DNA of 64,000 nucleotides from Schmidtea nova (taxonomy: Eukaryota). Within the stretch, counting starts at the first letter, position 1; every line of letters starts with the position of its first letter. The notes beneath the pieces were generated by a model. That model ran no database searches and had not been told where the DNA came from. It worked only from the letters and a program-made list of their open reading frames with translations. The stretch lies in NCBI GenBank assembly GCA_044892505.1, contig CM097882.1, positions 34,906,001 through 34,970,000 on the forward strand. Direction: 5' to 3'. The position numbers and the translations under genes were made by a program. Below are positions 1 through 64,000 of this stretch, in pieces.

Positions 1-949
1 GGTAGAGTTTTGAAGCCCAGTTCGTTCAATTTCTGAAGAGTCACTTTTGCCACATGCGGTCGAGCGTTGTCATAGAGAAGTATCGGTCATTTTCCATTGA
101 CTAATGATTGAAGTAAACGCTGAAATTCTTGGTGTATTTTGTCAATTTCATGGCAATGTACTTCGTTGCTGTTATAATTTCGTCAGAATCAAAGTAGTTG
201 TGGAATATTAATCATCTTGCTGACCACCAAACATTGAAGATAACCTTATATTGATGAAGATTTTGTAGTGGGAAAGGTTTTGGAGCTTTATCTACGCTGA
301 GTCTCTGCAAGGAACGACGACCCTTGTCGCAGAGAATCGATGTTTCGTCACATGTCACACTACGAAAGAGAAATTATTGGTTTTGTTTCGCAAAAGACCA
401 GAGCAGACTTCTTAACGACAAAACCTTTGATTTTCGAATAATTCGTGCGACACCCATTCGTCGAGCTTTTTCGATTTTCCAATTTAATGTTAATGTCGAA
501 AAATTATTAAATGACACACGTTCAGTTCTTATGAATGTTCTCGAGTTGTTTTGCGTAAGTCTGCTTCAATAATTTCCATCAATAAGTCGCCCACTATCGC
601 AAAAGGACGTCTGCAATCTCAATATCTATCAAGGCTCTCATCTTTACTACGACATCTTTGGATCAAATGCCGAGCTGTACGTTCATTGATCGACTCCTGG
701 CTAAATGCTTGGATGATATTGCGAGAGGTTTCAGATGCATTATGGCCTAGTTTAAACTCTTACAATAAAATCGATCGAATTTGCACTTTTCTGTCTTTAA
801 TTAAAATAGAAAATATTTAACAAAAAATTTAATATATATAAAAAGAGGATTTTTAAATAAATAATCATATTAATATAATAACATTGATAAGAAAATAGGG
901 TGTCAAAGTGAAAACGAATAAAAACGGTATTTATTTTTGTCCAACTTAA
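1..949 (-). mobile_element. Decayed mariner copy 0 (5' part; truncated by window edge)
   Basis: Minus-strand translation of 801 to 1 gives IKDRKVQIRSILL*EFKLGHNASETSRN...VTCDE...VWWSA...DNARPHVAKVTLQKLNELGFKTL. TIR ends at 949, followed by TA at 950-951. Confidence 0.95.
923..949 (-). repeat. Mariner 5' TIR (representative; present in every unit)
   Basis: Reverse complement TTAAGTTGGACAAAAATAAATACCGTT matches the other end TTAGGTTGGACTAAAAATAATTGCCGTT at 24/28 positions. TA follows at 950-951. Confidence 0.92.
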
Positions 950-1761
950 TACTTTGCTATTATTCTTTACTTTCATTATAATTGTCAATCCTATCATATT
1001 ATTCTTGAATTTTTGAAAAACGTATCATTTAATGTCTTGTATTATTCATAAAATATTAATGTGTAAAAATGTAATACTAATTCCATTCAATAAAGTACAG
1101 AATTAAATAGAGTCTTTGTAACTCATGAGGTTGGTTTATGATAATTTGTATTAAAGAAAAAACGTTGTTAAACACAATTATAAATTATATAGCATTCGAC
1201 AGTAATTGTCTTTCGTGAATATATTTTGACAATATATTATTTTTATAGCCTTTTAGTAATTATAAAACAAACGTAGAAATTATTTACTAGATTTTAAATT
1301 GTAATATAAAATCCAGTATATTTGGTTTTGAAAATAATAACATATTTAAACAATAATCACAATCTTGGAATATTAATTCGCTTATTCGTTATAAATACTT
1401 TTTTAGACTATTGTCTTAATTTTAAACAGTATGATTTGATTGTATATATTCTATCAAGTTAAATTGATTTATTTGAATAATAATAAATTTAAATATTATT
1501 CCAACTTGAAAATCATGTATGTACGTTTGCCTATCTAGTAAAACATACAAGCTTATAATGTAATGCTCACTTGAAAGTGAAGTTGATCGTGCTAAATAAT
1601 GATATCTTAATTTTTGTTGCAATAGAAAAAATCAAATGATTTATTTATCTTATTGAAATTTTGACAGAAAATTGATCGCGCAAAAATGATACATTACATT
1701 TGCCGTTTCAAAATCTTTTCAAATATATTTGCTTTGCTACTTATAATTAATTATATTTAGT

Positions 1762-1783
1762 TAGTTAATTTAATTTATTTTAG
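1762..1783 (+). promoter_or_regulatory. 3' splice acceptor region (representative; present in every unit)
   Basis: tagttaatttaatttattttAG|CC has a T-rich tract, TTAAT branch-point-like motifs and a terminal AG. An in-frame TAA lies just upstream at 1771-1773. Confidence 0.72.
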
Positions 1784-2053
1784 CCAACCTAACATATACT
1801 GTTACTATTACTCCTCAGTCAAGTACTCTAAGCTTTCTAGAAAATGATTCGATAGAATGCCAAATCGTACCGGTGCCTAATACAAACACCAGTCAAATCG
1901 CCTTTTTCTTGACGAATATAAAATCAGACTATTATTTTAGAAACGATCTGATTATTCATATCAAGCCTAAAAAAGAATTGGTAAATACTCCTATTTGTGC
2001 TGTTTGTGGTAATATAGCAAACATGAACGCTACTCAATGCTATACTTTGATAG
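1784..2053 (+). CDS. Exon copy 1: 90-codon phase 1-1 putative Ig-like domain exon
   Basis: The stop-free frame 1774-2073 is tightly bracketed by AG (1782-1783) and GTGAGT (2054-2059). Hand count gives 91/270 G+C (34%) versus 18/100 in 1681-1780. Confidence 0.78.
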
Positions 2054-5000
2054 GTGAGTATGCATTGTTTTTTTGAAATTTATATATCTTTAATTATATC
2101 TCAAATACTTTTCAATTCATTATTTCACTCAACGTTCACTCAGTAAATTCGTTCAAGTCAGTCAGGTATTTCTAATTTCTTTTCCAACAAAGGAAAACGT
2201 ATTAGGTTGGACTAAAAATAATTGCCGTTTTTAAATATAAATTATAAAACTTTGTATCTCAGGTTAGAATATGTTTTGTCAATAGAAATAAAAATCATTC
2301 GAATCTACGCATTTTGCAAACAAGAAACAAGTTTACTTATTTCTTTAGCATAAAATTCTTGAGTTCTGGAATCAATGAATTCTTCGAAGGCTATTTTAGC
2401 TTCTGTTTGATTTTTTTCAAACATTCTCTTGTATGAAGAGTTCGATATGCTTGCAAAATTTGTTAGTCAGTTTTTGAGAGCTCTACTAAGAGAGCTGAAG
2501 AGGTAGAGTTTTGAAGCCCAGTTCGTTCAATTTCTGAAGAGTCACTTTTGCCACATGCGGTCGAGCGTTGTCATAGAGAAGTATCGGTCATTTTCCATTG
2601 ACTAATGATTGAAGTAAACGCTGAAATTCTTGGTGTATTTTGTCAATTTCATGGCAATGTACTTCGTTGCTGTTATAATTTCGTCAGAATCAAAGTAGTT
2701 GTGGAATATTAATCATCTTGCTGACCACCAAACATTGACCATAACCTTATATTGATGAAGATTTTGTAGTGGGAAAGGTTTTGGAGCATTATCTACGCTG
2801 AGTCTCTGCAAGGAACGACGACCCTTGTCGCAGAGAATCGATGTTTCGTCACATGTCACACTACGAAAGAGAAATTATTGGTTTTGTTGCGCAAAAGACC
2901 AGAGCAGACTTCTTAACGACAAAACCTTTGATTTTCGAATAATTCGTGCGACACCCATTCGTCGAACTTTTTCGATTTTCCAATTTAATGTTAATGTCGA
3001 AAAATTATTAAATGACACACGTTCAGTTCTTATGAATGTTCTCGAGTTGTTTTGCGTAAGTCTGCTTCAATAATTTCCATCAATAAGTCGCCCACTATCG
3101 CAAAAGGACGTCTGCAATCTCAATATCTATCAAGGCTCTCATCTTTACTACGACATCTTTGGATCAAATGCCGAGCTGTACGTTCATTGATCGACTCCTG
3201 GCTAAATGCTTGGATGATATTGCGAGAGGTTTCAGATGCATTATGGCCTAGTTTAAACTCTTACAATAAAATCGATCGAATTTGCACTTTTCTGTCTTTA
3301 ATTAAAATAGAAAATATTTAACAAAAAATTTAATATATATAAAAAGAGGATTTTTAAATAAATAATCATATTAATATAATAACATTGATAAGAAAATAGG
3401 GTGTCAAAGTGAAAACGAATAAAAACGGTATTTATTTTTGTCCAACTTAATACTTTGCTATTATTCTTTACTTTCATTATAATTGTCAATCCTATCATAT
3501 TATTCTTGAATTTTTGAAAAACGTATCATTTAATGTCTTGTATTATTCATAAATATTAATGTGTAAAAATGTAATACTAATTCCATTCAATAAAGTACAG
3601 AATTAAATAGAGTCTTTGTAACTCATGAGGTTGGTTTATGATAATTTGTATTAAAGAAAAAACGTTGTTAAACACAATTATAAATTATATAGCATTCGAC
3701 AGTAATTGTCTTTTGTGAATATATTTTGACAATATATTATTTTTATAGCCTTTTAGTAATTATAAAACAAACGTAGAAATTATTTACTAGATTTTAAATT
3801 GTAATATAAAATCCAGTATATTTGGTTTTGAAAATAATAACATATTTAAACAATAATCACAATCTTGGAATATTAATTCGCTTATTCGTTATAAATACTT
3901 TTTTAGACTATTGTCTTAATTTTAAACAGTATGATTTGATTGTATATATTCTATCAAGTTAAATTGATTTATTTGAATAATAATAAATTTAAATATTATT
4001 CCAACTTGAAAATCATGTATGTACGTTTGCCTATCTAGTAAAACATACAAACTTATAATGTAATGCTCACTTGAAAGTGAAGTTGATCGTGCTAAATAAT
4101 GATATCTTAATTTTTGTTGCAATAGAAAAAATCAAATGATTTATTTATCTTATTGAAATTTTGACAGAAAATTGATCGCGCAAAAATGATACATTACATT
4201 TGCCGTTTCAAAATCTTTTCAAATATATTTGCTTTGCTACTTATAATTAATTATATTTAGTTAGTTAATTTAATTTATTTTAGCCAACCTAACATATACT
4301 GTTACTATTACTCCTCAGTCAAGTACTCTAAGCTTTCTAGAAAATGATTCGATAGAATGCCAAATCGTACCGGTGCCTAATACAAACACCAGTCAAATCG
4401 CCTTTTTCTTGACGAATATAAAATCAGACTATTATTTTAGAAACGATCTGATTATTCATATCAAGCCTAAAAAAGAATTGGTAAATACTCCTATTTGTGC
4501 TGTTTGTGGTAATATAGCAAACATGAACGCTACTCAATGCTATACTTTGATAGGTGAGTATGCATTGTTTTTTTGAAATTTATATATCTTTAATTATATC
4601 TCAAATACTTTTCAATTCATTATTTCACTCAACGTTCACTCAGTAAATTCGTTCAAGTCAGTCAGGTATTTCTAATTTCTTTTCCAACAAAGGAAAACGT
4701 ATTAGGTTGGACTAAAAATAATTGCCGTTTTTAAATATAAATTATAAAACTTTGTATCTCAGGTTAGAATATGTTTTGTCAATAGAAATAAAAATCATTC
4801 GAATCTACGCATTTTGCAAACAAGAAACAAGTTTACTTATTTCTTTAGCATAAAATTCTTGAGTTCTGGAATCAATGAATTCTTCGAAGGCTATTTTAGC
4901 TTCTGTTTGATTTTTTTCAAACATTCTCTTGTATGAAGAGTTCGATATGCTTGCAAAATTTGTTAGTCAGTTTTTGAGAGCTCTACTAAGAGAGCTGAAG

Positions 5001-8000
5001 AGGTAGAGTTTTGAAGCCCAGTTCGTTCAATTTCTGAAGAGTCACTTTTGCCACATGCGGTCGAGCGTTGTCATAGAGAAGTATCGGTCATTTTCCATTG
5101 ACTAATGATTGAAGTAAACGCTGAAATTCTTGGTGTATTTTGTCAATTTCATGGCAATGTACTTCGTTGCTGTTATAATTTCGTCAGAATCAAAGTAGTT
5201 GTGGAATATTAATCATCTTGCTGACCACCAAACATTGACCATAACCTTATATTGATGAAGATTTTGTAGTGGGAAAGGTTTTGGAGCTTTATCTACGCTG
5301 AGTCTCTGCAAGGAACGACGACCCTTGTCGCAGAGAATCGATGTTTCGTCACATGTCACACTACGAAAGAGAAATTATTGGTTTTGTTGCGCAAAAGACC
5401 AGAGCAGACTTCTTAACGACAAAACCTTTGATTTTCGAATAATTCGTGCGACACCCATTCGTCGAGCTTTTTCGATTTTCCAATTTAATGTTAATGTCGA
5501 AAAATTATTAAATGACACACGTTCAGTTCTTATGAATGTTCTCGAGTAGTTTTGCGTAAGTCTGCTTCAATAATTTCCATCAATAAGTCGCCCACTATCG
5601 CAAAAGGACGTCTGCAATCTCAATATCTATCAAGGCTCTCATCTTTACTACGACATCTTTGGATCAAATGCCGAGCTGTACGTTCATTGATCGACTCCTG
5701 GCTAAATGCTTGGATGATATTGCGAGAGGTTTCAGATGCATTATGGCCTAGTTTAAACTCTTACAATAAAATCGATCGAATTTGCACTTTTCTGTCTTTA
5801 ATTAAAATAGAAAATATTTAACAAAAAATTTAATATATATAAAAAGAGGATTTTTAAATAAATAATCATATTAATATAATAACATTGATAAGAAAATAGG
5901 GTGTCAAAGTGAAAACGAATAAAAACGGTATTTATTTTTGTCCAACTTAATACTTTGCTATTATTCTTTACTTTCATTATAATTGTCAATCCTATCATAT
6001 TATTCTTGAATTTTTGAAAAACGTATCATTTAATGTCTTGTATTATTCATAAAATATTAATGTGTAAAAATGTAATACTAATTCCATTCAATAAAGTACA
6101 GAATTAAATAGAGTCTTTGTAACTCATGAGGTTGGTTTATGATAATTTGTATTAAAGAAAAAACGTTGTTAAACACAATTATAAATTATATAGCATTCGA
6201 CAGTAATTGTCTTTCGTGAATATATTTTGACAATATATTATTTTTATAGCCTTTTAGTAATTATAAAACAAACGTAGAAATTATTTACTAGATTTTAAAT
6301 TGTAATATAAAATCCAGTATATTTGGTTTTGAAAATAATAACATATTTAAACAATAATCACAATCTTGGAATATTAATTCGCTTATTCGTTATAAATACT
6401 TTTTTAGACTATTGTCTTAATTTTAAACAGTATGATTTGATTGTATATATTCTATCAAGTTAAATTGATTTATTTGAATAATAATAAATTTAAATATTAT
6501 TCCAACTTGAAAATCATGTATGTACGTTTGCCTATCTAGTAAAACATACAAGCTTATAATGTAATGCTCACTTGGAAGTGAAGTTGATCGTGCTAAATAA
6601 TGATATCTTAATTTTTGTTGCAATAGAAAAAATCAAATGATTTATTTATCTTATTGAAATTTTGACAGAAAATTGATCGCGCAAAAATGATACATTACAT
6701 TTGCCGTTTCAAAATCTTTTCAAATATATTTGCTTTGCTACTTATAATTAATTATATTTAGTTAGTTAATTTAATTTATTTTAGCCAACCTAACATATAC
6801 TGTTACTATTACTCCTCAGTCAAGTACTCTAAGCTTTCTAGAAAATGATTCGATAGAATGCCAAATCGTACCGGTGCCTAATACAAACACCAGTCAAATC
6901 GCCTTTTTCTTGACGAATATAAAATCAGACTATTATTTTAGAAACGATCTGATTATTCATATCAAGCCTAAAAAAGAATTGGTAAATACTCCTATTTGTG
7001 CTGTTTGTGGTAATATAGCAAACATGAACGCTACTCAATGCTATACTTTGATAGGTGAGTATGCATTGTTTTTTTGAAATTTATATATCTTTAATTATAT
7101 CTCAAATACTTTTCAATTCATTATTTCACTCAACGTTCACTCAGTAAATTCGTTCAAGTCAGTCAGGTATTTCTAATTTCTTTTCCAACAAAGGAAAACG
7201 TATTAGGTTGGACTAAAAATAATTGCCGTTTTTAAATATAAATTATAAAACTTTGTATCTCAGGTTAGAATATGGTTTGTCAATAGAAATAAAAATCATT
7301 CGAATCTACGCATTTTGCAAACAAGAAACAAGTTTACTTATTTCTTTAGCATAAAATTCTTGAGTTCTGGAATCAATGAATTCTTCGAAGGCTATTTTAG
7401 CTTCTGTTTGATTTTTTTCAAACATTCTCTTGTATGAAGAGTTCGATATGCTTGCAAAATTTGTTAGTCAGTTTTTGAGAGCTCTACTAAGAGAGCTGAA
7501 GAGGTAGAGTTTTGAAGCCCAGTTCGTTCAATTTCTGAAGAGTCACTTTTGCCACATGCGGTCGAGCGTTGTCATAGAGAAGTATCGGTCATTTTCCATT
7601 GACTAATGATTGAAGTAAACGCTGAAATTCTTGGTGTATTTTGTCAATTTCATGGCAATGTACTTCGTTGCTGTTATAATTTCGTCAGAATCAAAGTAGT
7701 TGTGGAATATTAATCATCTTGCTGACCACCAAACATTGACCATAACCTTATATTGATGAAGATTTTGTAGTGGGAAAGGTTTTGGAGCTTTATCTACGCT
7801 GAGTCTCTGCAAGGAACGACGACCCTTGTCGCAGAGAATCGATGTTTCGTCACATGTCACACTACGAAAGAGAAATTATTGGTTTTGTTGCGCAAAAGAC
7901 CAGAGCAGACTTCTTAACGACAAAACCTTTGATTTTCGAATAATTCGTGCGACACCCATTCGTCGAGCTTTTTCGATTTTCCAATTTAATGTTAATGTCG

Positions 8001-11000
8001 AAAAATTATTAAATGACACACGTTCAGTTCTTATGAATGTTCTCGAGTAGTTTTGCGTAAGTCTGCTTCAATAATTTCCATCAATAAGTCGCCCACTATC
8101 GCAAAAGGACGTCTGCAATCTCAATATCTATCAAGGCTCTCATCTTTACTACGACATCTTTGGATCAAATGCCGAGCTGTACGTTCATTGATCGACTCCT
8201 GGCTAAATGCTTGGATGATATTGCGAGAGGTTTCAGATGCATTATGGCCTAGTTTAAACTCTTACAATAAAATCGATCGAATTTGCACTTTTCTGTCTTT
8301 AATTAAAATAGAAAATATTTAACAAAAAATTTAATATATATAAAAAGAGGATTTTTAAATAAATAATCATATTAATATAATAACATTGATAAGAAAATAG
8401 GGTGTCAAAGTGAAAACGAATAAAAACGGTATTTATTTTTGTCCAACTTAATACTTTGCTATTATTCTTTACTTTCATTATAATTGTCAATCCTATCATA
8501 TTATTCTTGAATTTTTGAAAAACGTATCATTTAATGTCTTGTATTATTCATAAAATATTAATGTGTAAAAATGTAATACTAATTCCATTCAATAAAGTAC
8601 AGAATTAAATAGAGTCTTTGTAACTCATGAGGTTGGTTTATGATAATTTGTATTAAAGAAAAAACGTTGTTAAACACAATTATAAATTATATAGCATTCG
8701 ACAGTAATTGTCTTTTGTGAATATATTTTGACAATATATTATTTTTATAGCCTTTTAGTAATTATAAAACAAACGTAGAAATTATTTACTAGATTTTAAA
8801 TTGTAATATAAAATCCAGTATATTTGGTTTTGAAAATAATAACATATTTAAACAATAATCACAATCTTGGAATATTAATTCGCTTATTCGTTATAAATAC
8901 TTTTTTAGACTATTGTCTTAATTTTAAACAGTATGATTTGATTGTATATATTCTATCAAGTTAAATTGATTTATTTGAATAATAATAAATTTAAATATTA
9001 TTCCAACTTGAAAATCATGTATGTACGTTTGCCTATCTAGTAAAACATACAAGCTTATAATGTAATGCTCACTTGAAAGTGAAGTTGATCGTGCTAAATA
9101 ATGATATCTTAATTTTTGTTGCAATAGAAAAAATCAAATGATTTATTTATCTTATTGAAATTTTGACAGAAAATTGATCGCGCAAAAATGATACATTACA
9201 TTTGCCGTTTCAAAATCTTTTCAAATATATTTGCTTTGCTACTTATAATTAATTATATTTAGTTAGTTAATTTAATTTATTTTAGCCAACCTAACATATA
9301 CTGTTACTATTACTCCTCAGTCAAGTACTCTAAGCTTTCTAGAAAATGATTCGATAGAATGCCAAATCGTACCGGTGCCTAATACAAACACCAGTCAAAT
9401 CGCCTTTTTCTTGACGAATATAAAATCAGACTATTATTTTAGAAACGATCTGATTATTCATATCAAGCCTAAAAAAGAATTGGTAAATACTCCTATTTGT
9501 GCTGTTTGTGGTAATATAGCAAACATGAACGCTACTCAATGCTATACTTTGATAGGTGAGTATGCATTGTTTTTTTGAAATTTATATATCTTTAATTATA
9601 TCTCAAATACTTTTCAATTCATTATTTCACTCAACGTTCACTCAGTAAATTCGTTCAAGTCAGTCAGGTATTTCTAATTTCTTTTCCAACAAAGGAAAAC
9701 GTATTAGGTTGGACTAAAAATAATTGCCGTTTTTAAATATAAATTATAAAACTTTGTATCTCAGGTTAGAATATGGTTTGTCAATAGAAATAAAAATCAT
9801 TCGAATCTACGCATTTTGCAAACAAGAAACAAGTTTACTTATTTCTTTAGCATAAAATTCTTGAGTTCTGGAATCAATGAATTCTTCGAAGGCTATTTTA
9901 GCTTCTGTTTGATTTTTTTCAAACATTCTCTTGTATGAAGAGTTCGATATGCTTGCAAAATTTGTTAGTCAGTTTTTGAGAGCTCTACTAAGAGAGCTGA
10001 AGAGGTAGAGTTTTGAAGCCCAGTTCGTTCAATTTCTGAAGAGTCACTTTTGCCACATGCGGTCGAGCGTTGTCATAGAAAAGTATCGGTCATTTTCCAT
10101 TGACTAATGATTGAAGTAAACGCTGAAATTCTTGGTGTATTTTGTCAATTTCATGGCAATGTACTTCGTTGCTGTTATAATTTCGTCAGAATCAAAGTAG
10201 TTGTGGAATATTAATCATCTTGCTGACCACCAAACATTGACCATAACCTTATATTGATGAAGATTTTGTAGTGGGAAAGGTTTTGGAGCTTTATCTACGC
10301 TGAGTCTCTGCAAGGAACGACGACCCTTGTCGCAGAGAATCGATGTTTCGTCACATGTCACACTACGAAAGAGAAATTATTGGTTTTGTTGCGCAAAAGA
10401 CCAGAGCAGACTTCTTAACGACAAAACCTTTGATTTTCGAATAATTCGTGCGACACCCATTCGTCGAGCTTTTTCGATTTTCCAATTTAATGTTAATGTC
10501 GAAAAATTATTAAATGACACACGTTCAGTTCTTATGAATGTTCTCGAGTAGTTTTGCGTAAGTCTGCTTCAATAATTTCCATCAATAAGTCGCCCACTAT
10601 CGCAAAAGGACGTCTGCAATCTCAATATCTATCAAGGCTCTCATCTTTACTACGACATCTTTGGATCAAATGCCGAGCTGTACGTTCATTGATCGACTCC
10701 TGGCTAAATGCTTGGATGATATTGCGAGAGGTTTCAGATGCATTATGGCCTAGTTTAAACTCTTACAATAAAATCGATCGAATTTGCACTTTTCTGTCTT
10801 TAATTAAAATAGAAAATATTTAACAAAAAATTTAATATATATAAAAAGAGGATTTTTAAATAAATAATCATATTAATATAATAACATTGATAAGAAAATA
10901 GGGTGTCAAAGTGAAAACGAATAAAAACGGTATTTATTTTTGTCCAACTTAATACTTTGCTATTATTCTTTACTTTCATTATAATTGTCAATCCTATCAT

Positions 11001-14000
11001 ATTATTCTTGAATTTTTGAAAAACGTATCATTTAATGTCTTGTATTATTCATAAAATATTAATGTGTAAAAATGTAATACTAATTCCATTCAATAAAGTA
11101 CAGAATTAAATAGAGTCTTTGTAACTCATGAGGTTGGTTTATGATAATTTGTATTAAAGAAAAAACGTTGTTAAACACAATTATAAATTATATAGCATTC
11201 GACAGTAATTTCTTTTGTGAATATATTTTGACAATATATTATTTTTATAGCCTTTTAGTAATTATAAAACAAACGTAGAAATTATTTACTAGATTTTAAA
11301 TTGTAATATAAAATCCAGTATATTTGGTTTTGAAAATAATAACATATTTAAACAATAATCACAATCTTGGAATATTAATTCGCTTATTCGTTATAAATAC
11401 TTTTTTAGACTATTGTCTTAATTTTAAACAGTATGATTTGATTGTATATATTCTATCAAGTTAAATTGATTTATTTGAATAATAATAAATTTAAATATTA
11501 TTCCAACTTGAAAATCATGTATGTACGTTTGCCTATCTAGTAAAACATACAAGCTTATAATGTAATGCTCACTTGAAAGTGAAGTTGATCGTGCTAAATA
11601 ATGATATCTTAATTTTTGTTGCAATAGAAAAAATCAAATGATTTATTTATCTTATTGAAATTTTGACAGAAAATTGATCGCGCAAAAATGATACATTACA
11701 TTTGCCGTTTCAAAATCTTTTCAAATATATTTGCTTTGCTACTTATAATTAATTATATTTAGTTAGTTAATTTAATTTATTTTAGCCAACCTAACATATA
11801 CTGTTACTATTACTCCTCAGTCAAGTACTCTAAGCTTTCTAGAAAATGATTCGATAGAATGCCAAATCGTACCGGTGCCTAATACAAACACCAGTCAAAT
11901 CGCCTTTTTCTTGACGAATATAAAATCAGACTATTATTTTAGAAACGATCTGATTATTCATATCAAGCCTAAAAAAGAATTGGTAAATACTCCTATTTGT
12001 GCTGTTTGTGGTAATATAGCAAACATGAACGCTACTCAATGCTATACTTTGATAGGTGAGTATGCATTGTTTTTTTGAAATTTATATATCTTTAATTATA
12101 TCTCAAATACTTTTCAATTCATTATTTCACTCAACGTTCACTCAGTAAATTCGTTCAAGTCAGTCAGGTATTTCTAATTTCTTTTCCAACAAAGGAAAAC
12201 GTATTAGGTTGGACTAAAAATAATTGCCGTTTTTAAATATAAATTATAAAACTTTGTATCTCAGGTTAGAATATGGTTTGTCAATAGAAATAAAAATCAT
12301 TCGAATCTACGCATTTTGCAAACAAGAAACAAGTTTACTTATTTCTTTAGCATAAAATTCTTGAGTTCTGGAATCAATGAATTCTTCGAAGGCTATTTTA
12401 GCTTCTGTTTGATTTTTTTCAAACATTCTCTTGTATGAAGAGTTCGATATGCTTGCAAAATTTGTTAGTCAGTTTTTGAGAGCTCTACTAAGAGAGCTGA
12501 AGAGGTAGAGTTTTGAAGCCCAGTTCGTTCAATTTCTGAAGAGTCACTTTTGCCACATGCGGTCGAGCGTTGTCATAGAAAAGTATCGGTCATTTTCCAT
12601 TGACTAATGATTGAAGTAAACGCTGAAATTCTTGGTGTATTTTGTCAATTTCATGGCAATGTACTTCGTTGCTGTTATAATTTCGTCAGAATCAAAGTAG
12701 TTGTGGAATATTAATCATCTTGCTGACCACCAAACATTGACCATAACCTTATATTGATGAAGATTTTGTAGTGGGAAAGGTTTTGGAGCTTTATCTACGC
12801 TGAGTCTCTGCAAGGAACGACGACCCTTGTCGCAGAGAATCGATGTTTCGTCACATGTCACACTACGAAAGAGAAATTATTGGTTTTGTTGCGCAAAAGA
12901 CCAGAGCAGACTTCTTAACGACAAAACCTTTGATTTTCGAATAATTCGTGCGACACCCATTCGTCGAGCTTTTTCGATTTTCCAATTTAATGTTAATGTC
13001 GAAAAATTATTAAATGACACACGTTCAGTTCTTATGAATGTTCTCGAGTAGTTTTGCGTAAGTCTGCTTCAATAATTTCCATCAATAAGTCGCCCACTAT
13101 CGCAAAAGGACGTCTGCAATCTCAATATCTATCAAGGCTCTCATCTTTACTACGACATCTTTGGATCAAATGCCGAGCTGTACGTTCATTGATCGACTCC
13201 TGGCTAAATGCTTGGATGATATTGCGAGAGGTTTCAGATGCATTATGGCCTAGTTTAAACTCTTACAATAAAATCGATCGAATTTGCACTTTTCTGTCTT
13301 TAATTAAAATAGAAAATATTTAACAAAAAATTTAATATATATAAAAAGAGGATTTTTAAATAAATAATCATATTAATATAATAACATTGATAAGAAAATA
13401 GGGTGTCAAAGTGAAAACGAATAAAAACGGTATTTATTTTTGTCCAACTTAATACTTTGCTATTATTCTTTACTTTCATTATAATTGTCAATCCTATCAT
13501 ATTATTCTTGAATTTTTGAAAAACGTATCATTTAATGTCTTGTATTATTCATAAAATATTAATGTGTAAAAATGTAATACTAATTCCATTCAATAAAGTA
13601 CAGAATTAAATAGAGTCTTTGTAACTCATGAGGTTGGTTTATGATAATTTGTATTAAAGAAAAAACGTTGTTAAACACAATTATAAATTATATAGCATTC
13701 GACAGTAATTTCTTTTGTGAATATATTTTGACAATATATTATTTTTATAGCCTTTTAGTAATTATAAAACAAACGTAGAAATTATTTACTAGATTTTAAA
13801 TTGTAATATAAAATCCAGTATATTTGGTTTTGAAAATAATAACATATTTAAACAATAATCACAATCTTGGAATATTAATTCGCTTATTCGTTATAAATAC
13901 TTTTTTAGACTATTGTCTTAATTTTAAACAGTATGATTTGATTGTATATATTCTATCAAGTTAAATTGATTTATTTGAATAATAATAAATTTAAATATTA

Positions 14001-17000
14001 TTCCAACTTGAAAATCATGTATGTACGTTTGCCTATCTAGTAAAACATACAAGCTTATAATGTAATGCTCACTTGAAAGTGAAGTTGATCGTGCTAAATA
14101 ATGATATCTTAATTTTTGTTGCAATAGAAAAAATCAAATGATTTATTTATCTTATTGAAATTTTGACAGAAAATTGATCGCGCAAAAATGATACATTACA
14201 TTTGCCGTTTCAAAATCTTTTCAAATATATTTGCTTTGCTACTTATAATTAATTATATTTAGTTAGTTAATTTAATTTATTTTAGCCAACCTAACATATA
14301 CTGTTACTATTACTCCTCAGTCAAGTACTCTAAGCTTTCTAGAAAATGATTCGATAGAATGCCAAATCGTACCGGTGCCTAATACAAACACCAGTCAAAT
14401 CGCCTTTTTCTTGACGAATATAAAATCAGACTATTATTTTAGAAACGATCTGATTATTCATATCAAGCCTAAAAAAGAATTGGTAAATACTCCTATTTGT
14501 GCTGTTTGTGGTAATATAGCAAACATGAACGCTACTCAATGCTATACTTTGATAGGTGAGTATGCATTGTTTTTTTGAAATTTATATATCTTTAATTATA
14601 TCTCAAATACTTTTCAATTCATTATTTCACTCAACGTTCACTCAGTAAATTCGTTCAAGTCAGTCAGGTATTTCTAATTTCTTTTCCAACAAAGGAAAAC
14701 GTATTAGGTTGGACTAAAAATAATTGCCGTTTTTAAATATAAATTATAAAACTTTGTATCTCAGGTTAGAATATGGTTTGTCAATAGAAATAAAAATCAT
14801 TCGAATCTACGCATTTTGCAAACAAGAAACAAGTTTACTTATTTCTTTAGCATAAAATTCTTGAGTTCTGGAATCAATGAATTCTTCGAAGGCTATTTTA
14901 GCTTCTGTTTGATTTTTTTCAAACATTCTCTTGTATGAAGAGTTCGATATGCTTGCAAAATTTGTTAGTCAGTTTTTGAGAGCTCTACTAAGAGAGCTGA
15001 AGAGGTAGAGTTTTGAAGCCCAGTTCGTTCAATTTCTGAAGAGTCACTTTTGCCACATGCGGTCGAGCGTTGTCATAGAAAAGTATCGGTCATTTTCCAT
15101 TGACTAATGATTGAAGTAAACGCTGAAATTCTTGGTGTATTTTGTCAATTTCATGGCAATGTACTTCGTTGCTGTTATAATTTCGTCAGAATCAAAGTAG
15201 TTGTGGAATATTAATCATCTTGCTGACCACCAAACATTGACCATAACCTTATATTGATGAAGATTTTGTAGTGGGAAAGGTTTTGGAGCTTTATCTACGC
15301 TGAGTCTCTGCAAGGAACGACGACCCTTGTCGCAGAGAATCGATGTTTCGTCACATGTCACACTACGAAAGAGAAATTATTGGTTTTGTTGCGCAAAAGA
15401 CCAGAGCAGACTTCTTAACGACAAAACCTTTGATTTTCGAATAATTCGTGCGACACCCATTCGTCGAGCTTTTTCGATTTTCCAATTTAATGTTAATGTC
15501 GAAAAATTATTAAATGACACACGTTCAGTTCTTATGAATGTTCTCGAGTAGTTTTGCGTAAGTCTGCTTCAATAATTTCCATCAATAAGTCGCCCACTAT
15601 CGCAAAAGGACGTCTGCAATCTCAATATCTATCAAGGCTCTCATCTTTACTACGACATCTTTGGATCAAATGCCGAGCTGTAGGTTCATTGATCGACTCC
15701 TGGCTAAATGCTTGGATGATATTGCGAGAGGTTTCAGATGCATTATGGCCTAGTTTAAACTCTTACAATAAAATCGATCGAATTTGCACTTTTCTGTCTT
15801 TAATTAAAATAGAAAATATTTAACAAAAAATTTAATATATATAAAAAGAGGATTTTTAAATAAATAATCATATTAATATAATAACATTGATAAGAAAATA
15901 GGGTGTCAAAGTGAAAACGAATAAAAACGGTATTTATTTTTGTCCAACTTAATACTTTGCTATTATTCTTTACTTTCATTATAATTGTCAATCCTATCAT
16001 ATTATTCTTGAATTTTTGAAAAACGTATCATTTAATGTCTTGTATTATTCATAAAATATTAATGTGTAAAAATGTAATACTAATTCCATTCAATAAAGTA
16101 CAGAATTAAATAGAGTCTTTGTAACTCATGAGGTTGGTTTATGATAATTTGTATTAAAGAAAAAACGTTGTTAAACACAATTATAAATTATATAGCATTC
16201 GACAGTAATTTCTTTTGTGAATATATTTTGACAATATATTATTTTTATAGCCTTTTAGTAATTATAAAACAAACGTAGAAATTATTTACTAGATTTTAAA
16301 TTGTAATATAAAATCCAGTATATTTGGTTTTGAAAATAATAACATATTTAAACAATAATCACAATCTTGGAATATTAATTCGCTTATTCGTTATAAATAC
16401 TTTTTTAGACTATTGTCTTAATTTTAAACAGTATGATTTGATTGTATATATTCTATCAAGTTAAATTGATTTATTTGAATAATAATAAATTTAAATATTA
16501 TTCCAACTTGAAAATCATGTATGTACGTTTGCCTATCTAGTAAAACATACAAGCTTATAATGTAATGCTCACTTGAAAGTGAAGTTGATCGTGCTAAATA
16601 ATGATATCTTAATTTTTGTTGCAATAGAAAAAATCAAATGATTTATTTATCTTATTGAAATTTTGACAGAAAATTGATCGCGCAAAAATGATACATTACA
16701 TTTGCCGTTTCAAAATCTTTTCAAATATATTTGCTTTGCTACTTATAATTAATTATATTTAGTTAGTTAATTTAATTTATTTTAGCCAACCTAACATATA
16801 CTGTTACTATTACTCCTCAGTCAAGTACTCTAAGCTTTCTAGAAAATGATTCGATAGAATGCCAAATCGTACCGGTGCCTAATACAAACACCAGTCAAAT
16901 CGCCTTTTTCTTGACGAATATAAAATCAGACTATTATTTTAGAAACGATCTGATTATTCATATCAAGCCTAAAAAAGAATTGGTAAATACTCCTATTTGT

Positions 17001-20000
17001 GCTGTTTGTGGTAATATAGCAAACATGAACGCTACTCAATGCTATACTTTGATAGGTGAGTATGCATTGTTTTTTTGAAATTTATATATCTTTAATTATA
17101 TCTCAAATACTTTTCAATTCATTATTTCACTCAACGTTCACTCAGTAAATTCGTTCAAGTCAGTCAGGTATTTCTAATTTCTTTTCCAACAAAGGAAAAC
17201 GTATTAGGTTGGACTAAAAATAATTGCCGTTTTTAAATATAAATTATAAAACTTTGTATCTCAGGTTAGAATATGGTTTGTCAATAGAAATAAAAATCAT
17301 TCGAATCTACGCATTTTGCAAACAAGAAACAAGTTTACTTATTTCTTTAGCATAAAATTCTTGAGTTCTGGAATCAATGAATTCTTCGAAGGCTATTTTA
17401 GCTTCTGTTTGATTTTTTTCAAACATTCTCTTGTATGAAGAGTTCGATATGCTTGCAAAATTTGTTAGTCAGTTTTTGAGAGCTCTACTAAGAGAGCTGA
17501 AGAGGTAGAGTTTTGAAGCCCAGTTCGTTCAATTTCTGAAGAGTCACTTTTGCCACATGCGGTCGAGCGTTGTCATAGAAAAGTATCGGTCATTTTCCAT
17601 TGACTAATGATTGAAGTAAACGCTGAAATTCTTGGTGTATTTTGTCAATTTCATGGCAATGTACTTCGTTGCTGTTATAATTTCGTCAGAATCAAAGTAG
17701 TTGTGGAATATTAATCATCTTGCTGACCACCAAACATTGACCATAACCTTATATTGATGAAGATTTTGTAGTGGGAAAGGTTTTGGAGCTTTATCTACGC
17801 TGAGTCTCTGCAAGGAACGACGACCCTTGTCGCAGAGAATCGATGTTTCGTCACATGTCACACTACGAAAGAGAAATTATTGGTTTTGTTGCGCAAAAGA
17901 CCAGAGCAGACTTCTTAACGACAAAACCTTTGATTTTCGAATAATTCGTGCGACACCCATTCGTCGAGCTTTTTCGATTTTCCAATTTAATGTTAATGTC
18001 GAAAAATTATTAAATGACACACGTTCAGTTCTTATGAATGTTCTCGAGTAGTTTTGCGTAAGTCTGCTTCAATAATTTCCATCAATAAGTCGCCCACTAT
18101 CGCAAAAGGACGTCTGCAATCTCAATATCTATCAAGGCTCTCATCTTTACTACGACATCTTTGGATCAAATGCCGAGCTGTAGGTTCATTGATCGACTCC
18201 TGGCTAAATGCTTGGATGATATTGCGAGAGGTTTCAGATGCATTATGGCCTAGTTTAAACTCTTACAATAAAATCGATCGAATTTGCACTTTTCTGTCTT
18301 TAATTAAAATAGAAAATATTTAACAAAAAATTTAATATATATAAAAAGAGGATTTTTAAATAAATAATCATATTAATATAATAACATTGATAAGAAAATA
18401 GGGTGTCAAAGTGAAAACGAATAAAAACGGTATTTATTTTTGTCCAACTTAATACTTTGCTATTATTCTTTACTTTCATTATAATTGTCAATCCTATCAT
18501 ATTATTCTTGAATTTTTGAAAAACGTATCATTTAATGTCTTGTATTATTCATAAAATATTAATGTGTAAAAATGTAATACTAATTCCATTCAATAAAGTA
18601 CAGAATTAAATAGAGTCTTTGTAACTCATGAGGTTGGTTTATGATAATTTGTATTAAAGAAAAAACGTTGTTAAACACAATTATAAATTATATAGCATTC
18701 GACAGTAATTTCTTTTGTGAATATATTTTGACAATATATTATTTTTATAGCCTTTTAGTAATTATAAAACAAACGTAGAAATTATTTACTAGATTTTAAA
18801 TTGTAATATAAAATCCAGTATATTTGGTTTTGAAAATAATAACATATTTAAACAATAATCACAATCTTGGAATATTAATTCGCTTATTCGTTATAAATAC
18901 TTTTTTAGACTATTGTCTTAATTTTAAACAGTATGATTTGATTGTATATATTCTATCAAGTTAAATTGATTTATTTGAATAATAATAAATTTAAATATTA
19001 TTCCAACTTGAAAATCATGTATGTACGTTTGCCTATCTAGTAAAACATACAAGCTTATAATGTAATGCTCACTTGAAAGTGAAGTTGATCGTGCTAAATA
19101 ATGATATCTTAATTTTTGTTGCAATAGAAAAAATCAAATGATTTATTTATCTTATTGAAATTTTGACAGAAAATTGATCGCGCAAAAATGATACATTACA
19201 TTTGCCGTTTCAAAATCTTTTCAAATATATTTGCTTTGCTACTTATAATTAATTATATTTAGTTAGTTAATTTAATTTATTTTAGCCAACCTAACATATA
19301 CTGTTACTATTACTCCTCAGTCAAGTACTCTAAGCTTTCTAGAAAATGATTCGATAGAATGCCAAATCGTACCGGTGCCTAATACAAACACCAGTCAAAT
19401 CGCCTTTTTCTTGACGAATATAAAATCAGACTATTATTTTAGAAACGATCTGATTATTCATATCAAGCCTAAAAAAGAATTGGTAAATACTCCTATTTGT
19501 GCTGTTTGTGGTAATATAGCAAACATGAACGCTACTCAATGCTATACTTTGATAGGTGAGTATGCATTGTTTTTTTGAAATTTATATATCTTTAATTATA
19601 TCTCAAATACTTTTCAATTCATTATTTCACTCAACGTTCACTCAGTAAATTCGTTCAAGTCAGTCAGGTATTTCTAATTTCTTTTCCAACAAAGGAAAAC
19701 GTATTAGGTTGGACTAAAAATAATTGCCGTTTTTAAATATAAATTATAAAACTTTGTATCTCAGGTTAGAATATGGTTTGTCAATAGAAATAAAAATCAT
19801 TCGAATCTACGCATTTTGCAAACAAGAAACAAGTTTACTTATTTCTTTAGCATAAAATTCTTGAGTTCTGGAATCAATGAATTCTTCGAAGGCTATTTTA
19901 GCTTCTGTTTGATTTTTTTCAAACATTCTCTTGTATGAAGAGTTCGATATGCTTGCAAAATTTGTTAGTCAGTTTTTGAGAGCTCTACTAAGAGAGCTGA

Positions 20001-23000
20001 AGAGGTAGAGTTTTGAAGCCCAGTTCGTTCAATTTCTGAAGAGTCACTTTTGCCACATGCGGTCGAGCGTTGTCATAGAGAAGTATCGGTCATTTTCCAT
20101 TGACTAATGATTGAAGTAAACGCTGAAATTCTTGGTGTATTTTGTCAATTTCATGGCAATGTACTTCGTTGCTGTTATAATTTCGTCAGAATCAAAGTAG
20201 TTGTGGAATATTAATCATCTTGCTGACCACCAAACATTGACCATAACCTTATATTGATGAAGATTTTGTAGTGGGAAAGGTTTTGGAGCTTTATCTACGC
20301 TGAGTCTCTGCAAGGAACGACGACCCTTGTCGCAGAGAATCGATGTTTCGTCACATGTCACACTACAAAAGAGAAATTATTGGTTTTGTTGCGCAAAAGA
20401 CCAGAGCAGACTTCTTAACGACAAAACCTTTGATTTTCGAATAATTCGTGCGACACCCATTCGTCGAGCTTTTTCGATTTTCCAATTTAATGTTAATGTC
20501 GAAAAATTATTAAATGACACACGTTCAGTTCTTATGAATGTTCTCGAGTAGTTTTGCGTAAGTCTGCTTCAATAATTTCCATCAATAAGTCGCCCACTAT
20601 CGCAAAAGGACGTCTGCAATCTCAATATCTATCAAGGCTCTCATCTTTACTACGACATCTTTGGATCAAATGCCGAGCTGTACGTTCATTGATCGACTCC
20701 TGGCTAAATGCTTGGATGATATTGCGAGAGGTTTCAGATGCATTATGGCCTAGTTTAAACTCTTACAATAAAATCGATCGAATTTGCACTTTTCTGTCTT
20801 TAATTAAAATAGAAAATATTTAACAAAAAATTTAATATATATAAAAAGAGGATTTTTAAATAAATAATCATATTAATATAATAACATTGATAAAAAAATA
20901 GGGTGTCAAAGTGAAAACGAATAAAAACGGTATTTATTTTTGTCCAACTTAATACTTTGCTATTATTCTTTACTTTCATTATAATTGTCAATCCTATCAT
21001 ATTATTCTTGAATTTTTGAAAAACGTATCATTTAATGTCTTGTATTATTCATAAAATATTAATGTGTAAAAATGTAATACTAATTCCATTCAATAAAGTA
21101 CAGAATTAAATAGAGTCTTTGTAACTCATGAGGTTGGTTTATGATAATTTGTATTAAAGAAAAAACGTTGTTAAACACAATTATAAATTATATAGCATTC
21201 GACAGTAATTGTCTTTCGTGAATATATTTTGACAATATATTATTTTTATAGCCTTTTAGTAATTATAAAACAAACGTAGAAATTATTTACTAGATTTTAA
21301 ATTGTAATATAAAATCCAGTATATTTGGTTTTGAAAATAATAACATATTTAAACAATAATCACAATCTTGGAATATTAATTCGCTTATTCGTTATAAATA
21401 CTTTTTTAGACTTTTGTCTTAATTTTAAACAGTATGATTTGATTGTATATATTCTATCAAGTTAAATTGATTTATTTGAATAATAATAAATTTAAATATT
21501 ATTCCAACTTGAAAATCATGTATGTACGTTTGCCTATCTAGTAAAACATACAAGCTTATAATGTAATGCTCACTTGAAAGTGAAGTTGATCGTGCTAAAT
21601 AATGATATCTTAATTTTTGTTGCAATAGAAAAAATCAAATGATTTATTTATCTTATTGAAATTTTGACAGAAAATTGATCGCGCAAAAATGATACATTAC
21701 ATTTGCCGTTTCAAAATCTTTTCAAATATATTTGCTTTGCTACTTATAATTAATTATATTTAGTTAGTTAATTTAATTTATTTTAGCCAACCTAACATAT
21801 ACTGTTACTATTACTCCTCAGTCAAGTACTCTAAGCTTTCTAGAAAATGATTCGATAGAATGCCAAATCGTACCGGTGCCTAATACAAACACCAGTCAAA
21901 TCGCCTTTTTCTTGACGAATATAAAATCAGACTATTATTTTAGAAACGATCTGATTATTCATATCAAGCCTAAAAAAGAATTGGTAAATACTCCTATTTG
22001 TGCTGTTTGTGGTAATATAGCAAACATGAACGCTACTCAATGCTATACTTTGATAGGTGAGTATGCATTGTTTTTTTGAAATTTATATATCTTTAATTAT
22101 ATCTCAAATACTATTCAATTCATTATTTCACTCAACGTTCACTCAGTAAATTCGTTCAAGTCAGTCAGGTATTTCTAATTTCTTTTCCAACAAAGGAAAA
22201 CGTATTAGGTTGGACTAAAAATAATTGCCGTTTTTAAATATAAATTATAAAACTTTGTATCTCAGGTTAGAATATGGTTTGTCAATAGAAATAAAAATCA
22301 TTCGAATCTACGCATTTTGCAAACAAGAAACAAGTTTACTTATTTCTTTAGCATAAAATTCTTGAGTTCTGGAATCAATGAATTCTTCGAAGGCTATTTT
22401 AGCTTCTGTTTGATTTTTTTCAAACATTCTCTTGTATGAAGAGTTCGATATGCTTGCAAAATTTGTTAGTAAGTTTTTGAGAGCTCTACTAAGAGAGTTG
22501 AAGAGGTAGAGTTTTGAAGCCCAGTTCGTTCAATTTCTGAAGAGTCACTTTTGCCACATGCGGTCGAGCGTTGTCATAGAGAAGTATCGGTCATTTTCCA
22601 TTGACTAATGATTGAAGTAAACGCTGAAATTCTTGGTGTATTTTGTCAATTTCATGGCAATGTACTTCGTTGCTGTTATAATTTCGTCAGAATCAAAGTA
22701 GTTGTGGAATATTAATCATCTTGCTGACCACCAAACATTGACCATAACCTTATATTGATGAAGATTTTGTAGTGGGAAAGGTTTTGGAGCTTTATCTACG
22801 CTGAGTCTCTGCAAGGAACGACGACCCTTGTCGCAGAGAATCGATGTTTCGTCACATGTCACACTACGAAAGAGAAATTATTGGTTTTGTTGTGCAAAAG
22901 ACCAGAGCAGACTTCTTAACGACAAAACCTTTGATTTTCGAATAATTCGTGCGACACCCATTCGTCGAGCTTTTTCGATTTTCCAATTTAATGTTAATGT

Positions 23001-26000
23001 CGAAAAATTATAAAATGACACACGTTCAGTTCTTATGAATGTTCTCGAGTTGTTTTGCGTAAGTCTGCTTCAATAATTTCCATCAATAAGTCGCCCACTA
23101 TCGCAAAAGGACGTCTGCAATCTCAATATCTATCAAGGCTCTCATCTTTACTACGACATCTTTGGATCAAATGCCGAGCTGTACGTTCATTGATCGACTC
23201 CTGGCTAAATGCTTGGATGATATTGCGAGAGGTTTCAGATGCATTATGGCCTAGTTTAAACTCTTACAATAAAATCGATCGAATTTGCACTTTTCTGTCT
23301 TTAATTAAAATAGAAAATATTTAACAAAAAATTTAATATATATAAAAAGAGGATTTTTAAATAAATAATCATATTAATATAATAACATTGATAAAAAAAT
23401 AGGGTGTCAAAGTGAAAACGAATAAAAACGGTATTTATTTTTGTCCAACTTAATACTTTGCTATTATTCTTTACTTTCATTATAATTGTCAATCCTATCA
23501 TATTATTCTTGAATTTTTGAAAAACGTATCATTTAATGTCTTGTATTATTCATAAAATATTAATGTGTAAAAATGTAATACTAATTCCATTCAATAAAGT
23601 ACAGAATTAAATAGAGTCTTTGTAACTCATGAGGTTGGTTTATGATAATTTGTATTAAAGAAAAAACGTTGTTAAACACAATTATAAATTATATAGCATT
23701 CGACAGTAATTGTCTTTCGTGAATATATTTTGACAATATATTATTTTTATAGCCTTTTAGTAATTATAAAACAAACGTAGAAATTATTTACTAGATTTTA
23801 AATTGTAATATAAAATCCAGTATATTTGGTTTTGAAAATAATAACATATTTAAACAATAATCACAATCTTGGAATATTAATTCGCTTATTCGTTATAAAT
23901 ACTTTTTTAGACTTTTGTCTTAATTTTAAACAGTATGATTTGATTGTATATATTCTATCAAGTTAAATTGATTTATTTGAATAATAATAAATTTAAATAT
24001 TATTCCAACTTGAAAATCATGTATGTACGTTTGCCTATCTAGTAAAACATACAAGCTTATAATGTAATGCTCACTTGAAAGTGAAGTTGATCGTGCTAAA
24101 TAATGATATCTTAATTTTTGTTGCAATAGAAAAAATCAAATGATTTATTTATCTTATTGAAATTTTGACAGAAAATTGATCGCGCAAAAATGATACATTA
24201 CATTTGCCGTTTCAAAATCTTTTCAAATATATTTGCTTTGCTACTTATAATTAATTATATTTAGTTAGTTAATTTAATTTATTTTAGCCAACCTAACATA
24301 TACTGTTACTATTACTCCTCAGTCAAGTACTCTAAGCTTTCTAGAAAATGATTCGATAGAATGCCAAATCGTACCGGTGCCTAATACAAACACCAGTCAA
24401 ATCGCCTTTTTCTTGACGAATATAAAATCAGACTATTATTTTAGAAACGATCTGATTATTCATATCAAGCCTAAAAAAGAATTGGTAAATACTCCTATTT
24501 GTGCTGTTTGTGGTAATATAGCAAACATGAACGCTACTCAATGCTATACTTTGATAGGTGAGTATGCATTGTTTTTTTGAAATTTATATATCTTTAATTA
24601 TATCTCAAATACTATTCAATTCATTATTTCACTCAACGTTCACTCAGTAAATTCGTTCAAGTCAGTCAGGTATTTCTAATTTCTTTTCCAACAAAGGAAA
24701 ACGTATTAGGTTGGACTAAAAATAATTGCCGTTTTTAAATATAAATTATAAAACTTTGTATCTCAGGTTAGAATATGGTTTGTCAATAGAAATAAAAATC
24801 ATTCGAATCTACGCATTTTGCAAACAAGAAACAAGTTTACTTATTTCTTTAGCATAAAATTCTTGAGTTCTGGAATCAATGAATTCTTCGAAGGCTATTT
24901 TAGCTTCTGTTTGATTTTTTTCAAACATTCTCTTGTATGAAGAGTTCGATATGCTTGCAAAATTTGTTAGTAAGTTTTTGAGAGCTCTACTAAGAGAGTT
25001 GAAGAGGTAGAGTTTTGAAGCCCAGTTCGTTCAATTTCTGAAGAGTCACTTTTGCCACATGCGGTCGAGCGTTGTCATAGAGAAGTATCGGTCATTTTCC
25101 ATTGACTAATGATTGAAGTAAACGCTGAAATTCTTGGTGTATTTTGTCAATTTCATGGCAATGTACTTCGTTGCTGTTATAATTTCGTCAGAATCAAAGT
25201 AGTTGTGGAATATTAATCATCTTGCTGACCACCAAACATTGACCATAACCTTATATTGATGAAGATTTTGTAGTGGGAAAGGTTTTGGAGCTTTATCTAC
25301 GCTGAGTCTCTGCAAGGAACGACGACCCTTGTCGCAGAGAATCGATGTTTCGTCACATGTCACACTACGAAAGAGAAATTATTGGTTTTGTTGTGCAAAA
25401 GACCAGAGCAGACTTCTTAACGACAAAACCTTTGATTTTCGAATAATTCGTGCGACACCCATTCGTCGAGCTTTTTCGATTTTCCAATTTAATGTTAATG
25501 TCGAAAAATTATAAAATGACACACGTTCAGTTCTTATGAATGTTCTCGAGTTGTTTTGCGTAAGTCTGCTTCAATAATTTCCATCAATAAGTCGCCCACT
25601 ATCGCAAAAGGACGTCTGCAATCTCAATATCTATCAAGGCTCTCATCTTTACTACGACATCTTTGGATCAAATGCCGAGCTGTACGTTCATTGATCGACT
25701 CCTGGCTAAATGCTTGGATGATATTGCGAGAGGTTTCAGATGCATTATGGCCTAGTTTAAACTCTTACAATAAAATCGATCGAATTTGCACTTTTCTGTC
25801 TTTAATTAAAATAGAAAATATTTAACAAAAAATTTAATATATATAAAAAGAGGATTTTTAAATAAATAATCATATTAATATAATAACATTGATAAAAAAA
25901 TAGGGTGTCAAAGTGAAAACGAATAAAAACGGTATTTATTTTTGTCCAACTTAATACTTTGCTATTATTCTTTACTTTCATTATAATTGTCAATCCTATC

Positions 26001-29000
26001 ATATTATTCTTGAATTTTTGAAAAACGTATCATTTAATGTCTTGTATTATTCATAAAATATTAATGTGTAAAAATGTAATACTAATTCCATTCAATAAAG
26101 TACAGAATTAAATAGAGTCTTTGTAACTCATGAGGTTGGTTTATGATAATTTGTATTAAAGAAAAAACGTTGTTAAACACAATTATAAATTATATAGCAT
26201 TCGACAGTAATTGTCTTTCGTGAATATATTTTGACAATATATTATTTTTATAGCCTTTTAGTAATTATAAAACAAACGTAGAAATTATTTACTAGATTTT
26301 AAATTGTAATATAAAATCCAGTATATTTGGTTTTGAAAATAATAACATATTTAAACAATAATCACAATCTTGGAATATTAATTCGCTTATTCGTTATAAA
26401 TACTTTTTTAGACTTTTGTCTTAATTTTAAACAGTATGATTTGATTGTATATATTCTATCAAGTTAAATTGATTTATTTGAATAATAATAAATTTAAATA
26501 TTATTCCAACTTGAAAATCATGTATGTACGTTTGCCTATCTAGTAAAACATACAAGCTTATAATGTAATGCTCACTTGAAAGTGAAGTTGATCGTGCTAA
26601 ATAATGATATCTTAATTTTTGTTGCAATAGAAAAAATCAAATGATTTATTTATCTTATTGAAATTTTGACAGAAAATTGATCGCGCAAAAATGATACATT
26701 ACATTTGCCGTTTCAAAATCTTTTCAAATATATTTGCTTTGCTACTTATAATTAATTATATTTAGTTAGTTAATTTAATTTATTTTAGCCAACCTAACAT
26801 ATACTGTTACTATTACTCCTCAGTCAAGTACTCTAAGCTTTCTAGAAAATGATTCGATAGAATGCCAAATCGTACCGGTGCCTAATACAAACACCAGTCA
26901 AATCGCCTTTTTCTTGACGAATATAAAATCAGACTATTATTTTAGAAACGATCTGATTATTCATATCAAGCCTAAAAAAGAATTGGTAAATACTCCTATT
27001 TGTGCTGTTTGTGGTAATATAGCAAACATGAACGCTACTCAATGCTATACTTTGATAGGTGAGTATGCATTGTTTTTTTGAAATTTATATATCTTTAATT
27101 ATATCTCAAATACTATTCAATTCATTATTTCACTCAACGTTCACTCAGTAAATTCGTTCAAGTCAGTCAGGTATTTCTAATTTCTTTTCCAACAAAGGAA
27201 AACGTATTAGGTTGGACTAAAAATAATTGCCGTTTTTAAATATAAATTATAAAACTTTGTATCTCAGGTTAGAATATGGTTTGTCAATAGAAATAAAAAT
27301 CATTCGAATCTACGCATTTTGCAAACAAGAAACAAGTTTACTTATTTCTTTAGCATAAAATTCTTGAGTTCTGGAATCAATGAATTCTTCGAAGGCTATT
27401 TTAGCTTCTGTTTGATTTTTTTCAAACATTCTCTTGTATGAAGAGTTCGATATGCTTGCAAAATTTGTTAGTAAGTTTTTGAGAGCTCTACTAAGAGAGT
27501 TGAAGAGGTAGAGTTTTGAAGCCCAGTTCGTTCAATTTCTGAAGAGTCACTTTTGCCACATGCGGTCGAGCGTTGTCATAGAGAAGTATCGGTCATTTTC
27601 CATTGACTAATGATTGAAGTAAACGCTGAAATTCTTGGTGTATTTTGTCAATTTCATGGCAATGTACTTCGTTGCTGTTATAATTTCGTCAGAATCAAAG
27701 TAGTTGTGGAATATTAATCATCTTGCTGACCACCAAACATTGACCATAACCTTATATTGATGAAGATTTTGTAGTGGGAAAGGTTTTGGAGCTTTATCTA
27801 CGCTGAGTCTCTGCAAGGAACGACGACCCTTGTCGCAGAGAATCGATGTTTCGTCACATGTCACACTACGAAAGAGAAATTATTGGTTTTGTTGTGCAAA
27901 AGACCAGAGCAGACTTCTTAACGACAAAACCTTTGATTTTCGAATAATTCGTGCGACACCCATTCGTCGAGCTTTTTCGATTTTCCAATTTAATGTTAAT
28001 GTCGAAAAATTATAAAATGACACACGTTCAGTTCTTATGAATGTTCTCGAGTTGTTTTGCGTAAGTCTGCTTCAATAATTTCCATCAATAAGTCGCCCAC
28101 TATCGCAAAAGGACGTCTGCAATCTCAATATCTATCAAGGCTCTCATCTTTACTACGACATCTTTGGATCAAATGCCGAGCTGTACGTTCATTGATCGAC
28201 TCCTGGCTAAATGCTTGGATGATATTGCGAGAGGTTTCAGATGCATTATGGCCTAGTTTAAACTCTTACAATAAAATCGATCGAATTTGCACTTTTCTGT
28301 CTTTAATTAAAATAGAAAATATTTAACAAAAAATTTAATATATATAAAAAGAGGATTTTTAAATAAATAATCATATTAATATAATAACATTGATAAAAAA
28401 ATAGGGTGTCAAAGTGAAAACGAATAAAAACGGTATTTATTTTTGTCCAACTTAATACTTTGCTATTATTCTTTACTTTCATTATAATTGTCAATCCTAT
28501 CATATTATTCTTGAATTTTTGAAAAACGTATCATTTAATGTCTTGTATTATTCATAAAATATTAATGTGTAAAAATGTAATACTAATTCCATTCAATAAA
28601 GTACAGAATTAAATAGAGTCTTTGTAACTCATGAGGTTGGTTTATGATAATTTGTATTAAAGAAAAAACGTTGTTAAACACAATTATAAATTATATAGCA
28701 TTCGACAGTAATTGTCTTTCGTGAATATATTTTGACAATATATTATTTTTATAGCCTTTTAGTAATTATAAAACAAACGTAGAAATTATTTACTAGATTT
28801 TAAATTGTAATATAAAATCCAGTATATTTGGTTTTGAAAATAATAACATATTTAAACAATAATCACAATCTTGGAATATTAATTCGCTTATTCGTTATAA
28901 ATACTTTTTTAGACTATTGTCTTAATTTTAAACAGTATGATTTGATTGTATATATTCTATCAAGTTAAATTGATTTATTTGAATAATAATAAATTTAAAT

Positions 29001-32000
29001 ATTATTCCAACTTGAAAATCATGTATGTACGTTTGCCTATCTAGTAAAACATACAAGCTTATAATGTAATGCTCACTTGAAAGTGAAGTTGATCGTGCTA
29101 AATAATGATATCTTAATTTTTGTTGCAATAGAAAAAATCAAATGATTTATTTATCTTATTGAAATTTTGACAGAAAATTGATCGCGCAAAAATGATACAT
29201 TACATTTGCCGTTTCAAAATCTTTTCAAATATATTTGCTTTGCTACTTATAATTAATTATATTTAGTTAGTTAATTTAATTTATTTTAGCCAACCTAACA
29301 TATACTGTTACTATTACTCCTCAGTCAAGTACTCTAAGCTTTCTAGAAAATGATTCGATAGAATGCCAAATCGTACCGGTGCCTAATACAAACACCAGTC
29401 GAATCGCCTTTTTCTTGACGAATATAAAATCAGACTATTATTTTAGAAACGATCTGATTATTCATATCAAGCCTAAAAAAGAATTGGTAAATACTCCTAT
29501 TTGTGCTGTTTGTGGTAATATAGCAAAAATGAACGCTACTCAATGCTATACTTTGATAGGTGAGTATGCATTGTTTTTTTGAAATTTATATATCTTTAAT
29601 TATATCTCAAATACTTTTCAATTCATTATTTCACTCAACGTTCACTCAGTAAATTCGTTCAAGTCAGTCAGGTATTTCTAATTTCTTTTCCAACAAAGGA
29701 AAACGTATTAGGTTGGACTAAAAATAATTGCCGTTTTTAAATATAAATTATAAAACTTTGTATCTCAGGTTAGAATATGGTTTGTCAATAGAAATAAAAA
29801 TCATTCGAATCTACGCATTTTGCAAACAAGAAACAAGTTTACTTATTTCTTTAGCATAAAATTCTTGAGTTCTGGAATCAATGAATTCTTCGAAGGCTAT
29901 TTTAGCTTCTGTTTGATTTTTTTCAAACATTCTCTTGTATGAAGAGTTCGATATGCTTGCAAAATTTGTTAGTCAGTTTTGGAGAGCTCTACTAAGAGAG
30001 CTGAAGAGGTAGAGTTTTGAAGCCCAGTTCGTTCAATTTCTGAAGAGTCACTTTTGCCACATGCGGTCGAGTGTTGTCATAGAGAAGTATCGGTCATTTT
30101 CGATTGACTAATGATTGAAGTAAACGCTGAAATTCTTGGTGTATTTTGTCAATTTCATGGCAATGTACTTCGTTGCTGTTATAATTTCGTCAGAATCAAA
30201 GTAGTTGTGGAATATTAATCATCTTGCTGACCACCAAACATTGACCATAACCTTATATTGATGAAGATTTTGTAGTGGGAAAGGTTTTGGAGCTTTATCT
30301 ACGCTGAGTCTCTGCAAGGAACGACGACCCTTGTCGCAGAGAATCGATGTTTCGTCACATGTCACACTACGAAAGAGAAATTATTGGTTTTGTTGCGCAA
30401 AAGACCAGAGCAGACTTCTTAACGACGAAACCTTTGATTTTCGAATAATTCGTTCGACACCCATTCGTCGAGCTTTTTCGATTTTCCAATTTAATGTTAA
30501 TGTCGAAAAATTGTTAAATGACACACGTTCAGTTCTTATGAATGTTCTCGAGTTGTTTTGCGTAAGTCTGCTTCAATAATTTCCATCAATAAGTCGCCCA
30601 CTATCGCAAAAGGACGTCTGCAATCTCAATATCTATCAAGACTCTCATCTTTACTACGACATCTTTGGATCAAATGCCGAGCTGTACGTTCATTGATCGA
30701 CTCCTGGCTAAATGCTTGGATGATATTGCGAGAGGTTTCAGATGCATTATGGCCTAGTTTAAACTCTTACAATAAAATCGATCGAATTTGCACTTTTCTG
30801 TCTTTAATTAAAATAGAAAATATTTAACAAAAAATTTAATATATATAAAAAGAGGATTTTTAAATAAATAATCATATTAATATAATAACATTGATAAGAA
30901 AATAGGGTGTCAAAGTGAAAACGAATAAAAACGGTATTTATTTTTGTCCAACTTAATACTTTGCTATTATTCTTTACTTTCATTATAATTGTCAATCCTA
31001 TCATATTATTCTTGAATTTTTGAAAAACGTATCATTTAATGTCTTGTATTATTCATAAAATATTAATGTGTAAAAATGTAATACTAATTCCATTCAATAA
31101 AGTACAGAATTAAATAGAGTCTTTGTAACTCATGAGGTTGGTTTATGATAATTTGTATTAAAGAAAAAACGTTGTTAAACACAATTATAAATTATATAGC
31201 ATTCGACAGTAATTGTCTTTCGTGAATATATTTTGACAATATATTATTTTTATAGCCTTTTAGTAATTATAATACAAACGTAGAAATTATTTACTAGATT
31301 TTAAATTGTAATATAAAATCCAGTATATTTGGTTTTGAAAATAATAACATATTTAAACAATAATCACAATCTTGGAATATTAATTCGCTTATTCGTTATA
31401 AATACTTTTTTAGACTATTGTCTTAATTTTAAACAGTATGATTTGATTGTATATATTCTATCAAGTTAAATTGATTTATTTGAATAATAATAAATTTAAA
31501 TATTATTCCAACTTGAAAATCATGTATGTACGTTTGCCTATCTGGTAAAACATACAAGCTTATAATGTAATGCTCACTTGAAAGTGAAGTTGATCGTGCT
31601 AAATAATGATATCTTAATTTTTGTTGCAATAGAAAAAATCAAATGATTTATTTATCTTATTGAAATTTTGACAGAAAATTGATCGCGCAAAAATGATACA
31701 TTACATTTGCCGTTTCAAAATCTTCAAATATATTTGCTTTGCTACTTATAATTAATTATATTTAGTTAGTTAATTTAATTTATTTTAGCCAACCTAACAT
31801 ATACTGTTACTATTACTCCTCAGTCAAGTACTCTAAGCTTTCTAGAAAATGATTCGATAGAATGCCAAATCGTACCGGTGCCTAATACAAACACCAGTCA
31901 AATCGCCTTTTTCTTGACGAATATAAAATCAGACTATTATTTTAGAAACGATCTGATTATTCATATCAAGCCTAAAAAAGAATTGGTAAATACTCCTATT

Positions 32001-35000
32001 TGTGCTGTTTGTGGTAATATAGCAAACATGAACGCTACTCAATGCTATACTTTGATAGGTGAGTATGCATTGTTTTTTTGAAATTTATATATCTTTAATT
32101 ATATCTCAAATACTTTTCAATTCATTATTTCACTCAACGTTCACTCAGTAAATTCGTTCAAGTCAGTCAGGTATTTCTAATTTCTTTTCCAACAAAGGAA
32201 AACGTATTAGGTTGGACTAAAAATAATTGCCGTTTTTAAATATAAATTATAAAACTTTGTATCTCAGGTTAGAATATGGTTTGTCAATAGAAATAAAAAT
32301 CATTCGAATCTACGCATTTTGCAAACAAGAAACAAGTTTACTTATTTCTTTAGCATAAAATTCTTGAGTTCAGGAATCAATGAATTCTTCGAAGGCTATT
32401 TTAGCTTCTGTTTGATTTTTTTCAAACATTCTCTTGTATGAAGAGTTCGATATGCTTGCAAAATTTGTTAGTCAGTTTTGGAGAGCTCTACTAAGAGAGC
32501 TGAAGAGGTAGAGTTTTGAAGCCCAGTTCGTTCAATTTCTGAAGAGTCACTTTTGCCACATGCGGTCGAGTGTTGTCATAGAGAAGTATCGGTCATTTTC
32601 GATTGACTAATGATTGAAGTAAACGCTGAAATTCTTGGTGTATTTTGTCAATTTCATGGCAATGTACTTCGTTGCTGTTATAATTTCGTCAGAATCAAAG
32701 TAGTTGTGGAATATTAATCATCTTGCTGACCACCAAACATTGACCATAACCTTATATTGATGAAGATTTTGTAGTGGGAAAGGTTTTGGAGCTTTATCTA
32801 CGCTGAGTCTCTGCAAGGAACGACGACCCTTGTCGCAGAGAATCGATGTTTCGTCACATGTCACACTACGAAAGAGAAATTATTGGTTTTGTTGCGCAAA
32901 AGACCAGAGCAGACTTCTTAACGACGAAACCTTTGATTTTCGAATAATTCGTGCGACACCCATTCGTCGAGCTTTTTCGATTTTCCAATTTAATGTTAAT
33001 GTCGAAAAATTATTAAATGACACACGTTCAGTTCTTATGAATGTTCTCGAGTTGTTTTGCGTAAGTCTGCTTCAATAATTTCCATCAATAAGTCGCCCAC
33101 TATCGCAAAAGGACGTCTGCAATCTCAATATCTATCAAGACTCTCATCTTTACTACGACATCTTTGGATCAAATGCCGAGCTGTACGTTCATTGATCGAC
33201 TCCTGGCTAAATGCTTGGATGATATTGCGAGAGGTTTCAGATGCATTATGGCCTAGTTTAAACTCTTACAATAAAATCGATCGAATTTGCACTTTTCTGT
33301 CTTTAATTAAAATAGAAAATATTTAACAAAAAATTTAATATATATAAAAAGAGGATTTTTAAATAAATAATCATATTAATATAATAACATTGATAAGAAA
33401 ATAGGGTGTCAAAGTGAAAACGAATAAAAACGGTATTTATTTTTGTCCAACTTAATACTTTGCTATTATTCTTTACTTTCATTATAATTGTCAATCCTAT
33501 CATATTATTCTTGAATTTTTGAAAAACGTATCATTTAATGTCTTGTATTATTCATAAAATATTAATGTGTAAAAATGTAATACTAATTCCATTCAATAAA
33601 GTACAGAATTAAATAGAGTCTTTGTAACTCATGAGGTTGGTTTATGATAATTTGTATTAAAGAAAAAACGTTGTTAAACACAATTATAAATTATATAGCA
33701 TTCGACAGTAATTGTCTTTCGTGAATATATTTTGACAATATATTATTTTTATAGCCTTTTAGTAATTATAATACAAACGTAGAAATTATTTACTAGATTT
33801 TAAATTGTAATATAAAATCCAGTATATTTGGTTTTGAAAATAATAACATATTTAAACAATAATCACAATCTTGGAATATTAATTCGCTTATTCGTTATAA
33901 ATACTTTTTTAGACTATTGTCTTAATTTTAAACAGTATGATTTGATTGTATATATTCTATCAAGTTAAATTGATTTATTTGAATAATAATAAATTTAAAT
34001 ATTATTCCAACTTGAAAATCATGTATGTACGTTTGCCTATCTGGTAAAACATACAAGCTTATAATGTAATGCTCACTTGAAAGTGAAGTTGATCGTGCTA
34101 AATAATGATATCTTAATTTTTGTTGCAATAGAAAAAATCAAATGATTTATTTATCTTATTGAAATTTTGACAGAAAATTGATCGCGCAAAAATGATACAT
34201 TACATTTGCCGTTTCAAAATCTTCAAATATATTTGCTTTGCTACTTATAATTAATTATATTTAGTTAGTTAATTTAATTTATTTTAGCCAACCTAACATA
34301 TACTGTTACTATTACTCCTCAGTCAAGTACTCTAAGCTTTCTAGAAAATGATTCGATAGAATGCCAAATCGTACCGGTGCCTAATACAAACACCAGTCAA
34401 ATCGCCTTTTTCTTGACGAATATAAAATCAGACTATTATTTTAGAAACGATCTGATTATTCATATCAAGCCTAAAAAAGAATTGGTAAATACTCCTATTT
34501 GTGCTGTTTGTGGTAATATAGCAAACATGAACGCTACTCAATGCTATACTTTGATAGGTGAGTATGCATTGTTTTTTTGAAATTTATATATCTTTAATTA
34601 TATCTCAAATACTTTTCAATTCATTATTTCACTCAACGTTCACTCAGTAAATTCGTTCAAGTCAGTCAGGTATTTCTAATTTCTTTTCCAACAAAGGAAA
34701 ACGTATTAGGTTGGACTAAAAATAATTGCCGTTTTTAAATATAAATTATAAAACTTTGTATCTCAGGTTAGAATATGGTTTGTCAATAGAAATAAAAATC
34801 ATTCGAATCTACGCATTTTGCAAACAAGAAACAAGTTTACTTATTTCTTTAGCATAAAATTCTTGAGTTCTGGAATCAATGAATTCTTCGAAGGCTATTT
34901 TAGCTTCTGTTTGATTTTTTTCAAACATTCTCTTGTATGAAGAGTTCGATATGCTTGCAAAATTTGTTAGTCAGTTTTGGAGAGCTCTACTAAGAGAGCT

Positions 35001-38000
35001 GAAGAGGTAGAGTTTTGAAGCCCAGTTCGTTCAATTTCTGAAGAGTCACTTTTGCCACATGCGGTCGAGTGTTGTCATAGAGAAGTATCGGTCATTTTCG
35101 ATTGAGTAATGATTGAAGTAAACGCTGAAATTCTTGGTGTATTTTGTCAATTTCATGGCAATGTACTTCGTTGCTGTTATAATTTCGTCAGAATCAAAGT
35201 AGTTGTGGAATATTAATCATCTTGCTGACCACCAAACATTGACCATAACCTTATATTGATGAAGATTTTGTAGTGGGAAAGGTTTTGGAGCTTTATCTAC
35301 GCTGAGTCTCTGCAAGGAACGACGACCCTTGTCGCAGAGAATCGATGTTTCGTCACATGTCACACTACGAAAGAGAAATTATTGGTTTTGTTGCGCAAAA
35401 GACCAGAGCAGACTTCTTAACGACGAAACCTTTGATTTTCGAATAATTCGTGCGACACCCATTCGTCGAGCTTTTTCGATTTTCCAATTTAATGTTAATG
35501 TCGAAAAATTGTTAAATGACACACGTTCAGTTCTTATGAATGTTCTCGAGTTGTTTTGCGTAAGTCTGCTTCAATAATTTCCATCAATAAGTCGCCCACT
35601 ATCGCAAAAGGACGTCTGCAATCTCAATATCTATCAAGGCTCTCATCTTTACTACGACATCTTTGGATCAAATGTCGAGCTGTACGTTCATTGATCGACT
35701 CCTGGCTAAATGCTTGGATGATATTGCGAGAGGTTTCAGATGCATTATGGCCTAGTTTAAACTCTTACAATAAAATCGATCGAATTTGCACTTTTCTGTC
35801 TTTAATTAAAATAGAAAATATTTAACAAAAAATTTAATATATATAAAAAGAGGATTTTTAAATAAATAATCATATTAATATAATAACATTGATAAGAAAA
35901 TAGGGTGTCAAAGTGAAAACGAATAAAAACGGTATTTATTTTTGTCCAACTTAATACTTTGCTATTATTCTTTACTTTCATTATAATTGTCAATCCTATC
36001 ATATTATTCTTGAATTTTTGAAAAACGTATCATTTAATGTCTTGTATTATTCATAAAATATTAATGTGTAAAAATGTAATACTAATTCCATTCAATAAAG
36101 TACAGAATTAAATAGAGTCTTTGTAACTCATGAGGTTGGTTTATGATAATTTGTATTAAAGAAAAAACGTTGTTAAACACAATTATAAATTATATAGCAT
36201 TCGACAGTAATTGTCTTTTGTGAATATATTTTGACAATATATTATTTTTATAGCCTTTTAGTAATTATAAAACAAACGTAGAAATTATTTACTAGATTTT
36301 AAATTGTAATATAAAATCCAGTATATTTGGTTTTGAAAATAATAACATATTTAAACAATAATCACAATCTTGGAATATTAATTCGCTTATTCGTTATAAA
36401 TACTTTTTTAGACTATTGTCTTAATTTTAAACAGTATGATTTGATTGTATATATTCTATCAAGTTAAATTGATTTATTTGAATAATAATAAATTTAAATA
36501 TTATTCCAACTTGAAAATCATGTATGTACGTTTGCCTATCTAGTAAAACATACAAGCTTATAATGTAATGCTCACTTGAAAGTGAAGTTGATCGTGCTAA
36601 ATAATGATATCTTAATTTTTGTTGCAATAGAAAAAATCAAATGATTTATTTATCTTATTGAAATTTTGACAGAAAATTGATCGCGCAAAAATGATACATT
36701 ACATTTGCCGTTTCAAAATCTTCAAATATATTTGCTTTGCTACTTATAATTAATTATATTTAGTTAGTTAATTTAATTTATTTTAGCCAACCTAACATAT
36801 ACTGTTACTATTACTCCTCAGTCAAGTACTCTAAGCTTTCTAGAAAATGATTCGATAGAATGCCAAATCGTACCGGTGCCTAATACAAACACCAGTCAAA
36901 TCGCCTTTTTCTTGACGAATATAAAATCAGACTATTATTTTAGAAACGATCTGATTATTCATATCAAGCCTAAAAAAGAATTGGTAAATACTCCTATTTG
37001 TGCTGTTTGTGGTAATATAGCAAACATGAACGCTACTCAATGCTATACTTTGATAGGTGAGTATGCATTGTTTTTTTGAAATTTATATATCTTTAATTAT
37101 ATCTCAAATACTTTTCAATTCATTATTTCACTCAACGTTCACTCAGTAAATTCGTTCAAGTCAGTCAGGTATTTCTAATTTCTTTTCCAACAAAGGAAAA
37201 CGTATTAGGTTGGACTAAAAATAATTGCCGTTTTTAAATATAAATTATAAAACTTTGTATCTCAGGTTAGAATATGGTTTGTCAATAGAAATAAAAATCA
37301 TTCGAATCTACGCATTTTGCAAACAAGAAACAAGTTTACTTATTTCTTTAGCATAAAATTCTTGAGTTCTGGAATCAATGAATTCTTCGAAGGCTATTTT
37401 AGCTTCTGTTTGATTTTTTTCAAACATTCTCTTGTATGAAGAGTTCGATATGCTTGCAAAATTTGTTAGTCAGTTTTGGAGAGCTCTACTAAGAGAGCTG
37501 AAGAGGTAGAGTTTTGAAGCCCAGTTCGTTCAATTTCTGAAGAGTCACTTTTGCCACATGCGGTCGAGTGTTGTCATAGAGAAGTATCGGTCATTTTCGA
37601 TTGACTAATGATTGAAGTAAACGCTGAAATTCTTGGTGTATTTTGTCAATTTCATGGCAATGTACTTCGTTGCTGTTATAATTTCGTCAGAATCAAAGTA
37701 GTTGTGGAATATTAATCATCTTGCTGACCACCAAACATTGACCATAACCTTATATTGATGAAGATTTTGTAGTGGGAAAGGTTTTGGAGCTTTATCTACG
37801 CTGAGTCTCTGCAAGGAACGACGACCCTTGTCGCAGAGAATCGATGTTTCGTCACATGTCACACTACGAAAGAGAAATTATTGGTTTTGTTGCGCAAAAG
37901 ACCAGAGCAGACTTCTTAACGACGAAACCTTTGATTTTCGAATAATTCGTGCGACACCCATTCGTCGAGCTTTTTCGATTTTCCAATTTAATGTTAATGT

Positions 38001-41000
38001 CGAAAAATTGTTAAATGACACACGTTCAGTTCTTATGAATGTTCTCGAGTTGTTTTGCGTAAGTCTGCTTCAATAATTTCCATCAATAAGTCGCCCACTA
38101 TCGCAAAAGGACGTCTGCAATCTCAATATCTATCAAGGCTCTCATCTTTACTACGACATCTTTGGATCAAATGCCGAGCTGTACGTTCATTGATCGACTC
38201 CTGGCTAAATGCTTGGATGATATTGCGAGAGGTTTCAGATGCATTATGGCCTAGTTTAAACTCTTACAATAAAATCGATCGAATTTGCACTTTTCTGTCT
38301 TTAATTAAAATAGAAAATATTTAACAAAAAATTTAATATATATAAAAAGAGGATTTTTAAATAAATAATCATATTAATATAATAACATTGATAAGAAAAT
38401 AGGGTGTCAAAGTGAAAACGAATAAAAACGGTATTTATTTTTGTCCAACTTAATACTTTGCTATTATTCTTTACTTTCATTATAATTGTCAATCCTATCA
38501 TATTATTCTTGAATTTTTGAAAAACGTATCATTTAATGTCTTGTATTATTCATAAAATATTAATGTGTAAAAATGTAATACTAATTCCATTCAATAAAGT
38601 ACAGAATTAAATAGAGTCTTTGTAACTCATGAGGTTGGTTTATGATAATTTGTATTAAAGAAAAAACGTTGTTAAACACAATTATAAATTATATAGCATT
38701 CGACAGTAATTGTCTTTTGTGAATATATTTTGACAATATATTATTTTTATAGCCTTTTAGTAATTATAAAACAAACGTAGAAATTATTTACTAGATTTTA
38801 AATTGTAATATAAAATCCAGTATATTTGGTTTTGAAAATAATAACATATTTAAACAATAATCACAATCTTGGAATATTAATTCGCTTATTCGTTATAAAT
38901 ACTTTTTTAGACTATTGTCTTAATTTTAAACAGTATGATTTGATTGTATATATTCTATCAAGTTAAATTGATTTATTTGAATAATAATAAATTTAAATAT
39001 TATTCCAACTTGAAAATCATGTATGTACGTTTGCCTATCTAGTAAAACATACAAGCTTATAATGTAATGCTCACTTGAAAGTGAAGTTGATCGTGCTAAA
39101 TAATGATATCTTAATTTTTGTTGCAATAGAAAAAATCAAATGATTTATTTATCTTATTGAAATTTTGACAGAAAATTGATCGCGCAAAAATGATACATTA
39201 CATTTGCCGTTTCAAAATCTTCAAATATATTTGCTTTGCTACTTATAATTAATTATATTTAGTTAGTTAATTTAATTTATTTTAGCCAACCTAACATATA
39301 CTGTTACTATTACTCCTCAGTCAAGTACTCTAAGCTTTCTAGAAAATGATTCGATAGAATGCCAAATCGTACCGGTGCCTAATACAAACACCAGTCAAAT
39401 CGCCTTTTTCTTGACGAATATAAAATCAGACTATTATTTTAGAAACGATCTGATTATTCATATCAAGCCTAAAAAAGAATTGGTAAATACTCCTATTTGT
39501 GCTGTTTGTGGTAATATAGCAAACATGAACGCTACTCAATGCTATACTTTGATAGGTGAGTATGCATTGTTTTTTTGAAATTTATATATCTTTAATTATA
39601 TCTCAAATACTTTTCAATTCATTATTTCACTCAACGTTCACTCAGTAAATTCGTTCAAGTCAGTCAGGTATTTCTAATTTCTTTTCCAACAAAGGAAAAC
39701 GTATTAGGTTGGACTAAAAATAATTGCCGTTTTTAAATATAAATTATAAAACTTTGTATCTCAGGTTAGAATATGGTTTGTCAATAGAAATAAAAATCAT
39801 TCGAATCTACGCATTTTGCAAACAAGAAACAAGTTTACTTATTTCTTTAGCATAAAATTCTTGAGTTCTGGAATCAATGAATTCTTCGAAGGCTATTTTA
39901 GCTTCTGTTTGATTTTTTTCAAACATTCTCTTGTATGAAGAGTTCGATATGCTTGCAAAATTTGTTAGTCAGTTTTGGAGAGCTCTAGACAGAGAGCTGA
40001 AGAGGTAGAGTTTTGAAGCCCAGTTCGTTCAATTTCTGAAGAGTCACTTTTGCCACATGCGGTCGAGTGTTGTCATAGAGAAGTATCGGTCATTTTCGAT
40101 TGACTAATGATTGAAGTAAACGCTGAAATTCTTGGTGTATTTTGTCAATTTCATGGCAATGTACTTCGTTGCTGTTATAATTTCGTCAGAATCAAAGTAG
40201 TTGTGGAATATTAATCATCTTGCTGACCACCAAACATTGACCATAACCTTATATTGATGAAGATTTTGTAGTGGGAAAGTTTTTGGAGCTTTATCTACGC
40301 TGAGTCTCTGCAAGGAACGACGACCCTTGTCGCAGAGAATCGATGTTTCGTCACATGTCACACTACGAAAGAGAAATTATTGGTTTTGTTGCGCAAAAGA
40401 CCAGAGCAGACTTCTTAACGACGAAACCTTTGATTTTCGAATAATTCGTGCGACACCCATTCGTCGAGCTTTTTCGATTTTCCAATTTAATGTTAATGTC
40501 GAAAAATTATTAAATGACACACGTTCAGTTCTTATGAATGTTCTCGAGTTGTTTTGCGTAAGTCTGCTTCAATAATTTCCATCAATAAGTCGCCCACTAT
40601 CGCAAAAGGACGTCTGCAATCTCAATATCTATCAAGGCTCTCATCTTTACTACGACATCTTTGGATCAAATGCCGAGCTGTACGTTCATTGATCGACTCC
40701 TGGCTAAATGCTTGGATGATATTGTGAGAGGTTTCAGATGCATTATGGCCTAGTTTAAACTCTTACAATAAAATCGATCGAATTTGCACTTTTCTGTCTT
40801 TAATTAAAATAGAAAATATTTAACAAAAAATTTAATATATATAAAAAGAGGATTTTTAAATAAATAATCATATTAATATAATAACATTGATAAAAAAATA
40901 GGGTGTCAAAGTGAAAACGAATAAAAACGGTATTTATTTTTGTCCAACTTAATACTTTGCTATTATTCTTTACTTTCATTATAATTGTCAATCCTATCAT

Positions 41001-44000
41001 ATTATTCTTGAATTTTTGAAAAACGTATCATTTAATGTCTTGTATTATTCATAAAATATTAATGTGTAAAAATGTAATACTAATTCCATTCAATAAAGTA
41101 CAGAATTAAATAGAGTCTTTGTAACTCATGAGGTTGGTTTATGATAATTTGTATTAAAGAAAAAACGTTGTTAAACACAATTATAAATTATATAGCATTC
41201 AACAGTAATTGTCTTTCGTGAATATATTTTGACAATATATTATTTTTATAGCCTTTTAGTAATTATAAAACAAACGTAGAAATTATTTACTAGATTTTAA
41301 ATTGTAATATAAAATCCAGTATATTTGGTTTTGAAAATAATAACATATTTAAACAATAATCACAATCTTGGAATATTAATTCGCTTATTCGTTATAAATA
41401 CTTTTTTAGACTATTGTCTTAATTTTAAACAGTATGATTTGATTGTATATATTCTATCAAGTTAAATTGATTTATTTGAATAATAATAAATTTAAATATT
41501 ATTCCAACTTGAAAATCATGTATGTACGTTTGCCTATCTAGTAAAACATACAAGCTTATAATGTAATGCTCACTTTAAAGTGAAGTTGATCGTGCTAAAT
41601 AATGATATCTTAATTTTTGTTGCAATAGAAAAAATCAAATGATTTATTTATCTTATTGAAATTTTGACAGAAAATTGATCGCGCAAAAATGATACATTAC
41701 ATTTGCCGTTTCAAAATCTTTTCAAATATATTTGCTTTGCTACTTATAATTAATTATATTTAGTTAGTTAATTTAATTTATTTTAGCCAACCTAACATAT
41801 ACTATTACTATTACTCCTCAGTCAAGTACTCTAAGCTTTCTAGAAAATGATTCGATAGAATGCCAAATCGTACCGGTGCCTAATACAAACACCAGTCAAA
41901 TCGCCTTTTTCTTGACGAATATAAAATCAGACTATTATTTTAGAAACGATCTGATTATTCATATCAAGCCTAAAAAAGAATTGGTAAATACTCTTATTTG
42001 TGCTGTTTGTGGTAATATAGCAAACATGAACGCTACTCAATGCTATACTTTGATAGGTGAGTATGCATTGTTTTTTTGAAATTTATATATCTTTAATTAT
42101 ATCTCAAATACTTTTCAATTCATTATTTCACTCAACGTTCACTCAGTAAATTCGTTCAAGTCAGTCAGGTATTTCTAATTTCTTTTCCAACAAAGGAAAA
42201 CGTATTAGGTTGGACTAAAAATAATTGCCGTTTTTAAATATAAATTATAAAACTTTGTATCTCAGGTTAGAATATGGTTTGTCAATAGAAATAAAAATCA
42301 TTCGAATCTACGCATTTTGCAAACAAGAAACAAGTTTACTTATTTCTTTAGCATAAAATTCTTGAGTTCTGGAATCAATGAATTCTTCGAAGGCTATTTT
42401 AGCTTCTGTTTGATTTTTTTCAAACATTCTCTTGTATGAAGAGTTCGATATGCTTGCAAAATTTGTTAGTCAGTTTTGGAGAGCTCTACTAAGAGAGCTG
42501 AAGAGGTAGAGTTTTGAAGCCCAGTTCGTTCAATTTCTGAAGAGTCACTTTTGCCACATGCGGTCGAGTGTTGTCATAGAGAAGTATCGGTCATTTTCGA
42601 TTGACTAATGATTGAAGTAAACGCTGAAATTCTTGGTGTATTTTGTCAATTTCATGGCAATGTACTTCGTTGCTGTTATAATTTCGTCAGAATCAAAGTA
42701 GTTGTGGAATATTAATCATCTTGCTGACCACCAAACATTGACCATAACCTTATATTGATGAAGATTTTGTAGTGGGAAAGTTTTTGGAGCTTTATCTACG
42801 CTGAGTCTCTGCAAGGAACGACGACCCTTGTCGCAGAGAATCGATGTTTCGTCACATGTCACACTACGAAAGAGAAATTATTGGTTTTGTTGCGCAAAAG
42901 ACCAGAGCAGACTTCTTAACGACGAAACCTTTGATTTTCGAATAATTCGTGCGACACCCATTCGTCGAGCTTTTTCGATTTTCCAATTTAATGTTAACGT
43001 CGAAAAATTTTTAAATGACACACGTTCAGTTCTTATGAATGTTCTCGAGTTGTTTTGCGTAAGTCTGCTTTAATAATTTCCATCAATAAGTCGCCCACTA
43101 TCGCAAAAGGACGTCTGCAATCTCAATATCTATCAAGGCTCTCATCTTTACTACGACATCTTTGGATCAAATGCCGAGCTGTACGTTCATTGATCGACTC
43201 CTGGCTAAATGCTTGGATGATATTGTGAGAGGTTTCAGATGCATTATGGCCTAGTTTAAACTCTTACAATAAAATCGATCGAATTTGCACTTTTCTGTCT
43301 TTAATTAAAATAGAAAATATTTAACAAAAAATTTAATATATATAAAAAGAGGATTTTTAAATAAATAATCATATTAATATAATAACATTGATAAAAAAAT
43401 AGGGTGTCAAAGTGAAAACGAATAAAAACGGTATTTATTTTTGTCCAACTTAATACTTTGCTATTATTCTTTACTTTCATTATAATTGTCAATCCTATCA
43501 TATTATTCTTGAATTTTTGAAAAACGTATCATTTAATGTCTTGTATTATTCATAAAATATTAATGTGTAAAAATGTAATACTAATTCCATTCAATAAAGT
43601 ACAGAATTAAATAGAGTCTTTGTAACTCATGAGGTTGGTTTATGATAATTTGTATTAAAGAAAAAACGTTGTTAAACACAATTATAAATTATATAGCATT
43701 CAACAGTAATTGTCTTTCGTGAATATATTTTGATAATATATTATTTTTATAGCCTTTTAGTAATTATAAAACAAACGTAGAAATTATTTACTAGATTTTA
43801 AATTGTAATATAAAATCCAGTATATTTGGTTTTGAAAATAATAACATATTTAAACAATAATCACAATCTTGGAATATTAATTCGCTTATTCGTTATAAAT
43901 ACTTTTTTAGACTATTGTCTTAATTTTAAACAGTATGATTTGATTGTATATATTCTATCAAGTTAAATTGATTTATTTGAATAATAATAAATTTAAATAT

Positions 44001-47000
44001 TATTCCAACTTGAAAATCATGTATGTACGTTTGCCTATCTAGTAAAACATACAAGCTTATAATGTAATGCTCACTTTAAAGTGAAGTTGATCGTGCTAAA
44101 TAATGATATCTTAATTTTTGTTGCAATAGAAAAAATCAAATGATTTATTTATCTTATTGAAATTTTGACAGAAAATTGATCGCGCAAAAATGATACATTA
44201 CATTTGCCGTTTCAAAATCTTTTCAAATATATTTGCTTTGCTACTTATAATTAATTATATTTAGTTAGTTAATTTAATTTATTTTAGCCAACCTAACATA
44301 TACTATTACTATTACTCCTCAGTCAAGTACTCTAAGCTTTCTAGAAAATGATTCGATAGAATGCCAAATCGTACCGGTGCCTAATACAAACACCAGTCAA
44401 ATCGCCTTTTTCTTGACGAATATAAAATCAGACTATTATTTTAGAAACGATCTGATTATTCATATCAAGCCTAAAAAAGAATTGGTAAATACTCCTATTT
44501 GTGCTGTTTGTGGTAATATAGCAAACATGAACGCTACTCAATGCTATACTTTGATAGGTGAGTATGCATTGTTTTTTTGAAATTTATATATCTTTAATTA
44601 TATCTCAAATACTTTTCAATTCATTATTTCACTCAACGTTCACTCAGTAAATTCGTTCAAGTCAGTCAGGTATTTCTAATTTCTTTTCCAACAAAGGAAA
44701 ACGTATTAGGTTGGACTAAAAATAATTGCCGTTTTTAAATATAAATTATAAAACTTTGTATCTCAGGTTAGAATATGGTTTGTCAATAGAAATAAAAATC
44801 ATTCGAATCTACGCATTTTGCAAACAAGAAACAAGTTTACTTATTTCTTTAGCATAAAATTCTTGAGTTCTGGAATCAATGAATTCTTCGAAGGCTATTT
44901 TAGCTTCTGTTTGATTTTTTTCAAACATTCTCTTGTATGAAGAGTTCGATATGCTTGCAAAATTTGTTAGTCAGTTTTGGAGAGCTCTACTAAGAGAGCT
45001 GAAGAGGTAGACTTTTGAAGCCCAGTTCGTTCAATTTCTGAAGAGTCACTTTTGCCACATGCGGTCGAGTGTTGTCATAGAGAAGTATCGGTCATTTTCG
45101 ATTGACTAATGATTGAAGTAAACGCTGAAATTCTTGGTGTATTTTGTCAATTTCATGGCAATGTACTTCGTTGCTGTTATAATTTCGTCAGAATCAAAGT
45201 AGTTGTGGAATATTAATCATCTTGCTGACCACCAAACATTGACCATAACCTTATATTGATGAAGATTTTGTAGTGGGAAAGGTTTTAGAGCTTTATCTAC
45301 GCTGAGTCTCTGCAAGGAACGACGACCCTTGTCGCAGAGAATCGATGTTTCGTCACATGTCACACTACGAAAGAGAAATTATTGGTTTTGTTGCGCAAAA
45401 GACCAGAGCAGACTTCTTAACGACGAAACCTTTGATTTTCGAATAATTCGTTCGACACCCATTCGTCGAGCTTTTTCGATTTTCCAATTTAATGTTAATG
45501 TCGAAAAATTATTAAATGACACACGTTCAGTTCTTATGAATGTTCTCGAGTTGTTTTGCGTAAGTCTGCTTCAATAATTTCCATCAATAAGTCGCCCACT
45601 ATCGCAAAAGGACGTCTGCAATCTCAATATCTATCAAGGCTCTCATCTTTACTACGACATCTTTGGATCAAATGCCGAGCTGTACGTTCATTGATCGACT
45701 CCTGGCTAAATGCTTGGAATATATTGTGAGAGGTTTCAGATGCATTATGGCCTAGTTTAAACTCTTACAATAAAATCGATCGAATTTGCACTTTTCTGTC
45801 TTTAATTAAAATAGAAAATATTTAACAAAAAATTTAATATATATAAAAAGAGGATTTTTAAATAAATAATCATATTAATATAATAACATTGATAAAAAAA
45901 TAGGGTGTCAAAGTGAAAACGAATAAAAACGGTATTTATTTTTGTCCAACTTAATACTTTGCTATTATTCTTTACTTTCATTATAATTGTCAATCCTATC
46001 ATATTATTCTTGAATTTTTGAAAAACGTATCATTTAATGTCTTGTATTATTCATAAAATATTAATGTGTAAAAATGTAATACTAATTCCATTCAATAAAG
46101 TACAGAATTAAATAGAGTCTTTGTAACTCATGAGGTTGGTTTATGATAATTTGTATTAAAGAAAAAACGTTGTTAAACACAATTATAAATTATATAGCAT
46201 TCAACAGTAATTGTCTTTCGTGAATATATTTTGACAATATATTATTTTTATAGCCTTTTAGTAATTATAAAACAAACGTAGAAATTATTTACTAGATTTT
46301 AAATTGTAATATAAAATCCAGTATATTTGGTTTTGAAAATAATAACATATTTAAACAATAATCACAATCTTGGAATATTAATTCGCTTATTCGTTATAAA
46401 TACTTTTTTAGACTATTGTCTTAATTTTAAACAGTATGATTTGATTGTATATATTCTATCAAGTTAAATTGATTTATTTGAATAATAATAAATTTAAATA
46501 TTATTCCAACTTGAAAATCATGTATGTACGTTTGCCTATCTAGTAAAACATACAAGCTTATAATGTAATGCTCACTTTAAAGTGAAGTTGATCGTGCTAA
46601 ATAATGATATCTTAATTTTTGTTGCAATAGAAAAAATCAAATGATTTATTTATCTTATTGAAATTTTGACAGAAAATTGATCGCGCAAAAATGATACATT
46701 ACATTTGCCGTTTCAAAATCTTTTCAAATATATTTGCTTTGCTACTTATAATTAATTATATTTAGTTAGTTAATTTAATTTATTTTAGCCAACCTAACAT
46801 ATACTATTACTATTACTCCTCAGTCAAGTACTCTAAGCTTTCTAGAAAATGATTCGATAGAATGCCAAATCGTACCGGTGCCTAATACAAACACCAGTCA
46901 AATCGCCTTTTTCTTGACGAATATAAAATCAGACTATTATTTTAGAAACGATCTGATTATTCATATCAAGCCTAAAAAAGAATTGGTAAATACTCCTATT

Positions 47001-50000
47001 TGTGCTGTTTGTGGTAATATAGCAAACATGAACGCTACTCAATGCTATACTTTGATAGGTGAGTATGCATTGTTTTTTTGAAATTTATATATCTTTAATT
47101 ATATCTCAAATACTTTTCAATTCATTATTTCACTCAACGTTCACTCAGTAAATTCGTTCAAGTCAGTCAGGTATTTCTAATTTCTTTTCCAACAAAGGAA
47201 AACGTATTAGGTTGGACTAAAAATAATTGCCGTTTTTAAATATAAATTATTAAACTTTGTATCTCAGGTTAGAATATGGTTTGTCAATAGAAATAAAAAT
47301 CATTCGAATCTACGCATTTTGCAAACAAGAAACAAGTTTACTTATTTCTTTAGCATAAAATTCTTGAGTTCTGGAATCAATGAATTCTTCGAAGGCTATT
47401 TTAGCTTCTGTTTGATTTTTTTCAAACATTCTCTTGTATGAAGAGTTCGATATGCTTGCAAAATTTGTTAGTCAGTTTTGGAGAGCTCTACTAAGAGAGC
47501 TGAAGAGGTAGACTTTTGAAGCCCAGTTCGTTCAATTTCTGAAGAGTCACTTTTGCCACATGCGGTCGAGTGTTGTCATAGAGAAGTATCGGTCATTTTC
47601 GATTGACTAATGATTGAAGTAAACGCTGAAATTCTTGGTGTATTTTGTCAATTTCATGGCAATGTACTTCGTTGCTGTTATAATTTCGTCAGAATCAAAG
47701 TAGTTGTGGAATATTAATCATCTTGCTGACCACCAAACATTGACCATAACCTTATATTGATGAAGATTTTGTAGTGGGAAAGGTTTTAGAGCTTTATCTA
47801 CGCTGAGTCTCTGCAAGGAACGACGACCCTTGTCGCAGAGAATCGATGTTTCGTCACATGTCACACTACGAAAGAGAAATTATTGGTTTTGTTGCGCAAA
47901 AGACCAGAGCAGACTTCTTAACGACGAAACCTTTGATTTTCGAATAATTCGTTCGACACCCATTCGTCGAGCTTTTTCGATTTTCCAATTTAATGTTAAT
48001 GTCGAAAAATTATTAAATGACACACGTTCAGTTCTTATGAATGTTCTCGAGTTGTTTTGCGTAAGTCTGCTTCAATAATTTCCATCAATAAGTCGCCCAC
48101 TATCGCAAAAGGACGTCTGCAATCTCAATATCTATCAAGGCTCTCATCTTTACTACGACATCTTTGGATCAAATGCCGAGCTGTACGTTCATTGATCGAC
48201 TCCTGGCTAAATGCTTGGAATATATTGTGAGAGGTTTCAGATGCATTATGGCCTAGTTTAAACTCTTACAATAAAATCGATCGAATTTGCACTTTTCTGT
48301 CTTTAATTAAAATAGAAAATATTTAACAAAAAATTTAATATATATAAAAAGAGGATTTTTAAATAAATAATCATATTAATATAATAACATTGATAAAAAA
48401 ATAGGGTGTCAAAGTGAAAACGAATAAAAACGGTATTTATTTTTGTCCAACTTAATACTTTGCTATTATTCTTTACTTTCATTATAATTGTCAATCCTAT
48501 CATATTATTCTTGAATTTTTGAAAAACGTATCATTTAATGTCTTGTATTATTCATAAAATATTAATGTGTAAAAATGTAATACTAATTCCATTCAATAAA
48601 GTACAGAATTAAATAGAGTCTTTGTAACTCATGAGGTTGGTTTATGATAATTTGTATTAAAGAAAAAACGTTGTTAAACACAATTATAAATTATATAGCA
48701 TTCAACAGTAATTGTCTTTCGTGAATATATTTTGACAATATATTATTTTTATAGCCTTTTAGTAATTATAAAACAAACGTAGAAATTATTTACTAGATTT
48801 TAAATTGTAATATAAAATCCAGTATATTTGGTTTTGAAAATAATAACATATTTAAACAATAATCACAATCTTGGAATATTAATTCGCTTATTCGTTATAA
48901 ATACTTTTTTAGACTATTGTCTTAATTTTAAACAGTATGATTTGATTGTATATATTCTATCAAGTTAAATTGATTTATTTGAATAATAATAAATTTAAAT
49001 ATTATTCCAACTTGAAAATCATGTATGTACGTTTGCCTATCTAGTAAAACATACAAGCTTATAATGTAATGCTCACTTTAAAGTGAAGTTGATCGTGCTA
49101 AATAATGATATCTTAATTTTTGTTGCAATAGAAAAAATCAAATGATTTATTTATCTTATTGAAATTTTGACAGAAAATTGATCGCGCAAAAATGATACAT
49201 TACATTTGCCGTTTCAAAATCTTTTCAAATATATTTGCTTTGCTACTTATAATTAATTATATTTAGTTAGTTAATTTAATTTATTTTAGCCAACCTAACA
49301 TATACTATTACTATTACTCCTCAGTCAAGTACTCTAAGCTTTCTAGAAAATGATTCGATAGAATGCCAAATCGTACCGGTGCCTAATACAAACACCAGTC
49401 AAATCGCCTTTTTCTTGACGAATATAAAATCAGACTATTATTTTAGAAACGATCTGATTATTCATATCAAGCCTAAAAAAGAATTGGTAAATACTCCTAT
49501 TTGTGCTGTTTGTGGTAATATAGCAAACATGAACGCTACTCAATGCTATACTTTGATAGGTGAGTATGCATTGTTTTTTTGAAATTTATATATCTTTAAT
49601 TATATCTCAAATACTTTTCAATTCATTATTTCACTCAACGTTCACTCAGTAAATTCGTTCAAGTCAGTCAGGTATTTCTAATTTCTTTTCCAACAAAGGA
49701 AAACGTATTAGGTTGGACTAAAAATAATTGCCGTTTTTAAATATAAATTATTAAACTTTGTATCTCAGGTTAGAATATGGTTTGTCAATAGAAATAAAAA
49801 TCATTCGAATCTACGCATTTTGCAAACAAGAAACAAGTTTACTTATTTCTTTAGCATAAAATTCTTGAGTTCTGGAATCAATGAATTCTTCGAAGGCTAT
49901 TTTAGCTTCTGTTTGATTTTTTTCAAACATTCTCTTGTATGAAGAGTTCGATATGCTTGCGAAATTTGTTAGTCAGTTTTGGAGAGCTCTACTAAGAGAG

Positions 50001-53000
50001 CTGAAGAGGTAGACTTTTGAAGCCCAGTTCGTTCAATTTCTGAAGAGTCACTTTTGCCACATGCGGTCGAGTGTTGTCATAGAGAAGTATCGGTCATTTT
50101 CGATTGACTAATGATTGAAGTAAACGCTGAAATTCTTGGTGTATTTTGTCAATTTCATGGCAATGTACTTCGTTGCTGTTATAATTTCGTCAGAATCAAA
50201 GTAGTTGTGGAATATTAATCATCTTGCTGACCACCAAACATTGACCATAACCTTATATTGATGAAGATTTTGTAGTGGGAAAGGTTTTAGAGCTTTATCT
50301 ACGCTGAGTCTCTGCAAGGAACGACGACCCTTGTCGCAGAGAATCGATGTTTCGTCACATGTCACACTACGAAAGAGAAATTATTGGTTTTGTTGCGCAA
50401 AAGACCAGAGCAGACTTCTTAACGACGAAACCTTTGATTTTCGAATAATTCGTTCGACACCCATTCGTCGAGCTTTTTCGATTTTCCAATTTAATGTTAA
50501 TGTCGAAAAATTATTAAATGACACACGTTCAGTTCTTATGAATGTTCTCGAGTTGTTTTGCGTAAGTCTGCTTCAATAATTTCCATCAATAAGTCGCCCA
50601 CTATCGCAAAAGGACGTCTGCAATCTCAATATCTATCAAGGCTCTCATCTTTACTACGACATCTTTGGATCAAATGCCGAGCTGTACGTTCATTGATCGA
50701 CTCCTGGCTAAATGCTTGGAATATATTGTGAGAGGTTTCAGATGCATTATGGCCTAGTTTAAACTCTTACAATAAAATCGATCGAATTTGCACTTTTCTG
50801 TCTTTAATTAAAATAGAAAATATTTAACAAAAAATTTAATATATATAAAAAGAGGATTTTTAAATAAATAATCATATTAATATAATAACATTGATAAAAA
50901 AATAGGGTGTCAAAGTGAAAACGAATAAAAACGGTATTTATTTTTGTCCAACTTAATACTTTGCTATTATTCTTTACTTTCATTATAATTGTCAATCCTA
51001 TCATATTATTCTTGAATTTTTGAAAAACGTATCATTTAATGTCTTGTATTATTCATAAAATATTAATGTGTAAAAATGTAATACTAATTCCATTCAATAA
51101 AGTACAGAATTAAATAGAGTCTTTGTAACTCATGAGGTTGGTTTATGATAATTTGTATTAAAGAAAAAACGTTGTTAAACACAATTATAAATTATATAGC
51201 ATTCGACAGTAATTGTCTTTCGTGAATATATTTTGACAATATATTATTTTTATAGCCTTTTAGTAATTATAAAACAAACGTAGAAATTATTTACTAGATT
51301 TTAAATTGTAATATAAAATCCAGTATATTTGGTTTTGAAAATAATAACATATTTAAACAATAATCACAATCTTGGAATATTAATTCGCTTATTCGTTATA
51401 AATACTTTTTTAGACTATTGTCTTAATTTTAAACAGTATGATTTGATTGTATATATTCTATCAAGTTAAATTGATTTATTTGAATAATAATAAATTTAAA
51501 TATTATTCCAACTTGAAAATCATGTATGTACGTTTGCCTATCTAGTAAAACATACAAGCTTATAATGTAATGCTCACTTTAAAGTGAAGTTGATTGTGCT
51601 AAATAATGATATCTTAATTTTTGTTGCAATAGAAAAAATCAAATGATTTATTTATCTTATTGAAATTTTGACAGAAAATTGATCGCGCAAAAATGATACA
51701 TTACATTTGCCGTTTCAAAATCTTTTCAAATATATTTGCTTTGCTACTTATAATTAATTATATTTAGTTAGTTAATTTAATTTATTTTAGCCAACCTAAC
51801 ATATACTGTTACTATTACTCCTCAGTCAAGTACTCTAAGCTTTCTAGAAAATGATTCGATAGAATGCCAAATCGTACCGGTGCCTAATACAAACACCAGT
51901 CAAATCGCCTTTTTCTTGACGAATATAAAATCAGACTATTATTTTAGAAACGATCTGATTATTCATATCAAGCCTAAAAAAGAATTGGTAAATACTCCTA
52001 TTTGTGCTGTTTGTGGTAATATAGCAAACATGAACGCTACTCAATGCTATACTTTGATAGGTGAGTATGCATTGTTTTTTTGAAATTTATATATCTTTAA
52101 TTATATCTCAAATACTTTTCAATTCATTATTTCACTCAACGTTCACTCAGTAAATTCGTTCAAGTCAGTCAGGTATTTCTAATTTCTTTTCCAACAAAGG
52201 AAAACGTATTAGGTTGGACTAAAAATAATTGCCGTTTTTAAATATAAATTATTAAACTTTGTATCTCAGGTTAGAATATGGTTTGTCAATAGAAATAAAA
52301 ATCATTCGAATCTACGCATTTTGCAAACAAGAAACAAGTTTACTTATTTCTTTAGCATAAAATTCTTGAGTTCTGGAATCAATGAATTCTTCGAAGGCTA
52401 TTTTAGCTTCTGTTTGATTTTTTTCAAACATTCTCTTGTATGAAGAGTTCGATATGCTTGCAAAATTTGTTAGTCAGTTTTGGAGAGCTCTACTAAGAGA
52501 GCTGAAGAGGTAGACTTTTGAAGCCCAGTTCGTTCAATTTCTGAAGAGTCACTTTTGCCACATGCGGTCGAGTGTTGTCATAGAGAAGTATCGGTCATTT
52601 TCGATTGACTAAGGATTGAAGTAAACGCTGAAATTCTTGGTGTATTTTGTCAATTTCATGGCAATGTACTTCGTTGCTGTTATAATTTCGTCAGAATCAA
52701 AGTAGTTGTGGAATATTAATCATCTTGCTGACCACCAAACATTGACCATAACCTTATATTGATGAAGATTTTGTAGTGGGAAAGGTTTTAGAGCTTTATC
52801 TACGCTGAGTCTCTGCAAGGAACGACGACCCTTGTCGCAGAGAATCGATGTTTCGTCACATGTCACACTACGAAAGAGAAATTATTGGTTTTGTTGCGCA
52901 AAAGACCAGAGCAGACTTCTTAACGACGAAACCTTTGATTTTCGAATAATTCGTGCGACACCCATTCGTCGAGCTTTTTCGATTTTCCAATTTAATGTTA

Positions 53001-56000
53001 ATGTCGAAAAATTATTAAATGACACACGTTCAGTTCTTATGAATGTTCTCGAGTTGTTTTGCGTAAGTCTGCTTCAATAATTTCCATCAATAAGTCGCCC
53101 ACTATCGCAAAAGGACGTCTGCAATCTCAATATCTATCAAGGCTCTCATCTTTACTACGACATCTTTGGATCAAATGCCGAGCTGTACGTTCATTGATCG
53201 ACTCCTGGCTAAATGCTTGGAATATATTGTGAGAGGTTTCAGATGCATTATGGCCTAGTTTAAACTCTTACAATAAAATCGATCGAATTTGCACTTTTCT
53301 GTCTTTAATTAAAATAGAAAATATTTAACAAAAAATTTAATATATATAAAAAGAGGATTTTTAAATAAATAATCATATTAATATAATAACATTGATAAAA
53401 AAATAGGGTGTCAAAGTGAAAACGAATAAAAACGGTATTTATTTTTGTCCAACTTAATACTTTGCTATTATTCTTTACTTTCATTATAATTGTCAATCCT
53501 ATCATATTATTCTTGAATTTTTGAAAAACGTATCATTTAATGTCTTGTATTATTCATAAAATATTAATGTGTAAAAATGTAATACTAATTCCATTCAATA
53601 AAGTACAGAATTAAATAGAGTCTTTGTAACTCATGAGGTTGGTTTATGATAATTTGTATTAAAGAAAAAACGTTGTTAAACACAATTATAAATTATATAG
53701 CATTCGACAGTAATTGTCTTTCGTGAATATATTTTGACAATATATTATTTTTATAGCCTTTTAGTAATTATAAAACAAACGTAGAAATTATTTACTAGAT
53801 TTTAAATTGTAATATAAAATCCAGTATATTTGGTTTTGAAAATAATAACATATTTAAACAATAATCACAATCTTGGAATATTAATTCGCTTATTCGTTAT
53901 AAATACTTTTTTAGACTATTGTCTTAATTTTAAACAGTATGATTTGATTGTATATATTCTATCAAGTTAAATTGATTTATTTGAATAATAATAAATTTAA
54001 ATATTATTCCAACTTGAAAATCATGTATGTACGTTTGCCTATCTAGTAAAACATACAAGCTTATAATGTAATGCTCACTTTAAAGTGAAGTTGATTGTGC
54101 TAAATAATGATATCTTAATTTTTGTTGCAATAGAAAAAATCAAATGATTTATTTATCTTATTGAAATTTTGACAGAAAATTGATCGCGCAAAAATGATAC
54201 ATTACATTTGCCGTTTCAAAATCTTTTCAAATATATTTGCTTTGCTACTTATAATTAATTATATTTAGTTAGTTAATTTAATTTATTTTAGCCAACCTAA
54301 CATATACTGTTACTATTACTCCTCAGTCAAGTACTCTAAGCTTTCTAGAAAATGATTCGATAGAATGCCAAATCGTACCGGTGCCTAATACAAACACCAG
54401 TCAAATCGCCTTTTTCTTGACGAATATAAAATCAGACTATTATTTTAGAAACGATCTGATTATTCATATCAAGCCTAAAAAAGAATTGGTAAATACTCCT
54501 ATTTGTGCTGTTTGTGGTAATATAGCAAACATGAACGCTACTCAATGCTATACTTTGATAGGTGAGTATGCATTGTTTTTTTGAAATTTATATATCTTTA
54601 ATTATATCTTAAATACTTTTCAATTCATTATTTCACTCAACGTTCACTCAGTAAATTCGTTCAAGTCAGTCAGGTATTTCTAATTTCTTTTCCAACAAAG
54701 GAAAACGTATTAGGTTGGACTAAAAATAATTGCCGTTTTTAAATATAAATTATAAAACTTTGTATCTCAGGTTAGAATATGGTTTGTCAATAGAAATAAA
54801 AATCATTCGAATCTACGCATTTTGCAAACAAGAAACAAGTTTACTTATTTCTTTAGCATAAAATTCTTGAGTTCTGGAATCAATGAATTCTTCGAAGGCT
54901 ATTTTAGCTTCTGTTTGATTTTTTTCAAACATTCTCTTGTATGAAGAGTTCGATATGCTTGCAAAATTTGTTAGTCAGTTTTGGAGAGCTCTACTAAGAG
55001 AGCTGAAGAGGTAGACTTTTGAAGCCCAGTTCGTTCAATTTCTGAAGAGTCACTTTTGCCACATGCGGTCGAGTGTTGTCATAGAGAAGTATCGGTCATT
55101 TTCGATTGACTAATGATTGAAGTAAACGCTGAAATTCTTGGTGTATTTTGTCAATTTCATGGCAATGTACTTCGTTGCTGTTATAATTTCGTCAGAATCA
55201 AAGTAGTTGTGGAATATTAATCATCTTGCTGACCACCAAACATTGACCATAACCTTATATTGATGAAGATTTTGTAGTGGGAAAGGTTTTAGAGCTTTAT
55301 CTACGCTGAGTCTCTGCAAGGAACGACGACCCTTGTCGCAGAGAATCGATGTTTCGTCACATGTCACACTACGAAAGAGAAATTATTGGTTTTGTTGCGC
55401 AAAAGACCAGAGCAGACTTCTTAACGACGAAACCTTTGATTTTCGAATAATTCGTGCGACACCCATTCGTCGAGCTTTTTCGATTTTCCAATTTAATGTT
55501 AATGTCGAAAAATTATTAAATGACACACGTTCAGTTCTTATGAATGTTCTCGAGTTGTTTTGCGTAAGTCTGCTTCAATAATTTCCATCAATAAGTCGCC
55601 CACTATCGCAAAAGGACGTCTGCAATCTCAATATCTATCAAGGCTCTCATCTTTACTACGACATCTTTGGATCAAATGCCGAGCTGTACGTTCATTGATC
55701 GACTCCTGGCTAAATGCTTGGAATATATTGTGAGAGGTTTCAGATGCATTATGGCCTAGTTTAAACTCTTACAATAAAATCGATCGAATTTGCACTTTTC
55801 TGTCTTTAATTAAAATAGAAAATATTTAACAAAAAATTTAATATATATAAAAAGAGGATTTTTAAATAAATAATCATATTAATATAATAACATTGATAAA
55901 AAAATAGGGTGTCAAAGTGAAAACGAATAAAAACGGTATTTATTTTTGTCCAACTTAATACTTTGCTATTATTCTTTACTTTCATTATAATTGTCAATCC

Positions 56001-59000
56001 TATCATATTATTCTTGAATTTTTGAAAAACGTATCATTTAATGTCTTGTATTATTCATAAAATATTAATGTGTAAAAATGTAATACTAATTCCATTCAAT
56101 AAAGTACAGAATTAAATAGAGTCTTTGTAACTCATGAGGTTGGTTTATGATAATTTGTATTAAAGAAAAAACGTTGTTAAACACAATTATAAATTATATA
56201 GCATTCGACAGTAATTGTCTTTCGTGAATATATTTTGACAATATATTATTTTTATAGCCTTTTAGTAATTATAAAACAAACGTAGAAATTATTTACTAGA
56301 TTTTAAATTGTAATATAAAATCCAGTATATTTGGTTTTGAAAATAATAACATATTTAAACAATAATCACAATCTTGGAATATTAATTCGCTTATTCGTTA
56401 TAAATACTTTTTTAGACTATTGTCTTAATTTTAAACAGTATGATTTGATTGTATATATTCTATCAAGTTAAATTGATTTATTTGAATAATAATAAATTTA
56501 AATATTATTCCAACTTGAAAATCATGTATGTACGTTTGCCTATCTAGTAAAACATACAAGCTTATAATGTAATGCTCACTTTAAAGTGAAGTTGATTGTG
56601 CTAAATAATGATATCTTAATTTTTGTTGCAATAGAAAAAATCAAATGATTTATTTATCTTATTGAAATTTTGACAGAAAATTGATCGCGCAAAAATGATA
56701 CATTACATTTGCCGTTTCAAAATCTTTTCAAATATATTTGCTTTGCTACTTATAATTAATTATATTTAGTTAGTTAATTTAATTTATTTTAGCCAACCTA
56801 ACATATACTGTTACTATTACTCCTCAGTCAAGTACTCTAAGCTTTCTAGAAAATGATTCGATAGAATGCCAAATCGTACCGGTGCCTAATACAAACACCA
56901 GTCAAATCGCCTTTTTCTTGACGAATATAAAATCAGACTATTATTTTAGAAACGATCTGATTATTCATATCAAGCCTAAAAAAGAATTGGTAAATACTCC
57001 TATTTGTGCTGTTTGTGGTAATATAGCAAACATGAACGCTACTCAATGCTATACTTTGATAGGTGAGTATGCATTGTTTTTTTGAAATTTATATATCTTT
57101 AATTATATCTTAAATACTTTTCAATTCATTATTTCACTCAACGTTCACTCAGTAAATTCGTTCAAGTCAGTCAGGTATTTCTAATTTCTTTTCCAACAAA
57201 GGAAAACGTATTAGGTTGGACTAAAAATAATTGCCGTTTTTAAATATAAATTATAAAACTTTGTATCTCAGGTTAGAATATGGTTTGTCAATAGAAATAA
57301 AAATCATTCGAATCTACGCATTTTGCAAACAAGAAACAAGTTTACTTATTTCTTTAGCATAAAATTCTTGAGTTCTGGAATCAATGAATTCTTCGAAGGC
57401 TATTTTAGCTTCTGTTTGATTTTTTTCAAACATTCTCTTGTATGAAGAGTTCGATATGCTTGCAAAATTTGTTAGTCAGTTTTGGAGAGCTCTAGACAGA
57501 GAGCTGAAGAGGTAGACTTTTGAAGCCCAGTTCGTTCAATTTCTGAAGAGTCACTTTTGCCACATGCGGTCGAGTGTTGTCATAGAGAAGTATCGGTCAT
57601 TTTCGATTGACTAATGATTGAAGTAAACGCTGAAATTCTTGGTGTATTTTGTCAATTTCATGGCAATGTACTTCGTTGCTGTTATAATTTCGTCAGAATC
57701 AAAGTAGTTGTGGAATATTAATCATCTTGCTGACCACCAAACATTGACCATAACCTTATATTGATGAAGATTTTGTAGTGGGAAAGGTTTTAGAGCTTTA
57801 TCTACGCTGAGTCTCTGCAAGGAACGACGACCCTTGTCGCAGAGAATCGATGTTTCGTCACATGTCACACTACGAAAGAGAAATTATTGGTTTTGTTGCG
57901 CAAAAGACCAGAGCAGACTTCTTAACGACGAAACCTTTGATTTTCGAATAATTCGTGCGACACCCATTCGTCGAGCTTTTTCGATTTTCCAATTTAATGT
58001 TAATGTCGAAAAATTATTAAATGACACACGTTCAGTTCTTATGAATGTTCTCGAGTTGTTTTGCGTAAGTCTGCTTCAATAATTTCCATCAATAAGTCGC
58101 CCACTATCGCAAAAGGACGTCTGCAATCTCAATATCTATCAAGGCTCTCATCTTTACTACGACATCTTTGGATCAAATGCCGAGCTGTACGTTCATTGAT
58201 CGACTCCTGGCTAAATGCTTGGAATATATTGTGAGAGGTTTCAGATGCATTATGGCCTAGTTTAAACTCTTACAATAAAATCGATCGAATTTGCACTTTT
58301 CTGTCTTTAATTAAAATAGAAAATATTTAACAAAAAATTTAATATATATAAAAAGAGGATTTTTAAATAAATAATCATATTAATATAATAACATTGATAA
58401 AAAAATAGGGTGTCAAAGTGAAAACGAATAAAAACGGTATTTATTTTTGTCCAACTTAATACTTTGCTATTATTCTTTACTTTCATTATAATTGTCAATC
58501 CTATCATATTATTCTTGAATTTTTGAAAAACGTATCATTTAATGTCTTGTATTATTCATAAAATATTAATGTGTAAAAATGTAATACTAATTCCATTCAA
58601 TAAAGTACAGAATTAAATAGAGTCTTTGTAACTCATGAGGTTGGTTTATGATAATTTGTATTAAAGAAAAAACGTTGTTAAACACAATTATAAATTATAT
58701 AGCATTCAACAGTAATTGTCTTTCGTGAATATATTTTGACAATATATTATTTTTATAGCCTTTTAGTAATTATAAAACAAACGTAGAAATTATTTACTAG
58801 ATTTTAAATTGTAATATAAAATCCAGTATATTTGGTTTTGAAAATAATAACATATTTAAACAATAATCACAATCTTGGAATATTAATTCGCTTATTCGTT
58901 ATAAATACTTTTTTAGACTATTGTCTTAATTTTAAACAGTATGATTTGATTGTATATATTCTATCAAGTTAAATTGATTTATTTGAATAATAATAAATTT

Positions 59001-62000
59001 AAATATTATTCCAACTTGAAAATCATGTATGTACGTTTGCCTATCTAGTTAAACATACAAGCTTATAATGTAATGCTCACTTTAAAGTGAAGTTGATTGT
59101 GCTAAATAATGATATCTTAATTTTTGTTGCAATAGAAAAAATCAAATGATTTATTTATCTTATTGAAATTTTGACAGAAAATTGATCGCGCAAAAATGAT
59201 ACATTACATTTGCCGTTTCAAAATCTTTTCAAATATATTTGCTTTGCTACTTATAATTAATTATATTTAGTTAGTTAATTTAATTTATTTTAGCCAACCT
59301 AACATATACTGTTACTATTACTCCTCAGTCAAGTACTCTAAGCTTTCTAGAAAATGATTCGATAGAATGCCAAATCGTACCGGTGCCTAATACAAACACC
59401 AGTCAAATCGCCTTTTTCTTGACGAATATAAAATCAGACTATTATTTTAGAAACGATCTGATTATTCATATCAAGCCTAAAAAAGAATTGGTAAATACTC
59501 CTATTTGTGCTGTTTGTGGTAATATAGCAAACATGAACGCTACTCAATGCTATACTTTGATAGGTGAGTATGCATTGTTTTTTTGAAATTTATATATCTT
59601 TAATTATATCTCAAATACTTTTCAATTCATTATTTAACTCAACGTTCACTCAGTAAATTCGTTCAAGTCAGTCAGGTATTTCTAATTTCTTTTCCAACAA
59701 AGGAAAACGTATTAGGTTGGACTAAAAATAATTGCCGTTTTTAAATATAAATTATAAAACTTTGTATCTCAGGTTAGAATATGGTTTGTCAATAGAAATA
59801 AAAATCATTCGAATCTACGCATTTTGCAAACAAGAAACAAGTTTACTTATTTCTTTAGCATAAAATTCTTGAGTTCTGGAATCAATGAATTCTTCGAAGG
59901 CTATTTTAGCTTCTGTTTGATTTTTTTCAAACATTCTCTTGTATGAAGAGTTCGATATGCTTGCAAAATTTGTTAGTCAGTTTTGGAGAGCTCTAGACAG
60001 AGAGCTGAAGAGGTAGAGTTTTGAAGCCCAGTTCGTTCAATTTCTGAAGAGTCACTTTTGCCACATGCGGTCGAGTGTTGTCATAGAGAAGTATCGGTCA
60101 TTTTCGATTGACTAATGATTGAAGTAAACGCTGAAATTCTTGGTGTATTTTGTCAATTTCATGGCAATGTACTTCGTTGCTGTTATAATTTCGTCAGAAT
60201 CAAAGTAGTTGTGGAATATTAATCATCTTGCTGACCACCAAACATTGACCATAACCTTATATTGATGAAGATTTTGTAGTGGGAAAGGTTTTGGAGCTTT
60301 ATCTACGCTGAGTCTCTGCAAGGAACGACGACCCTTGTCGCAGAGAATCGATGTTTCGTCACATGTCACACTACGAAAGAGAAATTATTGGTTTTGTTGC
60401 GCAAAAGACCAGAGCAGACTTCCTAACGACGAAACCTTTGATTTTCGAATAATTCGTGCGACACCCATTCGTCGAGCTTTTTCGATTTTCCAATTTAATG
60501 TTAATGTCGAAAAATTGTTAAATGACACACGTTCAGTTCTTATGAATGTTCTCGAGTTGTTTTGCGTAAGTCTGCTTCAATAATTTCCATCAATAAGTCG
60601 CCCACTATCGCAAAAGGACGTCTGAAATCTCAATATCTATCAAGGCTCTCATCTTTACTACGACATCTTTGGATCAAATGCCGAGCTGTACGTTCATTGA
60701 TCGACTCCTGGCTAAATGCTTGGATGATATTGCGAGAGGTTTCAGATGCATTATGGCCTAGTTTAAACTCTTACAATAAAATCGATCGAATTTGCACTTT
60801 TCTGTCTTTAATTAAAATAGAAAATATTTAACAAAAAATTTAATATATATAAAAAGAGGATTTTTAAATAAATAATCATATTAATATAATAACATTGATA
60901 AGAAAATAGGGTGTCAAAGTGAAAACGAATAAAAACGGTATTTATTTTTGTCAAACTTAATACTTTGCTATTATTCTTTACTTTCATTATAATTGTCAAT
61001 CCTATCATTTTATTCTTGAATTTTTGAAAAACGTATCATTTAATGTCTTGTATTATTCATAAAATATTAATGTGTAAAAATGTAATACTAATTCCATTCA
61101 ATAAAGTACAGAATTAAATAGAGTCTTTGTAACTCATGAGGTTGGTTTATGATAATTTGTAATAAAGAAAAAACGTTGTTAAACACAATTATAAATTATA
61201 TAGCATTCAACAGTAATTGTCTTTCGTGAATATATTTTGACAATATATTATTTTTATAGCCTTTTAGTAATTATAAAACAAACGTAGAAATTATCTACTA
61301 GATTTTAAATTGTAATATAAAATCCAGTATATTTGGTTTTGAAAATAATAACATATTTAAACAATAATCACAATCTTGGAATATTAATTCGCTTATTCGT
61401 TATAAATACTTTTTTAGACTATTGTCTTAATTTTAAACAGTATGATTTGATTGTATATATTCTATTAAGTTAAATTGATTTATTTGAATAATAATAAATT
61501 TAAATATTATTCCAAATTGAAAATCATGTATGTACGTTTGCCTATCTAGTAAAACATACAAGCTTATAATGTAATGCTCACTTGAAAGTGAAGTTGATCG
61601 TGCTAAATAATGATATCTTAATTTTTGTTGCAATAGAAAAAATCAAATGATTTATTTATCTTATTGAAATTTTGACAGAAAATTGATCGCGCAAAAATGA
61701 TACATTACATTTGCCGTTTCAAAATCTTTTCAAATATATTTGCTTTGCTACTTATAATTAATTATATTTAGTTAGTTAATTTAATTTATTTTAGCCAACC
61801 TAACATATACTGTTACTATTACTCCTCAGTCAAGTACTCTAAGCTTTCTAGAAAATGATTCGATAGAATGCCAAATCGTACCGGTGCCTAATACAAACAC
61901 CAGTCAAATCGCCTTTTTCTTGACGAATATAAAATCAGACTATTATTTTAGAAACGATCTGATTATTCATATCAAGCCTAAAAAAGAATTGGTAAATACT

Positions 62001-62064
62001 CATATTTGTGCTGTTTGTGGTAATATAGCAAACATGAACGCTACTCAATGCTATACTTTGATAG
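1784..62064 (+). CDS. Putative spliced internal CDS: 25 tandem 270 bp phase 1-1 exons giving 25 x 90 aa (2,250 aa) of a poly-domain, probably Ig-like, extracellular protein; start and stop lie outside the window
   Basis: Every copy has an AG acceptor, 270 stop-free bases and a GTGAGT donor. Joining ATA G|CC AAC keeps the frame. Repeat translation: ANLTYTVTITPQSSTLSFLENDSIECQIVPVPNTNTSQIAFFLTNIKSDYYFRNDLIIHIKPKKELVNTPICAVCGNIANMNATQCYTLI. No transcript evidence is available. Confidence 0.7.
2051..2059 (+). promoter_or_regulatory. 5' splice donor (representative; present in every unit)
   Basis: TAG|GTGAGT matches the U2-type donor consensus AG|GTRAGT. Confidence 0.8.
2202..2229 (+). repeat. 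Mariner 3' TIR (representative; present in every unit)
   Basis: TA (2200-2201) precedes TTAGGTTGGACTAAAAATAATTGCCGTT, which resembles the Hsmar1 TIR TTAGGTTGGTGCAAAAGTAATTGCGGTT as I recall it. Confidence 0.93.
2279..3302 (-). pseudogene. Mariner DDD transposase pseudogene (representative; same lesions in all copies)
   Basis: Recognisable motifs: EFKLGHNASETSRNI; IIEADLRKTTRE; IGKSKKLDEWVSHEL (WVPHEL); VTCDE (first D); LHQYKVMVNVWWSA; ILLYDNARPH (second D); LQKLNELGFKTLP; AFEEFIDSRTQEFY; QKCVDSN. The probable start codon reads ATT, YSPDL is destroyed, and there are at least 8 in-frame stops plus several frameshifts. Confidence 0.95.
4284..4553 (+). CDS. Exon copy 2
   Basis: Same AG/GTGAGT boundaries, open frame. 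Confidence 0.75.
4702..5950 (-). mobile_element. Decayed mariner copy 2
   Basis: Copy of 2202-3450. Confidence 0.95.
6785..7054 (+). CDS. Exon copy 3
   Basis: Same boundaries, open frame. Confidence 0.75.
7203..8451 (-). mobile_element. Decayed mariner copy 3
   Basis: Copy of 2202-3450. Confidence 0.95.
9286..9555 (+). CDS. Exon copy 4
   Basis: Same boundaries, open frame. Confidence 0.75.
9704..10952 (-). mobile_element. Decayed mariner copy 4
   Basis: Copy of 2202-3450. Confidence 0.95.
11786..12055 (+). CDS. Exon copy 5
   Basis: Same boundaries, open frame. Confidence 0.75.
12204..13452 (-). mobile_element. Decayed mariner copy 5
   Basis: Copy of 2202-3450. Confidence 0.95.
14286..14555 (+). 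CDS. Exon copy 6
   Basis: Same boundaries, open frame. Confidence 0.75.
14704..15952 (-). mobile_element. Decayed mariner copy 6
   Basis: Copy of 2202-3450. Confidence 0.95.
16786..17055 (+). CDS. Exon copy 7
   Basis: Same boundaries, open frame. Confidence 0.75.
17204..18452 (-). mobile_element. Decayed mariner copy 7
   Basis: Copy of 2202-3450. Confidence 0.95.
19286..19555 (+). CDS. Exon copy 8
   Basis: Same boundaries, open frame. Confidence 0.75.
19704..20952 (-). mobile_element. Decayed mariner copy 8
   Basis: Copy of 2202-3450. Confidence 0.95.
21787..22056 (+). CDS. Exon copy 9
   Basis: Same boundaries, open frame. Confidence 0.75.
22205..23453 (-). mobile_element. Decayed mariner copy 9
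   Basis: Copy of 2202-3450. Confidence 0.95.
24288..24557 (+). CDS. Exon copy 10
   Basis: Same boundaries, open frame. Confidence 0.75.
24706..25954 (-). mobile_element. Decayed mariner copy 10
   Basis: Copy of 2202-3450. Confidence 0.95.
26789..27058 (+). CDS. Exon copy 11
   Basis: Same boundaries, open frame. Confidence 0.75.
27207..28455 (-). mobile_element. Decayed mariner copy 11
   Basis: Copy of 2202-3450. Confidence 0.95.
29290..29559 (+). CDS. Exon copy 12 (Q38R, N80K)
   Basis: Same boundaries, open frame; private A>G at 29401 and C>A at 29528. Confidence 0.75.
29708..30956 (-). mobile_element. Decayed mariner copy 12 (first copy of the right-hand lineage)
   Basis: Copy of 2202-3450 with diagnostic SNPs at 29981, 30072, 30102 and 30427. 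Confidence 0.95.
31789..32058 (+). CDS. Exon copy 13
   Basis: Same boundaries, open frame. Confidence 0.75.
32207..33455 (-). mobile_element. Decayed mariner copy 13
   Basis: Copy of 2202-3450. Confidence 0.95.
34288..34557 (+). CDS. Exon copy 14
   Basis: Same boundaries, open frame. Confidence 0.75.
34706..35954 (-). mobile_element. Decayed mariner copy 14
   Basis: Copy of 2202-3450. Confidence 0.95.
36787..37056 (+). CDS. Exon copy 15
   Basis: Same boundaries, open frame. Confidence 0.75.
37205..38453 (-). mobile_element. Decayed mariner copy 15
   Basis: Copy of 2202-3450. Confidence 0.95.
39286..39555 (+). CDS. Exon copy 16
   Basis: Same boundaries, open frame. Confidence 0.75.
39704..40952 (-). 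mobile_element. Decayed mariner copy 16
   Basis: Copy of 2202-3450. Confidence 0.95.
41787..42056 (+). CDS. Exon copy 17 (V7I, P70L)
   Basis: Same boundaries, open frame; G>A at 41804 and C>T at 41994. Confidence 0.75.
42205..43453 (-). mobile_element. Decayed mariner copy 17
   Basis: Copy of 2202-3450. Confidence 0.95.
44288..44557 (+). CDS. Exon copy 18 (V7I)
   Basis: Same boundaries, open frame. Confidence 0.75.
44706..45954 (-). mobile_element. Decayed mariner copy 18
   Basis: Copy of 2202-3450. Confidence 0.95.
46789..47058 (+). CDS. Exon copy 19 (V7I)
   Basis: Same boundaries, open frame. Confidence 0.75.
47207..48455 (-). mobile_element. Decayed mariner copy 19
   Basis: Copy of 2202-3450. 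Confidence 0.95.
49290..49559 (+). CDS. Exon copy 20 (V7I)
   Basis: Same boundaries, open frame. Confidence 0.75.
49708..50956 (-). mobile_element. Decayed mariner copy 20
   Basis: Copy of 2202-3450. Confidence 0.95.
51791..52060 (+). CDS. Exon copy 21
   Basis: Same boundaries, open frame. Confidence 0.75.
52209..53457 (-). mobile_element. Decayed mariner copy 21
   Basis: Copy of 2202-3450. Confidence 0.95.
54292..54561 (+). CDS. Exon copy 22
   Basis: Same boundaries, open frame. Confidence 0.75.
54710..55958 (-). mobile_element. Decayed mariner copy 22
   Basis: Copy of 2202-3450. Confidence 0.95.
56793..57062 (+). CDS. Exon copy 23
   Basis: Same boundaries, open frame. Confidence 0.75.
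57211..58459 (-). mobile_element. Decayed mariner copy 23
   Basis: Copy of 2202-3450. Confidence 0.95.
59294..59563 (+). CDS. Exon copy 24
   Basis: Same boundaries, open frame. Confidence 0.75.
59712..60960 (-). mobile_element. Decayed mariner copy 24 (divergent/mosaic)
   Basis: Copy of 2202-3450 with private SNPs, including C>A at 60953 inside the TIR. Confidence 0.95.
61795..62064 (+). CDS. Exon copy 25 (P70H)
   Basis: Same boundaries, open frame; C>A at 62002. Confidence 0.75.
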
Positions 62065-62212
62065 GTGAGTATGCATTGTTTTTTTGAAATTTATATATCT
62101 TTAATTATATCTCAAATACTTTTCAATTCATTATTTCACTCAACGTTCACTCAGTAAATTCGTTCAAGTCAGTCAGGTATTTCTAATTTCTTTTCCAACA
62201 AAGGAAAACGTA

Positions 62213-63461
62213 TTAGGTTGGACTAAAAATAATTGCCGTTTTTAAATATAAATTATAAAACTTTGTATCTCAGGTTAGAATATGGTTTGTCAATAGAAAT
62301 AAAAATCATTCGAATCTACGCATTTTGCAAACAAGAAACAAGTTTACTTATTTCTTTAGCATAAAATTCTTGAGTTCTGGAATCAATGAATTCTTCGAAG
62401 GCTATTTTAGCTTCTGTTTGATTTTTTTCAAACATTCTCTTGTATGAAGAGTTCGATATGCTTGCAAAATTTGTTAGTCAGTTTTGGAGAGCTCTACTAA
62501 GAGAGCTGAAGAGGTAGACTTTTGAAGCCCAGTTCGTTCAATTTCTGAAGAGTCACTTTTGCCACATGCGGTCGAGTGTTGTCATAGAGAAGTATCGGTC
62601 ATTTTCGATTGACTAATGATTGAAGTAAACGCTGAAATTCTTGGTGTATTTTGTCAATTTCATGGCAATGTACTTCGTTGCTGTTATAATTTCGTCAGAA
62701 TCAAAGTAGTTGTGGAATATTAATCATCTTGCTGACCACCAAACATTGACCATAACCTTATATTGATGAAGATTTTGTAGTGGGAAAGGTTTTAGAGCTT
62801 TATCTACGCTGAGTCTCTGCAAGGAACGACGACCCTTGTCGCAGAGAATCGATGTTTCGTCACATGTCACACTACGAAAGAGAAATTATTGGTTTTGTTG
62901 CGCAAAAGACCAGAGCAGACTTCTTAACGACGAAACCTTTGATTTTCGAATAATTCGTGCGACACCCATTCGTCGAGCTTTTTCGATTTTCCAATTTAAT
63001 GTTAATGTCGAAAAATTATTAAATGACACACGTTCAGTTCTTATGAATGTTCTCGAGTTGTTTTGCGTAAGTCTGCTTCAATAATTTCCATCAATAAGTC
63101 GCCCACTATCGCAAAAGGACGTCTGCAATCTCAATATCTATCAAGGCTCTCATCTTTACTACGACATCTTTGGATCAAATGCCGAGCTGTACGTTCATTG
63201 ATCGACTCCTGGCTAAATGCTTGGAATATATTGTGAGAGGTTTCAGATGCATTATGGCCTAGTTTAAACTCTTACAATAAAATCGATCGAATTTGCACTT
63301 TTCTGTCTTTAATTAAAATAGAAAATATTTAACAAAAAATTTAATATATATAAAAAGAGGATTTTTAAATAAATAATCATATTAATATAATAACATTGAT
63401 AAAAAAATAGGGTGTCAAAGTGAAAACGAATAAAAACGGTATTTATTTTTGTCCAACTTAA
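62213..63461 (-). mobile_element. Decayed mariner copy 25
   Basis: Copy of 2202-3450. Confidence 0.95.
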
Positions 63462-64000
63462 TACTTTGCTATTATTCTTTACTTTCATTATAATTGTCAA
63501 TCCTATCATATTATTCTTGAATTTTTGAAAAACGTATCATTTAATGTCTTGTATTATTCATAAAATATTAATGTGTAAAAATGTAATACTAATTCCATTC
63601 AATAAAGTACAGAATTAAATAGAGTCTTTGTAACTCATGAGGTTGGTTTATGATAATTTGTATTAAAGAAAAAACGTTGTTAAACACAATTATAAATTAT
63701 ATAGCATTCAACAGTAATTGTCTTTCGTGAATATATTTTGACAATATATTATTTTTATAGCCTTTTAGTAATTATAAAACAAACGTAGAAATTATTTACT
63801 AGATTTTAAATTGTAATATAAAATCCAGTATATTTGGTTTTGAAAATAATAACATATTTAAACAATAATCACAATCTTGGAATATTAATTCGCTTATTCG
63901 TTATAAATACTTTTTTAGACTATTGTCTTAATTTTAAACAGTATGATTTGATTGTATATATTCTATCAAGTTAAATTGATTTATTTGAATAATAATAAAT

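What the first reader, a model, noticed from the sequence alone, without database searches (positions are those of the whole stretch)
1784..62064. Hidden giant gene: a symmetric 270 bp domain exon repeated at least 25 times inside what looks like satellite DNA
Seen: each unit has a 100-codon stop-free frame (1774-2073). Inside it, a T-rich AG acceptor (1782-1783) and a consensus AG|GTGAGT donor delimit exactly 270 bp. The segment is 34% GC versus about 18% just upstream, and both ends are phase 1. Exon-to-exon splicing (ATA G|CC AAC) therefore gives an uninterrupted ORF of at least 2,250 aa. Established: phase 1-1 single-domain exons are typical of shuffled extracellular modules (Ig, FN3, EGF), and human LPA kringle IV type 2 is a known copy-number-variable array of near-identical exon+intron units. 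Inference: this is a comparable length-variable poly-domain surface or secreted protein that repeat masking would hide as mariner satellite.
Basis: partly seen in the sequence, partly recalled or inferred. Interest (0 to 1): 0.92.

Follow-up and report, generated by a model that had tools for sequence, protein, structure and literature searches.

The report
Repeated Ig-like exon array, flatworm
The whole window is about 25 near-identical 2.5-kb units, each holding one 270-base exon for an immunoglobulin-like domain plus an intron with a dead mariner transposon; it is probably the middle of a very long surface-protein gene, but no RNA data were available to show that it is expressed.

Summary
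The 64-kb window is one head-to-tail array with a period of 2499-2501 bp. It holds 25 complete 270-bp segments. Each has an AG acceptor, a GTGAGT donor and phase 1 at both ends, and all are open in one frame (at least 2,250 aa if joined).

The open frame alone is not beyond chance. The case for coding rests on other results:
- The 89-aa unit has three significant homologues. Two of them continue into a transmembrane helix and a short tail.
- A 62%-identical copy from another sample has the same exon borders. It sits in its own tandem array of about 1016 bp, and its introns cannot be aligned with ours.
- With a 4-sequence alignment AlphaFold gives pLDDT 81, and the model matches only Ig-like sandwiches.
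- Four cysteines and one N-glycosylation site are conserved. Changes between the two arrays fall mainly in loops and are conservative.

Against: dN/dS is about 1.15, with no third-position excess. All five within-array exon variants change an amino acid. No RNA run exists, and neither array end could be reached.

Each intron carries the same degenerate mariner, so one unit spread through the array after that insertion.

Verdict: probably (about 0.6) a real gene with an LPA-KIV-2-like copy-variable exon array, encoding a new flatworm Ig-like domain. Earlier notes of this scan flag several similar exon-cassette arrays elsewhere in this genome.

The parts
1..64000 (+). Tandem array of about 25.6 units, period 2499-2501 bp, running off both ends of the window
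   Evidence: Anchor spacing. Alignment of 24 units shows 66 variable columns of 2501. Neighbouring units are more alike than distant ones.
1784..2053 (+). Exon copy 1 (270 bp, phase 1-1; 89 codons at 1786-2052 plus a split codon); Ig-like domain
   Evidence: AG at 1782-1783 and GTGAGT at 2054-2059. Homologues. Fold.
4284..4553 (+). Exon copy 2
   Evidence: identical to the reference copy
6785..7054 (+). Exon copy 3
9286..9555 (+). Exon copy 4
11786..12055 (+). Exon copy 5
14286..14555 (+). Exon copy 6
16786..17055 (+). Exon copy 7
19286..19555 (+). Exon copy 8
21787..22056 (+). Exon copy 9
24288..24557 (+). Exon copy 10
26789..27058 (+). Exon copy 11
29290..29559 (+). Exon copy 12 (variants Q37R and N79K)
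31789..32058 (+). Exon copy 13
34288..34557 (+). Exon copy 14
36787..37056 (+). Exon copy 15
39286..39555 (+). Exon copy 16
41787..42056 (+). Exon copy 17 (variants V6I and P69L)
44288..44557 (+). Exon copy 18 (V6I)
46789..47058 (+). Exon copy 19 (V6I)
49290..49559 (+). Exon copy 20 (V6I)
51791..52060 (+). Exon copy 21
54292..54561 (+). Exon copy 22
56793..57062 (+). Exon copy 23
59294..59563 (+). Exon copy 24
61795..62064 (+). Exon copy 25 (P69H)
2054..4283 (+). Putative intron of unit 1 (2230 nt, GTGAGT...TTTTAG); the same intron recurs in every unit
   Evidence: splicing is inferred, not observed
2202..3450 (-). Degenerate mariner element (1249 bp) inside the intron, flanked by TA at 2200-2201 and 3451-3452; the same insertion recurs in every unit
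   Evidence: Inverted terminal repeats 2214-2233 / 3420-3439. Pfam Transposase_1 PF01359, E 1.6e-7, on a minus-strand piece at 2716-2859. The transposase frame is broken into pieces of 75 aa or fewer.

Best explanation
The window is the inside of a protein-coding gene whose middle part is an array of at least 25 near-identical exon-plus-intron cassettes. Each 270-bp exon encodes one 90-residue Ig-like beta-sandwich domain. The domain has four conserved cysteines and four N-glycosylation sequons. Both exon borders are phase 1, so any number of copies splices in frame. The predicted product is a long, glycosylated rod of tandem Ig-like domains in the secretory pathway. By analogy with its small relatives it probably ends in a transmembrane helix and a very short cytoplasmic tail. 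The array is kept uniform, and its length changed, by unequal crossing-over and gene conversion. One unit that had acquired a mariner in its intron has replaced all the others in view. Shown: the array, the splice signals, the phase, the homologues, the fold, a second diverged array, and the mariner history. Inferred: transcription, splicing of all copies, membrane anchoring and copy-number variation.
For: 1. All 25 of 25 copies have intact AG/GTGAGT borders and an open frame.
2. phmmer against 1.84 billion representatives finds three true relatives: P0001 (E 2e-26, 62% identity over all 89 aa), P0003 (4e-6) and P0004 (4e-5). C25, C71, C74, C85 and the sequon at residue 81 are conserved in all.
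3. In L002 the homologous exon has the same borders. A 46-nt intron follows, then an exon that reads as a transmembrane helix, a 6-residue tail and a stop. P0004 has the same layout.
4. In L001/L003 the 78%-identical exon keeps AG and GTAAGT at the same positions, with no indel. The end of L003 joins the end of L001 to its start, so that unit is also tandem, with a period of about 1016 bp.
5. Introns fall to the identity of shuffled sequence (57-59%) beyond about 50-70 nt from the exon.
6. Only 5-6% of simulated neutral histories with 58 substitutions keep the frame open.
7. The changes are clustered (chi-square p 0.003) and hit fewer codons than random (40 against 46, p 0.006). They give a higher BLOSUM62 sum than random (289 against 238+-20, p 0.003-0.009). 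They fall in loops (25 of 47) rather than strands (9 of 42; p 0.002).
8. AlphaFold2 with the 4-sequence alignment gives pLDDT 81 and pTM 0.72, with seven strands. The top structural matches are Ig-like domains such as Robo, nectin D3, VCAM, NCAM and Big_2, with Z up to 8.6.
9. Earlier notes of this scan report other exon-cassette arrays in the same genome.
Against: - No RNA run holds the sequence. The four available runs behave as DNA and show only the unspliced form.
- No spliced multi-copy protein turned up in a collection of about 15 billion proteins.
- dN/dS between the two arrays is 1.15, with 20/18/20 differences at codon positions 1/2/3.
- All five exon variants within the array change an amino acid. 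Variant density in the exon (4 of 270 columns) is not clearly below that of the intron (62 of 2231).
- A 100-codon open frame is not rare in this unit.
- The array is so young (0.58% diversity) that intact copies say little about present-day selection.
- The two arrays could have been amplified independently from different exons of a parent gene. In that case the exon conservation would predate both arrays.
- Neither array end nor any flanking exon is in view.
Confidence: 0.6

Rival explanations
1. This is a non-expressed macrosatellite. A fragment of a gene (one Ig-like exon plus an intron with its mariner) was amplified recently. It is now neutral repeat DNA, and its frame is open only because too little time has passed for it to decay.
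For: Units differ by only 0.58%. dN/dS is 1.15 with no third-position excess. All five exon variants change an amino acid. There is no RNA evidence and no spliced product in the protein collections. An open frame of this length is not rare here.
Against: A second array that is 22% diverged keeps the frame, both splice sites and the length, while its introns cannot be aligned. The substitution pattern follows the predicted fold and is conservative. A tandem duplication arising in place inside a gene with phase 1-1 borders stays in frame, so amplification by itself does not inactivate the gene.
Confidence: 0.3
2. This is a cluster of alternative, mutually exclusive exons (Dscam-like). Only one copy, or a few, is included in each transcript.
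For: The exons lie in tandem, are equivalent and have symmetric phase, and each encodes an Ig-like module.
Against: 19 of the 25 copies are identical and the others differ by one or two residues, so choosing among them would give almost no diversity. No selector or docking sequences were looked for.
Confidence: 0.05
3. This is an assembly artefact: a few copies inflated into a long array.
For: None directly. Near-identical repeats are hard to assemble.
Against: The units carry 39 shared variant columns arranged in blocks of neighbouring units, plus three length classes. Four independent DNA-type runs cover unit sequence at summed contig depths of about 50-340.
Confidence: 0.03

Closest known systems
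Human LPA kringle IV type 2 array (5.6-kb copy-number-variable exon-intron repeat that generates more than 40 protein isoforms; PMC6314250)
   Same: Near-identical tandem units lie inside a gene, each with coding exon and intron. The frame is preserved across units, so protein length follows copy number. Unequal crossing-over homogenises the array.
   Different: The unit here has one exon, not two, and is 2.5 kb, not 5.6 kb. The domain is Ig-like, not a kringle. Every intron carries a dead mariner. Expression and copy-number polymorphism are not shown here.
Ig-domain exon arrays of animal cell-surface and matrix proteins (for example titin, hemicentin, Robo/NCAM-type ectodomains), with one phase 1-1 exon per Ig domain (from general knowledge)
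   Same: One domain per symmetric phase-1 exon. The fold is a seven-strand sandwich of about 90 residues. The cysteine spacing is of the B-strand/F-strand type.
   Different: No Pfam Ig model matches. The domain has no tryptophan. It has an extra cysteine pair (CxxC...C). The copies are 99-100% identical rather than diverged.
Giant repetitive secreted and adhesive proteins of flatworms (PMC9229212), and the other exon-cassette arrays noted in this genome
   Same: They occur in the same animal group, and partly in the same genome. They are very long proteins built from near-identical repeats that repeat masking would hide.
   Different: Those repeats are mostly disordered, or lie in single giant exons. 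Here each repeat is a folded, cysteine-bearing Ig-like domain on its own exon, and its relatives are membrane-anchored.
Coding macrosatellites such as D4Z4/DUX4 (PMC2965761)
   Same: Kilobase-scale tandem units that carry coding sequence.
   Different: Each D4Z4 unit holds a whole intronless gene. Here each unit holds one internal exon that has meaning only if spliced to its neighbours.

Membership tests
Immunoglobulin-like beta-sandwich domain | A sandwich of about 7 strands and 80-110 residues | tested here: met
   The AF2 model has pLDDT 81 and seven strands. The best matches are nearly all Ig-like domains, with TM 0.5-0.65 and VIA Z up to 8.6. Z values of 7-8 are only moderate by the tool's own note.
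Immunoglobulin-like beta-sandwich domain | Sequence match to a curated Ig family model (I-set, V-set, Ig_2/3, Big_2) | tested here: not met
   At E up to 10, Pfam gives only DUF7494 (0.006) and DicB for the window domain, and no Ig model for any of the four proteins. There is no sequence hit in the PDB.
Immunoglobulin-like beta-sandwich domain | Cysteine pair on strands B and F, plus a core tryptophan on strand C | tested here: inconclusive
   C25 and C71/C74 are invariant and 46-49 residues apart, in predicted strands 22-28 and 69-76. The domain has no tryptophan. Disulfide geometry was not measured.
Intragenic copy-variable exon-intron cassette array (LPA KIV-2 type) | Near-identical tandem units, each with exon and intron | tested here: met
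Intragenic copy-variable exon-intron cassette array (LPA KIV-2 type) | Reading frame preserved from unit to unit | tested here: met
   270 = 3 x 90, phase 1 at both ends, and the concatenated frame is open
Intragenic copy-variable exon-intron cassette array (LPA KIV-2 type) | mRNA that contains many spliced copies | not testable with these tools
   No RNA run is on record. The runs that were laid on the window show only the unspliced form.
Intragenic copy-variable exon-intron cassette array (LPA KIV-2 type) | Unique flanking exons of the same gene at both ends | not testable with these tools
   The array runs off both ends of the window. Only loose ends hint at edges.
Intragenic copy-variable exon-intron cassette array (LPA KIV-2 type) | Copy number differs between individuals | not tested
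   Contig depths cannot serve as copy numbers.
Mariner (Tc1/mariner) transposon | Terminal inverted repeats, TA target duplication, DDE transposase | tested here: met
   ITRs. TA at both ends. PF01359 match above its cut-off. The transposase frame is broken, so the copy is dead.
Dscam-type mutually exclusive exon cluster | Alternative exons that differ in sequence | tested here: not met
   19 of 25 copies are identical and the rest differ at 1-2 residues.

The most novel reading that the evidence does not exclude
A lineage-restricted Ig-like domain family of flatworms, otherwise seen only as single domains next to a transmembrane anchor, has been expanded here into a surface protein of 25 or more identical domains. 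Its length would be set by a fast-evolving exon-cassette array. Arrays of this kind would then be a general way in which this genome builds giant genes that repeat masking hides.
Probability: 0.45. Interest if true: 0.6.

Novelty: new member of a known kind. Interest (0 to 1): 0.45.

Why it matters
If it is expressed, this is a clear non-vertebrate counterpart of the LPA KIV-2 array. It would be a folded extracellular domain multiplied by in-frame exon-intron cassettes, giving a protein whose length can change in one recombination step. It also dates homogenisation directly, because a mariner insertion in one intron now sits in every unit. Practically, it shows that 'satellite' or 'mariner repeat' masking in flatworm genomes can hide coding sequence, so gene sets for these animals probably miss large surface proteins. 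Even if the array is not expressed, the domain family it reveals (four members, no Pfam model) is new.

Tried and rejected
- Tandem Repeats Finder found nothing, because its longest period is 500. The period was obtained from anchor words instead.
- The weak Pfam hit to DUF7494 (E 0.006) was not repeated in any homologue and was dropped.
- P0002, a 1297-aa protein with 12 matched stretches, looked at first like a multi-domain relative. It is a bacterial-type zinc-ribbon repeat protein that shares only the ICAVCGN motif, so it was rejected as a chance match.
- AlphaFold on the single sequence failed (pLDDT 45).
- The ESM Atlas feature search gave nothing.
- A profile search of 5.8 billion clusters added no new member.
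- A JGI metagenome scan by protein pattern and another by a conserved 27-mer found nothing.
- A paper search for the sample accessions found nothing.
- Using within-array variation to test selection was uninformative, with only 4 variable exon columns.
- A multi-domain concatemer was not submitted to any search or fold, because it has no reference and would have needed long typed, repeated text.
Full report
**1. What is in the window.**
The whole 64,000 bases form one head-to-tail array. An anchor at the putative donor occurs 25 times, spaced 2499-2501 bp apart. Tandem Repeats Finder missed the array only because its longest period is 500.

Each unit holds a 270-bp segment preceded by AG and followed by GTGAGT. 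Nineteen of the 25 copies are identical. The others differ by one or two substitutions and none has a stop or an indel. The frame that starts at the third base of the segment is open for 89 codons, and a split codon bridges copy to copy. Any number of copies therefore joins in frame, at 90 residues per copy and at least 2,250 aa in the window.

An alignment of 24 full units has 66 variable columns out of 2501. Mean pairwise difference is 0.58%. Neighbouring units are more alike than distant ones, and there are three length classes. That pattern fits a real array evolving by local duplication and unequal exchange. It does not fit an assembly artefact.

**2. The rest of the unit.**
The 2230-nt spacer contains a 1249-bp mariner on the minus strand (2202-3450 in the first full unit).
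- It has terminal inverted repeats.
- TA flanks it on both sides.
- A piece matches Pfam Transposase_1 above the cut-off.
- Its transposase frame is broken into short pieces.

The same dead copy sits at the same place in every unit. The insertion therefore happened once, and that unit then replaced the others. Without the mariner the unit would be about 1250 bp.

**3. Is the open frame meaningful?**
On its own it is not. Shuffled units reach a stop-free run of 100 codons in 7.6% of trials. The real unit has two other runs of 101 and 104 codons antisense to the mariner. The 25 copies are also too alike to count as independent evidence.

**4. Homologues.**
A full phmmer scan of 1.84 billion representative proteins gave four hits.
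- **P0002** is a 1297-aa protein with about a dozen zinc-ribbon repeats. It shares only the motif ICAVCGN, and I reject it as unrelated.
- **P0001** is 62% identical over all 89 residues (E 2e-26).
- **P0003** is 34% identical (E 4e-6).
- **P0004** is 46% identical over the C-terminal half (E 4e-5).

The last three are true relatives. Four cysteines (25, 71, 74, 85) and the N-glycosylation sequon at 81 are conserved in all of them.

All three come from short contigs of environmental or unlabelled samples. They look like bacterial-style gene calls on AT-rich eukaryotic DNA that read through from exon into intron.

In L002 the homologous exon has an AG acceptor and a GT donor at the same domain borders. 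A 46-nt intron follows, and then an exon that encodes a hydrophobic helix, six more residues and a stop. P0004 shows the same order: domain, helix, short tail. The family is therefore extracellular and membrane-anchored, at least in its single-domain members.

No further member was found in 5.8 billion clusters, in JGI metagenomes or in the PDB. No Pfam Ig model matches.

**5. Fold.**
AlphaFold2 on the single sequence failed (pLDDT 45). With the four-sequence alignment it gave pLDDT 81 and pTM 0.72, with seven strands.

Foldseek against the PDB, an exhaustive VIA-align search and the ESM Atlas all returned Ig-like sandwiches. Examples are Robo, PTP-delta, nectin/Necl D3, VCAM, NCAM, MDGA1 and bacterial Big_2. 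TM-scores were 0.5-0.65 and Z reached 8.6.

By the tool's own note these scores are moderate. I therefore claim the fold class, not membership of a particular Ig family. The domain has four sequons (residues 1, 20, 34, 81).

**6. A second array.**
L001 (Logan contig) and L003 (ENA contig) carry the P0001 exon. AG and GTAAGT sit at exactly the same positions as in the window. The exon is also 270 bp, has no indel, and is 78% identical at the nucleotide level.

The last 23 bases of L003 run from the end of L001, through one extra T, into the start of L001. That unit is therefore also repeated head to tail, with a period of about 1016 bp and no mariner.

Outside the exon, similarity holds for only about 50-70 nt on each side (about 67%). 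Beyond that it drops to the level of shuffled AT-rich sequence (57-59%). The exon and its splice-proximal flanks are thus an island of conservation between two arrays.

**7. Tests of coding constraint between the two arrays.**
For constraint:
- Only 5-6% of simulated neutral histories with the observed 58 substitutions keep the frame open.
- The substitutions are clustered along the exon (chi-square p 0.003).
- They hit fewer codons than random (40 against 46.3, p 0.006).
- They give a higher BLOSUM62 sum than open-frame random histories (289 against 238+-20, p 0.003-0.009).
- They change 25 of 47 loop residues but only 9 of 42 strand residues (p 0.002 with the alignment-based model; p 0.05 with the strands of the independent single-sequence model).

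Against constraint:
- Nei-Gojobori dN/dS is 1.15, and the differences fall 20/18/20 on codon positions 1/2/3.
- All five exon variants inside the array change an amino acid: V6I, Q37R, P69L, P69H and N79K.

My reading is an inference. In an array of many identical domains, a replacement in one copy is nearly neutral and can spread by homogenisation. A stop, a frameshift or a lost splice site truncates the whole protein and is removed. That would give exactly this mix of free surface change with a preserved frame, length, cysteines and splice sites.

An alternative that I cannot exclude is that the two arrays were amplified separately from two different exons of a parent gene. The conservation would then predate both arrays.

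**8. Expression.**
No run on record as RNA holds the sequence. Four runs from one study hold it. Laid on bases 1-6000, they cover introns and exon alike, and one contig runs unbroken from 762 to 2372. There is no joint from 2053 to 4284, and Nextera adaptor appears at loose ends, so the runs behave as DNA.

No spliced multi-copy product appears in the protein collections. That means little if the species has no RNA data there.

**9. Context.**
Earlier notes of this scan place the window in a flatworm genome, on a piece of more than 480 Mb. They list several other arrays of in-frame exon cassettes and giant repeat genes in the same genome. I did not test those notes. They raise the prior that such arrays are a feature of this genome, but they are not independent support.

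**10. Verdict.**
The most likely explanation (about 0.6) is a real gene whose central part is a copy-variable array of Ig-like-domain exons. It would work like LPA KIV-2 and encode a long glycosylated surface protein.

The main rival (about 0.3) is a recently amplified gene fragment that is not expressed. A Dscam-like alternative-exon cluster and an assembly artefact are both unlikely.

The finding is a new member of a known kind of gene architecture, and it carries a domain family that has no curated model.

Noticed in passing
L003:1-33: The first 33 bases of this contig are GC-richer and are absent from L001. They abut the relative's unit about 160 nt upstream of its exon. If the GT at 32-33 is a donor, they read as ten mostly hydrophobic codons plus a split codon in phase 1. 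This could be an upstream exon at the array edge, or a chimera in a contig with 1.5x coverage.
   Followed up: partly
window 3831, 3996-4000, 4256, 4563 (loose ends): Contigs of runs X1-X4 leave the unit at these points and run into sequence that shares no 12-mer with the window. The one at 4563 puts a different, GC-richer sequence ending in ...AATAGGT just before the start of the common intron. These may be array edges or diverged edge units.
   Followed up: partly
P0002: A 1297-aa protein from a 72-kb ENA contig. It has an N-terminal membrane region, a proline/glutamine-rich repeat and about a dozen near-identical zinc-ribbon modules (…ICAVCGNVLNENSAFCTKCG…). It is unrelated to the finding but is a striking repeat protein.
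   Followed up: no
window 2202-3450 and every unit; tables 1 and 7: Many contigs in the four DNA runs match the mariner part at 95-99% identity and then run on into other sequence. This mariner family is therefore abundant and fairly young in the genome. Its terminal repeat resembles those of the cecropia/Hsmar1-like mariner group (from memory, not tested).
   Followed up: no
window 2759-3070 and 3016-3318, + strand: Two stop-free runs of 104 and 101 codons lie antisense to the dead mariner transposase. They have no splice-site or homology support and were used only as a control for chance open frames.
   Followed up: partly

What the first reader, a model, noticed from the sequence alone, without database searches (positions are those of the whole stretch)
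1784..2053. The 90-aa repeat looks like a non-canonical, heavily N-glycosylated Ig-type domain with an extra cysteine pair
Seen: alternating-hydrophobic strand-like segments YTVTITP, SIECQIV, QIAFFL, DLIIHI, PICAVC and QCYTLI. Cys occurs at 26, 72, 75 and 86, and there are four N-X-S/T sequons (NLT, NDS, NTS, NAT), i.e. 100 across the window. Established: C2/I-set Ig domains are about 90 aa with a B-to-F-strand disulfide of similar spacing (46 residues here), a C-strand Trp and a DxGxYxC corner. Here the Trp position appears to be Phe and the tyrosine corner is absent, so the fold call is pattern-based and only about even odds. Inference: C75-C86 may be a second disulfide. At about 4 nm per Ig domain, 25 copies would form a roughly 100 nm glycosylated stalk, suiting a spacer, adhesion, glycocalyx or recognition role.
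Basis: partly seen in the sequence, partly recalled or inferred. Interest (0 to 1): 0.7.

Follow-up and report, generated by a model that had tools for sequence, protein, structure and literature searches.

The report
Repeated exon encoding orphan Ig-like domain

Summary
The window is one tandem array of 25 copies of a 2500/2501-bp unit, 99.3-100% identical. Each unit has a 270-nt open segment with an identical AG acceptor and GTGAGT donor and phase 1-1 symmetry.

The Ig reading is supported at the level of fold. AlphaFold2 with a six-row alignment gave pLDDT 89.8 and pTM 0.80, with 7-8 strands. All top structural matches are Ig-like sandwiches (Z about 8, rmsd 2.6-2.9 Å over 84-86 of 89 residues). 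No Pfam or PDB sequence profile matches, so this is an orphan family.

A search of 1.84 billion representatives found only four true relatives. All four cysteines are conserved in them. Two relatives show domain, then a transmembrane helix, then a 5-residue tail, so the family is type I membrane proteins.

- **Sequons:** they are only modestly enriched (4 against 1.8 expected, P 0.08).
- **Disulfides:** the pairing could not be measured.
- **Expression:** only DNA runs hold the sequence.
- **Intron:** each one carries a dead mariner, so the amplification is recent.

This scan noted other near-identical exon cassettes in this genome (s1-356151), but not this domain.

The parts
1..64000 (+). Tandem array of a 2500/2501-bp cassette (exon plus intron). 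It has 25 exon copies and runs off both ends of the window.
   Evidence: Copies are 99.3-100% identical. Mean differences between units rise from 5.7 (neighbours) to 19.5 (20 units apart) per 2501 bp. The unit-to-unit junction is also seen in short-read contigs of 4 DNA runs.
1784..2053 (+). Exon copy 1: 270 nt, phase 1-1, one Ig-like domain. This is the finding itself.
4284..4553 (+). Exon copy 2
   Evidence: 100% identical.
6785..7054 (+). Exon copy 3
   Evidence: 100%.
9286..9555 (+). Exon copy 4
   Evidence: 100%.
11786..12055 (+). Exon copy 5
   Evidence: 100%.
14286..14555 (+). Exon copy 6
   Evidence: 100%.
16786..17055 (+). Exon copy 7
   Evidence: 100%.
19286..19555 (+). Exon copy 8
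   Evidence: 100%.
21787..22056 (+). Exon copy 9
   Evidence: 100%.
24288..24557 (+). Exon copy 10
   Evidence: 100%.
26789..27058 (+). Exon copy 11
   Evidence: 100%.
29290..29559 (+). Exon copy 12 (variants Q37R and N79K)
   Evidence: 99.3%.
31789..32058 (+). Exon copy 13
   Evidence: 100%.
34288..34557 (+). Exon copy 14
   Evidence: 100%.
36787..37056 (+). Exon copy 15
   Evidence: 100%.
39286..39555 (+). Exon copy 16
   Evidence: 100%.
41787..42056 (+). Exon copy 17 (variants V6I and P69L)
44288..44557 (+). Exon copy 18 (V6I)
46789..47058 (+). Exon copy 19 (V6I)
49290..49559 (+). Exon copy 20 (V6I)
51791..52060 (+). Exon copy 21
   Evidence: 100%.
54292..54561 (+). Exon copy 22
   Evidence: 100%.
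56793..57062 (+). Exon copy 23
   Evidence: 100%.
59294..59563 (+). Exon copy 24
   Evidence: 100%.
61795..62064 (+). Exon copy 25 (P69H)
2054..4283 (+). Putative intron of the cassette: 2230 nt, starting GTGAGT and ending TTTTAG. It is repeated in every unit.
   Evidence: A related exon in another sample (L001) aligns only over the exon and about 30-70 nt of flank.
2202..3291 (-). Decayed mariner (Mos1/Hsmar1-like) transposon relic inside the intron, present in every unit. One terminal inverted repeat is kept at 2202-2232. The other end is truncated.
   Evidence: Pieces hit Pfam Transposase_1 PF01359 (E 2e-7) and HTH_48 PF17906 (E 6e-7). There are 21 stops across the stretch in the frame tried. 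Genome-wide depth peaks and loose contig ends lie at 2199/2200, 2232/2233 and 3291.

Best explanation
Window 1784-2053 is a phase 1-1 exon that encodes one complete domain of about 90 residues with an immunoglobulin-like beta-sandwich fold. The domain belongs to a small family, apparently restricted to flatworms, that matches no curated profile.

The domain carries four conserved cysteines, most likely forming one core disulfide between strands B and F and a second one stapling strands F and G. It also has at least one conserved N-glycosylation sequon on strand G.

Relatives end in a single transmembrane helix and a 5-residue cytoplasmic tail, so the family is type I surface proteins with an ectodomain made of these modules.

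In this genome the exon was amplified at least 25 times together with its 2.23-kb intron, which already held a dead mariner. The likely process is unequal crossing-over. Because the exon is phase-symmetric, any number of copies splices in frame. Read serially, the array would encode at least 25 identical domains, a stalk of roughly 100 nm that acts as a spacer or projection module whose length can change with copy number.

- **Shown:** the array, the intact frames and splice sites, the family, the predicted fold, and the membrane anchor in relatives.
- **Inferred:** serial splicing, expression, disulfide pairing, glycosylation and the stalk role.
For: **Array**
- 25 copies, 2500/2501 bp, 99.3-100% identical.
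- Identical splice contexts in 25 of 25 copies.
- The tandem junction is seen independently in contigs of four DNA runs.
- Divergence grows with distance along the array, as expected for a real array evolving by local exchange.

**Coding**
- A 62% identical exon in another sample (L001) keeps AG/GT, the 270-nt length and all four Cys, while similarity fades within about 30 nt upstream and 70 nt downstream of the exon.
- More distant relatives are P0003 (E 1.5e-7), P0004 (E 3.7e-6) and P0005 (E 1e-4), from 1.84 billion representatives.
- L002 has a 267-nt exon in the same phase, then a 46-nt GT..AG intron, then an exon with a transmembrane helix, a short tail and a stop.
- P0004 has the same ending. 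Kyte-Doolittle maxima are 2.9 in both.
- P0005 carries two such domains head to tail without junk between them.
- A diverged copy of the exon in run X4 (19 differences in 240 nt, no indel) shows excess synonymous change: dN/dS 0.21, Fisher P 0.002-0.008.

**Fold**
- AlphaFold2 on A2 gives pLDDT 89.8 and pTM 0.80. All five models score 87-90, with strands at 5-9, 14-15, 22-28, 39-43, 50-53, 56-59, 69-77 and 80-88.
- Foldseek's best rows are LAG-3 D2, poliovirus receptor D3 and Robo1 (E 4e-3 to 8e-3).
- VIA-align gives Z 8.2-7.5, rmsd 2.6-2.9 Å over 81-86 of 89 residues, to the LdtMt2 Ig-like domain, poxvirus interferon decoy receptor D3, MDGA1 and NCAM Ig1.

**Established knowledge (mine)**
- Ig-superfamily domains are typically encoded by single phase 1-1 exons.
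Against: - No RNA run holds the sequence and no spliced joint was seen. All four holders are genomic DNA from one study.
- dN/dS between the window exon and L001 is about 1.15, with differences spread 20/18/20 over codon positions. That pair shows no purifying selection.
- All five variants within the array are non-synonymous, though this lacks power.
- Variable-site density in the exon is not significantly below that of the intron (P 0.31).
- No Pfam or PDB sequence match.
- Structural Z of about 8 lies in the range the tool calls 'middling', and Foldseek E never drops below 1e-3.
- The model rests on only six sequences. The single-sequence model was poor (pLDDT 45.6).
- The start and end of the gene lie outside the window, so no signal peptide or anchor is seen for this locus.
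- Runs of identical adjacent Ig-like domains are unusual in animals, because neighbouring domains usually diverge to avoid misfolding (PMC4660218).
Confidence: 0.55

Rival explanations
1. Dead or silent macrosatellite. A 2.5-kb genomic piece that happened to contain one exon of a real Ig-like membrane-protein gene was amplified as a satellite-like array. The copies are not spliced into a functional mRNA, or the gene is a pseudogene.
For: - No RNA evidence.
- dN/dS of about 1.15 against L001, and 5 of 5 within-array variants non-synonymous.
- Exon variant density is not lower than intron density.
- The unit carries a decayed transposon.
- Identical adjacent Ig-like domains are disfavoured in known proteins (PMC4660218).
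Against: - All 25 frames and all 50 splice sites are intact, and there are no indels in any exon, while the introns have four indel sites. The array is too young for this to be decisive.
- A diverged copy in the same species shows purifying selection.
- Phase 1-1 symmetry makes every copy number in frame.
- Earlier notes report other apparently real giant genes made of identical exon cassettes in this genome (s1-356151, not tested here).
Confidence: 0.3
2. Assembly artefact. The assembler over-expanded a short duplication into 25 copies.
For: Very high identity. Copy number could not be calibrated from contig depth.
Against: - The junction 3750 to 1300 is present in contigs of all four DNA runs.
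- 66 variable sites are shared by runs of neighbouring units, with divergence rising with distance. A consensus artefact would not produce this.
- Unit lengths vary in blocks (2499, 2500, 2501).
Confidence: 0.05
3. The domain is a beta-sandwich of another class (FN3-like, cadherin-like or new), and the Ig look comes from a shallow-alignment AlphaFold model.
For: - Only six rows in A2.
- Z of about 8 and Foldseek E of 4e-3 or more are generic.
- Bacterial Ig-like domains score as well as animal IgSF domains.
- No C-strand Trp and no tyrosine corner.
Against: - Five models agree at pLDDT 87-90.
- 84-86 of 89 residues superpose.
- The top rows of three searches are all Ig-like sandwiches, with no FN3 among the listed leaders.
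- Cys sits on strands B and F, and the exon is phase 1-1.
Confidence: 0.12

Closest known systems
Animal immunoglobulin-superfamily domains of C2/I-set type (for example NCAM Ig1, MDGA1 Ig3, nectin and poliovirus-receptor D3, LAG-3 D2)
   Same: - About 90 residues and a predicted 7-8-strand two-sheet sandwich.
- Cys on strands B and F.
- One domain per phase 1-1 exon.
- An extracellular setting ahead of a single transmembrane helix in relatives.
- Best structural matches.
   Different: - No sequence-profile match to any Ig-clan family.
- Phe in place of the C-strand Trp, and no D-x-G-x-Y-x-C corner.
- A second conserved Cys pair on strands F and G.
- Identity to structural matches is only 5-17%.
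Human LPA kringle IV-2 intragenic copy-number repeat (5.5-kb unit; PMC4378929)
   Same: A multi-kb exon-plus-intron cassette that encodes a whole disulfide-bonded extracellular domain. It is repeated in frame many times at near identity inside one gene, so protein length follows copy number.
   Different: - The kringle fold, with two exons per unit.
- Polymorphism and expression are proven for LPA and untested here.
- The unit here is 2.5 kb with one exon and an embedded mariner relic.
Bacterial extender regions and 'periscope' proteins, for example MpAFP region II with about 120 identical 104-residue Ig-like repeats (PMC4083281, PMC8201768)
   Same: Long runs of sequence-identical Ig-like beta-sandwich modules that project a surface protein away from the cell. 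Length varies by repeat number.
   Different: - Bacterial, with a single open reading frame and no introns.
- Rigidified by Ca2+ rather than by disulfides or glycans.
- No sequence relation. This is a functional analogy only.
Other near-identical exon cassettes and giant repeat genes noted by this scan in the same genome (s1-356151, s1-399574, s1-375987)
   Same: Recent amplification of coding repeats at near identity in the same flatworm genome. One of them is also an exon-plus-intron cassette array.
   Different: - Those encode acidic, plakin or helical modules, not a cysteine-bearing Ig-like domain.
- They are unchecked AI notes and were not tested here.

Membership tests
Immunoglobulin superfamily (Pfam Ig clan: I-set, C2-set, ig, Ig_3, V-set) | Significant match to a clan sequence profile | tested here: not met
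   Pfam scans of the window domain and of all six rows of A2 gave no Ig family even at E up to 10. P0005, P0004, P0003 and P0001 as whole proteins gave none at E up to 1. The best hit was DUF7494 at 17.3 bits against a cut-off of 27, in one member only.
Immunoglobulin superfamily (Pfam Ig clan: I-set, C2-set, ig, Ig_3, V-set) | Two-sheet Greek-key beta-sandwich of 7-9 strands | tested here: met
   Predicted, not solved. pLDDT 89.8. Z 8.2-7.5, rmsd 2.6-2.9 Å over 81-86 of 89 residues to Ig-like domains. Foldseek top rows are all Ig-like.
Immunoglobulin superfamily (Pfam Ig clan: I-set, C2-set, ig, Ig_3, V-set) | Inter-sheet disulfide between strands B and F | tested here: inconclusive
   C25 lies in the predicted strand 22-28, and C71 and C74 lie in strand 69-77. 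C25 is kept in every row that covers it, C74 in all six rows and C71 in five of six. No coordinates are returned, so distances could not be measured. Which of C71 or C74 pairs with C25 is inferred only.
Immunoglobulin superfamily (Pfam Ig clan: I-set, C2-set, ig, Ig_3, V-set) | Conserved Trp on strand C | tested here: not met
   The position is F40, which reads F, F, F, F, K in the five rows that cover it.
Immunoglobulin superfamily (Pfam Ig clan: I-set, C2-set, ig, Ig_3, V-set) | Tyrosine corner D-x-G-x-Y-x-C before the F-strand Cys | tested here: not met
   The sequence before the F-strand Cys reads V-N-T-P-I-C-A-V-C, with no Tyr or Asp-x-Gly.
Immunoglobulin superfamily (Pfam Ig clan: I-set, C2-set, ig, Ig_3, V-set) | One domain per phase 1-1 exon | tested here: met
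   The exon starts with 2 bases and ends with 1 base of split codons. It is 270 nt here, 270 nt in L001 and 267 nt in L002.
Intragenic exon-cassette copy-number repeat (LPA KIV-2 type) | Multi-kb unit holding whole exon(s) for a complete domain, in frame, at near identity | tested here: met
Intragenic exon-cassette copy-number repeat (LPA KIV-2 type) | Serial splicing into one mRNA, and copy-number polymorphism between individuals | not testable with these tools
   No RNA run was found. Contig depth cannot give copy number.
Type I single-pass membrane glycoprotein | Signal peptide, ectodomain, one transmembrane helix, cytoplasmic tail | tested here: inconclusive
   The transmembrane helix and 5-residue tail are seen in relatives L002 and P0004. 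The ends of this locus's gene lie outside the window. No signal peptide was seen anywhere.
Tc1/mariner transposon (the relic in the intron) | Mos1-type HTH and DDE transposase remnants, and a terminal inverted repeat | tested here: met
   PF17906 at E 6e-7 and PF01359 at E 2e-7. A TIR-like end lies at 2202-2232 next to TA (its likeness to the Hsmar1 TIR is from memory). No second TIR was found, so the element is truncated.

The most novel reading that the evidence does not exclude
A planarian makes a cell-surface protein whose ectodomain is a run of 25 or more sequence-identical Ig-like domains, spliced from identical exon cassettes. This would be an animal counterpart of bacterial 'periscope' or extender adhesins, with stalk length set by a copy-number-variable array. 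The double disulfide (and perhaps the glycans) of this orphan domain would let it escape the inter-domain misfolding that is thought to forbid identical neighbouring Ig domains.
Probability: 0.35. Interest if true: 0.65.

Novelty: new variant of a known kind. Interest (0 to 1): 0.45.

Why it matters
If the array is expressed, it offers a natural animal test of the rule that adjacent beta-sandwich domains must diverge to avoid misfolding.

That adds to the poorly known surface proteome of planarians.

It would give a second clear animal example, after LPA, of a whole-domain exon cassette whose copy number can tune protein length.

The embedded dead mariner dates the amplification as later than the transposon's decay. 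This shows how quickly this genome builds giant genes.

If the array is silent, it is simply a young macrosatellite that captured an exon.

Tried and rejected
- **Tandem Repeats Finder** found nothing because the period exceeds 500. BLASTN in a script replaced it.
- **Single-sequence AlphaFold2** was useless, with pLDDT 45.6.
- **PDB sequence searches** with the single domain and with profile A2 gave only chance rows: protein A, DYRK1A and eL40.
- **The Pfam DUF7494 hit** (E 0.006) was dropped, because only one of six members shows it.
- **P0002** from the large HMM search of 1.84 billion representative proteins is a bacterial zinc-ribbon repeat protein. It matches only the short I-C-A-V-C-G-N motif and was rejected as a relative.
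- **Word-based protein searches** with alignment A2 and with P0005 added no new relatives.
- **P0004 and P0005** have no contig on record, so their gene structure and species stay unknown.
- **Rfam** found nothing in two units.
- **Inverted-repeat search** found no second mariner end.
- **A Dscam-like array of mutually exclusive exons** was considered and rejected, because the copies are identical and give no diversity.
Its pieces were searched apart.
- In one search a local script added the one split-codon residue (Ala) only to count sequons across the junction. Nothing joined was sent to any search or fold tool.

Full report
**What is in the window**

The window is AT-rich (about 29% G+C) and consists entirely of one tandem array. 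BLASTN of 1784-2053 against the window finds 25 copies spaced 2499-2501 bp apart, 99.3-100% identical.

Aligning 24 full units gives 66 variable columns in 2501. Neighbouring units differ at 5.7 sites on average, and units 16-20 apart at 19.5. That gradient, together with variants shared by blocks of adjacent units, is what a real array evolving by local unequal exchange looks like. A consensus artefact would not look like this.

Contigs from four public DNA runs (one study, two samples) cover the exon and intron contiguously. All of them contain the junction from the end of a unit back to its start.

**The open segment**

In the frame starting at 1786 there are 89 sense codons. The exon begins with two bases and ends with one base of split codons, so it is phase 1-1 and 270 nt long. 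It is preceded by TTTTAG and followed by GTGAGT, and these contexts are identical in all 25 copies. Stops close the frame 10 nt upstream and 20 nt downstream.

Two stop-free stretches of similar length lie antisense to the transposon relic, so openness alone proves little. Four sequons against 1.8 expected from composition is not significant (P 0.076).

**The rest of the unit**

Positions 2202-3291 are a decayed mariner on the minus strand. Its pieces hit the Mos1 HTH and the DDE transposase families. One frame across the stretch holds 21 stops. One terminal repeat survives at 2202-2232.

Genome-wide contig depth jumps several-fold exactly over this stretch, with loose ends at its borders. The cassette was therefore amplified after the transposon had inserted and died. 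No Rfam family matches.

**Is it coding?**

Curated libraries are silent. The word-based protein search found one relative, P0001, at 62% identity. Its 1-kb contig L001 shows a 270-nt exon with AG and GT in the same places. All four Cys are kept, and DNA similarity fades within about 30-70 nt of the exon.

The exhaustive HMM search of 1.84 billion representatives added P0003, P0004 and P0005. It also returned a false bacterial zinc-ribbon hit.

- **P0003.** Its contig L002 has a 267-nt exon in the same phase, then a 46-nt GT..AG intron, then an exon that reads as a linker, a 19-residue hydrophobic helix, five residues and a stop.
- **P0004.** It independently shows domain, linker, helix and a five-residue end with the same x-H-E-x-x pattern.
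- **P0005.** It has two domains head to tail.

Selection tests are mixed:
- Window against L001 gives dN/dS of about 1.15. Part of this comes from a loop where compensating indels are read as substitutions.
- A diverged copy of the exon seen in run X4 (19 changes in 240 nt, no indel) gives dN/dS 0.21, Fisher P 0.002-0.008.
- Within the array all five variants are non-synonymous, without statistical weight.

I conclude that the domain family is truly protein-coding. Whether this particular array is expressed remains open, because no RNA run holds the sequence.

**Fold**

With the six-row alignment A2, AlphaFold2 gives pLDDT 89.8 and pTM 0.80. All five models score 87-90.

| Search | Best matches | Scores |
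|---|---|---|
| Foldseek against PDB | LAG-3 D2, poliovirus receptor D3, Robo1, contactin, NCAM2, bacterial Big_2 | E 4e-3 to 5e-2, TM 0.47-0.63 |
| VIA-align against 48,161 representatives | LdtMt2 Ig-like domain, poxvirus interferon decoy receptor D3, MDGA1, NCAM Ig1, nectin-3 D3 | Z 8.2, 8.1, 7.7, 7.5, 7.2; rmsd 2.6-2.9 Å over 81-86 of 89 residues |
| VIA-align second look | Agrees with the above | |

These scores are in the tool's 'middling' band. They show a generic Ig-like sandwich, not kinship with any one family. The tight two-residue link between strands 50-53 and 56-59 suggests a D-E hairpin, but the set (C1, C2 or I) is unresolved.

From sequence:
- On strand G the residues M80, A82, Y86 and L88 form the hydrophobic face, so C85 points outward along with the N81 sequon.
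- On strand F the face I70/A72/C74 is invariantly hydrophobic across relatives. The face 69/71/73/75/77 tolerates K, R, S and T.
- C74 is invariant. C71 and C85 are both replaced by Ile in the same repeat of P0005.

This is inference only.

**How it most likely works**

Phase 1-1 symmetry lets any number of cassettes splice in frame. Unequal crossing-over between 2.5-kb units changes the copy number. The product would be a type I membrane glycoprotein with a rod of identical, disulfide-stapled Ig-like modules, about 4 nm each, so 100 nm or more for the 25 copies seen. The array runs off both ends of the window.

The nearest analogues are the LPA kringle IV-2 cassette repeat (PMC4378929) for the genetics, and bacterial extender or periscope proteins (PMC4083281, PMC8201768) for the mechanics. 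Identical neighbouring Ig-like domains are otherwise avoided because they misfold into each other (PMC4660218). That makes expression of this array the interesting open point.

**Limits**

- Species names are coded. Earlier notes of this scan call the genome a planarian flatworm.
- The gene's ends are outside the window.

Noticed in passing
window 2202-3291 (and the same place in each unit): A decayed mariner relic on the minus strand, with one Hsmar1-like terminal repeat next to a TA. Its contig depth is 5-20 times that of the rest of the unit, so the family is abundant in this genome.
   Followed up: partly
window 1741-1980, run X4 (sample S2) only: A second contig covers the exon with 19 differences in 240 nt and no indel, at about a quarter of the depth of the main form. 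It is a diverged paralogous copy, or the edge of the array, with dN/dS 0.21. It is absent from the three runs of sample S1.
   Followed up: partly
L002:348-494: In a relative from an environmental assembly, the last domain exon is followed by a 46-nt intron and a terminal exon for a transmembrane helix and a 5-residue tail. The tail's x-H-E-x-x ending is shared with P0004.
   Followed up: yes
P0002 (bacterial, 1297 aa): A proline/alanine-rich bacterial membrane protein has at least 12 zinc-ribbon repeats whose motif begins I-C-A-V-C-G-N, like strand F here. It is a chance likeness that produced E 1e-8 in the profile search.
   Followed up: yes
window 2759-3318, + strand: Two stop-free stretches of 101 and 104 codons lie antisense to the mariner relic. 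They are probably a composition effect and were not examined further.
   Followed up: no
P0005:142-261: After its two domains of this family, the relative continues with different beta-rich modules. These include a segment with typical Ig A-B strand wording that ends in a B-strand-like Cys. None matches Pfam.
   Followed up: no
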